Origin: Antedon mediterranea | Taxonomy: Eukaryota; Animalia; Echinodermata | DNA length: 64,000 nucleotides | Direction: 5' to 3' | Assembly: GCF_964355755.1 (NCBI RefSeq) | Contig: NC_092673.1 | Location: forward strand, 17,419,648 to 17,483,647 | Shown: piece after piece, positions 1 to 64,000 of the stretch | How the letters are laid out: the number at the start of each line of letters is the position of its first letter | Position numbering within the stretch: position 1 is the stretch's first letter | The notes under the pieces: model-generated | The model's database searches: none | What the model was told of the DNA's origin: nothing | Seen by the model: only the letters and a program-made list of their open reading frames with translations | Translations under genes and position numbers: made by a program

Positions 1-1890
1 GATGATTTAACATCACTACTCTGAACTAATTCAACATTCAAAATCTTATTTTCGGTCAAGTCAACTGATGTGTATGAACCATATTTTGCACTGTGGCCCA
101 TACTGTCACAGCGTCCATCTACTCCAATAGCAGCGTCCATCTACTCCAATAGAAATATCCTTGCCCTGTAATTCAGCAAAGTGCTTATCCCTTTTAGAAA
201 ACCAATTATTCCTTACAACTCTGTGTAAGAAATTTTGTTGGTGACGGAAAAAAGTACGTTTACTAATGGCGCTCACATTTATACTTTTTAGCGCTCTTAA
301 AAATTGTGTGGGTGTTGAGCCAGAAAAAAGAATAGCCCCACTTAGTAGAATGTTACCCATTGGGGTACCTCTAGCTTCTGGCTGACTTTTCCACTCGCGG
401 TTAGTGTGGCAACATAAGCATCTTATGTTTGCAATAAGCATGCTTCCCTTGTTACGACAACATACTTGAACTTTACTGGAAAAACAGGAAAGGCATATAG
501 AAAGTAGCATCAGTAGGTGATTGTGAAAAACAATGTATTTTGGCTGTCTATGTGCATCCCCATTAAATCCTTTCATCTCATCATCTTCCATCTCTGTATC
601 CTCACCATCTGAAACCGATACATCCTCTTCCGGTCGATAATCTGAATCGCTATCATCTTCTGTCGACTCATCAAAATCTTCATCATCTTCATCAGACGAT
701 TGTTCTTTGTATGTTGGTTTGGCTTTTTTGGGTGCCACGACTTTAGCTTTGCTCATTTTTCTTCGCCGAACACGTTTTCTTTGCTTTCGTGTCTGTGTGC
801 CTCTGGACACCATAAGAGGCTTATCGCATACACTTGCGAGCTCCTGTTCATCCTCTTCCTCATCCTCTGTTCCAGTAATAAGCTCCCTGATCACTCCCGC
901 CTTTTCTCTTTTAACAAATGCTGACCTGTTGGAATGAATATTAATACTATTAATAATAAATATCAGACAAACCTAAACATTTTTTCTTTTATTTATTGAA
1001 TCTATTACACTAACCTCTGTGCTGTACACTCTTTGGCCACCTGACCACCATCGTCGGATGTCTCCCTCACAACATGTATTGTTGGTACCGCTGTTTTGGC
1101 ATTCAGTAAAAAAGCCTAAAAGTAGTGAGGAAACCGTTGTCTAATTAATATTAAGGGCAAAATAACGTAAGCAATATAATTATAATATAGTTGTTAGTTC
1201 CCACTTACACCGACAGGACATTCTCCTACTGAGCATAACAGTGTAGGCATTGACTAACCTCCATCGTGTTTGTACAGCATTCAGTAGTACTAATTAGGCC
1301 TGGCTAGGCTAGCCCTTATCCCATTATTATTAATGTAATAAGCCAAATACATAACAACTAGGTTAGGCCTAGTTGAGTTATCTGTGTGGTGTAGGCAAAA
1401 CTGTTATTACTATTACTTATTAATTACGTTAAGTTTATTTAAAGATAAACCAACATAAAGTAAATACTATACATATATATCAGGCGGAGCAACTGTACTG
1501 TATGTATGTACAGTAGTTTTAATGTTACTGCAAATTATGTGCCGGCCCGCCTAGAAGCTAGGCTTGGCCCAGCGGGCCCAGCAGGCCTAACAATAGCGAC
1601 GGCGAACGTATTTTATGCAGTTTTTGTTGAAGGTAAAATATTAAAAGTAAATTCATCTAATTAACAAATACTTACTTTGTAGCTAGACCAGCTTTGAATT
1701 GACCCATGTTTGTAAATGAATCGTCTGAAAAATGCTTAAAACAGAGCACTGATCGAGCTGTGGGTTTCCACTTATCGCGTTTTGTACGTACAAATCTTGT
1801 CCATTGCCTGGCGATGAAACTGTCCTTTGGCCACCGAAACAATAAGTTATTTTCATGATCACAATTCGCAGCAACACAGCGAGAAGGCAT
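1..1890 (-). pseudogene. Spliced THAP-domain DDE transposase (Kolobok/KolobokP-like), disrupted; runs off the left edge
   Basis: Exon 1890..1676 is a THAP domain (MPSRCVAANC...WP...W...LCFKHF). Exon ~1115..1015 carries AVPTI. The exon from 925 down carries an acidic linker, KYIVF..C..C, W.SQP, GNILLSGAILFSG and DGRCDSMGHSAKYGSYT...ELVQ. A 22-bp tandem duplication (109-130/131-152) frameshifts the DGRCDS motif, and the exon 1/2 junction also appears out of frame. Possible element end at 2231 next to TTAA (2232-2235). Family assigned from remembered motifs. Confidence 0.75.
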
Positions 1891-4037
1891 ATTGATTTAT
1901 TATAATAGATAAATAAAAAAGTAGCTGACAATAATAATAGTTGAAAATAACAATTAGTACCAGTAGAAAGCAGTATACAGTATATATTATTAGTAGTAAA
2001 CCAGCGTCTCATGCATGCACGTGTGTTGTTTTAAAAGGCGGAAGTAGAATGTCTTCTGCCTGTGACGTCACGCTTATAAAGTACGAGGGCATATTAACGT
2101 TCCTAATTAAGAGGTGATTACGGCCATACCGTTAAAAGTAGGTCAATGCAAATTTCGGTCAAGATTTATAGACATTAAGTCTACCCAAAAAATCATTAAC
2201 ATCTTAATTTAAAGTCTGTGGCACTAGCACTTTAAAGATATATCGTCACCTGGAAAATATATATATATTTTTCTTGAATATGCAATTTTAATGTCATAAT
2301 AGTTATTCACTTTGACCAAAAATTGGAGCGAAAATAAAATTGTTTACCTGAAAATAATGCAAAAAATAGTCAAATTATCAGACAATGGGTTGAAACTGCA
2401 GAATTCCCTATTCAAAGTTTGATTTTATTAATCTTCATTTTTCATGTTTTTGGGGGACAATATATCCAGTACCCTGTGGACCCCTGTTGAATAAATTTGA
2501 ACCTGGTGAACTTAAGAACAACAATAATTAATGTTTAAATTTAAGCAACAACAAAATAAAGCTTATTGACTGATGATTGACAGTTTGGATTTATTTGTCA
2601 TTGTCATGATAATAAAACAATTTATAATAAAAAAGTAAACAAAATGTTTTTATTGTTCATGTGGATTGTTATTTTTTGTTTAATTTTGCATAAAGCATGC
2701 ACACTACTCACAGATAGTGTATCTTAGTTTCATTATGCAAATTACGATTTTGTAGGTTAGATATTCATAATTAGGTGATACATTTGATATAAGGGCACTC
2801 TCCATACTAATGGGGAATTTAGGTGTAAGTTTCATTTTGATTGGTTCAGAAATGGTAATGGTAACATGCATAGTGAACAGGCTTGTTGTGGTTTTTGTTT
2901 ATTATATATAATTTAAATTTATATAAATTAATTAATAATTAAGTTAATATAAATATCAGGATAAGGATAAAACTGGTCAACAATTGTGGACAAATATTTC
3001 ACTGTAACCTATCACCATCCTCAGTATTCTATTTCCTATGGTGACATCCAGAAGAAGATTAGTTGAAATCGGAATTAGAATGCTGTGAGGGTATCACTGA
3101 AATATTCATTAAAAAAATATCATGTTGTTTACAACTAACACATAAGAATAATCATTTGTGAATTTAAATACTTGGTAATATCATGAAGGAAATTACAGGA
3201 AAAAGATTACATTATTTTTTCCTCCATGATAGTACACAGTGTGTCTTGCTTTTGTGACGTGTGTACACTCTTTTATTGACTCAACCAACTTGACTGTTAA
3301 CATGTTCTTTACAAAAGGTTCTTTGTTAATATAAGTATGCAAGACCATGGATTAAAGAATAGAAGGATATGCATCGACGTGAGATCAAGGGTTCCTTGAC
3401 TCTCGCCGACAGACTGCGGACCGCCCACAATGTTACAGTTTAATTAACCGCATGGTAACAACGAAACGGTCGCGTGCCTAATACTGTGTATTGTTTACTG
3501 CACATGTGCAACGACATTTAACCTTGTTGTTGACTGCGCTTCTTTCGCACGTTCTCTGTTGCCCTGTATGTATTCATACATATTTGAACAGTATAATCAG
3601 TGCCGTAACGGCTATGTGCGCTCACTGGCTAAATCGAAGCTTGGGGCCCATGAGCAGTGCCCAGAGGAACAGGCATAAAATATGTCGAAAATGCTAAAAA
3701 CGTCCGAGGCCTCAATCTTTGAAACTTGGAGGGCCACTTAGGTTTCCTAAACAAGTGGCTTCAGGCCTCTGCCTCATGCCACTGAGTATAATGTTTATTG
3801 AAAACAGTTATTAAATTACATTGTATGTTATTGTGAAGACCCTAGTGTAGGCCTACTTCATCAATATACCAGATAAAAACAATACTATATTGTTATTGGC
3901 TTAGAATTGTAGATGCTATAATTGTATTAGTATAGGTTTCTGCCGCGATTGATCTACGCTAATGTTTTTATGACATTAAAGTAGCATTTTATGACCTGTA
4001 GTAGCCCTACATCTGAGACAATAACTATTTATTTGTT

Positions 4038-5018
4038 GGTATTGTACTACCTTACTTTATGATCCATTTATTAATAGACTAAAACGCACTGCTTCCCCAG
4101 GGCTGTTAGTCAGGGTATTTGTGTGGGGTATTGTACTACCTTACTTTATGATCCATTTATTAATAGACTAAAATGCACTGCTTCCCCAGGGCTGTTAGTC
4201 AGGGTATTTGTGTGGGGTATTGTACTACCTTACTTTATGATCCATTTATTAATAGCCTAAATGCACTGCTTCCCCAGGGCTGTTAGTCAGGGTATTTGTG
4301 TGGGGTATTGTACTACCTTACTTTATGATCCATTTATTAATAGACTAAAATGTACTGCTTCCCCAGGGCTGTTAGTCAGGGTATTTGTGTGTGGTATTGT
4401 ACTACCTTACTTTATGATCCATTTATTAATAGACTAAAATGTACTGCTTCCCCAGGGCTGTTAGTTAGGGTATTTGTGTGGGGTATTGTTAACCTTACTT
4501 TATGATCCATTTATTAATAGACTAAAATGCACTGCTTCCCCAGGGCTGTTAGTCAGGGTATTTGTGTGGGGTATTGTACTACCTTACTTTATGATCCATT
4601 TATTAATAGACTAAAATGCACTGCTTCCCCAGGGCTGTTAGTCAGGGTATTTGTGTGGGGTATTGTACTACCTTACTTTATGATCCATTTATTAATAGAC
4701 TAAAATGCACTGCTTCCCCAGGGCTGTTAGTCAGGGTATTTGTGTGGGGTATTGTACTACCTTACTTTATGATCCATTTATTAATAGACTAAAATGCACT
4801 GCTTCCCCAGGGCTGTTAGTCAGGGTATTTGTGTGGGGTATTGTAATACCTTACTTTATGATCCATTTATTAATAGACTAAAACGCACTGCTTCCCCAGG
4901 GCTGTTAGTTAGGGTATTTGTGTGGGGTATTGTACTACCTTACTTTATGATCCATTTATTAATAGACTAAAATGCACTGCTTCCCCAGGGCTGTTAGTCA
5001 GGGTACTTGTGTGGGGTA
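4038..5018. repeat. Minisatellite, 89-bp unit, ~11 copies
   Basis: Unit ggtattgtactaccttactttatgatccatttattaatagactaaaatgcactgcttccccagggctgttagtcagggtatttgtgtgg repeated with few substitutions. Confidence 0.95.
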
Positions 5019-6415
5019 TGCAGATAGTTTAGTTTAGTTCTGTAGTTATAATGCTTTATATTTCACATGACAGAAGATTGTAAAAATCTGTTGAATCAGT
5101 AAGTTTGTCTAACCTGCATAACATAATGCCACACTCATTTTGGTAGAAATACACCAGGAGTAGATCCAGGATTTAGAGGGGACGGCTAATAATAGACTGG
5201 GGAAAGAAGCCTAGGCCCCTTGGTTCTAATCAAAATTTTAAAATGTCCTCTTTCGCCATGCTTTTATAAAGTCTCCCACCATTTAATTTTTATGATTTCG
5301 GACCTCCACATACTAAAATGGCAGTGCGAAATAACACTTTTGGTTTTTAATAGTAAATTAACAATAAATGATATCATTATTGAATAAAGAATTGTTTATC
5401 TCATAATAAATATATTTAATTCAAAATAACGTTCTGTTCTTATTATCCATTTTTTTATCCATAATTGTTATTTTAAAATATTTTGTATAAAACTGGTAGA
5501 TTGCTCACAATAAAATACAAACAGTAGTTTTTGTTTCATTATGCAAAGTATGATTTTTTTTTAATTAATAATTTATAATTAGGTGATACATTTTAATATA
5601 GCTTCTAAGTGCATTCTCCATACCAATTTATGATAAAAAAATAAATAAAATTAATGTGATGTGAAGTAGGATTGGCCTTCCCATGGATATCTTTTTCCCT
5701 TCTTGATATACCTTACCAATAATTAACCAGTATATAGGCCAATAAATAATATTATAAATACTATTATCACAACATAAAATGGCATAGTAGGCCTCTATTA
5801 ACCAAACAGAGTCTCCTAATTACCCTTAGTATAAATTGTTTTTTATAACAATTCCTGGTAATCAAAATACACATACTATTCTGAAGCACAAAATATTATT
5901 AAGAAATATATCCACAACACTTTATTATTTTATTTAATCAGCAAAGCATCCATTATGAATTAAAAAAATACATAGTTAAGTGATGTTTTGTTCCAAAATC
6001 AATAAATCTTATAATGTACTAGCCCAAGCAAGTACATCTGTACAATTTGCACCTCAATAATTCACCGTCAAATATGCAATTACATTTTTAAAAACATAAG
6101 AAAACGTTTAAAGTATTTGTTGCTCCTAATCTATACTATGTGTTAATGGAGATAATTTTGACACAATTTGATCTATATACAGTATCATGCGACTTTAACC
6201 CAATGTTGTAACTCTTTACATATGGCTCTGGCTCCGCCCATAATTCGTTCGTTTACATTGGTTGAATAGGAATTATGATATCTTTCTAATATACTATCTT
6301 TGTTTATATGAAGTTTGCAAACTGTAGATAGGTAAACAAGACTTATATTTTCTATTATAGGCTAGCACGCAAGACTGATTTAAGGAAGTCATGTGATGCA
6401 CAGAAGCAGTAACAA

Positions 6416-6549
6416 TTATAAACCCCTTATAGTCAAGTAGCGTGTTTATGTAGAAATTTTCAGTCGAACTGATTTACCAGTGGATTGAGGATTGTTTCCA
6501 GGGTAGGGTACCAACAATTCTGTTTTTCAGATTCAGTTGTAGTGTGAGT
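6416..6549 (+). promoter_or_regulatory. Possible TATA box and non-coding first exon of the Roco gene
   Basis: TATAAA-like motif at ~6417, TCAGT Inr-like motif downstream, strong GTGAGT donor at 6544. The ATG exon at ~13720 begins with an acceptor, so an upstream exon is needed. Weak evidence. Confidence 0.25.
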
Positions 6550-7880
6550 TTTTATATTATTTTAACAGAATATTTAATTTTGACTTACAGAATTGTGCTT
6601 TATTTTATGACAATTACAGGATTAGCAATACTTTGTTTGGAAACGTTGGTTTATGGCAACCAGTTGCATCCATTGAAGTGTTTCTCAACTATTTTATTTT
6701 TACAGCAAAAATTGCAATACAATAAAATAACAGATTTTAATTCGAAATTCAGAGGCTTTAAAAGATAATCTTGGTGCACACACTACAAGGGTGATAACTA
6801 TCTTTTGCTCAAATTCTGCCTATGTTATCACTTACCTTTCAGGCCTTTCGTTTAATAGCACATGAATTGTTCAATAAACTTGAGTTAAAAGGTAATTTCA
6901 AACCTACTAAGGTCTGTTACAAAGGTCACAGAAGTTAGGCTGCTGAATATCTTTGAACAAAACATGTCTGACGTGAAAATAAAAAAAAGTATATTAGTCT
7001 GATAGTACAGTGATACGCCCGTATTCTTTAAACCAGACTTTAGTCGTAGTTCGAACTTCGACTTCAAAAAGTGCTAGTTCGAGCTACGGGCTCAAGCCCC
7101 CCTTGCCAGAGAGACTAGCTTTCCCACCAAATTTTTGTCGGGGAATATAATATACTGCACATTGTTCACGTACACTTCGTAGCTTCAGCACCTAGAAAAC
7201 CGCGACGTTCAATTGACCGTGAGTACGTCAGAGGGCTATTGTGCACTTTATGCATTCATTATCGCCAGCGATCTAACTACTAAACAAAAGAATGCACTTG
7301 TCTGGCCTTTGTACAAATCGTTCGCGTTACTTTGTGTACTGTGTATCGACATACGCTACAGCAAAAACAAGTTATGTTAATTATTCGTATGTTCACCAAT
7401 TTTTTAATTTACAATTAATCCTCTGTACCGTGGGGCACCTAAAATAAATATTTCATACATTACTAAACAAAAAACATGCTATTTTCGCTTAGCCAACAAC
7501 ATCTTATTATAGTTTAGTTATTAAGTTTTCAATGTCCTGTATGTCATGAACTTCTCACCATACTCAAAGTCCAGATGGTAAGCTTACATACACTTGCGAG
7601 GTATACTGATTAGGCCTTACGGTGAAGATGAAAACATTTTTTCTTGTTCCTCATTAAGCATAATAAGTGAACTCTCTTGATTCATATACATAAAAATAAA
7701 TTAATCACGTATTAAAAAGTTCCACGAAAATTTTCCTGACATTTTAAAGAAATCTTGATTTTAAAAGTATAAAAGAATATATTTTCGCAGTTGCCATTTT
7801 GTATCACATGACATCAGTTAAACCAATCATACGCGACGTTTAGGCAGCAGACGTCAAAATCAGCACGATGTAAACACGAA

Positions 7881-10746
7881 ATGGCGTCCGACGAGGAAGG
7901 ATCTTCTCGCTCAGACAAAGTAAAGTTGAAATGTTTTTTCCAAATTTACAAGCATTCAAATGAAATTATCAGTCCAATTACTGAGATTCGATGGAATAAA
8001 GTGTTGCTCTGTTCAAAGAGTTGGATAAAATTAGATGGAGACGGCAAGGAAATCGCCATACATTTGACGGAGCTTGGTATGTCTGATGAAGGTAAATCGT
8101 TTGACGATGTCGTACGCGAGCATCCAGGCTTAGGTTTTCATGCTACCTGTTACAGGCGATATACTGATACATCTCGACTAAAAAAGGTAATATTTGGTTT
8201 ATTATTATCAGAATACTCTAAGAGTTAATAATATAGTTAAATGATACAGTATATAGGGTGCTACTGCACTTACTTATAGATCTATATTGTGCCCTTAGTT
8301 TCTGTGCTTGGTTGTTGATTGGGCTTTCTACTAGTACCAGTACTACTACGTAGGCCTAGGCCCTAGGCCTAGGCCATATTATATTATACAGTATATATTA
8401 TTCAGTAGGCTACAAAATTAATTTTAGTTAAATACCAATATAGGCTCTATATAAGACAAAATAAAATGCTGTATAAATTAATTATACGTTGAAATTGATG
8501 TTTAGGCTGAAACAAGAGTTGCCAAAAAGAGATCCCAAGCAGGAGACAGTGAGAGCCCAGATGAGCCACCAGTTAAGAGGGCCAAGCATTTTTTGAGAAG
8601 TAGTTCAGCCACAGCAATGGTTCAAAAAGCCACAATTTTGCCAAAGAAATGTATCATTTGTAAATTGCAAGACAAATTAGTGACGATCCAAGGCAAAAGA
8701 GGTCATGATAAATTAAGAAAGGCTTTAACAGATGATGCAGGTAATTATTTGAAGAAAAAAAATTCACTTGTTATTGTTGTTTCTCCTATCCTTGAAATTT
8801 GTAAACATATGGTTAATTAATCAATCTGCTTTCTAATCCCCATCCTATAATGAGTTTTGCAGGCTCAACTGATGTAATCCAATTAGAAAACCTTCCTACT
8901 GTACAGCATAATGAGGTGTTCCAGGACATTTCTTCCATGTGAACCTTTGCTATATAGTGTAATCATGGAGCTATACATTTTATATCTCCATGCTGTAGTT
9001 ATGCATAACAAAATATCATTTCAATCATTTAGGAATTACACACTATTACTTTTGTTGATTTGATTTATGACAGGAATGTTGCGAAAAGCTGCAGAAATGA
9101 GAGAGGACGAAAGTATTTTAAAAGACATTCGAGGCAAAAGCTGTGCTTGTATTGAAGTGCGATATCATGACCAATGTTACAAAAACTACACCAAAATAGT
9201 TGTTAATTCACGTAAACGACATGATTCTGGAAAGTGAGTAAAACGTAACTTTCTAAAACTCTGTTGGTTTTTTAAATTTACATTTTAAATTTTTTTTTTA
9301 TTTGCTTCAGTCTAAATGTTGAATTTTTAAACACCAAAATCTATAAAATATTAAAATATATTTTAATAATACAGTATATATTATTATTTACAGGGAATTG
9401 GAAAGTGTTTTTTTAACATATAAGCAAAGCTATAAGGTATTTTGCAGAGATGTAATTGATAAACGGTTACAGTATGGACAGGAGATACTAAGACTCGCAA
9501 AACTCCAAAAGCTTTTCATGAAATCAATTGAAAAAACAGAAAAAGTTTACTTGTCAACTATAAGGTAGGCTGTCAATCCCTTCTTAAAAACGATGAAATA
9601 ATTTTGTAATATTTTTGAGATCCAGTTACTGTAATAATTTCTTCATTTTATCTGTGTTACAATTAATTATAATCAATTAATGTGTTATTTATAGATCAGA
9701 CGTGTTGAAGAAGAAGCTCAGGATGGATTATCCTAACCTAATTTTTCATTCACCCACAAGAAGGTTAGTTGCTTAGTGTGTTTATATTAAATGATTATTT
9801 CACCAGGGATAATTAAAAAAAAAAAAATCTTTTTGTGGATTGGTCAAACTAAATATTTTATTTATTTTTTCTTAATTAGAAATGAATCAGTTCTGGTGTA
9901 CTTTAGCAATGTATCCCCAGGATTTGTGGCTGATCCATTTTTGTCATCAGGAAAAAGTACAACGGAGACAGATGAATCATCAAAGTATGACATAGATATT
10001 CCAACTACTTCTACAACACACGAAATCTCCACTGATGGTGACAATAGAGACAAACTAAGGACTCTATATTTTGCAGGTACGGTTAAAATACAATAACTTG
10101 TATATATTGGTTTATTTTTAAATAACAACAATAAATGTTATTGCATAATTAAGGAAATGCTGTGGATCAAAGAGGTGAAAGCTGTATGCACTCAAAAAAC
10201 AAAACTGTTATGATAGTAAGTGGTGTCGATCATAAATGCTGTACACAATACAGTATATGCTTTATATAAATTTATTATTACTATGTTTCATTCACCCAAT
10301 GCTATAAAATGTACTTGCAGGTACGATAGTAAATAATGCCATCAAATCAAACAAAGGTATGCAGAGTGAATGGCCTCCAAGAGCAGCGGACATTAATGAT
10401 GTTGACATATCTGAAATTGTGCCATATGAGTTGTTTAATCTAATCGCAAAGTGTGTTGGTGCTGCAGAAGATACTATACAAACCTCATTTTCAGATGTTA
10501 CTGAAGAAACTCGAACGAAAATTTTATCGATATGCCAGGACATCCTGTACCTTGCTTGGAAAGGAAGAAGGCAGACTCCAAAGTCACTTGCTCTAGGATT
10601 AACTGTTCGAGTGTGAATGAGATGAGTGTGAAAACAGGACAAGAGAAGAAGAAGAAGAAAAAGAAGACACACCAGACTATGGCATTGAAGATGATGAATT
10701 AGACTATGGTGAATTAGACTATGAGGAAGATGAATATGAAATGTAG
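7881..10746 (+). pseudogene. Academ-like transposase N-terminal half fused to its extreme C-terminus (7 exons)
   Basis: Exons approx. 7881-8186, 8506-8740, 9074-9233, 9394-9564, 9694-9762, 9880-10076, 10321-10746. Motifs FHATCYRRYT, CIICK, EVRYHDQCYKNYT and TPKSLALGLTVR, then an abrupt jump to DECENR plus an acidic tail. The catalytic core is missing. Confidence 0.7.
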
Positions 10747-10869
10747 TTTATACGGTTTTGAATGCAACAAAATCATCATAAAAAGTAACTGTAATGTAAT
10801 AGGCCTACACTATAACCAATGTGAAACACTAACCATGGTTATGCAAACAGAAACTGTGAGCATGTGAAT

Positions 10870-11190
10870 AAAAAAAAAGATTTAAAAAAAATGAAAACAA
10901 AATGGAAACCATGAGAATATAAATAAATAATATAACCATGAGAATATAATAATAAAAACTGTAACCATGAGAATATAAATAAATAATGTAACCACGAGAA
11001 TATAATAATAAAAACTGTAACCATGAGAATATAAATAAATAATTTAACCATGAGAATATAATAATAAAAACTGTAACCATGAGAATATAAAGAAAAATAG
11101 TAACTATGAGAATATAAAGAAATTGTGTAACCATTAAAAGAAATTGTGTAACCATGAGAATATAAAGAAAAATATTAACCATGAGAATAA
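10870..11190. repeat. AT-rich minisatellite (aaccatgagaatata core) inside the Academ element
   Basis: Alternating ~26-29-bp units; these produce the spurious hydrophobic minus-strand ORFs. Confidence 0.85.
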
Positions 11191-12799
11191 ATACAATTAC
11201 ATTGAAACAAAACAAATATTTGATATTTGTATTTTATTTAATAATTTAAATTTACTATTGCATTGGTGTTTATTACTAGGAATATGTGTTCTATATGTTT
11301 CACAGTTAAATCATATCAGTCACTCTGTACATCCTACGGTATAAACTTCGCATAATATTGCTGCTGTATTTCTACTGCTATTAATAGCCTACCTGTCGGG
11401 AGAAACCATTATACGAACAGTTGAAGCCATTTGTAATTATAAATGTTTTAATGTCGGGGGATAATTATTAACTCTAAATTTTAATTTTAGAGTTAATATA
11501 AATTTGTATTCACCAAATTTATTTAAAAAAATAAAGAATAAATCTATTTTGATAATAAATAACTTGCCTATATATTTCTTATAAACCGTGATAATAATAG
11601 TACAGTCTAGTTATAGTGCGCCACCAGTTGTTTCAGCCTCGCTATTTCGTAAGAAATCGTTGGCATATTTACCAATTTTAACGGTAATTTTCTACCAAAC
11701 GCCAGGTATTTTTTTGTGGAACTTTTACTTTTTGTACTATTAGTATTTATTTAGAACAGTATATGTGGTAAAAAAGTATTATGCTTGATGAGGAACGGGA
11801 TTGCTTTTCCAGGCATCATTTCAGCTTCGCCGTAAGGCCTAGATTTTCGCGACTGAAAATGGTCTACGCTTGCGGACACACACCACCCACCCACCCCAAT
11901 TAACCACTTTTTTAAGCCTCTAGGCCCGATGTTTTCAAATTATAAGATGCAATTTTTGAAGACCTGCAGGTCTAGTTTTCAAAATTTTCTTAGGTACTTA
12001 TAAATTTCATTTCATATTTAATTTCATTTCATATTTCGAAGCACAATAAGTGCATTTTCCAGGACCTATAATCAGCTCTAATTTTCAAAAATGTCTTAGC
12101 TCAGTTCCTGCCTGTGGGTACGTTTTACGTTTGTGTATATTTTCTATGCTACAATATACTCGATAAATATAGGCATATTTTGAACTTTAAAGGTCACTTC
12201 ATTTTTAAAATTGAAATGGATTGCCACAGTCATCATTGCGCATCGGTTTTTTGCACGCAGTATTTTATTTATGCATTATGAAAAATGGAAAAAGTGGCTA
12301 CCCTAAATCTGATTAAAATTGCCTCAAATGACGCTAGAACGCGTTACTTCCGGGGGCTTTGCCCTCTAGACCCCCTGGCGGCCCCCTTGCACCCAGCCTA
12401 GAGAGAGATTAACAACATTTTTGACCAAATAACTGATATGTTTTTCTGATACTCACAATTGCCTAGAGGGATGTTTTTGCTGTTTTTTGGGGGTTTAAAG
12501 TAAAGTGGGCCAAACTGAATGGCAGCCATTTGTTGTGTATTAATTAAAGAAAAGTCATAATTGCCGTTTGGGAAAATGAATCCACAAAACAATGTTTCCA
12601 GTTGTTGATCTGTCAATCAATTATTATGAACAAAATAATTTTTTAAATATTTAAAGATGAGACCATGGCCAGTTTAATATCAACTTGGTGATAAACTTAG
12701 ATTTTACAATCGCACAATGTACACAATATGCTTTATTTGTTTAATAACAAGTATAACAGTTTAAAAATCTAAAGTATAATATGTTGTAATGCTAGCACA

Positions 12800-13642
12800 G
12801 GAGTCATCTTCATTCAGTAACACCAGCATACAGGTCATCTACATGCAGTAACACCAGCATACAGATCATCTTCATTCAGTAACACCAGCATACAGGTCAT
12901 CTACATGCAGTAACACCAGCATACAGATCATCTTCATTCAGTAACACCAGCATACAGGTCATCTTCATTCAGTAACGCCAACATACAGGTCATCTTCATT
13001 CAGTAACACCAGCATACAGGTCATCTTCATTCATTAACACCAGCATACAGGTCATCTACATTCAGTAACACCAGCATACAGGTCATCTTCATTCAGTAAC
13101 ACCAGCATACAGGTCATCTTCATTCAGTAACACCAGCATACAGGTCATCTTCATTCATTAACACCGGCATACAGGTCATCTTCATTCAGTAACACCGGCA
13201 TACAGGTCATCTTCATTCAGTAACACCAGCATACAGATCATCTTCATTCAGTAATGCCAGCATACAGGTCATCTTCATTCAGTAATGCCAGCATACAGAT
13301 CATCTTCATTCAGTAACGCCAGCATACAGGTCATCTTCATTCATTAACACCGGCATACAGGTCATCTTCATTCAGTAACACCGGCATACAGGTCATCTTC
13401 ATTCAGTAACACCAGCATACAGATCATCTTCATTCAGTAAACACCAGCATACAGATCATCTTCATTCAGTAATGCCAGCATACAGGTTATCTTCATTCAG
13501 TAACACCAGCATACAGGTCATCTTCATTCAGTAACACCAGCATACAGATCATCTTCATTCAGTAACACCAGCATACAGGTCATCTTCATTCAGTAACACC
13601 AGCATACAGATCATCTTCATTCAGTAATGCCAGCATACAGGT
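12800..13642. repeat. Minisatellite, 31-bp unit, ~27 copies
   Basis: Unit caggtcatcttcattcagtaacaccagcata. Confidence 0.95.
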
Positions 13643-13798
13643 GCAATTGAATTGTCATAGCTTTTTTAATGCAAAGGTTTCTGTCTGATGAAATTATGTT
13701 TTACCTTTCATATTTTCAGAACAGAATGTGTAGGCTTACTTTTACACTAGAAGCTATCAGTATTAATAATTGTTAAATGAAGACACTGTATTTTTGAA

Positions 13799-16700
13799 AT
13801 GGAAAGGTACGTTTGTTTTTTATTTCAAATCCAACAAAAATAACCAGCTCCAATATGTAAATGTTAAAAACAAATTAAAATGTTTGAATAGTTAGCAATA
13901 CTTTAAAACTTTCTTAAAAGATTATGAAATTATAAATATTACAAATAAAGGGCTCATTCTCATCAAATATAATGATGATATTGATTATTTCCATCAATCA
14001 TCATTTTCATAAAATAGTGTAATAAATCATTATTTCTTACATTTTAACAGGAACAAATTAGAAAAAGCTTTGTTGTACAGGGGTGATTTGCAAACAATTA
14101 AACAAATTTGTAAGACGCAACCAGATCTTGTGAAATCTATCAATGAGGTATAATATTATCAAAGAAGAAATTTAATTAAAGTTTAAAATTATAGAGATTG
14201 TAATTTTCTTTATTATTTATTATAACATTTTTTTATATAATGAATTACAATTATTTTTCAATATCACACTAATGATGTTGGTAAGACCTGCATGCACTGA
14301 TTAACCACATTAGGCTAAAAATAATAATATAAATACACACTGATGATGGGGATAACCTGCATGTACTGATTAACCACATTAGGCTAAAAATAATAATATA
14401 AATACACACTGATGATGGAGGTATAACCTGCATGTACTGATTAACCACATTAGGCTAAAAATAATAATATAAATACACACTGATGATGTTGGTATAACCT
14501 GCATGTACTGATTAACCACATTAGGCTATAAATAATAATATAAATACACACTGATGATAGGGGTATAACCTGCATGCACTGATTAACCACATTAGGCTAA
14601 AAATAATAATATAAATACACACTGATGATGGAGGTATAACCTGCATGTACTGATTAACCACTTTAGGCTAAAAATAATAATATAAATACACACTGATGAT
14701 GGGGGTATAACCTGCATGTACTGATTAACAACATTAGGCTAAAAATAATAATATAGATACACACTGATGATGGGGGTATAACCTGCATGTACTGATTAAC
14801 AACATTAGGCTAAAAATAATAATATAAACACACACTGATGATGGGGGTATAACCTGCATGTACTGATTAACAACATTAGGCTAAAAATAATAATATAAAT
14901 ACACACTGATGATGGAGGTATAACCTGCATATACTGATTAACCACATTAGGCTAAAAATAATAATATAAATACACACTGATGATGGAGGTATAACCTGCA
15001 TGCACTGATTAACAACATTAGGCTAAAAATAATAATATAAATACACACTGATGATGGGGGTATAACCTGCATGCACTGATTAACCACATTAGGCAAAAAT
15101 AATAATATAAATACACACTGATGGGTATGGCAAGCCTCAGCTGTCTGGAGTATTCAAAATATTATATTATTATATCAGAGGTCCCAAATTGGGAAAGTCC
15201 ATTCGCAGGAGATTTTGTCGTGAACCACATTCAATTCGTCGGGGCGTCGAAAGTCAACGCGCAGGGAATCGAAAATCAACACGCGTGTCGTTTACGTCTC
15301 TTAATTAATTAACTAAATATGTTACATATACAGTATATACAATATTTACACATAAGTTTGCTTAATTTTTACATAGGTTTATCCATCAGTATTTTTACAT
15401 TCTTATTTTTTTTATGGACACATCCTCAGTACAAAGAATTAAAAAAATATATACTGTATTTTAACTAAAATTCAGTATATAAAATAATTTAACTTAATTA
15501 CATAGGCACAGGCCTAGCCTAGGGCTTCTACTAGGCCCTAGCTAGCTACCATTTTAACCCCCCCCCCCCAAAAAAAAAATAATAATAAGAAATAACTATT
15601 CCGAATCCGTCTTATGCTACATTACGCGAGTTAACATATTATTTCAGATGAAAAACATTGAGTTTTATATTGTTTTATCCATACGTAATTACACTGGCAT
15701 TAAAGATATAACATTAAAATGTAGGCCGTTTATGAGCTATTTCGCCGATTTCTTATCGCTGGGAAATTCCCCACCATCGACATCGATCGAGGAGTAGGCC
15801 TAGGCTAGAATAGAGGCCTAGCGTGCATGCCGGAACGGGTGGATTATTGCTATATAAATAACAAGTTTGAACAAAAGAGCTTACAACAATCTTAGGTAAA
15901 TTTTTATTAAACGTAGGCCTACTTGCTTGGCGAATCCATATGCTCGTATTATCGGATCGTACAGTAAAACCAAATAAAACACCGCCTCAACAACCTCGTG
16001 CGATGTGCGATCTGTTGTTCTTTGCAGCGGATCAACATTGGTAGAGTCCATTAATTATGAGGGTGTTTAAAAATGTAATAACTATTAAAAACGTGTCTCA
16101 ATCACTGTGTAATCAAAGCGTTTATTTAGTTAAAACTTGGATCCTCCCAAAATTGATAATCGCGTATTCCGGTGACCACGTGATTGATTCACGGTTGGTT
16201 GCACGCTCTTTTTTTTCTACGTCCGGCGTGTAGTAACCGTGCATGTTTATATTATTGTTACGGTTTAACAAAGGCAGTGCATACAAATAAAAATACAATA
16301 ATAGACCACAGAGACTGCATGAATAGACATTGTTTCAACATCCTGCCTCACTTTTGTCTAGTTATTTATTGATTATTGTTGACCTGGGCTGAGCCTGGGT
16401 GTAACCGTAAATCAATTTGGCCAAAAATATGGGGAAATTTGAAAATGCGGTAAAAAAAATCAAAATGCGGTAGAAAACGTTGAGATAGCGGTAGCGCGGT
16501 AGATGGGTTCTAAAAGCGGTAGACTACCGCGAGTAGCGGTAGACTTGGGACCCCTGTTTTCACGCTACATCACAAGAGAGGACTCAATCAGATATAAAGC
16601 AAGCAGCAATTTTAGGACTATAGTTTATAGGTCCCAGCTGCTGGACCCAAAAAACATCTGGGAAAAGTGTCTATGAGGGTTCACGGTTGAACGATTTTGG

Positions 16701-19700
16701 ATTCTTGCCCTTTGATTGGTTGACTTCAATGCAAATGGTTTAACCTAAATTTGTTATCGTATCTAGTTTAACTTAATTATGATATTAGTTTCATTGGGTG
16801 TTAAAAATCAGTACCAAAAGTATGTACCAACTTTCTCTACCATTGAGTAAATATTCTAGAAGTTGCACTTAATTTACTGAAATTTCTCATTACGCAAATT
16901 TATATATAAATTCATTAAACTGCTTATTGGCCTCATATTTTTAATATCTGAACATTTGTTTGTACAATTTTATGAAAGTATTTTTTCTCATTACGCAAAT
17001 TTATATATTAATTAAGTAATAGGCTAACAAATCTCTAGATCTGATCCATGGTAAGATAATCTATTAAACCCAATTTCACATAATGTCTGTTGTCGGTATT
17101 ATACACCAGCAAATTTGCAAAAGAAGGTAATGTACAGGGATTTGCTAGTGTAATAGGCTAACATTATATAGATATGCTGTGGTAAACCATTCTATTTTGT
17201 TCTACTCATTTATTAATAATGATAATTATGATTATTTATCACAATATTTAGTAGCAATTGTTGTTGTTTGTATTGAAAAAAAAAACAAACAATTTTACAT
17301 AATGTCTGTTGTCAGTATTTATAAACTTTATTATGATTCCTTTCCAGAATGGTGACACTCCATTACATTCATATCTGGGGAGCGGATATAGATCTACCTT
17401 AGAAATAGTGACTTGTCTCATTCAGCATGGGACACCAGTAGCATTGCAAAATAAGGTAATGTACAGGGATTTGCTAGTGTAATAGGCTAACATTATATAG
17501 ATATGCTGTGGTAAACCATTCTATTTTGTTCTACTCATTTATTAATAATGATAATTATGATTATTTACCACAATATTTAGCAGCAATTGTTGTTGTTTGT
17601 ATTGACAAAAAACAAACAATTTCACATAATGTCTGTTGTCAGTATTTATAAACTTTATTATGATTCCTTTCCAGGATGGTGACACTCCATTACATTCATA
17701 TCTGTGGAGTAGTATGTATCCACCTACCTTAGAAATAGTGACGTGTCTCATTCAGCATGGGGCACCAGCAACATTGCAAAATAAGGTAATGTACAGGGAT
17801 TTGCTAGTGTAATAGGCTAACATTATATAGATATGCTGTGGTAAACCATTCTATTTTGTTCTACTCATTTATTAATAATGATAATTATGATTATTTACCA
17901 CAATATTTAGCAGCAATTGTTGTTGTTTGTATTGAAAAAAAAAACAAACAATTTCACATAATGTCTGTTGTCAGTATTTATAAACTTCATTGTGATTCCT
18001 TTCCAGTCTGGTGACACTCCATTACATTCATATCTGAGGAGTGGATGTACTGCACCTACCTTAGAAATAGTGACGTGTCTCATTCAGCATGGGGCACCAG
18101 TAGCATTGCAAAATGAGGTAATGTACAGGGATTTGCTAGTGTAGTAGGCTAACATTCTATAGCAGGCCTCGAATTTTACCGCGGCCAGTGCCGTCGGTGC
18201 CCTCCCAGTTGGCCTCAATGCCCTCGAAAATTAATAGCACCCACGGCCACTACTGGCCTGCCCTTTTTTTGCGTTGGCCGTGAGTGCCCTTCCCGAGTTT
18301 TACCACAATAAAAACCACTAAAGTAGATAGAAAATAATGTCAAGAATATCGGACGAGGCGCAAAACTATCGCCTGTCTTCGTTGCAAGGGGATTTCCCTA
18401 AACGCATTTAGAGAAAACATCGAACATATTTATATAACCAAAACAATATCGTCCCGGCCGCCGTGCGTGGTAAATAATGGTATAGATAGTACATTAAAAT
18501 ACAGGGGTGTACACTTTTAATAATAAAGCTAAAAACGTTCCTCGATCGGAGGTCACTGAAAGTATTAAAGTCGCACCACCCCCGCCTCAATAATCGAGCT
18601 AGCCGCCTTCGTTGAAAAAAAAATTACACGCACTCCTTGTCCTAGCCAGCCTATCCTCCCGCCGCCGATCCGATCAACAAACACACGCGATTCAATACAT
18701 TGGGAAAACAATTCCATTTGACGCACACGCACCCTCTGATAAGAAATTTCACACGACGTCGTCGTACGTGTGAGAGTACGAAGGATCGGTCGTTGGAAAA
18801 ACAATTCCTTTTGACGTACACGCACCCGCTGATATGAAAATACCATGTGCGTTCCTGCATGGTGTAGTCCATTCCATTATACGTGTAAAATTAGGGGTGT
18901 CAACTTTTAGTACTAAAGTTAAACCGGTACCTCAACCCGAAGATCGTTGGAAGTATATTGTATTTATATTTTATCGCACCCACCTCAATAATCCAGCCGA
19001 CAGATCATCGAAAAATCTTGTTTAACGACGTCGTACACTAAATTAACAAACGCGTTTTTACCGAACTCAAGGAAATGGTATAGTCCACAATACACGTGCA
19101 GAAGGCTAAACGAGAGAGAGGGGTTGGCGTCCGTCCGTCCGTGTTTTGAATTCTTATGAATATGGATTATACTAACAAAAAAGCTTCAGAAATCGAAACT
19201 CGGAAAATAACAATAATTTATATTCTACAACATAATGTCATTGGCTTGATTTTTACCGTGGTTAACACTCTGTGTATGAATAGTTGTAGTTAAGGCCTAC
19301 AAACAAATTGTTTTTGTAACCTGTGTTCTCCGTCCGCTACGCCTTTAGTGCTGCTAAGTGCTTGCTGTTGTTAGGGTCTTTACCCGTTGGGCCTGGCTTC
19401 ACATGCCTTTTTTTGATCGCATTGTTTGAAACTAAACGAAACAACTGTGAACGCTAAACATCGTACCTTAATAATTATTATTTATATGGATCGTAAATAC
19501 ACGTAATATTTATATGAAATACAAAAAGATGTAGACAGTCCTCTCCTACTACTACTACGCAATCTGATGAATAGGGGAAATACCCCCAAAAATGTTTGCG
19601 GGTAGAATTTTTTTTTTTGAAAAAAATTCCACCCGGGCGCTCAACCGGAAACAAGCTATTTTTAAATTTTGGCCTATTTATTAAAATATTTTTTAATTTT

Positions 19701-22700
19701 GGCCTTGGTGCCCCTTCGATTTAAAACAAATGGCCTTGGTGCCCTCCCATTTGGCCTTGGTGCCCCTCAAATCAATGAAAACCGGAGGCCAAATGGCCTT
19801 GCCCCTAAAATCCCCAAATTCGAGGCCTGCTATAGATATGCTGTGGTAAACCATTCTATTTTGTTCTACTCATTTATTAATAATGATAATTATGATTATT
19901 TACCACAATATTTAGCAGCAATTGTTGTTGTTTGTATTGACAAAAAACAAACAATTTCACATAATGTCTGTTGTCAGTATTTATAAACTTTATTGTGATT
20001 CCTTTCCAGAATGGTAACACTCCATTACATTCATATCTGGAGAGAAAATATCCACATACCTTAGCAATAGTGACTTGTCTCATTCAGCATGGGGCACCAG
20101 CAACATTGCAAAATAAGGTAATGTACAGGGATTTGCTAGTGTAATAGGCTAACATTCTATAGATATGATGTGGTAAACCATTCTATTTTGTTCTACTCAT
20201 TTATTAATAATGATAATTATGATTATTTACCACAATATTTAGTAGCAATTGTTGTTGTTTGTATTGACAAAAAACAAACAATTTCACATAATGTCTGTTG
20301 TCAGTATTTATAAACTTCATTATGATTCCTTTCCAGTATGGTGAAACTCTATTACATATATATCTGTGGGCTGGATATACTGCACCTACCTTAGAAATAG
20401 TGACGTGTCTCATTCAGCATGGGACACCATTAGCATTGCAAAATGAGGTAATGTACAGGGATTTGCTAGTGTAATAGGCAACATTCTATAGATATGCTGT
20501 GGTAAACCATTCTATTTTGTTCTACTCATTTATTAATAATGATAATTATGATTATTTACCACAATATTTAGTAGCAATTGTTGTTGTTTGTATTGTAAAA
20601 AAACAAACAATTTCACATAATGTCTGTTGTCAGTATTTATAAACTTCATTATGATTCCTTTCCAGTCTGGTGACACTCTATTACATTTATATCTGGGGAG
20701 TGGATATAGACCTACCTTAGAAATAGTGACTTGTCTCATTCAGCATGGGACACCATTAGCATTGCAAAATAAGGTATTGTACAGGGATTTGCTAGTGTAA
20801 TAGGCTAACATTGTATAGATATGCCGTGGTAAACCATTCTATTTTGTTCTACTCATTTATTAATAATGATAATTATGATTATTTACCACAATATTTAGCA
20901 GCAATTGTTGTTGTTTGTATTGACAAAAAAACAAACAATTTCACATAATGTCTGTTGTCAGTATTTATAAACTTCATTATGATTCCTTTCCAGGATGGTG
21001 ACACTCCATTACATTCATATCTGAGTAGTGTATATGCACCTACCTTAGAAATAGTGACGTGTCTCATTCAGCATGAGGCACCATTAGCATTGCAAAATAA
21101 GGTAATGTACAGGGATTTGCTAGTGTAATAGGCTAACATTGTATAGATATGATGTGGTAAACCATTCTATTTTGTTCTACTCATTTATTAATAATGATAA
21201 TTATGATTATTTACCACAATATTTAGCAGCAATTGTTGTTGTTTGTATTGACAAAAAACAAACAATTTTACATAATGTCTGTTGTCAGTATTTATAAACT
21301 CCATTTTGATTCCTTTCCAGAATGGTGACACTCTATTACATTCATATCTGAGGAGTGGATACCCTACCTTAGAAATAGTGACGTGTCTCATTCAGCATGG
21401 GACACCAGTAGCATTGCAAAGTAAGGTAATGTACAGGGATTTGCTAGTGTAATAGGCTAACATTCTATTCTATTTTGTTCTGGTTTACCACATTATTTAG
21501 CAGTAATTTTTACTGTATTGTCTCATATTATGGCATATCTGCAGCATTGCAAAATAGGGTAATGTAGGCTTACAAAGAATTGTCAGGACAATTTCACATT
21601 TTATTGTTATCAGTATTTATAAACTTCAACTTCAGTATCAATTAGCCTCCATATTAATCAATAGTATTACTACCTCAAAGAGTAGTATTATTTAATCAGA
21701 CTTACAGATATAGAATTCTCAAGTGTTTGATTTTTTTCACATTTTTCTCTTTTTACACATAGCACATTCTAACAAGTTTGTTTTGATTTAGATATTCATT
21801 TATAAGTCAACTATAATTGTAATGTGTTGTTGTTGTTTTAATATTTCATTTGTATCTGGATAGTATCCAAATATTATTTTCTTTGAAAGTTTATAGTAAA
21901 ACTATTTGTTGTTTTATATTATGGCTCAAACATTTTAACACATCTACCTACTGTTCCAAAGTAAACTTTTATTCAATTTATCTCTCTCTCTCTCTCTCTC
22001 CTCCATCTTTCAATGTTGAAGGCGGTAGACTATAAACAGCAGCACTCAAGTTTTGGTTTGGATACAGGAGTTATAGGTGGCGCACTGTACAAGTTGATGT
22101 CATTTATTAGCAAATAGTAATTTCTATTCACGTCCTAATTTACAACCAATGTTAAAAAATAGTAAATCTATGTGTTATCACATGATGCTCTTTCATCCAA
22201 TCTCTAGATGGTAAATGTTTGAGCCATGACATAATACTGTATGTATGTGATGCATAATTAAAGTGTGTTATATTGTATATCAATAATTTCTCAAAACTAC
22301 TAATAACTAAACCCATTTTTTTAATAGGATGGAAATACACCTGTCTCTCTTTTAGAAAGTAACAGGTGGATAAAGGAGCATAGTAAAACTGAAATTTTAA
22401 ACTTCTTAGAAGGTAAGTGAAGTTTTAATTATTGAAATTTTAGGATCAACTAGTTTCATTGCAAACGATAACAATTTGACTTCTTGTTCCAAGTGAAGAA
22501 GAATGTCCAGATAAAGAAAATTAACATTTATGATATATCATTCACAGGTTTATTATAGATTAAATAATTCAGTGGGATAGTAGTATACATGGAAGTTGTG
22601 ATATGTTGCAAGATGTAAATTATTTTGCTATTAATACGATAAAAATAACACAAAAACGCAAACTTTAAAATTCCTTTGAAATAAAAATATTAAATAAATC

Positions 22701-25700
22701 ATTTTTCAAATCAAATCAATCTCTTTATTCAATACATCAAAACAGTACACATAACAAAAATAAAGAGATTTTAATGATGATGATGATGATTTTAAGATGA
22801 AAGGGACCTTCAATAAACCTCAAGGGGCTTTTGATAGGAGGCTTTACTTTAAACTAGTTACAATAATCGGATGGGGGATATGCATTGTTAAGGAATATTT
22901 GAACTTTATTAATTGCACATAAATGTAAAATGTAGATTTTTTTTTTTTAATGTAATCTATTTTATATATAATGTACAATTGGTATTCGCATTCAAGGCAA
23001 ACAATTTACGATAGGAGAAGATAAATATTGAATATAAAATCTAATTTTCTTGTTAAATCCCAGTTTTTGTTTCCACAATGGATGAATTTCCTTCACACAT
23101 TTTAAATAATAATTCGTCTTCTTCGAGGAGCTGAATCACCGGATTTTCAGCGTACCAGGTTACTACCGTAAATGATGGCGCTTAATTAAAAGTTCTTAGT
23201 AGATATAGCTCTATAAATATTAGCCTTAAAAGTTATCCCCTTAATAGATATAGCTCTATTACCTATTAAGCACCTACTAATAAGTAGATTTTAGGTAGAA
23301 TTTAGATAGTTCCTAATAGGTTTTACCTCATTAGCATAATTCAAAACCCCCACTAATAGTGTTAGATAGTTTTTTCACTATTTTCAATCTGTGAGTAACA
23401 CAGTTGTATGCATCTATCTATTGTCTACTATAATAGCAATACCAAGGGCTACCAGCAACCTATTAATAGACATAAACAAACTGATAATAGCCAGTAACTG
23501 TTAATAAACTATCTATTTTATACAATAGATAGATATGGACTACCAGATAGCTATTAGAAATCTATGAGTATCATATCTATCTATCTACTGTCTACTTATT
23601 ATAGCTATACAAGACTACCAATGACCTATCAATAGACTATAAAGAAACTGATAATAGCCAGTTAGATATTAATCAACTATCTATTTTATAGCTGGGAAGT
23701 AGTCGTTCCATCGTTGACTCATTCAGTTAAAATCATTAGTAGTCGAGATAAAAAGGTCTACTAAAAAACTACTGAAAATAGAGCTATTTCTACTTAAGTC
23801 TACTTAAATTCTACTAATTTTTTTACTATGGGTAAAACCAATAGACAAATTCAAACTCCTCCTTCCCACATTCGCATTCGAGGAAAACAATTTACGATAG
23901 GAGGAGATAAATATTGAATATAAAAATAAAACATTTTCTTGTTAATTCCATTTTTTGTTTCCACAATGAATGAATTTTCTTCACACAATTTTAAGCCAGG
24001 TTAAGAATACTATTTTTCTGTATGTAAAATTAAGCATCATACATGTGTTATTCTAAACACCAAGTCCCACAAAGCATAACCAAGATCTACCAAGTGTATA
24101 AAGAACAGTGCCTTTATTGTAGGCCTTTAAAAATGCAATTCCAGGTCTATATTGGCAAAATTCAGCCCAAACCATGGTGGGCTCAAGTTCAAGTTATCTT
24201 TATTGTGTTTTCACACAGGAATAAAAACAAAATTGGTTACTGGTCATAAAACAGAATATAAATAAAAACATTTAAAAAGTTCAAGGCATATTAAAAACTT
24301 ACGATAGGTGGTCAATAATTCCTACTGCCAAATTCTGAATCATACCAGTTATTCATTTCAGGATTACTTTATTTTCACTTTACACAGTGAAACCATCCTA
24401 ATCAACCGTATGGTGCTAGAAATGATTTAGATTCAGGATCTCTGTCAAAAAATGTTGCATAACGCCTCTATGTTTGGATGAGTTTGAGTTCACACAATTT
24501 TTAGGACATAATTAATAACTGTAGTTGTTAACTGTATACATTTTAGTTTAAAAAAATACATTATTATTATAGTATATCCAGAATGAATGAGGTTTACCAT
24601 TTTCATGTATAGTCGATTGCTTGTACACAGTCACCCACAAGCTTTTATATAACCTTATACCATTGAAAAATTTTAAAGATACCATATGACAATTCAAGAG
24701 TTTTGCCAAGCTGTGACTTTTAATATAGTGTTTTTTTATGAAAATATGTAATATGTAATATTTTTGTTTGGGTATTTTTTTAGATTTACCAAGTACTGTT
24801 GATGAGCAATTTCAAACACAATTTCAGAAACCGACAAGTGACGAACAGAAAACAAAACTTCTTAAGCCAGAGAGTGGTGAGTTTAAGAATCATAAGAGCT
24901 GCTGTATGTTGTATGATTGTATCTATATATAATTTAACACAATTGTGATTAAAATGGGATTTCAGTAAGGAGAGAATTAGACGCTAATGTTATTTAAAAA
25001 AAGCATTATTTCTGAGCGGTACTGTAAAAAGGCGAAAAGTGTGCAACTAATAACAAATGGAGAGATTTTATTTATCATAAATAAAACAAACAGTTGATTG
25101 TTTCCATCCAAAATACTGTAATAATGGAATGGAGCTAGTTTGCAGATTTATGTGGCATGCTTGATTGATGATTTTTTTTTTTTTTACTTTATTTACTCCA
25201 GATGTTTTAAAAATCTATTAAAATCTTGATTCAATTTTCAGATATTCCATGTGATATTGCTGCTCGTGAATTAGAGTATCAGGAAGCGTACAAGGAAGCT
25301 TTGAAAGGAGGATCTGTCGCAGTCAATCTTGGAATGCTTAAGGTGATTGGACAGGGAGGAGTTGGTAAAACATGCCTCATAAATGCATGTCTTGGAAAGA
25401 TGTAAGTAGTTGGACAGTAAAATTGACATTACAAAATACATGTAGGTACTGCCTAATTATAACAATAATAGATAATAGAATTAAATTTTAACATTGTTTT
25501 GTAATTTTAAATGAAAGATCATTTTAATTGTTGACTAAATAACTGATTTAAAATGTGTATTTTATAAATAAAGACTATTGAAATAGTAACTACTGGTATC
25601 TATAATTAAAAAGAGAAAATTGAATTTTACGGCACTAAAAATGAATGACATTCATTTTTGGTTTCAAATTATTATATTATTATTATTATATTTATCTCAG

Positions 25701-28700
25701 ATTTGAGGAAGAACATAAAGTTACAGATGGAATAGCAGTGATAAGAACAGCAAGCAAAACATGGAAAGAGGCTGAAGCTGATAGTGGTAAATTTGAATAC
25801 AAATTAGCATATTACTCTTCCCATCATCATAGTCAATGTAACAATATTTATCTTTGATCTCATTATCATAGACACAAACAGGCCCACAATGAAACTGAGA
25901 TGTAGAATGGAATTCAATAAATGCATATAACTGTAGTATGATGTCAACAGTCATATTTTCACATACATACAGCAATTACTCCATGATCCTTTAACACGCA
26001 ACCTATTGTTTGTTGATGTACTGTAATTTTACATTAATTAATCCATCAGTTAAAGTATTGTCACCTATCAATGTATCTGCTGTAATAATATGTGCAAATG
26101 TCTTTTTTCTCTACAGGTAATCCTTTAAAACAGTATACAAAAATGGTCAATGACAAATTGAGAGAAAAGAAAACTGTAAACGTTTGTCAATAATAGCGTA
26201 ATAAAAACATAATATAAATAAAGTAGCACCTACAGGACTATTTCAAACCAGTCACTTAGGCTTTCTTTCTAAATGAATCAATGAGGCATTATGAGCAGCT
26301 ATTTCATTTTTTTTTCTTTCAAAATAATTTGGGTTTTTTTTTAGAGTAAATAATATTAGTTTTCTCTTATATTAAATTGTAAACAATACTGTATTTAACT
26401 TGAATAAACATTTATTTCTTTTTATATCCATTGTTTTTACGTAATGTGTAGATTGACATGAAACCACCTACAGATGATAATGATTACAAAAATTATGGTA
26501 TGTAAATTTCCATTAAATTCTAATTATTTTTACATTTTTGTAGTAAAAGCACTAATAAATAAGTTGCAATTATCAGTTTGCAATTTCTGTCATATTAAAG
26601 ATCTATTGTCCCCAAAAACATGAAAAATAAAGATTATTAAAATCAGACTTTGAATAGATTATTTTGTAGTTAATCACTTCTGTAGAAAAAAAAGGAAACA
26701 ATTAAGGTTTTCACTTATAAAATAACAAAATAAATGGTTAAATTCAACCAAATACCCATTGACTGGCAGTCAATTTGACTTTTTTTTTCAATCCAATTTT
26801 TTTTATAGTGGATAACTATTAGGTGACATTAAAATGGCATATTAAAAAAAAAATTGTAACCATTATTTTTTCATGAGGACAATACATCTTTAAATTCATA
26901 GTTATATAAAGTTAGATTTTCCAATTTAATGTAACTAAAGAAGTATAAAATTATGTTATCAGATTCATAACTTAGAGGCAACCTATCTGTGTAACAATTA
27001 TGGTGACCGTAATTTGGAGAAAACAAAGCGTCCTACTCCTAGACATAGTCTACAGACGCTGTACACGCAGGCTTGGTGGGCATGTTGTCTAGTTAGGAAA
27101 GTTAAAAAAACACCTAATTAAAAACTTAGAAGAGGCTTACAAAGATGCTTATTTTTTTTATGAATCTAGAAGAATCAAAGTGAATTCACAGTCCTGGTGA
27201 CCGTCCCGGGGCGAAAGCTCATTATGATGATAATGAAGACAACTATACTCATAGCAACTTTTTAACTGACTGAATACTATGTTGACTTAAAATTTTAAAA
27301 TAATGATGCTTGTTACGCCGTTTGTGGAATGACCAAAACACTTGTTTTCGCTACAGGTACTGATACAGCTACTCAAGCTATTCCATTTGATACAGATCAA
27401 CAATTAGATAAGGATGTAATCAAGGAAGTTAAGGAAAATAAGGAGGAGACTTTGGAAGAAACATTCAACATATGGGACCATGGGGGACAATTAATCTACC
27501 ATGGTCTACATCGGGTAAGTAGGTTTCTGTATAGACTAACATAATTGTATGGCCAAGGTATAGTTTGATTTTTTCTTTTTTTTTTCGCAAACATCTTTCC
27601 ATGGTACTGCATAGTAATATATATAACAATTTAATAGTAGATTCTTGTCACTTGATTGGAGGATTGTGGGTCACATGATATTCAATAGACATATACTATT
27701 AAACATTAAAGTCAGATTACATATTCTTATGTTACACAGTGAGCAACCGAAACATGGGATGCAAGAATAGACTGCGTGTTAAAAAATCAATCTGTATTGT
27801 CACGCCATCTATAATTGTTTGCCTTCTGCCTTCTTGAATAGTTTAGGCCTTGGCCTAGCCTCTTGTTGATGTTTATGTATAATACATCTACTTTTAACAA
27901 GAGGCTAGGCCATTGAAAAGGCAGAACTCTAATTTTAGAGAGGGAGTAAAACAATTGGCAACATACAGCACACACTACTGGTTAATGAAACGTGATCAGT
28001 CAACAACAGCCTCTTGAAGAGTGTGTGGTTAAATGTTCACTGTGTAAAATATGCGGAAAACAAAATTGCAGTACTGGCACACATACCTGTATAATGACAT
28101 TGCACTCTTGATGACATCATTAGGGGAGTAATATAACATTTATTTATATCATGTGACCCATAATCCTCCAATCAAATAAAAAGAATCTACTTTTGGGTGT
28201 TATAATATACAAATAATGAATGTTTATGAGTGCAATGTATTGGAAAATAATTTCATGTGATAACACTAGAACATTTCATCTTTCACTAATGATTTTTTTG
28301 TTTCATTGCATGAATATAAAATATTCATTATTCGTATATTATCCATGACTAATGTTAATTTTAAACATTTTCAGTAACTTTTCGCCACATTAATTATCAA
28401 AGAATTTGTATATGAAAGTCTTTATTATATATCAAGGTCCACATACAATTTAAAATAATATTTGTTATGTTGTCAGAAGGCCTTAAAGAATATTAATCAG
28501 TCAATATCTGAATATTTTTGCAGATGTTCATGACACTACAAGCACTATACATTGTTGTATTTGATCTCAGTAAACCATTGGATGATCTTGCTACTTTCAT
28601 TGATTCTACTGAAGTAAGTGTTTCTAGATGCAATAAGGCATTGAGATTGAACAAATCTTCTAATTTATAAGAACATGCATTTTATGCATTAAAAACAGTT

Positions 28701-31700
28701 CCAAATAAGATGTAGTAATGAATGCTTTCAAAAACTAACCATTTCAAGTTTCACTGTGATTAAGTGTTTTCATAATTTTTTTTATACAGGAAACATCTAG
28801 ACATCATTGGACCAATCTCCAGTTCATATTATCTTACATCCTGTCAGTTTATTCTCATAGTCGTATTGTGGAAGAAGATGAGGAGAATGAAGTTGACAAA
28901 CCAACTATCTTTATTGTGGGTACACACAAGGGTAAGCTTGGTAAGACTGAAAAACAGCAAAATGATGAGGTTAATACTTCTTTTGTTTCTATATTTTATA
29001 AATAGCCACAACCAAAGATACATTGCAGTTGTAAATATTTTTAAATATGTATTACTTAAAATAAATTACAAAATTGACACATTCTTATTATGATATAGGT
29101 GTAAACTGTTATTAAAATTATTTACAAACAGGCAGAAAAGGCGTTTAAAATTATTCAAGATGTGCTTAAAACAAAACCATATGGAAATCATGTCTACCAC
29201 AAATATTTTGCCATTGAAAACAGCCAACCAACAACAGATAAGAGCTTTAGTGATCTCAAACAAGTTATTGATGAACTTATGAAAGCTTTAGAAAAGCCTT
29301 TTCCTTTAAAGTGGATGCGTTTTCGATGTGATCTACATGATCTAAGAGGAAAAAAACAGCCCTCTTTTTCTTTGTGTCCTTTAGAAGAGGTAAATGTTAT
29401 TTGTTTTGTTTTTGTTCTTTTTTTCAGAAAAGAACATTTTGGGAAATATTAAGTCGCAATATATCTATCAAGTATCTAAAAAAAAAAAATTAATGTTTCC
29501 AAATATAAGTACCCTTTAATTAAAAAATGTCTATAGATAATTAGATTACTATATCCAAAACCATATTTTCATCTCAGATATTTGCTGCCATTGTTTTATT
29601 TATAAATTGTGTGTTTGAAAATAATAAGGTAATTAGCCATTGAAATTCAATATTTAAAACTATTTTTTCATGTATTACCCACATGTTACAAAAACTGAAT
29701 ATGATTTCATATTTTTTTTTTTATTCTGAATAATACTAATTTAATATTATTTCTTTTAGATCAAAATTCTGAAAAGTAAGAATGGTATTGTTGAAAAAGA
29801 AAAATACAAATCAGTCCTGCTTAACTTCTTGTACGATCTTGGTGAAATTGTTTACATGCCTGACAACAAATTACTAAGGGATAAAGTCGTGCTAGATCCG
29901 TTGAGGCTGGTTGAAATTGTCACCAAATTTGTAACTGTGGTTCCCCCAAAATATCCCGTAAGTAGACTCATGTAATGTCTTGCATTGTAAAAACGTGTTG
30001 CCGTAGTATAATTACTCCTGTTCTGTGTAATTTATTATTCCTTAGCAAAGAGTTTGCCTTTAGTAATATTTGATAGAGATGCTTAACATTTTCTATAGAT
30101 AAAAAAAAGTCATTTGTAATTAATTATTTCACTTTTAATATTCTGCTTTCAATCTATTACAATTGAAGCACTATAAAAGTGAATAGCAAACTAACTTGGA
30201 GTAATTTCACAGTTTAACCCTTTCACTGCGTGTATTATCGGGTATAAACATGTCGTTGAACTCCATATAACCATCATTACCGAGTACACTATATTTTTGA
30301 TAAACTTAAATATATTTGCAATGTTTTAAAACTATTTTCCTGCACTACATGCAACCTCTATATTTTTTAATATCGTCGTATCGTACCATTTTCTTACTCC
30401 AAACGGTAGACCAACCTTTTACCCACCTCAAAAATATTTACAAAATTATCTCATTTAGTAGGTTTTTGCAATTTATTAAAAATCACCTGTCTCTCAATGT
30501 TATGCACAGTGAAAGGGTTAAACCACAATACTGTATTATACCAACACATGGTTCATCTATATTCTAAATGCTTACTGTATCTATTGCCGTCATCCTCACA
30601 ACTGTTATAAACACAAAATACGATGCATGGTTGATAGTTGGTGTTTTTTAGTCCGCTAAATTTAGAAGATCTTTTGATAAGCTTGACAAAGGCATACTGG
30701 AAGAAGACTTGTTGCGAAAATTATGGAAAGATAGTAAAGTTGATGACGGAAAGAATTTTGAGTTCCTTGTAGCACTTATGATTCAATTAGGTTTCATTTG
30801 TGAGAGAAAGACAACAAACAGCCAGGATGTCGCAAGTACATCTACAGTAGGTTTTGTTTCTTTAATCTTTCATTTTATACATGTAAGATGTGGGATAAAA
30901 AGTATTATTTTAATAGTTTGGATTTTTAATGTTCAAAGTTTGAATAAACTTTCTAATGAAAATGTCTACATGACAGAGTATCTTTAGTTTGCTTAAAATA
31001 ATTTAAATGGCATTGTTACAAATTAACAATTTCAGAAATCAGTTGGAAAACGATCCTTTTTTGTGCCACTGCGACTTGCTATCAAGACAAGTCAAGTAAG
31101 ACAAGTACCTGATGGTTCACGATCTATCAGCAGGCCAATCTATTACGACTTTGAGGGATATCTGCCAGACGTGTTGTTTCCGTATTTAATTATTGAATTC
31201 CTTAACAAATTTCAAAAGGAAGGAGTTGACCCAATACTTGCATGTAGTTATGCAGAACTTTACCTCAACGAATATCATCATGTGATTTTGTCTCTTGACA
31301 AATTTATTACTAAGAATGATGAGCGAAAGTTCTTGTTAAAGGTAATATATAATCTCAAATGTTCAATAAATATCACTAAATTATGAAAGTTAAATATTGT
31401 TGCTTAGTCTTTCCCTGATCTGTCATGTCAGAATCCACTTTAAATGCATATAAAACTAAAACTAAATTCTGATAACAAAACATTACATCTATTTTTACTT
31501 TCTAGATGGCTATTAAAAGAACAGATTCTTTTGATGAAACGAGTAAAGAGGAACCTTCAGCTGAAGCATGTAAATTGGTATGTTATGTTACCAGTTATGT
31601 TATCTATCTATTTGGTAGTTTATGAAAATACACGTAGAAAGTTTTCTCCTCAATTTTTTGTCAGGTTTGCTTGATGTCTGAAAATGTCTGCATATTTACA

Positions 31701-34700
31701 ATGTATACTGATTTTACAAATCAATTACAAATTATTTTCCAACATTGCAATGTATAGTTTTATAATGAATGTTTATGAGATGAATGGTAAGAATATTTCA
31801 TGAGTTGAAAAATTGTCTGCACTATTTTTAACGAAGCAGAGAGCCGAGTTGAAAATAGAGCAGTCAATGAACAACATATTCTCTCCATTCAACGAAAACA
31901 AAACATTCATTATTTATTTTATAACACACCTATTTTTTATTATATTTATTTATATTTGTTGATATGATATGTCTTAAATTCAATTAATTATGTTACCAGT
32001 TATATTATATATCTGTTTGGACCTAGTTTATGAAAATACACATAGAACACTTGATGAGAAATTTACACATGTTTCTTTAAACTATGCTATAAAGTTCTCA
32101 TCATATTTCTTTGTGAGCTACTGCACCATTGATGCTTTCATATTTGCTGGTGTGTGTCTTAAATTGTTATCAATCGACATTAAATTTATATCTTTAGGTT
32201 TTGTCAACAGTTGAGAAGTCATTTGAACAATCTAAAGATGGCGGTAGAAGTGGGATTCCATTCAAGAGATGCATTCCTTGTCAGTGTAGTGATCAATTAG
32301 ACAAGAAGCATTTTCAAATTCTTAAAGATTTCCAATGCAGGAAGTTAACGTGCACAGAAACTGGCAAGGCTATCACGATGGATGTCACATGTTATAAGCG
32401 GCTGTTTGGAGGTAAGAGTAATTAAATTTATTTATTTTTATTAAGTACATTTTCATTAATACACTACTTTCTTCATGAATGACTCTCACTCATCCCTACG
32501 GGTGCAGGTCAAGTCGGCCCTAAACCGTCTCGGCCAAAGTCAAGTCGGCCCCACGTTAAGTCGGCCCCAAGTCAACTCGGCCTCACGTCAACTCGGCCAA
32601 AAACTAATCGGTCAACTCGGCCACAATAAAGTATGGAACGCAAAAAGTGCTTAATATTATTATGATTCTTATACTATCCACGCTTTAAAAAAAATGAAGA
32701 AATAAAAAAAATATAATATAATTAAATAATATCATATAAAAAAATGAACTCATTGCCGATATGAATATAAGTACCCGCGTGTTACAAAAACACGTGCAGG
32801 TACCGCCCCGGTACCGCATTTTAGTAAATCGAAGACGGAGGCCTACGTTCCACCATTTGACCATAGAAAAAATGATCGTACATCGTTTTTGTCCATGATT
32901 TGCGTTAAAAAAAAAGGGGAATCCCCCGGTCAGTGAAAACACGTAGGTATCGAAAAAGCTGCCAAAGGCGCAGGGAGGCGCAGCTACGAATTGTTTTCAA
33001 TTGTGTAATTTGAAATTTTATTAAACGCAAATAAAGGAAAGTTGGTGAAATCATTACTATTTTTTTTGCTAAATATATTATTGTCTAAATATTAATATTC
33101 ATTAAAAGTCAGAATTATTTATAGTTAAAAAATTGTGAAGAAATATTATTTTATCAATCCCCTTCATTTGCACTTTTTGCGTTCCATACTTTAACGGGGC
33201 CGAGTTGACCGATTATTTTTTGGCTGAGTTGACGTGAGGCCGAGTTGACTTGAGGCCGAGTTGACTTGAGGCCGAGTTGACTTGAGGCCGAGTTGACTTG
33301 AGGCCGAGTTGACTTGAGGCCGAGTTGACTTGGGGCCGACTTGACTTGGGGCCGACTTGACTTGGGGCCGACTTGACTTTGGCCGAGACGGTTTAGGGCC
33401 GACTTGGATCGAAATCATCCCTACAGCACAGGAAACTGAAAAACAAAAGGCTATTTCTGTTCTATAAACAATTTGTGACCTATTTGTGCAAAAATTGACA
33501 TGTTTAAATAATTATAGAATAGAGAAAGAGGATACTTTACCGTATTTGAAAATAGACATATTTGATAATATACTTCCAGTAGTAGTACAACATAATCATT
33601 GTTGATAATATATACATTGTTACAACATAATCATTGCTGTGATATCTTCATTCCTCTCAGTAGTAGTACTAGCAGAATCATTATTGATAATCTATACTTT
33701 GTTACAACATGCTGCTATTAGCTGTGATATCTTCATTCCTCTTACCAGTAGTAGTACTATCTGAATCATTATTGATAATCTATACATTGTTACAACATGC
33801 TGCTATTAGCTGTGATATCTTCATTCTTCTTACCAGTAGTAGTACTATCAGAATCATTATTGATAATCTATACATTGTTACAACATGCTGCTATTAGCTG
33901 TGATATCTTCATTCCTCTTACCAGTAGTAGTACTATCAGAACCATTATTGATAATCTATACATTGTTACAACATGCTGCTATTAGCTGTGATATCTTCAT
34001 TCCTCTTACCAGTAGTAGTACTATCAGAATCATTATTGATAATCTATACATTGTTACAACATGCTGCTATTAGCTATGATATCTTCATTCCTCTTACCAG
34101 TAGTAGTACTATCAGAATCATTATTGATAATCTATACATTGTTACAACATGCTGCTATTAGCTGTGATATATTGTTTCGGTATCTTTTATTCATCAAGTA
34201 TATATGCACAAATTTGATACTGCAACAAAAAATGTGACATGACAACAAAAAATTAGAATTGTTCGTAATTCAATAAAGTTAATCTTATTTTGAATTTACA
34301 TATCCCAACAAACATAATACAAAACATAAAGATAGTCAAGTATCAACTTCCTGGGAAAATTGAGATCTATGTTACTATGTTGGATGTATTATGTTCGTAA
34401 CAGTTGTACTGCTGGGGCTTCCTTATCTCATTCTCATTCTTTCTTGGAGATCCAAGAAACATTTATTATATATGGCCTTTGGCCCAAATAATATACAATG
34501 TAATACAATATTAAATAAATATCAGTTGAGTGCGTTTAAAAATTCTGTTCTACGTTTAAATGAAAAAAATAAATATTTTCCAAGTTTAACAATAATATCA
34601 GTATTTGTAGTAGACATAAGATAAATATATTTTAATTTAGTTGGGTTGTTTGTATAAAAGGAAAACATATATTTAGTTCTAATATCTGAATAAAATGGAC

Positions 34701-37700
34701 AAACTAAAGTGAAATGATATTCATCTTCAATTGATTGTAAAGCACATAATTTGCAATCTTTCATTTCTATTTATACAATTCCATCTTCCTTTTTCAATTT
34801 CTAATTCTAAAATTCCTAGTCGTATCTTAGTCATAATTTGTCTATGTTTGTAATTTGTTACTTTTGTTAGATATTCTTCAATTCCAAACTTATATTTAAC
34901 GTGCTTGTAATATTGGAGCTTAGAGTGTAGCCTAGTATCTTCGTAGAATTTCTGTCGTTCAATGTCTGTAAGCCTTTGTTTAAAATTTGAAATAAAAGTA
35001 TATATATTATTAACCTGTTGTGAGTACCATAATATGTTACCAAATCCATTTATGCATAGTATTTGTTTTACGTCATTGGCCCAACATTGCTCATTTCTTT
35101 GAGCTTTTCTATATTGAAAATCATAACATTGTTTAATAAATTTGTCATTATCCATTTGGATTACTCTAAGCCAATAACGAATTATATTAATGATAATTTG
35201 AATTTGGATAGTGAATCTTCCACATTCTCCTCTCACTGCAACACTTGGTGCAGAATTACCTATTCCTAGAATGTATTTACAGAATCTTAGATGAACTTTC
35301 TCTAATACTGATATATCATTTAAACCCCATATTTCGCTACCATAAAGTAAGATTGGCATAATCTTAACATCAAATATATGGTTCCATATATTAACTTGGA
35401 GGTTACCAAAACGTCTATGGGTCAATCCTTTTAATGCGAACAAAGCCTTATTAGCTTGTTGACAATTGTATTCTTTGGCTTTATTCCAATTACCATTTGA
35501 GTTGAAAACAACTCCTAAATATTTAAAGGATTTGACAATGTCAACTGTATTTCCATTGTAATTCCATTTTTCAAATTTGTTAAGATTACCACCATTCTTA
35601 AACACCATAATATTACTCTTGTTAACATTGACAGTATCATTAATAAAAACATTAAATAAAAAGGACGAGAGTGGCGAACCCTGTTGTATACCTATTAGAC
35701 ATTTGAAAGAATTACTAATGTTGCCGTCGACCTTAACATGTGCTGATAACTTATTGTACATTGAATTAATAACGTTTAACATTTTTCCTTTTACTCCTGA
35801 ATTTTTTAGTTTTATGTGAAGATATTGATGTCCTACGGAGTCAAAGGCTCGTTTAAAATCAATGAAAGCAACATATACTTTCCCACGTTTTTTTCCTAGG
35901 TATTTATTAATGATTGTGTTAAGAATAAATACATTATCCGATGTTCTGAACCCCTTTCTAAAACCGGCTTGTTCCTGATGTAGAATGTTATTATCTTCTG
36001 CCCAAAATTGTAATCTTTTATTGATAATATGTAGGAAAATTTTAGCAAAAACGGGAATAAGTGATATTCCTCTATAATTCTCTGGTTGTTCTTTGTCACC
36101 TTTTTTAAATATTGGGACAATAAGGCTGGTTGCCCATTGCTGTGGAAACTGTCCTGTATTATAAATTATATTATATAATTTTGTTATTAGATTGATTACA
36201 TTTTGAGGTGAGTGTATAAAAAGTTCTGGTAATAATCCATCGATTCCAGGTGATTTACCTGTTTTTTGGGATTTAATGGCATGAATTACCTCATCTACTG
36301 TAATGTCATTATTTAGGTTAGGTTCGTTTTCATTTACAGCAGGTTCATCATTAATGATACTTTCTACATTTTGATTATCAACGACCAGCGATGACAGACT
36401 AGCGCTCTGCACATGTGGTGTGGGTCAATCTTCCAAATGACGTTCGTAACAGAAATTCACTTTGCTTGGTAGATTAAAACAACAGTATTGCAACAATTTA
36501 AAAACGTGCAGTATTATAGCAGATTAAAAATACAAGATAAAAAGTTAAAAATACTGTTAAAAATGTAAAACTATTAAAAATTGCATGCACTAGCTGTGAT
36601 ATCTTCATTCCTTGGATGAAATTGAAACTACTTATTTATGCTATACAGGCCCGTATGCAGCATTTATAATGGGGGGGGGGGGGCTGCGAGCGAAGCGAGC
36701 AACAATGGCTGGGAGCCAGGGGGCCGCCAAGGGACCCCGGTCAGGGTCCAGGGGCCGAAGGCTGCGGCAAAATCTGCGTTATTTGACGTTCTAAAGATTG
36801 ATTTAAGACTCTTTGTTGTGGCTTGGGCTATTTCAACGATGGACACCAGAACTTAACGCTTTCATGATGTTTAAAGGCCAACTCAGACAGCGTCAGACGC
36901 TGTCTGAGTTGGCCTTCCTTCTCTTGTTTAGGCGCCGTATTTGATAGTGTCTGTATTTCCAGACACGTCTTTACCACCGCCGGTTAAGTTGTCTGTATTT
37001 CGAGCAAACACTTTACCGCGTACCGCGTACATGAAGCGCTAAGCTATTGCTTGTCGTCACATGATCGACTGCGCATGTTTTACATCGAGTTTGTAGTCAG
37101 TTCAGATTCCGTAATTTAATTACCGGTATTTTTTCATTTTATATTAACATATTTTTGTTTGTATACCATTGATAATGTAAATTTTGTATATAATGATATT
37201 GTCTTTAGTTAAACAAGACAAGAAAAAATACCAACCGAGGAAATAGTGGACCTTTTGGGACTTGGGTGGGGGTGCGTTTGCACCCAACGCACCCCCCCCT
37301 GGATACGGACCTGCTATATAAATTTGCAAAGAATAGTTATTTTAGGTGCCGTCCGTCATGTTTGTATAAGAATCTCAAATACAAAGAGCATCTACTACTA
37401 TATCAATATATGCAGTGGAAGGAACAGTGATGCTACACCAAATGAATAATTATCAATTCAAAAGTCAGATAAAACCATTTGTACTTAAAAGTATTACTAG
37501 AACAAACTACAGTAGAACAGCACTCCGAGAGTGCATACCTCCGCCTACTGTAAAATTTTCCTACATAAGATTTCACCAAAAACAAAAATGTTTGTGTCTT
37601 AATGCTGCTGTGTGTGATTTCACTACAACCATGTGTATGCGAATTTGGTGTAAAGGTTATGTAACAATTAAGCTTTTCAACTAACAATTGTTTCAGTTGA

Positions 37701-40700
37701 CTAACAATAGAACAGCAACACCAATAATAAACAGATGAATTTGAAAAGAAATAGGTTTTTAAAACTAATCATATCAAAAACCTGTACATTAAATCAAATT
37801 GTGTTTTAAAATTACAAATCAAAAATTATAACTCTTGCCTCTTGTGCAAAAATGAAGTTTTTTGGACAAGTCGTTCTCAAGAAAATGCAATTTCTGTTTA
37901 CTTGTTTACTTTAAGACTGCTCGCCGGCTTTTGACACTAGCAGGTCTGAAAATAATTCTAAAAAGTCGTCCAGAATTAAGATCCTGGTCCAGATTGTCTC
38001 CAAAATTTAATGGAGTAGTCCTTGACCACATATCTATCTGTATTTTCATTTTTGTAAACATCTTGCAATAACTGTAACAGACAGACAGACAAACAGACAG
38101 ACACACAAGATCAACTACATATAGACCAGCAGCCCAGAGACATTTGTGTGTAGGGTGCCACCTCAAGTGAGTCAAAGAAAATGTGAGTCTGTCGGTTACC
38201 CCCTGCTGCGTATAGAATTGGGGGACCACAAAAGGTGCTTAAAAAATGGTACCAGATAGACGAGAGAGATACCACCTAATTTCACCACCATGCGATGCCC
38301 ATTGACATCCTCATACCAAATTCACAAACGACATTTTATCCGCTGCAATAGGCCCTCCAGATATGGAGGACCTAAAACACGGAGATAGCATAGATGAGTG
38401 AGATAACACTCACAAATAATGCCAAATGAACAAGTTGAGTAGTGTTATACAATACCAAATGGGTAACGACAGACTAATTGTCCGCTGCACCGCAAGTACC
38501 AGACACATTAAAATTTAACTAGAGACCCTCCCTTCCCCCCAAATAGGCTATCTTATATATTGTAGATACCACCAGCAACCAATTTGATTTCATTTAGCGC
38601 ATTGTAAGGAATACCAAATGACCTATTACAGACCACTTATACACTTGGTCCTGACAGACCCCGCTAAAGTTTGACTAAAGTTCCTGGAGCAGATTCCTTA
38701 ATAATAGAATTAATGTGCCTTTTTACATCCTCACAGCTAAAAAACTACAAATCATTAAATATTTTAAGTCTCAACTGATTGGATTTATCATTGACAACTG
38801 CCTCAGCGCCTCTTCTATGACAGGGGATGCAGAGGTGTTAGAGCAAAATTAGACTCATAGAAGTCAGTTAATTATAGAATAGATATTATATCACTGGGAT
38901 TAGAATTCCTTTTACCCTTAGCATTATTTTTTTTATATTTTTTATTTCAACAATATTTTACGAGGGTGGTCCATCCAGCCGAAGCTGATCATTAGGGACC
39001 CTCACATAATTGCATTCCAGAATTTTCTGGGATTTTTTTCTGTATATAACCTATTCGAAGTGGTGAATTTTTTGTTAGCAACATTATTAACAGACGATCT
39101 ACAAACGAGTGTAGTGTTTTTTGGCAAGTTTATAACATAAAATTATCTGGCCGGACCTAGGCCTCCCACAGTCTTTCCATATACCAAACCAAAAACATTG
39201 TCTGGCATTTGTGCAGTTGCTATTCCACCAGTTTACTGCCTTCCTTGACCTAGTACTATTTTTAGTGGTACTGGTATCTCAAGAATCATGAATACCAGCA
39301 GAAATTTGTTTGCATAAGTTGTCAATAGAGGACTTTTTTTTTAATACTTCAAATCCGTAAAGGTCTCATAAGGAATTTGGCCTGTCCTCTTGTTAAAGCA
39401 ACGGTTGCAAATATATGCAGCCTGTTTCATATCTCAAAAAAGGTTCTCCAATATCTTTCAGCAGTGCCGTTCTGGTGCAAAGAATAGGGCCTTGATGTTG
39501 TTGCCATCTTGGTCCCAAAGTGTAACAGTATCCCCATGCTTTAGCGCAACACTCTGTTGACGCATAAACAATCAGCAAGTTACATGTAGTTGTGCTTTGG
39601 GTCGAAATTTGGATCATAATTGGATAGGTCATCCTGCATGATGATATGGAAAGTGGCACCGCAATGAATCATGATAGGTTTTAATACTGTTTTATAAACT
39701 GAATCATATGCTGTGAACGTGAATGAATGTTCGGCTTGGCTGCTTAGTTTAGCATCAGTGGCCATTTTTATTCGCTTTACACTCTTTGTCATCATGGGTG
39801 GCACTATGATAATAATTACGCCATTTGAACAGTTGTGTGTTTTGCTCAGACATGCATTCGCTTTATGTTCACTGTCTCCGCAGGAAAAGTATATTATTTA
39901 TTAAGTTTGGTTTTGCTCTTGTCAGCATCATAATGTTATCAGACAATACATTTTCCTTACTAAATCTTTTTGTTGCGGTTCTTCAATTCTTCTTCGATTT
40001 AGTGTGAATGTCATTTACTCCTGTACTATTCGGTGAGGTTGAATATTTTAAAGCATGAACTTATTCCATACATATGAGCCTACTATGAATTCATTCACAA
40101 TCATGATGAACTTTATTCATAAAATGATTTTTTTTAAATAAAATATAAAAACCACTTTATAAGACCACGGATTACATTTTCGATTCATCAAAGGAACAAG
40201 TATACCAGTAAATCTTATTACAAAACATCTTGGATAAATCTGGATGCTCATAAATAAATTTCTAAATTTGAAAATAGTGTATGTTACAGTTTGCAACAAC
40301 AACATATCTATTTTCTTTGGATTCCTATACAATACAAGTACAGTAATGATATTTCCTTATACATATTTTTACATTTAGTCCAACAGTTTTGAACATCTTT
40401 ACAACGTAAAGATATTTTCATACTCATCTTCAATATTACATCTTTCAAAATGGTAATTTTCCATATATGATGATGCCTTCCATGCAATCCCTGTTAGATG
40501 ATCTGAGTGTTTGGTGTTCATCCAATAATATGATACCCAAACCCTCCAAATGCCATATCTTGGTTGTCAATTTTCTTAAGGACAAGTCGGATGATATTAT
40601 ATCGCCTTCTTTTAGTCTGAGTGGTTCCATTTTACAAGTAGTTGATCACATGACGCTTCTTGGTGTAATCATTCAAAATGACCTGAAATGGGAACTTAAC

Positions 40701-43700
40701 ACTAATAATATTGTGTCTAGAGCTTCTAGACGTTTATTTTCCTTGTGCATTTTGAAGAAAGCAGGAATCTTAATTAATGATCTGTTGACTGTTTATATGG
40801 CGTATATAAGACCTATTTTAGAATATGCTGCCCCTGTTTGGCATGGCGCTATCACTAAGGACATGTCCAAGTCTATTGAAAAGGTACAAAAGAGAGCATT
40901 GCGTATCATGCTAGGTAACAACTATTTGTGCTATGATCATGCATTGTCTGTTACTGGTTTACCTACTCTTGTAGAGAGAAGAAACAAACTTGTGTTGTCT
41001 TTCGGGGAAGGCTTATTAAAATCCGAGCTGTTTAGAGAAATACTTCCCCCTCTTCATAAGCCAGCTCGGTCTCTCAGAGTCAACCGCTTTCTAGAAGTAC
41101 CTCATTGTAAAACCAGCAGACTTAGGTCGTCTCCAGTTCCCACCATGGTGGATATAATTAATAGGCACCACTAGCTCTTTTTTAGATATGTAATAAGTGA
41201 ATGTTTTAAGGTTTTTTATTCATGTATGTTTTTAATTGTATGGTACGATATCTAATTTTATTAAGATGTTTCTATTTTTATAGCAATTTTAACTAATTTT
41301 TAGTCATTTGTAATACATTTCATTTCAGTCCTTGACTGTCGTTTTGTAATATATTTTTATATACCGAATAAATAAAAAAAATAAATACATTTTTTCGTAT
41401 ACAAGAAATTAAATAATGCAGGGAGTTAAAAATAAAATTATATTAGCTAATTTCCAAATTTCATTCCAACTCAATTCATACATATCTTTTCCATTTTTCT
41501 TAATTTTTTGATATACATAATTGTTTTCATGATCAGTTCTCAATTAAAATGTTAGACATCAGTACAAATACATTTTGTTATATATCAGAATATCATAGAC
41601 ATTGGTTGTGGTTGAAAATTTTAGATAGGCCGTGAAAACGTAGTAGCCTACAACAACTCTTACTGTAGGCCTAACTAGTTAGTCATAGCCTTTCTAATTT
41701 TATTGCAATAATGTCTTGCCTAGAGCATAGTGCATGAGATATTCTACCCAGGCCTTCACCTATTCTTTACTACTCTGAACTTGTGTGTGCATAGCTAGAT
41801 CAAATGAAACACAATTATGGAAAAGTCCATTAATTATGGTGATTATTTCGTTTTAATTACACTTGATACTGTGGTTTATTAAATCACATCCCTACGTCAA
41901 CAGTCACATATTTCTGTAATCATATAGGCAATAGTTTAAATACATCAAGAAATTGGTACGACTTAATTTGGACATGACTATCTTCCAACTCCACTCCCTG
42001 AGCCTCAAGTTTATCCATCCCGTAATTGGCGAGTTGCTTGCTGTTAGATTCGTATGAAATAAGACCAAACAAAAAAATCATTTATTTTACTTTTTGTTCA
42101 CTCTCACAAATGTGTTCCTTTAAATATTATTTTGTTATCAGTCGAAAAGGATATTCCATTTGCTATTGCTTTTTATAAGAAAGCGTACAATGAAGCCTCA
42201 AAGTGATTTAGTATATATTTAGTATACGTCGTATACAAACGTATATAGTATATGAATGTATATGAATGTATTTTTTCGACCACTAACATGCATAGCGCCA
42301 TTGATTTTGTACCTCTGTCTTTGAATTGAAGCTTTATAAATTTTTGATATACTGTAATAATAATAATAATAACATAGGTTGGTTTTTTGCAAAGGGTTAC
42401 CTTGGACAACATACTGTACCAGTATATATCTGTCTATATATAAAGATGTGTCATCACTATCTTGTTTATATTGAAATGGATTCTATGAATAGTATTGGTA
42501 CAGTATTATAATTTATTGTATATCTTAAATCCTGTTGAACCAAACTTTTAGAACATAATATTGTAATGTTAAATTTAACTGAGGCTAAATAACTATAAAA
42601 ACAGTACTATGGTCAGATTTAGACTTCCAAGGAGTGAGTGGCTTATATTGATTAATTATCTCCTGTACAGTACCATGTTGGCTGTAAAGTCTTGTGGTGT
42701 AAGTGGTCAATTTCACTTTTTCAGACGTGCAATGTGATACAGAGACTACTGCATTTTTCAGTATTCTTAAATAAAGTCTAGCCTAAAATCTGATTAGCAA
42801 ACACTAGACTTTGTTGTTTTCTTAATCTAGCCATTATCATCAGTCGGATTTTTAAAATTAACAATTCAGTCAGACAGTTATCATTTATTAAAATAATATA
42901 TTATATCAAATTTTAAAAAAATGGCCACTGAGCATTACTTTTGTAGCCTACTGTTTGTATGGTTATGTTCTGTTTTTTTTAAAGGTGAAATAAATTATAT
43001 GATTTCTTATCAACTATGTCCTATTATTTTATTTACAGGCAGGACAGATTTCCAAAGTTTTAAAGTTGGTCTCAGTAGATGCTTTGATGATATTATGATG
43101 GAAATATACCATTGGCTAAAATTCCTACTATTTGGTCACTTGGGTTTTATTACATATCAAGATTTCAATTACTTGCTCATTGCACTTAAAGACAAAGGTT
43201 TTATCTCACCAACCAATGTTTATTTGCTGCTAGAGATTGCACAGCTATCAGAAATCAAAGCTGCTGAAGTACTTGTAATACTGTATATGAAAGACAATGT
43301 TCAGGACAGGCCTGATACAAGTTTGTCATCTTACAGAAAGCAACTGTTTAAGGCCCTGAGACTGAGAGAAGAAGACCAAAATACATTACGTGATGTTATT
43401 GATTTGTACGAGTTGACAAGTGATGACTTCACCAATATCTGGGATGCAGTTCTTTATCTGGAGATTAAGAAAGAATTAGCAGATGATTCCGTCAAAATAC
43501 AAAAGTTTGCAAATTGTCTAAGCACAAGAGCAAGAAACACACTACTTGGTATGTTATAGAACTATCCTGAAGTTAATTGTTGATGTTATGTTTATTTTAA
43601 CAAAAAAAGTTATGTAATGGTAATTTAATTTCAATAAAATAATAACACTAATTTAATTTAAAGTTCAGAATATATTAACTGATTATTTGATTATTTATAG

Positions 43701-46700
43701 GCAACAGTGAGAAGGACAAGAATGAGACTGCATCTTCAAGTCAACAATTGTTACCAACAGAAGGTAATTTTTCATAAAGTAAATTAGAGAATAGTAGGGA
43801 TAAAAAAAGATTATGAAAATGTGATTTATGATTTCTTTATTATTTATTTATTTTGATCACTATATTTCAAGAGGGTGTCCCAGCCTGCGTGATTTTATGG
43901 GGCCCTCAACAAGACAAAAGGACAAAAACAAAGAATCATAAAAAATTATGATATCAACAAGATGATAATGACAAAGAAGTTGATAATGAGAATGATATTC
44001 TAACATTTAGTAATTCACATCATATTTTAATACAAAGAATATATTGTTGATTTTTAAGATAAAAATGAAATAAATTTAAATGGGGGAATAACCTGTGACT
44101 TGCAGCCTACTGGGCTGAATTTGGTGTGGGCGGCACATACTTCAACTTCTTCCCTAAGGTTCCCTTCGTGTCGAGTGCTGCTACCAAACGAGACCTGTTC
44201 GTCTGTCCACAACAATATTTCTGACCTTGGGCCCACAACTTAGGGCATGTATGTATCTCCATAACTAATGGTCGTAGACACTTGAATTTGGTTTTTTAAA
44301 CCAATTCAAGTGTTTACGACCATTAGTTACAGAGAATAATTTAAAAATTATTCGAAATATACACGTTGTTATATTTTACACATTTTGACAAATGTTACAA
44401 AAGGTCAAGGGTTATATAAACAAACACAAATTGTATCTCAGCAACCACTGGGTTGGTTTTAACAGTGACCATGAAGGAGTTTTTTAAAATTACGTATCTT
44501 AAGTTTAAAGATAATATTTAATAATATAATAAGGCTGTATTTATGATTATTCTAAGATCATTAATGTTGTGCCCAAGGCAGGCAAATTAAATGGCAACCT
44601 AAAAAACTGTGGATAACCAAAGAATTTATAGGTCTAATATGGAAAAACGCAGATTGTACAAAGCAGATCTCTTATTCTGAACAATTAAAGTGACCTATCT
44701 TTCTAATTTTTATCAGGGGGACAATAAATCTTATGTACATGTATGTTTAATAAAGGAACTAACATAGCTTTCAACACTGCCAATGTGTATTATTAAATTC
44801 TATCCATACTATCAGGCTTATCTGGTATTTAACTGATTGACAAATTTATTGTTAGATACTGATTATTTGCTCTTGTTCAACCATGTAGCATGTGTGGTCT
44901 TCTGGTTTGTTTTGGTAAAAAAAAAGTGGAAATATTTTGTGTCAGGTCAGGTCAATATAACAAATTTTTCTACAGTACCATAACACTACTGTATATTTAC
45001 AATGATAAATAGTACAAATACTAATTAAAATTAATTAAGTTGGATGGTGAGAATATTTCAGGAGTTGAAAAATTGAATAAAGCAGTTTTTCAACAAATAC
45101 AAAACATTCATTATTTGTTTTATGATACACCTACTTTTATTTAATTTATCTATCGTAAATCATTGATGAATGCTTGGTCGGGAAGCTAGGCCATTAGAGA
45201 AGGCAGTGCTCCAACTTTAAATTCGGAGTACAGTTATAGACGGCACGCACAACAAGTTGATTCTCCAAATTTTTACAAAAAGCTGAGTGTTCATACTGTA
45301 ATTATCACCATTAGATATATCCCTTTTCCATGAGATAGGGCTAATTTCAAATGACACGTAATGCCTAATTAAATGAATCAAATTGCATGAATACAATCAG
45401 GTATATACAATAAATTGGTTTATTTAGTTCTTGTTACATTAGAAAAAATTCTGATAAATTTGTTTTTATAATTACTCGCGAAATGGCGCCTTCGACAGCC
45501 TTCCGCAGCCTTCCGCAACCATCGGGATATGTTTGTGTTGTGGGGATAGCTACTCCAGTATTTTATCTGCAATGTTGAATATTCCAATGTATTGGTGGTG
45601 AAAAAGAAATATGAAAACAAGTACGAACCTTTTGTTGTAGTTTATTGTACAAATATGAAAACATATACAGTATCTTATAATGTGGCCTAGTAAAATACTG
45701 CAATCGAATATGACATATAGGCCTAGGCCTACATAATCCTGGCGCCACCCTTGTACTTACGGCTGCTGCTGATAACAGTACGTATAATCCTTTTGGCGTT
45801 AATGTAGTTTCGTACCCAACGCTTAAAATTGCTCAAAATTGTTTCAATTATACTTCATCCAACCTACTCACGGTTGTCTACTTTTTTTAGAAATCCATTT
45901 TCAGCTTAGCTTAATGAAAATCATCGCTACGCTACAATAGCGGCCGGATAACATGTAGAGTAGCGTGGGCTTGTTCACCTAGTTGTATTGTGTGTGTTGT
46001 TAATTAAAACCACTTTAAAATCGAAATCCAAAAATTTTTATTTACTACTACTGTACATGTAATACATATAACAGTGATATTGATTAGGGCGTCATCCGTT
46101 CACCCACTAATGAGTTTTACAATAACAACACAATTTTCCCTTACTCAAATTATAATATATATAACTACTGTTACTCATGATGCTTAATTCTTATTGAGCT
46201 TTATTGTTTATTTCAGATCTACACCAACCAAAAAATCTCAGGTAAGTAAAAACTAGGTATTAGTATGCTTTGGAGTAGCCCAAATGACATTTGCTTTTCC
46301 TGAGTGAGTGATGCCTTTCATACTATATATAAAGTATGGTTAATTCTGACATAGGCGAGCACAATGGAAAAACTTCGGGACAAATCTCCGACTTTGATAC
46401 CTACCTTATCTATCTCAGATGTACCGCGAAACGAAGATTTGGTAACATTAGTTTCCAATATTCCGTATTTCTATCTTAGGACGATATTATAAAGCGTTTT
46501 GAAACAAAATTTCTGATTTCATCGGTAGATTTTCAACTGTGAACGGTAGAAGTAATTTCCGGGTTCACTGTGAGTCCACAGGTTCACCTTGCAACTTCCT
46601 GGTTTCAACTAAGTTGGCCGTTGGTGGTGATAGCCATCTTAAGTTTTTGTTTATTTTCGGACGGTGCGTGTGAAGGTGCAGTAGCAAAATAAAAATTATA

Positions 46701-49700
46701 CTGCAAATTAATAAAGATCAAATTAAATATACGGCATAAAGCATCCGAGTATATTGTGGGGAATAGTATATAAAATTACATAGGGTGAACTGATGATAAG
46801 ACCTTTTGTTTGAAATCAAGTGAAACCCCGATAACCAAGTTATTGAGTAAGCTGGCAGGAATACAAGCCATCTAAAACGTCCTCCTTCTTAGGCCGAAAC
46901 GGCCCACTTTTTCGCAGAAGTTAGTTTCAAAAGATGTTTAAACTAAATAATGTATTATAATTATAGCAATTAGAATGGTATTTATTTGAATAAACGCTGA
47001 ACACCTTCCCAATAAAACATCACTTAGAATAATTATTGCATTTTGTATTATATTTGTAACACAATTATACTATTACTATCTGTTATCTAAAATTTACCAA
47101 GCATTTGTTATTCTTTTTTACCACTTTTCATATCTATTAGAGGATTTTATTTGATTATAAATGTTACCATATTATTAAAACTAAAAAAATAAACGTATGC
47201 CTTGAATAAGCACCTCCCTCAAATGAACTCCGCCTCCCACCTCCGCCCTACAAGGGCCCTCCAAACAATAAACACTATACTTTAAAATGTTATTAATCAT
47301 CTAAAGCCCTTTTCACATAGAATTGCGGCAATATCCCAGTAAGCAAGCCGGTATTATTGCCGGTCTAGACCCATTCACACAAAAGGTAATTTTACCGTTT
47401 TCTGTGTGAAAGGCCACAGTGAAAAGGTGCAATATTTAAAGATTACTGTCGTCATAAAATAGAGGTCGCACTTTTTTCGAAAAAAAAAATGGCGGGCACC
47501 GCCAATGAAACACGCCATGCGCGCACATGTTTGCTGATGTTGTTTTGTGTGTCCATCTTTAATTTTATTGGTTTTTATTTACGATGCATAAAACCTATAT
47601 TTTTGCCTAACACAACTCCGTGTTAATAACTGCCCGATTCTACAGAAACAAAATCTATTAGGCCTACAAATATTAATTTAATTTAAATTATCAGAAGCTG
47701 TTATGAGCTAGCACCAGGCGCGCGCACCGGAGGATGTTCCTGCTAGAACTATGCTAACTAGGGCCTAGGCTTATGTACGTTACAGCAAGTTAAATAACCT
47801 TTGGACCAACATCTGTTATATTTTTATTATTATTGGCTGTATTCTTCCATGTATTATTTACACACTAACCTAAACAAATATATATATTGATAAAATCTAA
47901 TAATTTGGCCTAAAATAATTGTCACAGTCTTCTCATAATAAATGAAAATGTCCCGAATTTATCCTTGCTTCGCTGCGTAAGCAGGCGTTATATCGTGGAC
48001 TCTTTCACACAAATCAGGCTTACGACCGTGACGGTAATAATATTTATTTATTTATTTATTTATTTGGAATTACACCTTTAGATCGGTGGCACACTTAGCA
48101 CAAAGGTGCATCCTTCACAATATAAAATATAACAATTAACAGAAAAGTAAAAAAAGGCAAAAGCAACTATCAACCCCTATCCTACCCCCCCCCCCCCCCC
48201 AATTTACATCGATACATACAGTAGATCATTACTTTACACAATGAATACAAAACAAGATATAGTAAAAGTGTATAAAATAAAATAAAATCAGCTGATAAAC
48301 ACAGCTTATTACGAAAAACCCCCAACCCACTTTTATTTCAATTTACTTAATGTAGCAATGTAGATAACATAGTTATTGAGTCATGGAATTCAGTGAATCA
48401 TTTCGAAATTGCCATGCTTGTTTTAGGTATCTTTTACAAAAACTATCCAAAATATTTTCACACTCTTCATCAATTAAATTATCTGAGTATCCCAAAATAT
48501 ATTTAAGTTTGTCATTTTCAGGAGAAGTATAAAAAGTATCAAACATATCTTTGCTGCCATTTCTATACATATCCACATATAAATGAAATAATTCCTGATT
48601 ACGTATATTATTTAAAGCTGGACAATTAAGGATGAAATGATGGATGTCTTCGTCCGAATTTGTACCGCACAATTTACATTTTTTATTATTATCAATATTC
48701 CAATTTGCAGTTCTATCATTCAAAGGTAGAGTATTTGAACGAGCTTTAAATTTTAATGCAGCACCTTCAAAATTATTTTTATCAATTAAGTAATTTTCAA
48801 GTCCAGGTTTTGATTTTAATGTTTCATAGATGTGGAGACTTGATTTATTTTGTAATTCAATTCTCCATTCATCTATCATTATATAGTTAAGTTTTCTTAA
48901 GATTTCAGAAATTGGAAAGTAGACTTCTTTATAATTTGAGAGAGTGGTGAAAATATTTTTGGATTCACAATTACACTTCAAGAGAATATCGTTTATACAA
49001 GATAGAAACTTATACCTTAAGTCTTTAAATTCACAATTAAGTTGTAGCATTCCAATAAACATAATTTTTGGCCATCGATAGTTTTCCATCTTTATAATTC
49101 TATGGAAGTATTTCATACGAAGAGCGTTATGAATCTTGTTAATTGGAGACCAACCAAGCTCTCCATATAAGGCGGCACAAGGAGTATTTCGAGGTGCTTT
49201 TAAGATATAACGTGCCATTTGGAGCTGGAGACGCTCTAGTTTATCTATATCTATTCTACTTAAAGAGCACCATACTGAACAACCATAGTTGATAGATGGG
49301 AGAACTATCGATCTCCACAGAGTATCCCCATAATATACTCTGTTAAAGTTATCAAAGCTACTGATAATTGATTTAACGTACGCTATTAATCTTTGACCTT
49401 TTTTTATAACATTCTCAATTTGTATATGGTCATTTAATTTACGAGAAATATGTACACCGAGATATTTATATGATTCAGTTTCAGATATAAAGCCATTACC
49501 TAATTTCCATTGTCTTACTTTATCAACACGTTTACCAGTTATCAGTATATTTGACTTTTCAAAATTAAAGCATAATTTCCATTCCTTAGCAAAATTTCCT
49601 GCAAGGTCTAACATTCTTTTCATTTCCAGTTCATTGTTAGCTAATAATACAATATCATCAGCCCAAAAAAGGCTACCCATCCATGTATCATTTATTCTAA

Positions 49701-52700
49701 TACCTATATCCTTGGATCTTAACATTTTGGTAAACTCATTTATGTAGATGCTAAATAAAACAGGTGATAAAACGCACCCTTGCTTTACTCCTTGATCAAT
49801 ATCAAAAATATCTGTATCAATTATACCAGAGGAGACTTTACCTTTAACATTAGCATAAAGCTTATCAATCATCCTCCATACCTTTCCTCTTATTCCTGTA
49901 TTCCAAATTGATTTCATTAAGCCGTCTCTCCATACACTATCAAATGCTTTTCGGAAGTCCAAGAAGGCCATGTATGTATGCTTACCCTGTTGTAAGCGAC
50001 AAGTTGCTATACTCTTTAAAACAAAGATATGATCTTCGCATCTATACGAAGGTCGAAAGCCTCCCTGGACTTCCGAAAGAATAGCATTGTCTTCAAGATA
50101 GAGAGAGATATTTTTGGCAACTATCCTATTAAAAATTTTGGATATACAAGAGGTTAACGATATCCCTCGATAATTATTGAGATCATTGCGATCCCCTTTT
50201 TTGTAAATAGGAACAATTACACTAATATTCCACTCGCTTGGTATTTGTTCTAGTTTTAAAATTTGTAAAAATAGGTCTAATATAGATCTGATTAATTTGT
50301 CGCCACCATTCTTAATTAATTCATTTGTTATATTATCTAGACCTGGTGACTTATTATTCTTTGCCATTAGTATAGCCTCTTTTACAATATCATAATCTAT
50401 CTTAACATCATACAAACAATTTTCGTCAACATCTTTATCATATGTACAATTTGTTTTTGTTTGATTTCTAATATTATTAACAAAACGACTTGTAAGGTAA
50501 GTACCGCAATCATTAAGATTCATATTGGCTTTGCCAAGATTTTCCCAGTAATCTTTTACAACCTCATTCATTTTCCCTTTTTCAACAATGTTTTCACCAG
50601 AGTCTCTTGATTTAATACATTGAATATTTTTACTGTTATTTGTATTGCCTTTTAGCACTTTCCAAAAGTCTTTACAAGATTTACCACCTTTGTTTGCAAT
50701 TTCAATAGATTTCCTAACACGTTTTTCTGTGATTTTCTGAGCAACAAGTTGCTTAACATGTTTCTGTGCCTCTTTATAATGTTCCCACAGTGTAACGCCA
50801 TTATCATAATTCATAGTATTATTTGTGTTATTATTATCAGTACAGTTCCTATTAGTAATTTTATTATTTTTAACCCATGTTCTGTGTTCTCGCGACGCAA
50901 TTTTCCTTTTTTTGATGGCATCGTCTATCTCTTTGTCAAACCACGGTTTGTTTTTATTATTTACACGTCTAATTCCGATACCTTCAGTGGCTGCCTCGAT
51001 AATTTTTTCCTTCCACAAATCCCATGTAGTATCGATATTCTTTTCGTTACTAACATTCCAGTCATTAAATTTTTCTTCAACTTTTTGTTGATAAAAGGAA
51101 TAATCTTGGTTATGTTTAATATCCCAAATTGGTTTATTTTGATTACTTGTCTGTTGATTACTTATGTTAAGATTATTTAGTGTTAACCATAACACACAAT
51201 GGTCACTCCCAAAACTAAATTGTCTATGCTCATCAATAATTAGTTTATTTACATAATTTATTAAGGATTTTGAGCATAACATGTAGTCTATCGTGCTTTG
51301 TTGATTATTTCTTTGCCATGTTATTTTACCTTCACAAAAAATAGTACTATTAAGGTTAGTTAAATTAGCGTTTTTAGTAAATTGTATTAGCCTTTCTCCA
51401 TTTGAGTTTATTACGGGGTCTCCGTTATATATGGAGTCACCAATCCGTGCGTTAAAATCACCTAGAAGTAGAATAAGAGGATTCATTTCCTTCTCTTCAA
51501 TTCTAATTATTTCAGAGAGCAGTTGGGCGTATAGATCGTCAGTCAAATCATTGTTTACTCCCTGGACCGGGAAATATGCAACACAAATATATAATGGTAC
51601 CTTATCTACGCTAACTTTTACCCATAATCTTTCAAAATCATCATCTATACAGTTTAAAACATTTTCAGATGTAACCACTATTTTGTCTGATAGGAATAAC
51701 CCAATACCACCCCCCTTCTTCCCGTTACGTTCTTTCCCAACCCAGTTATAACCTTTAATAGAGATTGCGTTGCTCTCTTTTAAGTGTGTTTCAGCAATAC
51801 CAAGTATATCAATACTCTTACTATATATAAACTTTTCAATTTCATAAATCCTATGTTTGCTTAAGCAGTTAATATTATTAAAACATATATTTAGGCTATT
51901 TTTACCTACAGGTATATTTTTCTTTTTCTTTCTACCTCCTCTTCGGTGTTTTGTTTGTCGCTTTGGAGCTCGAGGATGTATATCGATGTTTAGTTCATTG
52001 TTAAGTTCATCAGGTAGGATGCTATAAATGTTCGGTGTTTCGATATTAATATCTACATTGCTGGCGTTGTCCTATGTTGAACGATAATATTACTCCAATT
52101 TTACTAGGTCCAGAGGTGGTCTAACGGAAGCCGACATTAGGGGTTTTTACCCTTTCACACATAAGCCGACGTTCGCGAATTACCGCAATATTACCGTCTT
52201 ACAGCTTTGTGAGAAAGGGGCTTAAGACACTGTGAAACAGAGTAGGTTTAGTTTTACGAATATCAAGCATTTCAATAATGGTAACCAACAGAAAACGTCC
52301 AAGCCAGAACGTCCTTCTAAAACCTTTTTACCAAATCATTATCATTCCGAGAATCATCCTCTAAACTTAACTTTGAGAGCACATCTGTATCACATACAGG
52401 GTAGTAGTAGGTTTAACATTTATAAATAACAAGGAGTGCTATTTTTTAGAATATGCTCTCATATATATATTTACTGAGAAAGTTGATTAACCATCGTTTC
52501 ACCTCAATGGTTGCACTAAATACAGATTAAAAGTAACCTTTAGTATCATATGTGTTTTTATTTAATCCTGACTAAAAGGCCCAATTCAGTTTGCTATATA
52601 CCATAAAAAGTCGTAAGATCCCATGACAAATATAGCATCTTAGCTCATAAACATTGTGCTCCTGCTGAATTATATTAGTATACTATTAATGCACTGTAGT

Positions 52701-55700
52701 TTTAGTTTTAATTTTTTTTACATTTTTATTTCCAGCCTCAAAGAACGCATACAGACATTTTTCAAAGGTAGTGTAATCATATATTATATTATATTTAAGG
52801 GTTAATTGCAATTTCTAAAGCAAAATATTTTTTTCAAATATTAATTATGTTTTTGTGGTCCTACAAAATATTATTTTATTTCATCAAAACCAACAGCAAT
52901 GAATGTTGCCACTTAATATAACATAATACAAATATTTTAATGTTAGTTTTTATTTATATATCAGTAAACACCAATTATAAATATAAAGATAAACCCCAAA
53001 TAAAAAATTTAATAATCTTTAAGAGCCATTGTCTGTAAGAATCAAAGAAATATCAAAAAGAGTGGCAGACTCAAAAAAATGGATTTCTTTCAAATTTTGC
53101 ACATGGCTATATATGTGTTGAAAGAAATCAAATATGAAGTATTTTTTATTTCACACGTATATTTCCATGGCAACGGCCAAATTTGTGTTTTTGACAAATT
53201 TTGTCCGTTTTTAAGGTTTTTTAAAATGGATATTGGTACTACTTTGATGAACGATATTTTTGTGTTGTTCATTTAATTATAAAAAATAATTAGTGTATGC
53301 ATAATAACAATGCATTGTGTACCTGTTTCAAATTTTTTTATTTTTTTTTATTTCATACCTTGGGAGATACCATTTATTTAAAAAGGGGTGTTTTTCACTT
53401 TTTTTAAATTGTTCAATGCAACTAAACTTTACTTCACCATAACGCCCAAAGTGGTGTATTTTTTTAGCTGATTTATTACAAATAGGTAGTTCTAATGTTT
53501 AATAATTGATTTCTAAAATAAAATACTGGGGTAAATTTAAAATCTACAAGCAGTGTTGCGAGAAACATAGGCATTTTTATAAAAAAAAAAAACATGGTAT
53601 ATTAGTAAAAACATTTTATTTTCTTTGATTATTTGATTTGAAACTCATTGGTCAGAAAAATTCTTAATGTTTTATATAGTTCTAGTTGTGTTGTGAGAAA
53701 AAAAAATTAATTTTTAACTATAGATTCTGTAATTCCCAGTTTTAATGTCATTTTATAGGTTATATCCTCTGGAAATTTGAATAAATTATCAGATCGTTGT
53801 GAATTTTAATCTTTGCAACAGATTACTCCACTCTTATTTTGAAGCTCCTCTTTCATTTGTTTACTTCTTTTATTTGCTAACCTAAGCAGATCCCACATGC
53901 CCATCCACCACCACTTTCGACTACCCCCCCCCCCCCCACCCCGACCAACTATAACCACAAAAAGATAAACTGCAACACTTTGGTCGATCATCCACTATAG
54001 AGTGTCAAATGCATGCATTCAAGCACCACCCACACTGCCGCTACTATCGCCCCAATGAATAGACGGATTCAAACTCCTCCATCCCATCCCCTCCCCTATT
54101 CTCCAAGCCCCCACCCACCCCAAGTTAAAAATTGCAATGCAAAAGATAGGACATAAAGTTAAGTTTTTAGACCCTCGCCTTCAACCCCCTAACTATTTAA
54201 AAGTCCTGGATCCACCACTTTCCCCTCCCCAAAATAGAACCAATCAAAAGTCAAGGTATGTTAATGCTACATAACAAATATTGAAGCCCTGATTTGAAAT
54301 TTCATTTCATTTAAGGTCAGCATGTAAAATATCACACTTTATTATTAAATATTGGTTTTAAATTCTATATTTTTTTTTACTATGATGGTTGGATTCAGTT
54401 ATAATTATTAATTAATAATTATCTGATAATTATTTAATTTCCCTTAGTTATGCATAGCAACAGTTACTATGGTAACTAAAAATGAGATATTCTTTAGATT
54501 TTGCATATTTATCTCATACAAATTTAAATTTGTAGATAATTAGCAGGCATGCCTTATTTGCATTTTCAAATTACCGTTTCACAAGGTCATATTCGTAAGC
54601 ACTTTCTTCTGTGATTATTTTTATTCATGAAAATCCCATATTTTATTTACAGCGGCCACCTCCCTTGACGGACGCACTTTGAAAAGCCTGTTTGTTCTTC
54701 CTATCTAATTAGTGCATTTGGTGCTTACCGTAAGCAACTGCGGGCACCTTTTTATACTAAAAATGAGATTTTTTGTAAGCGGCCAATCGAAAAATGCGAT
54801 ACTTATTGCATGGACCTATGAATTAGAGGTGCATGTTTATTGTATTTCTTTATATATTAGCTTTATTTTGAAGAGGTTTTAAAAACATTACTGTGAAGAG
54901 ATGAGAAAACTACACAGATTTTGACCGACCATTTTTCATATAATAACAGTTTTTAAAATTTGTCTGAAAATGCTAAAAAATACTAAACCACCTGATTATA
55001 AATAATAATAGGCCTACAATTAGCTGGAAAATTGAGAGTTTTGTTTCGTTAAGAATATCGTATATTGCCATAAGTGATTTTGACCCTTTATCGGCAGAAC
55101 CTCCCGTAAGGGGTCACCGCCCGTAAGTGGCCACTTTTCCAGGTCCCGAGGGTGGCCACTTACGGGAGGTTCAACTGTATTTAAAAAAACAATTATCCTT
55201 AGTTATACATAGAAACAGGTTCTAAGATAACATAAATAATACATTTTGACATAACTTGACCCAACAAATGACCCTTTCACAAGGTCAGACATTTTCTGGG
55301 ATTCAGTAGATAAGTAAATTTGGGAAAAGGTAGTAAAGCTATGTAATCAATTGTTTGTAGTCATGAAACCCCATATTAAAAATATTGTACTTAGTTACGT
55401 ATAGAAACAGTTGCTACAATACACTATAGGTAAAATGTTGATGTCATTTGACCTCAATATGTAAACAATTTTTTTTTTCATGAAACTCCATATTTAATTT
55501 TTTTTTTAAATATCATTTGTTACGTAAACAGGTTTAAGATAACACTATAAAGGTCATTTTTTTACCTTTATTCAGATTCGTCAAGACTTTCTTTCTGAGA
55601 TTATTAGGATTCAGTATTTAAAGTAAAATGTTGACCTCAAAATGAATGAATTTACAAGGTCAAGTTTGTCATTAATGGAATGCAGTAGAAGTAAAATTGA

Positions 55701-57067
55701 GAAAAATTACAAATGCAATCAATTCTTTGTATTTATAAAAACGCCATTTTTTACGTTTAAAAAAAAATTACTTTCCTTAGTTACACATAGAAATGGTTGC
55801 TAAGGGAACACTATGGGTAAAATAAGAAAATTGTTGAGAATTGTTATGAACTATCTTGTAAATTTTGATCAAACATTAATAGTTGTAGTAAAGTGGGGAC
55901 CTGTCCTGTTTTGCATTCTGACCCCTTTTGACCTCAAATGACCTATTTACAAGGTCAGATTTTTTGGGAGGTCTTTCTGTATCTCTTTACACAAAATAGA
56001 TTTAAAAATTTATAAAAACCATTGACGCAATTATTTCCAAGTTTAACATTATTTTCCATCAACTACATATTTCAATGCAAAATACTGTTTTTCTGGCAAT
56101 TAATTGAAATAAACCTGGCAACACATTCTCCTATTTTATCTAAAATATTCGTATGACTCTAGTAGCATTATGACAAGCCACATATACATTTTATTATTGG
56201 ATTAGCCATATTTAAATTGTGTTTCATGTGTTTTGTTTGTTGATATTTTGTTATATTTTTTGTATTTTTCGTATTTTCCTGGCAACACAAAACCTATGTA
56301 CGAAATTTACCCCAGTGTTTTTTTCGTGATTATTGTTGACAAACCTATTGACTATCAAATTAAAAAACCTCATTGATTTAAAAACACCACTTTGGAAGTT
56401 ATAGGTACGTTTATGAGGTATACTTTTATAAAAAAAATATTTCTTAAAAACACCCCTTTTTAAAATAATGGTATCAACCAAACTCCATTTTGTAATTTAT
56501 TTTTTTTCTACATTAAATGGAACTCAATACATGTTGTTTACACTGCTATAAACAAAAACTGTATACTGTAAGTATTTTTGGTTAAAATAAGTATACAAGT
56601 TTGTACTTTTTCACTATAGAAAATCTGTGAAAAATGGCAAAAACATCAAAATTTGGATAATTGACCGTTGTCATGGCAACGGAGGCTAAAAATTGAAATG
56701 AATGTTGTAGATATGCTTTTTATTGAAATGTCTATTCATGGTAAAAATTTGAGAGAAATCCATTTTTTTACATCTGCCACCAAATCTTTGATTTTTACAG
56801 ACAATGGCTCTTAAATCTCGATAAAAAGGAATGAGCGGAGAATTTTAATATTAAAAATGCTTTATTTTTCTTTTAATTTCAGAGAACACTTGGTTAATAA
56901 TTTGTTGTATTTTAGGCTTAGTCTTGATAATCTTGATGGGTAAATATGACGTAATCCTAAAAATGTGTGGTATCTTTGGATTGGCCATAGCTCTATGCAA
57001 ATTTATCTATGAACTATGGAAGAAAAAAAAGTCTTCACTACCAAAAAATGAACCAACAAATGTCTAA
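13799..57067 (+). CDS. Kinase-less Roco protein: ankyrin array - Roc GTPase - COR - tandem DED-like - C-terminal TM segments, ~1329 aa, 30 coding exons
   Basis: Exons: 13799-13806, 14051-14147, 17348-17455, 17675-17785, 18007-18117, 20010-20117, 20337-20447, 20666-20773, 20994-21101, 21321-21425, 22328-22412, 24784-24876, 25242-25401, 25701-25786, 26117-26175, 26452-26497, 27357-27514, 28524-28613, 28790-28969, 29132-29389, 29760-29957, 30652-30846, 31036-31341, 31506-31577, 32198-32411, 43039-43548, 43701-43763, 46217-46241, 52736-52767, 56883-57067. All introns are GT-AG with compatible phases; the total is 3990 nt with no internal stop seen. The small linker exons are the least certain. 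Confidence 0.85.
14051..14147 (+). CDS. Ankyrin N-cap-like exon (NKLEKALLYRGDLQTIKQICKTQPDLVKSINE)
   Basis: ttttaacag acceptor, phase 2 to 0, resembles A..GDL..VK.L N-caps; joins in frame to the first repeat exon. Confidence 0.75.
14266..15123. repeat. Minisatellite, ~71-bp unit, ~12 copies (intronic)
   Basis: Unit acctgcatgtactgattaaccacattaggctaaaaataataatataaatacacactgatgatgggggtata. Confidence 0.95.
15176..16556. mobile_element. Non-autonomous hAT-like element
   Basis: TIR CAGAGGTCCCAA / TTGGGACCCCTG, subterminal gcggta repeats at the right end; no TSD recognised. Confidence 0.55.
17348..17455 (+). CDS. Ankyrin exon 1: NGDTPLHSYLGSGYRSTLEIVTCLIQHGTPVALQNK
   Basis: G.TPLH...LEIV..LI.HG ankyrin consensus, phase 0-0, 108 nt. 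Confidence 0.92.
17675..17785 (+). CDS. Ankyrin exon 2: DGDTPLHSYLWSSMYPPTLEIVTCLIQHGAPATLQNK
   Basis: 111 nt, phase 0-0. Confidence 0.92.
18007..18117 (+). CDS. Ankyrin exon 3: SGDTPLHSYLRSGCTAPTLEIVTCLIQHGAPVALQNE
   Basis: 111 nt, phase 0-0. Confidence 0.92.
18163..19829. mobile_element. Non-autonomous hAT-like element inserted in an array intron
   Basis: 14-bp TIR CAGGCCTCGAATTT / AAATTCGAGGCCTG, 6-bp TSD CTATAG; removing it restores a 219-nt intron; a second copy starts at 63618. Confidence 0.92.
20010..20117 (+). CDS. Ankyrin exon 4: NGNTPLHSYLERKYPHTLAIVTCLIQHGAPATLQNK
   Basis: 108 nt, phase 0-0. Confidence 0.92.
20337..20447 (+). CDS. Ankyrin exon 5: YGETLLHIYLWAGYTAPTLEIVTCLIQHGTPLALQNE
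   Basis: 111 nt, phase 0-0. Confidence 0.92.
20666..20773 (+). CDS. Ankyrin exon 6: SGDTLLHLYLGSGYRPTLEIVTCLIQHGTPLALQNK
   Basis: 108 nt, phase 0-0. Confidence 0.92.
20994..21101 (+). CDS. Ankyrin exon 7: DGDTPLHSYLSSVYAPTLEIVTCLIQHEAPLALQNK
   Basis: 108 nt, phase 0-0. Confidence 0.92.
21321..21425 (+). CDS. Ankyrin exon 8: NGDTLLHSYLRSGYPTLEIVTCLIQHGTPVALQSK
   Basis: 105 nt, phase 0-0. Confidence 0.92.
22328..22412 (+). CDS. Ankyrin C-cap-like exon (DGNTPVSLLESNRWIKEHSKTEILNFLE)
   Basis: G.TP..L...EI..FL C-cap pattern; phase 0 to 1 bridges the array to the linker exon; GTAAGT donor. Confidence 0.85.
22985..23995. repeat. ~120-bp direct repeats flanking a degenerate repetitive insert
   Basis: 22985-23106 resembles 23870-23995 (cattc..gg.aaacaatttacgatagga...ttcacaca); the insert has internal ctatctat repeats and ends ttttttactatgggta. 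Confidence 0.55.
25242..29300 (+). CDS. Roc GTPase domain exons
   Basis: G1 GQGGVGKT, G2 VTDGI, G3 FNIWDHGGQ, YIVVFDL, G4 IVGTHKG, G5-like YFAIEN; preceded by the typical Y.EALK.G. Confidence 0.92.
27622..28208. mobile_element. MITE-like element with ~45-bp inverted repeats
   Basis: agtagattcttgtcacttgattggaggattgtgggtcacatgata (~27637) vs tatcatgtgacccataatcctccaatcaaataaaaagaatctact (~28147). Confidence 0.7.
29290..32411 (+). CDS. COR domain exons
   Basis: PLKW, LNFLYDLGEIVY, VVLDP..LVEI, KGIL...LL..LW, LVALMIQLGFIC, FFVPLRL, YYDF.GYLP..LF..LI and a terminal C.C...H...C. Confidence 0.88.
30218..30517. mobile_element. piggyBac-type MITE, 300 bp
   Basis: TTAA|CCCTTTCACTG ... CAGTGAAAGGG|TTAA. 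Confidence 0.88.
32500..33414. mobile_element. MULE/foldback-like non-autonomous element
   Basis: Inverted arms built of 15-bp repeats (caagtcggcccc/caactcggcctc); 9-10-bp TSD (T)CATCCCTAC at 32490-32499 and 33415-33424. Confidence 0.85.
33560..34170. repeat. Minisatellite, 88-bp unit, ~6-7 copies
   Basis: Period 88 (ORF track starts at 33709, 33797, 33885, 33973); the last unit is split by the LINE and resumes at 36591. Confidence 0.93.
34171..36590 (-). mobile_element. Internally deleted RTE/RTEX-like LINE (partial RT, ORF 36412..34727)
   Basis: KSPGIDG, PIFKKGD...NYRGISL, QAGFR, FIDFKRAFDSV, QGSPLS..LF, FKYLG; the xADD segment is absent; C-terminal C..C..EDEYHF...CP lies in another frame; 12-bp TSD TAGCTGTGATAT (34159-34170, 36591-36602). 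Confidence 0.9.
36646..37313. mobile_element. hAT-like MITE
   Basis: TIR CAGGCCCGTATGCAG / CTGGATACGGACCTG, G-runs inside the ends, flanking CTATA repeated. Confidence 0.65.
39100..39800 (-). pseudogene. Degenerate Ty1/copia pol remnant
   Basis: Protease-like HCGATFHII...NFDPKHNY.LAD and integrase-core-like TSRPYSLHQNGTAERYWRTFFE, then TGQIPY; many stops and deletions. Confidence 0.6.
40460..41386 (+). mobile_element. 5'-truncated CR1/L2-group LINE (RT C-terminus, ORF 40467..41174)
   Basis: W...N.M..KPSKC, LLGVII..DLKW, YIRPILEYAAPVW, IEKVQKRALR; A-rich tail with AATAAA near 41370. Confidence 0.88.
43039..43548 (+). CDS. Tandem death-effector-domain-like exon (170 aa, phase 1-1)
   Basis: F..FKV.LS....LKFLL....F..LL..L...GFISPTNVYLLLEI, then a second unit LSSYRKQLFKAL...IWDAV..LE, as in tandem DEDs; in phase with the COR-terminal exon. 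Confidence 0.7.
46322..47304. repeat. Duplicated block, copy 1 (continues at 52226-52350); possibly Helitron-derived
   Basis: Colinear similarity to 57336-58640. Confidence 0.8.
48045..52083 (-). mobile_element. Young RTE/RTEX-like LINE, 5'-truncated, (TAAA)n tail
   Basis: Tail (ttta)n at 48043-48065, ~8-bp TSD ATAATATT (48037-48044, 52084-52091). Confidence 0.92.
48373..52071 (-). CDS. LINE ORF2: APE endonuclease + reverse transcriptase + C-terminal CCHC finger
   Basis: Open for 1232 codons; N.N.L, IAETHL, GGGIG, LGDFNA, IDYML, SDH; RT QGCVLSP, FWADDIVLL, YKYLG; C..C...EDIHHFILNC. Confidence 0.95.
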   Translation of the reverse strand, partial: DNASNVDINIETPNIYSILPDELNNELNIDIHPRAPKRQTKHRRGGRKKKKNIPVGKNSLNICFNNINCLSKHRIYEIEKFIYSKSIDILGIAETHLKESNAISIKGYNWVGKERNGKKGGGIGLFLSDKIVVTSENVLNCIDDDFERLWVKVSVDKVPLYICVAYFPVQGVNNDLTDDLYAQLLSEIIRIEEKEMNPLILLLGDFNARIGDSIYNGDPVINSNGERLIQFTKNANLTNLNSTIFCEGKITWQRNNQQSTIDYMLCSKSLINYVNKLIIDEHRQFSFGSDHCVLWLTLNNLNISNQQTSNQNKPIWDIKHNQDYSFYQQKVEEKFNDWNVSNEKNIDTTWDLWKEKIIEAATEGIGIRRVNNKNKPWFDKEIDDAIKKRKIASREHRTWVKNNKITNRNCTDNNNTNNTMNYDNGVTLWEHYKEAQKHVKQLVAQKITEKRVRKSIEIANKGGKSCKDFWKVLKGNTNNSKNIQCIKSRDSGENIVEKGKMNEVVKDYWENLGKANMNLNDCGTYLTSRFVNNIRNQTKTNCTYDKDVDENCLYDVKIDYDIVKEAILMAKNNKSPGLDNITNELIKNGGDKLIRSILDLFLQILKLEQIPSEWNISVIVPIYKKGDRNDLNNYRGISLTSCISKIFNRIVAKNISLYLEDNAILSEVQGGFRPSYRCEDHIFVLKSIATCRLQQGKHTYMAFLDFRKAFDSVWRDGLMKSIWNTGIRGKVWRMIDKLYANVKGKVSSGIIDTDIFDIDQGVKQGCVLSPVLFSIYINEFTKMLRSKDIGIRINDTWMGSLFWADDIVLLANNELEMKRMLDLAGNFAKEWKLCFNFEKSNILITGKRVDKVRQWKLGNGFISETESYKYLGVHISRKLNDHIQIENVIKKGQRLIAYVKSIISSFDNFNRVYYGDTLWRSIVLPSINYGCSVWCSLSRIDIDKLERLQLQMARYILKAPRNTPCAALYGELGWSPINKIHNALRMKYFHRIIKMENYRWPKIMFIGMLQLNCEFKDLRYKFLSCINDILLKCNCESKNIFTTLSNYKEVYFPISEILRKLNYIMIDEWRIELQNKSSLHIYETLKSKPGLENYLIDKNNFEGAALKFKARSNTLPLNDRTANWNIDNNKKCKLCGTNSDEDIHHFILNCPALNNIRNQELFHLYVDMYRNGSKDMFDTFYTSPENDKLKYILGYSDNLIDEECENILDSFCKRYLKQAWQFRNDSLNSMTQ
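53023..56810. mobile_element. Non-autonomous TTAA-target element (Kolobok-like) with long imperfect TIRs
   Basis: TTAA|GAGCCATTGTCTGTAA ... TTACAGACAATGGCTC|TTAA; inverted similarity extends ~550 bp. Confidence 0.85.
54649..55178. mobile_element. Tc1/mariner-type MITE nested in the Kolobok-like element
   Basis: Right end ...ggccacttacgggaggttcaactg|TA; left end appears truncated (TA|cagcggccacctccc). Confidence 0.5.
56883..57067 (+). CDS. Terminal exon with two hydrophobic segments: ENTWLIICCILGLVLIILMGKYDVILKMCGIFGLAIALCKFIYELWKKKKSSLPKNEPTNV*
   Basis: Strong polypyrimidine acceptor, phase 1 matches the preceding exon, TAA at 57065, AATAAA at ~57198. Confidence 0.7.
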
Positions 57068-57335
57068 GCTGCAGAGAGTGGTGTTGTTCCAATCAATTGC
57101 AAAAAAAAAGACAAAAAATAATGCTTTATTTAAAAACAGTGTTACACTTGAATCATGCAAAGGTGTCTTTCGCTGAGGTCATACAATGTCATAGATAAAT
57201 AAACCAAGTATTGTACAGACAAATTTATTTCATCTGTTACATTACTGTTTATTTTAATAGATCTGGCATTAGACTACAACCACCAAAAGCCAATCTATGT
57301 AGAACTGGGAAGTCCTTTATTGTAAATAGCATTCA

Positions 57336-58640
57336 TCTATATATAAATTATGGTTCATTCTGACAAAGGCGAGCACAATGCAAAAACTTCGGTATAAATC
57401 TCCGCCTTGGATACCTACCTTATCCATCTCAGATGTACCCCGAAACGTAGATTTGATAACATTAGTTTTTAGTACTACGCTATTGTTCCATATTTCTATC
57501 TTAGGAAGATATTATAAAGAGTTTTTTAACAAAATTTATGATTTCAACAGTAGATTTTCTACTCAATTTCAATTCTTCGCAGTCCAAGTAATTTCCGGGT
57601 TCACGATGAGTTCACCTTGCAACAACCTGGTTTCAACTATTTTCTCTCTTTTATACACAAGGGAGCAGTTAAAATAATAGATTTGACCCTAAAGGTGACT
57701 GGAAACAGGCACTTTCCATCAATCAATACAGTGTTCCTTTGTAAGTCGGGAAAAAAAAAACCGATAGTAGCCTAGGACTGGAGCTTTGTTTATTTTAGGA
57801 ATGGACCGCGCGTGTGAAGGTACAGTAATTTAAAAATAAAAATTATACTGCAAATTAATAAAGATCAAATTAAATATATGCCATAAAGAATCGGAATATA
57901 TTGTGGGGAATAGTACTATGAAATTACATAGGGAGATTTGATGATAAGATAAGACATTTTGTTTAAAATCGAGTGAAATCCCGATAGCCGAGTTTTATTG
58001 AGTAAGCTGGCAGAAATAACTGTAGGCTATCTGTGTCCCGTTAGGACCGAGATGTCTGCCCATGTTGCAAGCCGTAATGTCTTCTTTCTTTGGCCGAAAC
58101 GGCCCACTCTGTCACGGAAGTTAGTTTCAAAAGATGTTTAAATTAAATAATGTATTAATTATTAGGATGGTATTTATTTGAATAAACCGCCTCTCCAATA
58201 AAACGTCACTTTGAATAATAATCCCTCCTCCCAACCCAACTATCTAATAAACATCCATCCACATTTATAATAACACAATTATACTATTTGTAGTAGAATT
58301 CATCGCACTGTTATCTACAATTTACCAAGCATTTGTTATTCTTTTTTACCACTTTTCATATCTACAGTATTAGAGGATTTCATTTGATTATAAATGTTAC
58401 CATATAATTAAAACTAAAAAATTTAACATATCCCTCGAATAAGCACCTCCCTCGAATGAACTCAGCCTCCCCACCTCCGCCCTATAAGGGCCCTCCAAAC
58501 AATAAACACTATACTTTAAAATGTTATTAATCATCTAAGACACTGTGAAACAGAGTAGTTTAGTTTTACGAATGTCAAGCATTTTCAATAATGGTAACCG
58601 ACAGAAAACGTACAAGGAGAACATTATCATTCCGAGAACC
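57336..58640. repeat. Duplicated block, copy 2 (uninterrupted)
   Basis: Begins a|TCTATATATAAA, contains hairpin GGCCGAAACGGCC; matches 46322-47304 plus 52226-52350. Confidence 0.8.
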
Positions 58641-59054
58641 ATAGTCTACACTTCCTAGAGGGGGAGCGAGTGAAGCGAGTACAATTTTAACATTTGACGA
58701 TAACTCTTTACTGTAATTTTTGTTTTGAATTTTTAATCGTTTTAACAGTATTTTACATGGCATATGGCAGTTTTGCAATCTGCATTTTTAATAGTTGTTT
58801 TTAACAGTATTTTAACATAGGCCTATAAATTGTATTTTAACATTGCCTTTTGCATTGTGATGTATTTTTCTTTGTTGTTTTATTTTAAAATAAGGATACT
58901 GGAATATTTAGAAGTTATTTACAAGCAATCATTGGGATTTGTTTATTTTAATTACTTTCATTTTACATAAAGCATAGAGATATTATAACTATATATATCG
59001 TACACTATAATAAATGATAAAGACGCTAGTGAATTACCAAATGAACATTTTATT

Positions 59055-59098
59055 GCACTACAGGCTGTTTCATGAGTATGAACTCAATCTTCAGGTGC
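59055..59098 (-). ncRNA. Putative minimal type I hammerhead ribozyme (Penelope-like element remnant)
   Basis: Minus strand GCAC-CUGAAGA-U-UGAGU-ucau-ACUCA-U-GAAA-CAG-c-CUG-UA-GUGC followed by AAUAAA. Confidence 0.6.
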
Positions 59099-59994
59099 TT
59101 GGCTCTGAATGAATATATCTCTATGCATAAAGTGATAAAGCTGTGAGTTTTTGTCAGAGAATTTTAGAGATTCTCTGCTATTTTGTATACATTTGTACAT
59201 TACAGTGATGAAATATTATAATATAAAATGTGAATAAGATGATTTTTTTTTGTATAAAGAAAATTGTAACAATAAATAATTTATATTTTGATTCATTTTA
59301 TCAGTCATTGTGTTTTGTGTGTATAGCAATATAAAGGATTATTTGTGTGTGTTACATTGTCTGCTACATTGATTTGTAACTGTAAAATACAGTCAACTCT
59401 CCCAACCCAAAACATTCATGAAAACGCTTAACAAGACCATTTTAAAGACCAGAATTCCTTTCTTGCTTTTATAAAATGTTTTAAAGAAATCATACTTTTT
59501 AGCTTTGATCAAGTGTGTTTGGCTTCTATAAGGAGAGCTCTATATCTTAATTGATATAATAGGTGTTACATTTGTCTTATTTTCAGCCTTGAAGCTGCTT
59601 TTTGTTTTATCTACCATAGAACAAAAATATAAAAGAAATTAATTCAATTTTTCTTTTCTAATAAAATGCGTAAAAAGAATTAAAAAAATCAAATATAAAA
59701 CTGGATATTATTCTTTATACAAATTTGTAAGGAAGGATTTAATTGGAAGAGGAAGAAGAGAAATGTAGTCCTAATACAACTTATAGCAATATAATATTTT
59801 TATCCATTTTACCATGGAGAAATATGATATTAATTATTTACCCGGAGTTTTTATGTTACCGCGATGTGGCCAATCGGGCCAATTACAGTAAATCATGGTA
59901 AATGTATTACTTTATTTTTTTTTTAAAGCTCTTGCGTTTTATATAAACATTGATTGCGCCCTCAATAAAGTTTAATTTCAACAACATACCACAC

Positions 59995-60816
59995 CAAAGA
60001 ATATATATAACAAGAATGAGTATTCCGCGATTTTTGCATGAGAAATTTGTAACAGAGAGCTCCAGAGAGTGATGCCCGCCCTCATAAGGGCGGATGTATA
60101 CATACTAAATAAGACTTGATTTAATAGATATTGTACATGTCACATTAAATAGAATTATGATAATCTATTTCGCAATTGTAAACTATTTTATAATACATAT
60201 TTATTAACAAACTAGTGTACATTCACTTTTACAGACAGTTATTTACTAACATGCTAAATTAGTTCACAAAAAAGGCCTAACACAGCAACACCAAAATCAA
60301 CGAATCGTTACTCAGCACGGCCTATTCTTTACCATTGCCGCGCACTACTCTACGCCCGGTAAATTAAGTATTGTTTTAATGATATAAATTAGTATAAAAT
60401 ACATGTTATTTATAGGATAAAATGTTAAATGTCATTAACATTTATTTGTTTTACCAGAAACAAGTTAAATATAGGAATATTATTAAACTATCCGTGAACA
60501 CCAACACGCCCGGTCACGCTATCGTAGCGCCCGGTTGATAAAGCGAACTGTTTATACGGCAGTTTTTACTAAATAAATTGCATAAAACGAACAATTAAAT
60601 ATCCAAATAGCATTTAACATGATGTTGGCATGTAGTTGATAATATTTTTATCATGAAAATACTACCGGTGGTCCAGCCTTTGATTAGTGAAACCGTCACA
60701 AACAGTTGTATACATCCCAGATACATCCTCACTTATGGCGGCGCCCTACCACATGGACAATATTACTGTTACAGGGAAAATCGCGGATTACTCATTCTTG
60801 TTATATATATTCTTTG
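59995..60816. mobile_element. P-element-superfamily MITE
   Basis: ~40-bp TIR CAAAGAATATATATAACAAGAATGAGTA..., CA..TG ends, 7-bp TSD ACCACAC. Confidence 0.85.
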
Positions 60817-61056
60817 ACCACACACACCATAAACAAACTTTGACAACATGTATCTGAATAAAAAAAAGTAAGTATTTATCTTATTATGGACTTAAAAGCC
60901 AACGGAATTCTTTAGAATGGCAGATAATATTCATTGACAGGCATCATTAAACCTATCTTACTCATATTATGTTGGACTAGGCCTAGCCTAGATGATGTAT
61001 CAATCTTATCTAGGCTAGGCCTAGGCTAGCCCTAGTTAGGGCCAGCCTGCCTGGGC

Positions 61057-62232
61057 GCGATTTTTTTTTTCGTACATAAGTTGGGGACCCCATAATGAAA
61101 CGTCACAAAATAAACATGAATAATTCATCAGTTAAATTTTCTTGTTCCGTGTGCACCCAAGCGTATAGCAACAAGAAGTGATTACACAAGTGCGGTACGA
61201 TTCTAGGCCTATCTCCGCTGATTTCATAATAGAATAGCGGAGTTTTGTGTGGATTGTCGAAATAATCAGCCTTTAGTTTATGGTGTTTTTAATATAGTTT
61301 ATTACTAAAGAATTACGTGTTAAAATTATAGTTTCTATTGATACTATTAGGCCTAATTACTAGTCTCTAAACCCCTGTATATTCTAGTAGTAGCTGTGTG
61401 GGTGTGTGTGACAATTGTGTCTTTGGGCTATGTCCAATTAGCTGTCGATTAGCCTCGACACATTTTGCATAGTGGACGTGTGTGTGAAGAAGAGTGTGCG
61501 CGAAGGCAATCACGTGAATTGACCTAGAATCCTAGGCCTATTATTGTAGAAAGAATCGTATCGCAGTTGTTGTTCCGTGTGCACCCAAGCGTTCTTGGAC
61601 ATAGCCCAAAGAAAGCTTAGACCCACAAGAATAAAGAATGTGTATAATTTGTGTACTGTATTTTTTTAATTCTGCTATCAATTATCAAACAATATGCAAT
61701 GTACTCAAAGGAACTTTAAAAATGCGCGTATATGAACACATGAGATGGGAAGATTTGACCCACGAGAATAAAAAATGTATTTTTGTGTAATGTGTATTGT
61801 TTAATTTTGCTGACTTATTACTCGGATTGTGTCATACCAAAGATAGTGTAACTATCTTTGGTCATACCTAACACACACACACGTCACACACATCCACACA
61901 GCTACTACTAGAATAGACATGGGTTTAGAGACTAATAATTAGGCCTAATAGTATTAATAGAAACTATAATTTTAACACGTAATTCTTTGGTAATAAATTA
62001 TATTAAAAACACCATAAACTAAAGGCCGATTATTTCGACAATCCACACAAAACGCCGCTATTCTTCAACAGCGGAGATAGGCCTAGAATCGTACCGCACT
62101 TGTGTAATCACTTCTTGTTGCTATACGCTTGGGTGCACACGGAACAAGAAAATTTAACTGATGAATTATTCATGTTTATTTTGTGACGTTTCATGAGGGG
62201 GTCCCCAACTTATGTACGAAAAAAAAAATCGC
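61057..62232. mobile_element. MULE-type foldback element with ~350-bp TIRs
   Basis: 61057-61410 is the reverse complement of ~61875-62232; 9-bp TSD TGCCTGGGC. Confidence 0.92.
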
Positions 62233-62734
62233 TGCCTGGGCTAGGCCTAGTCCCTATCTCTATAGTACTACAGTAGGCCTATTAGGCTACTCTAGGAGGA
62301 GAGGGCATAGCATGTAGAAGTTAGATATGGCTAGGCCTAGTAAGACTACAGATTAGTGGAGACCTAAGGTGTGCTATGGTCTATTATTAGGCTAGAAGGC
62401 CTGCTTTACAGGAAGACCAAGCCGGCACTGATCCACAACTGCATTTGAATTTAACAGCGTTGCCAGCGATAAAATTTAAATTATGCCGTATCCTGTCTCA
62501 AATAATGCCAGATTGGGAAAAATAATGCCAGATCCCCAAAATGTGGCCCTAAACAGCGCCACCAACGGTTGTATGTCTAATAAACGTTTGTAAAACCCCA
62601 ACTGACACAAAATAGGGCCTAAAATTGTATCCCATGTCATACAAAATTTATATTTTTAGTTTTGTGAGTAATAACTAATAATTCTAAATATCTGGGGTGC
62701 GAAAATGGTAATTGCAAATGACACCAACACCAAC

Positions 62735-63290
62735 CAAAATTTGGAAAAATACAGCTACTCGATGGCCAGAAATGGCACTTAATTTAAAATATGAAATAAA
62801 AATATATTTATTAGTGTCTCCATGATCTTAGCCCACCATAGTTCGAAAATGGCAATTATAATTTAAAATAGGAAATCAAAATATATATTAATTGTGTCTC
62901 CAGGACCTCAGCCCCAACCATGGTGGGGCTGAGGTAAGAAAATTTGAAAAATATAGAGCTGCTCAATGGCCGGAAATGGCACTTAGGCCTAATTTCAAAT
63001 ATAAAATAAAAATATATTTATTAGTACCTCCAGGATCTTAGCCCATGATAGTTTTGAAAGTGGCAATTATAATTTAAAATAGGAAATAAAAATATATATT
63101 AAGTGTTTCCAGGACCTCAGCCCCACCATGGTTGGGGCTGAGGTAAAACAAATTGGAAAAATAGAGCTGCTAGATGGCCGGAAATTGCACTTAATTTTAA
63201 ATAACAATGTATAAGAGTCCCAAGGACCTCGCCCCATCATGGTCACTGAGAGGTGAAGAAAATTTGGAAATATAGGGTTGCTACGACGAT
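62735..63290. repeat. Degenerate tandem repeat, ~200-210-bp unit, ~2.5 copies
   Basis: Recurrent aaatggcactt...ctccaggacctcagcccc..ccatgg..ggggctgaggtaa. Confidence 0.75.
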
Positions 63291-63617
63291 GCAAATAGAA
63301 CATAATTTGAAATAGGGAAAACAAATTCTCTAGAAGAAATTCTTTTTAAAATTAGTTACGTAATTTCAGCGTAAAAAAACTGTCGGTTTCAAATGTACGT
63401 ACGGCAGGACTATAAAACATTGTCGTTTACAGAAACAAATAAATAGACACAATGATTTATGTAGTCAACCAAAATTAGCACCTAGAAACTTGTCACAAAA
63501 TGAGTCGAAATTTGTTATTTAAAAAACCCAATTTTGTTAAATTATTCTTTATATTTCTTTATTATCCAATCATTAACGAAATATTTTTTTATAGGCCTAT
63601 AAATAATATACCACTAA

Positions 63618-64000
63618 CAGGCCTCGAATTTTACCGCGGCCACCGCGGCCAGTGCCGTCGGTGCCCTCCCAGTTGGCCTCAATGCCCTCGAAAATGAATA
63701 GCACCCACGGCCACTACTGGCCTGCCCTTTTTTTTGCGTTGGCCGCGAGTGCCCTTCCCGAGTTTTACCACAATAAAAACCACTGAATTAGATAGAAAAT
63801 AATGTCAAGAAGATTTGTTTACACGACTCGGACGAGACGCAAAACTATCGCCTGTCTTCGTTGCAAGGGGATTTCCCTAAACGCATTTATTAATACACAA
63901 ACAGTAAACAAAACATCGAACATTGCAATAGGGTAACCAAAACAATATCATCCCGGCCGCCGTGCGTGGTAAATCATGGTATAGATAGTACATTAAAATA
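63618..64000. mobile_element. Second copy of the hAT-like element at 18163 (runs off the window)
   Basis: CAGGCCTCGAATTTTACCGCGGCC... nearly identical to 18163-18500 with small indels. Confidence 0.92.

Follow-up and report, generated by a model that had tools for sequence, protein, structure and literature searches.

In the crinoid Antedon mediterranea, one locus holds what is predicted to be a single gene. Its gene model has good support, and its product probably acts as a membrane-tethered intracellular sensor of non-self that belongs to an expanded crinoid Roco family. In such a protein, ankyrin (ANK) repeats would bind a ligand, the Roc-COR core would switch, and tandem death effector domains (DEDs) would signal. 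The strongest feature of the locus, absent from the finding of the preliminary description, is a cassette of exons that hold one ankyrin repeat each and are under apparent diversifying selection. Taken alone, the string of domains is of modest novelty; of more interest is an exon-cassette ankyrin sensor with apparent selection on its binding face, together with a predicted tandem DED in a deuterostome.

The gene model and its annotated relatives

The window, by which we mean the whole 64-kb stretch of DNA analyzed, is animal DNA, rich in AT, and contains no long host ORF. A complete reading frame of 30 exons had been proposed for it, and an independent rebuild from the sequence gave the identical exon count and length: 30 exons from the ATG at 13799 to the TAA at 57067, with 3990 nt for 1329 aa. 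The predicted frame stays open for 1329 codons across 43 kb, its one stop being the terminal one. All introns are GT-AG (29/29). The donors read GT[AG] in 28 of the 29 introns, compared to 49% of random intronic GT, and the acceptors are 72% pyrimidine versus 52% within introns. All exons and repeat units given below are on the forward strand.

The public annotation describes only a part of this gene. The exon at 43039 is 100% identical to XP_071947397.1 (P0059), a RefSeq model from the crinoid A. mediterranea, which covers only the Roc-COR-DED part; it starts at 26098, past the P-loop, and has no ANK. P0059 agrees with the 30-exon model up to 52767 with 99.3% identity, takes its donor at 26181, 6 nt beyond that of the 30-exon model, and has a different last exon, which tblastn of the 64-kb window did not find. 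Since this public model begins at 26098 and ends in another exon, it contains neither the ankyrin array nor the P-loop, nor the membrane exon.

We then considered the splice junctions. At least one annotated crinoid protein model, itself a prediction, spans 28 of the 29 without a gap. Junction 1 is too near the start for this crossing test; here, P0065 and P0069 share the first seven residues of the frame. The junctions after 32411, 43763, and 46241 have P0059, the model of the same locus, as their one supporting protein, and the junction 52767-56883 has the paralogue P0004. Four sequencing runs, one of them presumed to be RNA, covered the introns, had no exon-exon joints listed, and behave as genomic DNA. 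Their read depth is higher over the Roc exons than over the introns, which we do not take as copy number. A candidate exon at 53759 was excluded from the model for its in-frame stop after eight codons.

Exons 1 and 2 (13799-13806 and 14051-14147) supply the start codon and an ankyrin N-cap (aa 1-35) in frame, and P0065 and P0069 have the same N-terminus followed by two ankyrin repeats. Past the repeats, an ankyrin C-cap exon (22328-22412) and a linker exon (24784-24876) continue the frame as aa 326-384, both with junctions crossed by the paralogue P0066. Three short linker exons further on (43701-43763, 46217-46241, and 52736-52767) are in frame and are also in P0059. The order of modules is ANK-linker-Roc in P0066, DED pair-linker-hydrophobic end in P0004, and Roc-COR-DED pair-hydrophobic end in P0061. 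Between P0066 and P0061, 156 residues overlap with 85% identity, and together the two models tile the predicted architecture of the window gene. None of the annotated models inspected has all four modules in one protein.

A search with the Roc-COR part gave 28 matches. Sixteen of them, this locus included, are on one chromosome-length Antedon contig of 36.19 Mb; of the rest, five are on other Antedon contigs, one is in Anneissia japonica (an ANK-Roc-COR protein, 38%), and six are distant. With 16 of 28 matches on one contig and with ankyrin codons that vary, the gene is multicopy and variable, and a single-copy, invariant gene is excluded. In a phylogenetic tree, the window copy falls into a young subclade of five members with up to 93% identity, inside an Antedon clade of 17 rows whose sister is the Anneissia protein (P0084); long branches are flagged at the base. 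The tree leaves out P0059, the window's own model, and proteins that have no G3 match or fewer than 300 residues after G3, and it has no DAPK1, LRRK, or MFHAS1 sequence in it. Around the Roc-COR core, modules are swapped: an N-terminal ANK, the DED pair, a kinase, or a death domain. The swapped C-termini of the paralogues comprise DED pairs of two types, death domains, and hydrophobic ends.

One-repeat exons with a variable predicted binding face

Eight exons in frame encode one ankyrin repeat each (aa 36-325): 17348-17455, 17675-17785, 18007-18117, 20010-20117, 20337-20447, 20666-20773, 20994-21101, and 21321-21425. They are 105-111 nt long, and all eight are of phase 0-0. Pfam Ank matches one exon frame at E 0.0023, and the paralogues P0065 and P0066 score above the cut-off, which bears out the ANK array of the preliminary description. 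Each exon forms a tandem unit of ~328 bp with its intron, and the units are 93-96% identical. Comparing one unit to the window by blastn revealed a degenerate, internally deleted unit 5′ of the array (17071-17127) and more unit remnants at 21541-21626. The intron between ANK exons 3 and 4 contains an unstranded 1667-bp element with terminal inverted repeats (18163-19829), recognized by its sequence ends; the first 14 nt of both ends match in inverted orientation, and the flanks carry a 6-bp duplication.

We compared the units in 28 pairs. Their introns differ at 2.5% of sites (p-distance 0.025). For codons 1-10 of the ankyrin exons, pN is 0.129 and pS is 0; for codons 11-13, which border an indel loop, the values are 0.41 and 0.22; and for the last 20 codons, they are 0.068 and 0.039. 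The loop varies from 5 to 7 aa by in-frame indels, and all eight exons are free of stops and have intact splice sites. In codons 1-13, there are 17 derived alleles in ~29 replacement sites, versus 13 in 203 intron sites (Fisher p 1e-10), where the introns serve as the neutral yardstick and the eight units are not independent. Within the exons alone, replacement and silent changes number 25 to 4, which is not significant (p 0.14). Codons of the predicted binding face apparently have been replaced far faster than the surrounding introns, a pattern suggestive of diversifying selection. The variable codons 1, 3, 11, and 12 fall at positions that are randomized in designed ankyrin libraries. With the face mapped from the ankyrin consensus, these codons fall onto the beta-hairpin and inner helix, which form the binding face of fungal ankyrins according to the portion of PMC4986451 available.

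The number of repeats appears to vary as well. The window gene has eight, and P0065, P0066, and P0069 have two each as annotated. In all four DNA runs, from two studies, a contig joint links 17142 directly to 21841 and so leaves out all eight ankyrin exons; its shorter side is 54-77 letters, and at 88% likeness, it may belong to an allele or to a paralogue. A form with zero repeats would keep the reading frame. The diversity of the array would be explained if the near-identical introns undergo unequal crossing-over or conversion and if contact residues are under selection.

Roc-COR core, tandem DED, and hydrophobic end

Eight exons (25242-25401, 25701-25786, 26117-26175, 26452-26497, 27357-27514, 28524-28613, 28790-28969, and 29132-29389) encode a Roc GTPase domain, as identified by Pfam, PDB matches, and motifs. 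The next five (29760-29957, 30652-30846, 31036-31341, 31506-31577, and 32198-32411) encode the COR domain; COR-A starts within the last Roc exon, and the domain ends in a Cys-rich stretch. Both parts of the proposed Roc-COR core exceed their Pfam cut-offs on P0059: Roc with 34.7 bits (cut-off 27), even though this model lacks the P-loop, and COR-A with 42.1 bits (cut-off 35.3). Full paralogues reach 55 bits for Roc, and exon 29760 alone matches COR-A at E 1.4e-6. The best PDB matches of a full paralogue are prokaryotic Roco proteins and the Roc domain of LRRK2. By its Roc domain and the COR directly after it, the predicted product is a Roco protein.

Motifs G1 (GQGGVGKT), G2 (TDGI), and G3 (WDHGGQ) are intact, and the G5 region reads AIENS. 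The G4 consensus is T/N-H/K-x-D, and its Asp ties a GTPase to guanine specificity. Here, G4 reads THKG, with no Asp. Among the rows with a G3 pattern match, this Asp is absent from all 17 of the Antedon clade (Gly in 15, Ala in 2) and kept in all 7 of the outgroup. Since G4 lacks the Asp, GTP switching of the predicted Roc may be altered.

A single phase 1-1 exon (43039-43548, aa 1059-1228) encodes the putative tandem DED. Pfam found no match in this exon alone; among its 58 relatives, 35 match Pfam DED with an E of at most 0.001, most of them scoring below the curated cut-off. A profile of 17 sequences aligned with the entire caspase-8 prodomain (E 2.4e-4). A fold from the single sequence was poor (pLDDT 43) and was set aside for a model from a 35-sequence alignment, which has a pLDDT of 92.7. 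This model superposes on the caspase-8 tandem DED 7lvj with a Z of 15.6 and an rmsd of 2.6 Å over 153 residues. The nine best rows of the superposition ranking are all tandem DEDs, and death domains score a Z of 6.2 or less. No Foldseek match of the same model reached E 0.001, though the top rows were all tandem DEDs. A complex prediction with three copies of the DED pair, in which the alignment was not used, scored 0.00 and counts neither for nor against an assembly. The exon had been described as DED-like; these results bear out a death fold, predicted to be of the caspase-8 tandem DED type, and exclude that the exon is not one. The tandem DED prodomains of caspase-8, cFLIP, and MC159 share the predicted fold along its full length of 169 residues (Z 11-16). 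Unlike them, the window DED is C-terminal to a GTPase and of an Antedon-expanded type, and identity is 16-19%.

Recruitment of FADD and caspase-8 had been expected of this domain. We found it unsupported, because none of the 58 nearest relatives of the DED pair has a caspase domain among the best five families per protein. Their partner domains are NACHT (7), kinase (3), and NHL repeats (2), and the pair also occurs on one very-large GTPase, on ZU5 and TPR-STAND proteins, and on several DED-only proteins. All 15 relatives whose origin was checked are from Antedon. In the window gene, 40 linker residues separate the DED exon from the hydrophobic end, with no caspase or pseudo-caspase domain. 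The partners would be crinoid DED-only adaptors and kinase-DED proteins that carry this type of DED, and caspase-8, if involved at all, would act downstream of them.

The last exon (56883-57067) has two hydrophobic segments by hydropathy (about aa 1271-1287 and 1292-1311; peaks 2.46 and 2.16), a basic KKKK run, and the stop. Hydrophobic ends are found in 5 of 16 paralogue models. Given two segments and a basic run, a two-helix membrane hairpin with both protein ends in the cytosol seems likelier than a single tail anchor. The proposed membrane end is present, but as a putative two-segment hairpin, not as one anchor helix.

Proposed mechanism, alternatives, and related systems

We propose that the variable ankyrin array binds a ligand and that binding would change the oligomeric state of the Roc-COR core. 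The clustered tandem DEDs would then recruit DED-bearing partners and seed a homotypic assembly together with DED adaptors or kinases of the crinoid, and inflammation or cell death would follow. The two-helix hairpin would tether the sensor to a membrane, with both ends in the cytosol. We infer the joined transcript, ligand binding, switching, partners, and immune role in this scheme. In a bolder version, to which we give little credence, the symmetric cassettes would be skipped in varying combinations (the frame is kept whichever of the eight are left out) or would be rearranged somatically in immune cells. Each animal would then hold a repertoire of deuterostome DARPin-like receptors, with a Roc switch lacking guanine specificity and a private tandem-DED network common to NLRs and kinases.

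Several other readings were weighed against this one. The 1329-aa product might not be made as such: the ankyrin block could be a separate or silent piece, or this copy could have arisen by recent duplication in a birth-and-death cluster and not be expressed; the true mRNA would then resemble the shorter RefSeq model. This is rather unlikely but deserves to be taken seriously. P0059 omits all that precedes 26098 and ends elsewhere, most paralogue models begin at or after the linker and have no ANK, the introns are up to 10.6 kb long and contain three LINE pieces, and a frameshifted DED pseudo-exon is present at 6727-6914. However, a frame of 1329 codons without a stop over 43 kb argues for an intact gene, and the P-loop that P0059 misses sits in frame just upstream of its start. 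ANK is joined to Roc in P0066, P0069, and Anneissia P0084, and P0066 opens with the same intron-tail translation, which indicates the same cassette layout. The gene may instead be real and let crinoid cells tell self from non-self, as in allorecognition or the compatibility of grafts or gametes, or act as a death switch in stress or regeneration, with microbes playing no role; we see only a small chance of this. One regulator of cell death, DAPK1, combines ANK with Roc-COR and a death fold. As far as the accessible text of the two studies goes, allorecognition genes are among the fungal NLRs that have comparable repeats, evolving in concert and positively selected (PMC4986451), and brown algal ROCOs respond to abiotic stress (PMC11378527). 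Still, at least 16 models with swapped effectors and a DED pair common to NLRs and a very-large GTPase fit a pathogen-driven repertoire better, and a housekeeping death switch would not concentrate replacement changes on one face.

Dynamin-like and guanylate-binding immune GTPases assemble on membranes. By analogy, the Roc-COR-hairpin part itself might be the effector, damaging an organelle or pathogen vacuole by ligand-driven membrane assembly, with the DED pair as an optional add-on. The hydrophobic end does occur without this DED pair (P0069, P0074, and P0077), the pair occurs without the end (P0062, P0068, P0072, and P0073), and the G4 Asp is lost across the clade. Yet death-fold ends outnumber hairpin ends among the paralogue models, a long helical stalk is not evident, and Roc-COR is described, in the part of PMC4104024 at hand, as a dimerizing switch, not as a membrane-remodeling GTPase; we therefore find this very improbable. 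The array, finally, could be a neutral by-product of tandem duplication under relaxed loop constraint, its variation having no adaptive role. This would agree with the nonsignificant test within exons (25 to 4), with degenerate units on both flanks, and with the joint that lacks all eight units. But relaxed constraint cannot give replacement divergence 5-16 times that of adjacent introns, every loop indel is in frame, and the eight exons are free of stops and broken splice sites, so that we consider neutrality extremely unlikely.

The sensor that we favor can be placed among known proteins. DAPK1, a kinase-ANK-Roc-COR-death domain protein, shares the order ANK, Roc, COR, and death fold. In contrast, the window gene has a tandem DED in place of the single death domain, has a membrane hairpin, and is multicopy and fast evolving. 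It has no kinase: only 35 residues of the frame precede the first ankyrin exon, and the N-termini of P0065, P0069, and P0084 are also free of one. As predicted, lacking both a kinase and a single death domain, it is not a member of the DAPK1 family. Nor is it an NLR, since its predicted nucleotide-binding domain is Roc and it has no STAND ATPase; the likeness lies in how it would work.

The closest parallel is with brown algal LRR-ROCO candidate immune receptors (PMC3341825; PMC11378527), as described in the parts of these papers that were accessible. Common to both are Roc-COR behind a sensor whose exons hold one repeat each, a binding face under diversifying selection (apparent here), an expanded gene family (local in the algae, mostly on one contig here), inactive repeat remnants in introns, and, in some algal members, transmembrane segments at the end. 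The repeat exons differ, being LRR, 72 nt, and phase 2 in the algae but ankyrin, 105-111 nt, and phase 0 here. Alternative splicing is shown for the algae, and the accessible text reports no death-fold effector, whereas the window gene has a tandem DED. Since brown algae are an unrelated lineage, the likeness would be convergent. Fungal NACHT/NB-ARC-ANK NLRs, from the available portion of PMC4986451, are similar in having ankyrin repeats of high internal identity whose number is polymorphic (apparently so here) and in positive selection (apparent here) at sites of the inner helix and beta-hairpin. They use a STAND ATPase switch with an N-terminal effector and a C-terminal sensor, while the window gene uses Roc-COR in the reverse order and, unlike them, has an intron duplicated with each repeat. 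Bacterial LRR-AP-GTPase-COR systems, so far as PMC8195603 could be consulted, also combine fast-evolving N-terminal repeats, a Roc-COR switch, an exchangeable C-terminal effector, and several paralogues per genome; they differ in their LRR sensor, their prokaryotic effectors (TIR, caspase, GT4, and others), and their lack of introns.

In the ESM Atlas, clusters of ANK-Roc and Roc-COR-death or CARD proteins are found in sponges, molluscs, arthropods, and oomycetes (scores 0.91-0.96). From the accessible portions of two papers, Trichoplax has 17 ROCO genes with CARD, death, TPR, and LRR (PMC4104024), and Aplysia has TIR-ROCO proteins (PMC9334734). These invertebrate proteins, mostly uncharacterized in those sources, form lineage-specific expansions with swapped interaction and death-fold modules, as the window family does. 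Since ANK-Roc and Roc-COR-death proteins are common in invertebrates, the window gene is not a new class. The preliminary description had read the domain combination as following a sensor-switch-effector logic like that of NLRs and had not recognized it as a characterized system. Its anatomy of ANK array, Roc, COR, tandem DED, and membrane end stood up, but the logic is not new, given the repeat-Roc-COR-effector receptors proposed for brown algae and bacteria and the large sponge, mollusc, and arthropod clusters. The literature searched, which excluded supplements and most subscription journals, yielded no paper on an echinoderm ANK-Roc-COR-DED family and no description, for any animal, of an ANK cassette with a tandem DED, a hairpin, and exon-level diversification.

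If our reading is correct, an echinoderm has independently built an NLR-like sensor-switch-effector receptor on a Roco GTPase. The one-repeat-per-exon diversification proposed for brown algae would now be joined by a case with ankyrins and a direct death-fold output, and animal innate immunity would be wider than the TLR and NLR repertoires. The gene would also offer a testable ligand-switched Roco protein relevant to the activation of LRRK2, MFHAS1, and DAPK1, and it would mean that the sensor half of genes like this one escapes automated annotation.

Transposons and tandem repeats around the candidate receptor gene

The candidate receptor gene, a predicted 30-exon frame (13799-57067, + strand), lies among mobile and repetitive DNA. 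At the 5′ end of the window, a domain match identified a THAP domain fragment on the minus strand (1675-1896), and this fragment adjoins an acidic transposase-like frame on the same strand (109-972). The stretch from 7800 to 10700 looks like decayed transposon coding sequence; a Pfam search of it gave no match. Within the gene, intron 28 holds a LINE endonuclease/reverse transcriptase frame (48376-52071, − strand) that runs antisense to the receptor for 1232 uninterrupted codons, and this element looks young. The 10.6-kb intron between the last COR exon and the DED exon carries two further pieces: a truncated LINE reverse transcriptase (34730-36424, − strand; Pfam RVT_1) and a second, C-terminal LINE-like fragment (40410-41171, + strand), for which Pfam returned no match. 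We also found four minisatellites of 7 to 27 copies, with units of 89 bp (4038-5019), 31 bp (12803-13642, just upstream of exon 1), 71 bp (14260-15123, in intron 2) and 88 bp (33576-34170).

Differences between the assembly and sequencing runs

We compared the window with four sequencing runs from two studies, which behave as genomic DNA. Just past the last COR exon lies an element of 925 bp (32490-33414) that contains an array of 16-bp repeats. It is an insertion polymorphism: the contigs of three runs, all of the same sample, lack it and join 32489 directly to 33415. At two coding positions, the runs differ from the assembly base at full depth. Position 25356 encodes P-loop Gly423 in the assembly and Glu in the runs, and paralogues of the Antedon Roc-COR clade that includes this gene also have Glu; at 21076, Glu282 of ANK exon 7 is replaced by Gly in the runs. 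Both variants are private to the assembled copy or individual.

Module arrangement and a candidate alternative end

Downstream of exon 29, at 53759-53784 (+ strand), we noticed a plausible splice acceptor; read in that exon's frame, the sequence after it continues for eight codons and then stops. If used, this putative alternative last exon would give a soluble form of the receptor without the predicted membrane hairpin.

In the annotated paralogue model P0069 (XP_071947615.1), the ankyrin N-terminus of our gene precedes a different type of Roc-COR, 31% identical to that of our gene; a second Roc-COR, of our gene's clade, and a hydrophobic end follow. This layout reflects either module swapping or an annotation that fused two genes.

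A broken tandem-DED exon of the same type as the 43039 exon, with frameshifts and stops, lies 7 kb upstream of the receptor's start codon (6727-6914, + strand). The N-terminal parts of P0013 and P0017, two of the annotated proteins nearest to the gene's DED pair (P0001-P0058), match this broken exon, which is likely debris from a neighboring family member. The tandem-DED module of P0001-P0058 is expanded in Antedon and is common to NLRs, kinases, NHL proteins, a very-large GTPase, MAM-domain proteins and DED-only proteins. The proteins that carry it are candidates for a private signaling network.

What the first reader, a model, noticed from the sequence alone, without database searches (positions are those of the whole stretch)
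14051..22412. Natural DARPin-like layout: unique N-cap and C-cap exons enclose interchangeable phase-0 repeat exons
Seen: the N-cap exon ends in phase 0, all eight repeat exons are phase 0-0 with near-identical splice sites, and the C-cap exon starts in phase 0. Any subset, deletion, duplication or reordering stays in frame (2^8 = 256 possible skip combinations). Inference: combinatorial splicing or DNA-level (even somatic) rearrangement could generate a repertoire, by analogy to Dscam or lamprey VLR cassettes.
Basis: partly seen in the sequence, partly recalled or inferred. Interest (0 to 1): 0.75.

Follow-up and report, generated by a model that had tools for sequence, protein, structure and literature searches.

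The report
Feather-star sensor gene with cassette repeats
In a feather star, eight tiny look-alike exons each code one ankyrin binding repeat and differ mostly at the predicted binding face; they sit in frame at the front of a GTPase–death-domain (ROCO) gene that is likely a fast-evolving immune-type sensor, and mix-and-match use of the exons within one animal is possible but not shown.

Summary
The eight phase 0-0 exons and both caps are real and continue in one open frame into Roc GTPase, COR and DED-like domains. This is a ROCO gene of the crinoid Antedon mediterranea; its database model omits the ankyrin half. Introns of the ~330-bp units differ by 2.5% and exons by 11.5% (omega about 5). 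Variation concentrates at positions that ankyrin-library designers randomise. Related gene models carry 2-8 such repeats, and the units look recombinant, so germline duplication and exchange plus selection are well supported. Splicing support is family-level only: one likely RNA run has repeat-to-repeat splice joints, and one paralogue's two annotated isoforms differ by exactly one repeat. Nothing supports somatic rearrangement or VLR/Dscam membership, and 0-0 phase is also common in this gene's ordinary exons. The closest known system is the exon-per-repeat LRR-ROCO family of brown algae. This is an ankyrin, animal version that I did not find in print; the scan noted a similar mussel gene before.

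The parts
13799..13806 (+). First coding exon (ATG; M-E-R split codon, ends phase 2)
   Evidence: paralogues P0007, P0035, P0036 and P0129 start MER
14051..14147 (+). N-cap exon (phase 2 to 0)
   Evidence: 81% identical to the P0007 N-cap; two helices in the paralogue model
17071..17126 (+). Broken repeat unit: acceptor and most of the exon deleted, donor kept
   Evidence: the same form is in run X1 and a similar deletion form in X7
17348..17455 (+). Ankyrin repeat exon 1 (phase 0-0)
   Evidence: Pfam Ank E=1.2e-4, above cut-off
17675..17785 (+). Ankyrin repeat exon 2
18007..18117 (+). Ankyrin repeat exon 3
18163..19829 (.). DNA-transposon-like insert in intron 3 (14-bp inverted ends, 6-bp target duplication); second copy starts at 63618
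20010..20117 (+). Ankyrin repeat exon 4
20337..20447 (+). Ankyrin repeat exon 5
20666..20773 (+). Ankyrin repeat exon 6
   Evidence: reference
20994..21101 (+). Ankyrin repeat exon 7
21321..21425 (+). Ankyrin repeat exon 8
21518..21628 (+). Old degenerate remnant of a repeat unit (3' half of exon plus intron piece)
   Evidence: 76-88% matches
22328..22412 (+). C-cap exon (phase 0 to 1)
   Evidence: homologous C-caps in P0130, P0007, P0128, P0131
24784..24876 (+). Linker exon
   Evidence: the same linker follows the C-cap in paralogue model P0130
25242..28969 (+). Roc GTPase exons (G1 GQGGVGKT, TDG, DHGG, GTHK)
29132..32411 (+). End of Roc (ENS) and COR-domain exons
   Evidence: Pfam COR-A 1.1e-10 on P0001; 100% identity to P0001 over the exon searched
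43039..43548 (+). DED-like (probably tandem death effector) domain exon
   Evidence: top 10 structural matches are all DED proteins, Z 5.0-6.2; weak Pfam DED in paralogues
43701..52767 (+). Three small 3' exons (43701-43763, 46217-46241, 52736-52767); the database model's last exon was not found in the window

Best explanation
The array is the N-terminal ankyrin module of an ankyrin-Roc-COR-DED (ROCO) gene, likely an intracellular non-self sensor whose binding face is likely diversified mainly in the germline, by duplication and exchange of ~330-bp exon+intron units plus selection on surface residues. Shown: the exon layout, the open frame, the Roc-COR identity, exons diverging faster than introns, and variable repeat numbers among related gene models. 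Inferred: near-identical introns promote unequal crossover and conversion; selection keeps the paratope codons different; a ligand bound by the ankyrin stack would switch the Roc GTPase and let the DED-like tail recruit DED partners (caspase-8/FADD type). Skipping of single repeat exons likely adds some isoforms (about 55% for this gene), but a regulated 256-member repertoire is not shown.
For: Structure: one frame of about 1,260 codons with no stop, all internal junctions AG/GT (the last small exon was one base off there, corrected). Paralogue model P0130 has repeats, C-cap, the same linker and Roc in one protein; P0128 and P0131 are ANK-Roc-COR-DED. Family: 27 of 31 COR hits are Antedon proteins, 23 on one 36-Mb contig; 9 of 27 repeat-profile hits are Antedon proteins, on 4 contigs, with 2-8 repeats. 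Selection: intron p-distance 0.025 vs exon 0.115; pN 0.139 vs pS 0.044; 16 of 17 variable codons change the residue. Omega is 5.1-5.7, with 2dlnL 12.3-13.4 against omega=1. Nonsynonymous changes per site are 0.42 vs 0.07 in introns, P=4e-11. Location: 5 of 6 library-randomised positions vary; three or more residues occur at 4 of 6 of them vs 3 of 27 others, P=0.011 (positions from PMC4308713 passages); the helix1-helix2 loop also varies in length. Exchange: 45 of 105 informative site pairs are four-gamete incompatible. Near-identical repeats recur at adjacent and non-adjacent positions in P0128, P0129, P0131 and P0132. A form joining the 5' remnant straight to the post-array intron is in 3 of 4 runs, two organisms. 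Expression and splicing, family level: exon-end to exon-start joints in run X5 only, 1 of 4 runs; isoforms X1/X2 of one paralogue differ by exactly one 36-residue repeat in register.
Against: No transcript is tied to this gene's array. The database model P0001 starts inside Roc, and no protein returned up to one search contains this window's caps or repeats, so the ANK-to-Roc link rests on frame, phase and a paralogue's predicted model. Omega from 8 recombining sequences can be inflated. The conservative count (33 nonsynonymous vs 5 synonymous changes) gives only P=0.064, and the family-wide listed variants (31 of 36 nonsynonymous; 26 rows not shown) give P=0.083. Intron homogenisation alone lowers the intron baseline. 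Repeat counts in paralogue models are lower bounds. The DED match is middling (Foldseek best E=1.0; Z at most 6.2). Immune function is inferred only from evolutionary pattern and domain content.
Confidence: 0.65

Rival explanations
1. Splice-combinatorial receptor: the main source of diversity is regulated skipping of repeat exons, so that one animal expresses many of the 256 stacks, as proposed for brown-algal ROCOs.
For: All 256 subsets are in frame; splice sites are near-identical; a paralogue has an annotated one-repeat skip; up to nine ROCO splice variants are reported in Ectocarpus (PMC11378527, section read).
Against: Only one skip event was seen, in another gene and in a predicted isoform pair. 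The X5 joints cannot tell adjacent from skipped exons or which gene. Short 218-221 nt introns with intact sites equally fit constitutive inclusion, and 0-0 phase is common in this gene's non-repeat exons.
Confidence: 0.2
2. Neutral or decaying tandem exon array: units multiplied by slippage between near-identical introns, the protein tolerates them, and the gene has no special recognition role or the array is not used.
For: Two broken units and a transposon insert; the database model omits the array; many other minisatellites lie in the window; the count-based test is not significant.
Against: All 8 exons are intact with indels in multiples of 3; framework codons are invariant while paratope codons vary; omega is about 5; family repeat exons are spliced.
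Confidence: 0.1
3. Somatic DNA rearrangement (VLR-like or V(D)J-like) builds cell-specific arrays.
For: Near-identical introns could serve as recombination substrates; the same idea was proposed for Ectocarpus ROCOs (PMC3341825 passages).
Against: The germline gene is complete. There are no extra or inverted cassettes in the 64-kb window and 0 matches to 12- or 23-spacer RSS with up to 3 mismatches. The array-less form is shared by two organisms, which points to a germline copy. No somatic recombinant ROCO loci had been reported in brown algae (PMC11378527).
Confidence: 0.05

Closest known systems
Brown-algal LRR-ROCO genes (Zambounis et al. 2012, PMC3341825; Teng et al. 2024, PMC11378527)
   Same: N-terminal repeat domain on Roc-COR; one repeat per same-phase exon; expanded, clustered family; inactivated repeat exons; diversifying selection on the concave face; splice variants.
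   Different: Ankyrin (35-37 aa, phase 0) rather than LRR (72 nt, phase 2); dedicated N-cap and C-cap exons; C-terminal DED-like domain; an animal; no opposite-strand repeat exons in this window.
Fungal NLRs with highly conserved ANK repeats (Podospora; PMC4986451) and Tuber NACHT-ANK genes (cited there, not read)
   Same: Ankyrin sensor with high internal repeat identity, repeat-number variation and positive selection on the concave face.
   Different: NACHT/NB-ARC instead of Roc-COR; repeats C-terminal; Tuber splices codon-sized microexons, not whole repeats.
DAPK1-type ROCO (ankyrin-Roc-COR-death; architecture recalled)
   Same: Order ankyrin, Roc, COR, death-fold.
   Different: No N-terminal kinase here; DED-like rather than death domain; multigene and fast-evolving rather than single and conserved.
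DARPins (engineered; PMC8683736, PMC4308713)
   Same: N-cap, stackable internal repeats, C-cap; variation at positions 2, 3, 5, 10 and 13.
   Different: Natural; 2-4 residue longer, length-variable loop between the helices; position 33 invariant; fused to a signalling core.
Arthropod Dscam / lamprey VLR
   Same: Modular, interchangeable units that could vary a binding surface.
   Different: Here the exons are serial repeats of one stack, not alternative choices; the germline gene is complete; the protein has no signal peptide and carries a GTPase, so it is likely cytoplasmic.

Membership tests
ROCO proteins | Roc GTPase domain with G1-G5 motifs | tested here: met
   GQGGVGKT, TDG, DHGG, GTHK, ENS in order; Pfam Roc above cut-off on P0001
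ROCO proteins | COR domain directly after Roc | tested here: met
   COR-A E=1.1e-10 on P0001
ROCO proteins | Ankyrin array and Roc-COR on one transcript in this gene | tested here: inconclusive
   Open frame and phases fit; paralogue model P0130 links them; no read spans them
Capped ankyrin stack (DARPin-like) | N-cap, internal repeats and C-cap fold as one ankyrin solenoid | tested here: met
   Paralogue P0007 1-135: pLDDT 90.9, TM 0.74-0.78 to designed ankyrins/DARPins; this gene's own spliced protein was not folded
Capped ankyrin stack (DARPin-like) | Variation at paratope positions | tested here: met
   5 of 6 randomised positions vary; P=0.011-0.037
Brown-algal exon-shuffled ROCO | One repeat per same-phase exon | tested here: met
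Brown-algal exon-shuffled ROCO | Repeat is an LRR | tested here: not met
   Ankyrin
Brown-algal exon-shuffled ROCO | Diversifying selection on repeats | tested here: met
   omega 5.1-5.7; count-based test only P=0.064
Brown-algal exon-shuffled ROCO | Inactivated repeat exons in introns | tested here: met
   Two same-strand remnants; none on the opposite strand
Brown-algal exon-shuffled ROCO | Alternative splicing of repeat exons | tested here: inconclusive
   One annotated skip in a paralogue; gene not assignable for the X5 joints
Lamprey VLR | Incomplete germline gene with flanking donor cassettes | tested here: not met
   Complete open gene; no other unit copies in the 64-kb window; whole genome not available
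Lamprey VLR / V(D)J | Somatic assembly in immune cells | not testable with these tools
   No tissue-matched long reads; no RSS
Dscam | Mutually exclusive exon choice by docking/selector pairing | not tested
   Paralogue models include several repeats in series, which argues against one-of-n choice
DAPK1 | N-terminal CaM-regulated kinase domain | tested here: not met
   The gene starts at the MER exon plus N-cap
DED-containing proteins | Death-effector fold at the C-terminus | tested here: inconclusive
   Top 10 matches all DED proteins but Z 5.0-6.2, rmsd 2.2-5.2 A over 69-115 residues; Pfam DED below cut-off in close paralogues

The most novel reading that the evidence does not exclude
Feather stars have a family of natural-DARPin intracellular receptors: capped ankyrin cassettes on a Roc-COR-DED switch, diversified in the germline and recombined by exon skipping so that each animal, or each coelomocyte, expresses its own repertoire. 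This would be an animal counterpart of the brown-algal ROCO system, built from a different repeat and possibly shared with mussels.
Probability: 0.3. Interest if true: 0.85.

Novelty: new variant of a known kind. Interest (0 to 1): 0.62.

Why it matters
It points to an undescribed, rapidly diversifying receptor family in a deuterostome lineage whose immune genes are little studied. Standard annotation hides it: the database model of this gene lacks the whole ankyrin half. It would show convergence on exon-per-repeat ROCO sensors in brown algae and animals, and natural selection picking nearly the same ankyrin positions that protein engineers randomise. Unique caps make the splicing-versus-somatic question, open in brown algae since 2012, testable with one long-read amplicon.

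Tried and rejected
No whole genome is held, so paralogue exon structures were not inspected; their repeat boundaries come from protein models. No RNA holder was listed on record; X5 was only guessed RNA and also covers introns. In the wide read-laying only 15 of 348 joints were shown, so skips in this gene could not be examined, and contigs cannot order units across near-identical introns. Depth figures were not used as copy number or expression. RSS search: 0 hits, about 0.7-0.8 expected by chance (consensus recalled). Pfam gave nothing informative for the N-cap, C-cap or DED exons alone. Foldseek gave no match at E<=0.001 for the DED model. The representative search added one unnamed family-like protein, P0155, and no transcript-derived protein with this window's exons was identified; of its new hits only P0155 was inspected. 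Candidate first exons at 5067 and 7546 were dropped for 13799, which matches the paralogues. Literature searches found no paper on crinoid or other animal exon-per-repeat ankyrin-ROCO genes; subscription journals are largely not covered, and no supplements were read.
Full report
OBSERVATION. The region holds eight intact exons of 105-111 nt, each a multiple of three and stop-free, with near-identical splice sites. Three of three tested match Pfam Ank over the full profile, two above the cut-off. They lie in ~330-bp exon+intron units. Six introns are 218-221 nt; the third carries a 1.67-kb insert with inverted ends and a 6-bp target duplication, of which a second copy starts at 63618. Broken unit remnants flank the array on both sides. 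The N-cap exon ends in phase 0, the C-cap exon starts in phase 0, and 256 of 256 skip subsets remain open. The description is right. But phase 0-0 is not independent evidence of design: copies of one symmetric exon are necessarily in phase, and seven consecutive Roc-COR exons of the same gene are also 0-0.

WHAT THE GENE IS. An 8-nt ATG exon at 13799 supplies the MER start seen in four paralogues. Downstream of the C-cap the frame continues through a linker, Roc (G1-G5 motifs in order), COR and a 170-codon exon, about 1,260 codons with no stop (the last small exon was one base off there, corrected). A COR exon is 100% identical to XP_071947397.1 of the crinoid Antedon mediterranea. That model begins inside Roc, and no protein returned up to one search contains this window's caps, repeats, linker or first Roc exon, so the array appears unannotated. 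Paralogue model P0130 joins two repeats, the C-cap, the same linker and Roc, and P0128 and P0131 are ANK-Roc-COR-DED. The 170-codon exon folds with moderate confidence (pLDDT 65). Its ten best structural matches are all DED proteins, at middling Z 5.0-6.2; Foldseek's best was caspase-8/cFLIP DED at E=1.0. I call it DED-like. A paralogue's N-cap + two repeats + C-cap folds at pLDDT 90.9 and aligns over most of its length to designed ankyrins and DARPins (TM 0.74-0.78), so the cap names are justified.

FAMILY. 27 of 31 COR hits are Antedon proteins, 23 on one 36-Mb contig, and 4 are Anneissia; these are protein clusters, not a gene count. Nine of 27 hits to the repeat profile are Antedon proteins on four contigs. 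They carry 2-8 repeats with the same xGxTPLH to QNK register; the counts are lower bounds because models can omit exons. No named non-Antedon protein had this repeat type.

DIVERSIFICATION IN DNA. Among the eight units, introns differ by 2.5% and exons by 11.5%; pN is 0.139 and pS 0.044; 16 of 17 variable codons change the residue (the length-variable loop middle was left out). A codon model gives omega 5.1-5.7 with 2dlnL 12.3-13.4 against omega=1. Nonsynonymous changes per site exceed intron changes (0.42 vs 0.07, P=4e-11). However, a conservative count against synonymous sites gives only P=0.064, and the 36 exon variants listed for four runs (31 nonsynonymous; 26 further rows not shown) give P=0.083. 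Recombination can inflate omega. In the numbering of a designed ankyrin library (PMC4308713, passages: randomised positions 2, 3, 5, 10, 13, 33 form the binding surface), 5 of 6 such positions vary versus 9 of 27 others. Three or more residues occur at 4 of 6 versus 3 of 27 (P=0.011); helix 2 is almost invariant and the inter-helix loop varies in length. 45 of 105 informative site pairs are four-gamete incompatible, and near-identical repeats recur at adjacent and non-adjacent positions in paralogues. A contig form joining the 5' remnant directly to the post-array intron occurs in 3 of 4 runs from two organisms; allele and paralogue cannot be told apart. Together this fits germline unequal crossover and conversion with selection on the binding face.

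SPLICING. With one unit as reference, run X5 alone (1 of 4) has joints from the exon's last base to an exon's first codon (table 5c). These are spliced repeat-to-repeat junctions at the predicted sites, so family repeat exons are likely transcribed and spliced. They do not identify the gene or show skipping. Database isoforms X1 and X2 of a paralogue (XP_071957837.1, XP_071957838.1) differ by exactly one 36-residue repeat in register; this is a predicted isoform pair whose read support I could not see. So skipping is plausible, but a 256-member repertoire is only arithmetic.

SOMATIC REARRANGEMENT. Nothing supports it. The germline gene is complete, there are no extra or inverted cassettes in the window, and there are no RSS.

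MECHANISM. Shown: layout, frame, domains, divergence pattern, family variation. Inferred: the ankyrin stack binds a variable, probably foreign, cytoplasmic ligand; this would switch Roc-COR and let the DED-like tail recruit DED adaptors or caspases. No ligand or immune expression data exist here.

COMPARISON. The nearest system is the brown-algal LRR-ROCO family: one repeat per exon, shuffling, positive selection on the concave face and splice variants, with somatic recombination proposed but not reported (PMC3341825, passages; PMC11378527, abstract, introduction, passages and one discussion section). Fungal NLR ankyrin domains show the same selective pattern (PMC4986451, passages; PMC13449251, passages). 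Passages of PMC8683736 gave the DARPin layout; passages of PMC12258605, PMC9334734 and PMC5094078 added only that Roc-COR occurs in immune-type architectures of Aplysia and sea anemones. It is a ROCO; it works like the brown-algal genes but is not one (ankyrin, DED-like tail); it is not a VLR or Dscam. Eight searches found no description of such genes in crinoids or other animals. The scan earlier noted a similar mussel ankyrin-cassette gene and a protist LRR-Roco gene; neither was checked here.

VERDICT. Real feature; a new variant of a known kind; interest 0.62.

Noticed in passing
window 7881-10616 (+): A separate spliced gene upstream, with several exons and no Pfam match for the two pieces tested; possibly transposon-derived.
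   Followed up: partly
window 106-1690 (-): 288-codon open frame with cysteine motifs and an acidic tract, transposase-like by eye; no Pfam match.
   Followed up: partly
window 48373-52071 (-), 34727-36424 (-), 40410-41174 (+): LINE-type elements inside introns of the ROCO gene; the first has an uninterrupted 1,232-codon endonuclease-RT frame. The third is a LINE-like tail by eye with no Pfam match.
   Followed up: partly
P0007, P0019, P0023-P0026: Antedon ROCO paralogues shuffle domains: two Roc-COR units in tandem, N-terminal DEDs, kinase, death domains and hydrophobic C-terminal segments; some may be fused gene models.
   Followed up: no
P0004, P0005, P0017: These paralogue models contain the same post-C-cap linker but unrelated N-termini, suggesting more unannotated ankyrin arrays in the cluster.
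   Followed up: no
window 4038-5019, 12803-13642, 14260-15123, 33576-34170: Homogeneous minisatellites of 89, 31, 71 and 88 bp; the 71-bp array lies in the intron after the N-cap exon.
   Followed up: no
window 61050-62239 and 32510-33406: Elements with long inverted arms, MITE-like.
   Followed up: no
window 46323-47238 vs 57337-58471: An ~1-kb segment duplicated about 11 kb apart at 82-94% identity.
   Followed up: no

Follow-up and report, generated by a model that had tools for sequence, protein, structure and literature searches.

A likely NLR-like intracellular immune sensor: an array of diversified ankyrin exons in a predicted ROCO gene of the crinoid Antedon mediterranea

The crinoid Antedon mediterranea carries an array of eight ankyrin-repeat exons for which positive, diversifying selection is supported. 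The array lies in the window (the 64,000-nt stretch of contig NC_092673.1 analyzed here), and its predicted host gene encodes a protein with the domain order ankyrin (ANK), ROC, COR, likely tandem death-effector domain (DED), and predicted membrane anchor. Our best reading is a germline-diversified, NLR-like intracellular sensor, with predicted splicing and a putative immune role. We think it likely, because the binding face has an excess of amino-acid changes and is predicted to be spliced to a GTPase switch along with likely death domains, that the protein is an immune sensor with shifting recognition, its face diversified by repeat exchange and positive selection.

The features are collected in Table 1. 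As the original prediction had it, the eight exons change length in multiples of 3: they are 105-111 nt long, every one divisible by 3 and in phase 0, and all have AG/GT borders and no stops. Exon and intron together make a unit of ~330 bp, so that with one repeat per phase-0 exon, adding, deleting or exchanging units leaves the frame intact. Introns of 218-221 nt had been proposed throughout, and this stands for six of the seven; intron 3 is 1,892 nt long because an element has inserted into it, by its sequence likely a non-autonomous DNA transposon (a partial copy, 85% identical, lies at 63615-64000). Decayed partial units are present on both sides of the array, and the deletion junction of the 5′ one recurs in a contig from sequencing run X1. 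Pfam Ank matches all three array exons tested, two of them over the curated cut-off, which places them within the ankyrin-repeat profile. The fold model is that of paralogue P0032 (residues 1-369; pLDDT 90.8, TM 0.73 against ankyrin-B repeats).

Table 1. Features of the window, with positions counted from its first letter
Feature	Positions	Strand	Remarks
Start-codon exon (13799-13806) and N-terminal capping-repeat exon (14051-14147)	13799..14147	+	In frame with array; splicing predicted
Decayed partial unit, then complete 221-nt unit intron	17078..17347	+	Donor at 17127; sequence
Exon array, eight ankyrin repeats	17348..21425	+	One 35-37 aa repeat per phase-0 exon; near-identical introns
Array exons 1-4	17348-17455, 17675-17785, 18007-18117, 20010-20117		
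Array exons 5-8	20337-20447, 20666-20773, 20994-21101, 21321-21425		
Inserted element, intron 3	18163..19829	.	1,667 bp; 14-bp terminal inverted repeats; flanking duplicated 6-mer
Decayed 3′ partial unit	21426..21640	+	Sequence
C-terminal capping-repeat exon (22328-22412) and linker exon (24784-24876)	22328..24876	+	In frame; P0036 has the same order
ROC GTPase exons	25242..28969	+	P-loop 25242-25401; G3 motif 27357-27514; G4 region 28790-28969
COR domain and C-terminal extension exons	29132..32411	+	Pfam COR-A E 1.4e-6 on exon 29760-29957
Likely tandem death-effector domain exon	43039..43548	+	AlphaFold pLDDT 74
Three short linker exons	43701-43763, 46217-46241, 52736-52767	+	In frame; same as RefSeq P0001
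Predicted last exon	56883..57067	+	Two hydrophobic helices, basic tail, stop; in frame

The original prediction of diversifying selection, for which codon-site dN/dS and exon versus intron diversity had been named as checks, is supported by both. Exons differ pairwise by 0.110 on average (29/105 gap-free columns variable) and introns by 0.025 (13/218 columns variable). In 31 unambiguous framework codons, amino-acid changes outnumber silent ones 18 to 1 (binomial p 0.03; pN 0.094 vs. pS 0.023), and adding three loop codons (34 codons) gives 29.5 vs. 2.5 (p 0.008). An earlier count by eye of about three synonymous variable sites agrees with these numbers. Amino-acid-changing sites vary ~4x more than silent ones, with p 1.5e-4 when the introns serve as neutral reference. 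The bootstrap P(pN<=pS) is 0.028, and pS itself is poorly bounded (95% interval 0-0.073) because the silent sites are so few (1-3). In our codon models over 33 codons, M0 gives an omega of 4.6 (p 0.003) and M2a is favored over M1a (p 2e-5), bearing in mind that recombination inflates tree-based tests; a star tree yields similar values. The IQ-TREE selection test is not significant on 31 codons (p 0.078), and gives p 0.011 on 33 codons.

To locate the variation, we used the ligand-face position set of the ANK-N5C library (PMC4308713). At its six positions omega is ~14 vs. ~3 at the remaining positions, and entropy is 1.18 bits vs. 0.30 bits elsewhere (exact permutation p 0.002). The residues originally listed at codons 1, 3, 5, and 8 are present in the exons, as are the peptides of the loop after helix 1 (GSGYRS through RSGYP). 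This loop has 2-4 extra residues, its length differs among repeats, and insertions in it are seen in contigs from all four sequencing runs. Paralogues P0032 and P0033 are also variable at the classical DARPin positions (p 0.02 and 0.05). The claim that the binding-face codons are diversified holds as an enrichment and not as a restriction: ankyrin positions 7, 15, 28, 30, and 31, off the face, vary too and are flagged by the codon models, and face position 33 is invariant across the array, which has an invariant core of 19/33 repeat positions. By sequence, then, the variation appears concentrated on the predicted binding face and the variable-length loop, without being limited to them.

The introns had been described as homogenized. 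They are uniform, but this is not specific to them, since the silent exon sites (pS 0.023) match them (0.025), both being ~97.5% alike between units. Intron-specific homogenization is thus ruled out, and the description is better read as entire units being homogenized while amino-acid changes are accelerated. The four-gamete test is failed by 8/10 intron-intron site pairs and by 44/91 pairs in all, a pattern of units that are mosaics of each other, presumably through recombination. Head-to-tail unit junctions are carried by contigs of two of the four sequencing runs. Summed contig depth over the last unit is higher than in most adjacent bins, a figure that is not a copy number. Structured RNA is ruled out as the cause of the intron uniformity: the array introns have no Rfam match at E 0.1, their fold is not unusually stable (z 0.28), and inverted pairs in the array, apart from the transposon ends, are short and chance-like, with no long inverted docking sequences between units.

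The original prediction was made without the host gene. As predicted here, it has 30 exons encoding 1,331 aa, with 29/29 GT-AG introns and no internal stop. Along 804 aa the model is identical to the Antedon mediterranea RefSeq protein XP_071947397.1 (P0001), which agrees with the earlier assignment to an animal. P0001 starts downstream of the P-loop exon, lacks the array, and has a different last exon. A closely similar N-terminus opens paralogues P0007, P0034, P0035, and P0039. None of the 90 ankyrin-profile matches is a protein with these eight repeats. None of the 15 contig joints listed, beside which there are 573 more, is a modeled splice junction, and this has no bearing on expression.

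The gene has the makeup of a ROCO: a ROC domain with its G motifs, and COR immediately after. G1 and G3 are intact; the aspartate usual in G4 is missing from this whole Antedon clade. Pfam Roc is weak on single exons and over the cut-off on P0001 (E 2e-8) and P0036 (E 3e-14), and COR-A on P0001 has E 1.1e-10 (42.1 bits vs. a cut-off of 35.3). NACHT and NB-ARC give only P-loop-level Pfam matches, far under the cut-off; the domain is Roc.

Exon 43039-43548 likely, though not firmly, encodes a tandem DED. The best VIA-align match of its model is the caspase-8 tandem DED (Z 8.3, rmsd 4.6, 123 aligned), and DED proteins make up 11 of the 13 top rows. Pfam finds no match on the exon, and Foldseek on the model nothing at E 0.001 (best E 0.66); P0020, which is 58% identical, has a Pfam E of 0.003, under the cut-off. 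The helices of the last exon (hydropathy peaks 2.46 and 2.16) are likely a membrane anchor, and the C-terminus of P0021 matches. We count the join to this exon as inferred because the RefSeq model ends otherwise.

The ROCO family is expanded in Antedon. Among 31 matches, 27 are Antedon proteins, and 23 of the 27 lie on one 36-Mb contig. The same array design is found in paralogues, the tails vary (DED, death, kinase or hydrophobic), and the loop between helix 1 and helix 2 reaches up to 19 extra residues in P0033. We compared 43 repeats, a set that omits one truncated P0034 repeat, three P0038 repeats, and the two of P0007 (near-duplicates of P0039's). For 33/43 the best match is inside their own gene; repeats cluster by gene or subfamily, and those of the window intermix with those of three neighbors. 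A P0034 search at similar lengths gave 2 matches and no new relatives. The ROCO relatives in Anneissia bear ordinary divergent ankyrins, and no Anneissia protein is among the 90 ankyrin-profile matches, which is weak evidence of absence.

How might such a gene work? Unequal crossing-over and gene conversion would keep introns and silent sites alike; amino-acid changes build up ~4x faster than silent ones, quickest at beta-turn and helix-1 positions. In the cytosol, the ankyrin solenoid would bind a foreign ligand that keeps changing, ROC-COR would act as a nucleotide switch, and the DEDs may recruit caspase-8- or FADD-like partners, leading to death or inflammatory signaling at a membrane. We assume the diversification to be germline, between alleles and paralogues.

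The same protein under the same selection could instead have a self partner, in allorecognition, gamete recognition or a PRDM9-like conflict with selfish elements, and the sequence data fit self and pathogen partners alike. Fungal NLRs with hypervariable repeats are described as serving allorecognition (PMC4986451), and PRDM9 has a reported repeat-to-repeat dN/dS of 2.7 with no immune role (PMC5120217). We nevertheless regard a self partner as unlikely, if deserving some weight: a large clustered family with swapped tails is more like resistance-gene repertoires than a single specificity locus, and the repeats, with no signal peptide evident, are predicted to be cytosolic.

There is a slimmer chance that the array is just a recently expanded minisatellite enclosing an exon, with constraint relaxed or splicing lost, and that the amino-acid excess is small-number noise. 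Four intronic minisatellites within the window differ by 0.018-0.06, a range that encloses the array-intron value; the array is left out of the RefSeq model and contains a transposon and decayed units, and one codon test stays at p 0.078. But neutral drift expects exons to change as introns do, which the ~4x excess at amino-acid-changing sites contradicts. Moreover, the frame, the splice sites, and the invariant core are intact in 8/8 exons, and the enrichment on the face is found again in paralogues.

Equally improbable, in our view, is that each animal diversifies the array itself, through combinatorial exon skipping or somatic recombination, and so acquires an anticipatory receptor repertoire. 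With exons all in phase 0-0, every subset would be in frame, and for the brown-algal ROCO LRR exons, alternative splicing is reported (PMC11378527) and somatic recombination has been proposed (PMC3341825). Against it, the array shows none of the RNA signals or docking sequences searched for above, its introns have no reversed or orphan exons, unlike those of Ectocarpus, and germline turnover accounts for all observations. A broader version is also a long shot, if a slightly shorter one: ankyrin exon cassettes with a CDR-like loop would form a common pool, exchanged across the gene cluster, attached to different switches and effectors, and combined further in the individual animal through exon skipping or somatic recombination. 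This would amount to a natural DARPin library, an anticipatory cytosolic death-inducing repertoire in a basal deuterostome. Finally, near-identical tandem units assemble poorly and the sequencing-run contigs reach only the last unit without spanning the array, but a collapsed or chimeric assembly is hardly credible, since errors would not prefer in-frame amino-acid-changing exon differences while sparing introns, and paralogues have the same design.

If the germline-diversified sensor is real, the ROCO as variable immune receptor extends from brown-algal LRRs to ankyrins and to an animal. A large uncharacterized crinoid ROCO family is indicated, whose members are split and unnamed in the annotation. 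With introns that are near-identical, the gene contains its own neutral yardstick, against which the selection acting on a binding surface can be measured. Should the DED tail prove to signal, the GTPase of LRRK2 and DAPK1 would here underlie an NLR-like sensor, a finding relevant to the purpose of ROC-COR switches. Engineered ankyrin binders could adopt the variable helix1-helix2 loop, a design taken from nature.

Among known systems, DAPK1, a conserved kinase whose repeats are ordinary, has the layout ankyrin-ROC-COR-death; the Antedon protein has no kinase. The zinc-finger array of PRDM9 is intronless. It resembles the Antedon array as an animal coding minisatellite whose contact residues have a reported repeat-to-repeat dN/dS far exceeding 1 (PMC5120217), but PRDM9 binds DNA, from a single locus, and has no switch or death domain. 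DARPin and ANK-N5C libraries (PMC4308713) share the fixed framework with variable beta-turn and helix-1, and 5/6 library positions vary in the array, whose best sequence matches among solved structures are DARPins. The Antedon repeats differ in being natural, and in having a variable loop, between helix 1 and helix 2, missing from standard libraries.

The repeat-NTPase-effector layout is that of the AP-GTPase (ROCO) counter-invader proteins, which combine rapidly evolving repeats and ROC-COR with a C-terminal effector that varies; those described in that account are bacterial and LRR-based (PMC8195603). ROCO-TIR proteins are noted in Aplysia (PMC9334734). The Podospora NLRs with highly conserved ANK/TPR/WD40 repeats are described as having near-identical ankyrin repeats in concerted evolution, a face of inner helix and beta-hairpin under positive selection, an NTPase switch with an effector, and proven repeat-number polymorphism (PMC4986451), the Antedon array being known from one assembly plus short contigs. 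In Antedon, however, the switch is ROC-COR, and the repeats are N-terminal, each in its own exon. Having Roc in place of NACHT or NB-ARC, the gene is ruled out as a member of the NLR/STAND class. Its repeats, at a mean of 79% identity over 33 positions, are below the fungal threshold for high internal conservation (>=85% over 100 aa), and the unit DNA is much more alike than that.

The original comparison with Ectocarpus proves closer than could be known then, because the host gene turns out to be a ROCO too. Brown-algal LRR-ROCOs are reported to have N-terminal repeats on a ROC-COR core, each repeat in an exon of its own and the repeats under diversifying selection, and to form a clustered, expanded family, some members having one or two C-terminal transmembrane segments (PMC3341825, PMC11378527). 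The Antedon gene likewise has one repeat per exon in the same intron phase in 8/8 exons, and positive selection on the repeats, one test at p 0.078 notwithstanding. It differs in being ankyrin-based, in an animal, and with a likely tandem DED effector; with introns near-identical, the whole unit is a minisatellite; and the introns in the window have no reversed repeat exons, two decayed flanking units being present. Since the repeats are ankyrin and not LRR, membership in the Ectocarpus-type family is ruled out, and the likeness is one of working only. Our literature search found no report of this combined design in an animal. The Antedon gene brings together two known designs, the one-repeat-per-exon ROCOs of brown algae and the hypervariable ankyrin NLRs of fungi.

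Tandem Repeats Finder places a 327-330-bp unit in two blocks (17115-18162 and 19830-21468), and acceptor/donor parsing resolves eight exons of 105-111 nt, all open, in phase 0, with one ankyrin repeat apiece. The original prediction had eight ankyrin exons separated by introns of 218-221 nt. The exons are as described. Of the seven introns that separate them, six are as well, whereas intron 3 measures 1,892 nt: an insertion of 1,667 bp, with inverted 14-bp ends and a 6-mer duplication, splits a 219-nt intron that is otherwise normal. Both array ends bear decayed partial units. When the eight exons are compared with the eight introns preceding them, setting the intron-3 insertion aside, mean pairwise difference is 0.110 for exons vs. 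0.025 for introns, and variable gap-free columns are 29/105 vs. 13/218.

The host gene, all of whose splicing is predicted, has 30 exons (13799-57067; 1,331 aa) with GT-AG at 29/29 introns, and it carries the array in frame throughout. From N- to C-terminus, the predicted protein comprises an N-cap, the eight repeats, a C-cap, a linker, ROC, COR, a helical pair, and a final two hydrophobic helices. Over residues 467-1270 it is identical to the RefSeq model XP_071947397.1 of this crinoid, Antedon mediterranea, a model with Roc and COR-A above the Pfam cut-offs, with neither the array nor the P-loop, and with a different end. The paralogue P0036 links the same repeat type to the same ROC type, and the paralogue P0021 shares the hydrophobic tail. 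The helical pair (model pLDDT 74) is likely, not certainly, a tandem DED: its best structural match is the caspase-8 tandem DED (Z 8.3, rmsd 4.6, 123 aligned), and DED proteins fill 11 of the top 13 rows, with no Pfam match and no significant Foldseek match. In the G4 motif of the ROC domain (28790-28969), a glycine replaces the guanine-reading aspartate of small GTPases, as in all checked Antedon members of this ROC clade; Anneissia relatives and a second Antedon ROC clade keep the aspartate. Nucleotide specificity may be altered in the glycine form. Table rows marked "by eye" were assigned by inspection.

Other features of the window
Feature	Position	Strand	Basis
THAP-like and transposase-like ORF pieces, window start	106-2030	-	by eye
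Minisatellite, 89 bp	4038-5019		
Distinct multi-exon gene or transposase-like fragment, immediately upstream of ROCO start	7880-10750	+	
Minisatellite, 31 bp	12803-13642		
Minisatellite, 71 bp, within ROCO gene intron	14260-15123		
Minisatellite, 88 bp, within ROCO gene intron	33576-34170		
Reverse-transcriptase-like ORF, non-LTR retrotransposon type, in host-gene intron	34727-36424	-	by eye
Reverse-transcriptase-like ORF, non-LTR retrotransposon type, in host-gene intron	40410-41174	+	by eye
Duplication, ~1 kb, 76-80% identical, after two late exons	46317-47304 and 57332-58538		
Reverse-transcriptase-like ORF, non-LTR type, 1,232 aa, open, in host-gene intron	48373-52071	-	by eye
Inverted repeat pair, 381 bp, 93%	61057-62232		

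For the 31 array codons aligned without doubt, the minimum changes are 18 amino-acid-changing and 1 silent (pN 0.094, pS 0.023; binomial p 0.03; bootstrap P(pN<=pS) 0.028), a silent count that is tiny. Adding three loop codons, whose alignment is less sure, gives 29.5 vs. 2.5 (p 0.008). When introns serve as the neutral standard, the amino-acid-changing excess has p 1.5e-4. This upholds the diversified codons of the original prediction, but not a homogenization confined to introns: silent exon sites show no difference from the array introns. Thus, whole units are homogenized while amino-acid change is accelerated. Purpose-written codon models fitted to 33 codons also give the elevated dN/dS across units that was anticipated: omega is 4.6 overall (p 0.003), M2a is favored over M1a (p 2e-5), and omega is ~14 at six positions chosen beforehand vs. 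~3 elsewhere, with similar values on a star tree. Such tree-based tests are inflated by recombination. An IQ-TREE test counts against selection (p 0.078 for 31 codons, 0.011 for 33). Overall, we consider the evidence for diversifying selection on the array repeats to be good.

The ankyrin register was fixed by alignment to solved DARPins. The ANK-N5C library randomizes positions 2, 3, 5, 10, 13, and 33, which lie in the beta-turn and helix 1 on one surface (PMC4308713). Five of these six positions vary in the array, vs. 9 of the 27 others, and entropy is 1.18 vs. 0.30 bits (exact p 0.002). Position 14, which belongs to the classical DARPin set, varies likewise. The proposed concentration on the ligand face stands as an enrichment, and the match is good; it is not exclusive, because variation extends to positions 7, 15, 28, 30, and 31, which the site model flags. 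Judging from the register, the variable residues would be co-facial. Every array repeat has 2-4 additional residues after helix 1, a stretch that in the model of the paralogue P0032 (pLDDT 90.8) is coil, connecting the paired helices within a normal ankyrin solenoid.

All four gametes are present at 8/10 intron-intron site pairs and 44/91 pairs overall. At a divergence of 2.5%, this speaks for recombination or conversion between units; exon and intron distances are uncorrelated (rho 0.10). Four nearby intronic minisatellites differ by 0.018-0.06, so no special machinery is needed for unit uniformity. The last unit was compared, at 80% likeness, with public contigs drawn from four runs that span three studies and two organism codes. 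Contigs carry variable-loop insertions in 4/4 runs and head-to-tail unit junctions in 2/4, and these may be paralogues or alleles. At P-loop position 25356 the window has G, and every contig that covers it, in all four runs, has A, giving glutamate as in the paralogues; several further sites behave similarly, so no run seems to carry the haplotype of the window.

A search with one COR-region exon yields 31 proteins: Antedon accounts for 27 (23 on a single 36-Mb contig; many are fragments) and Anneissia for 4. Family tails vary between DEDs, death domains, and hydrophobic helices, and one member has an N-terminal kinase. The RefSeq protein P0007 combines two ankyrin repeats with a tandem pair of ROC-COR units, each from a different clade, and a hydrophobic tail of two helices; a fusion or a merging of predictions may account for it. 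A repeat-profile search returns 90 matches, 10 of them Antedon proteins. The same repeat type occurs on two ROC clades and on the paralogue P0033, a protein that lacks ROC and whose 13 repeats belong to two subtypes that interleave, with loops longer by as many as 19 residues. In P0033 the cassette has been transferred to a different scaffold. Best matches fall within the same gene for 33 of 43 repeats compared. The window repeats are 78-80% alike to those of the paralogues P0034, P0035, and P0036, and 79% among themselves, suggesting that they come from a common pool or were duplicated very recently. Of the 90 matches, 19 are ENA proteins that combine ankyrins with Roc, and in several the repeats are highly similar; such ANK-ROCOs are therefore not unique to Antedon mediterranea. 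Three of them (P0050, P0054, P0058) have many similar repeats, variable at the same face positions, and would represent a parallel expansion in another organism.

We think it fairly probable that the ankyrin array would act as a cytosolic sensor, ROC-COR as a switch, and DED-based signaling would follow at a membrane, with pathogens driving the diversification. What is observed is the open-frame architecture, the mosaic units, the excess of amino-acid changes, and the enrichment at face positions. A partner in self or allorecognition is an unlikely alternative to a pathogen. We hold it improbable that the repeats are relaxed or unspliced, and diversification within the animal is equally improbable. 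The array is real, and an artefact is hardly credible.

A search of the main texts of mostly open-access papers found no one-ankyrin-per-exon animal ROCO and no account of this crinoid family. Published work describes ANK-ROCO in oomycetes and one green alga (Teng et al., PMC11378527), near-identical ankyrin repeats with a concave face under positive selection in fungal NLRs (PMC4986451), bacterial AP-GTPase proteins with fast-evolving repeats and variable effectors (PMC8195603), and PRDM9 as an animal example of repeat-to-repeat selection (PMC5120217). In Ectocarpus ROCOs each LRR has its own exon, and the genes show shuffling, positive selection, and clustering, with C-terminal transmembrane segments in some (PMC3341825); alternative splicing is described for brown-algal ROCOs (Teng et al., PMC11378527). 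Both systems are exon-modular ROCOs, with LRRs there, but ankyrins and an animal here; the host gene would be an ankyrin, animal version of such a receptor, with a putative function.
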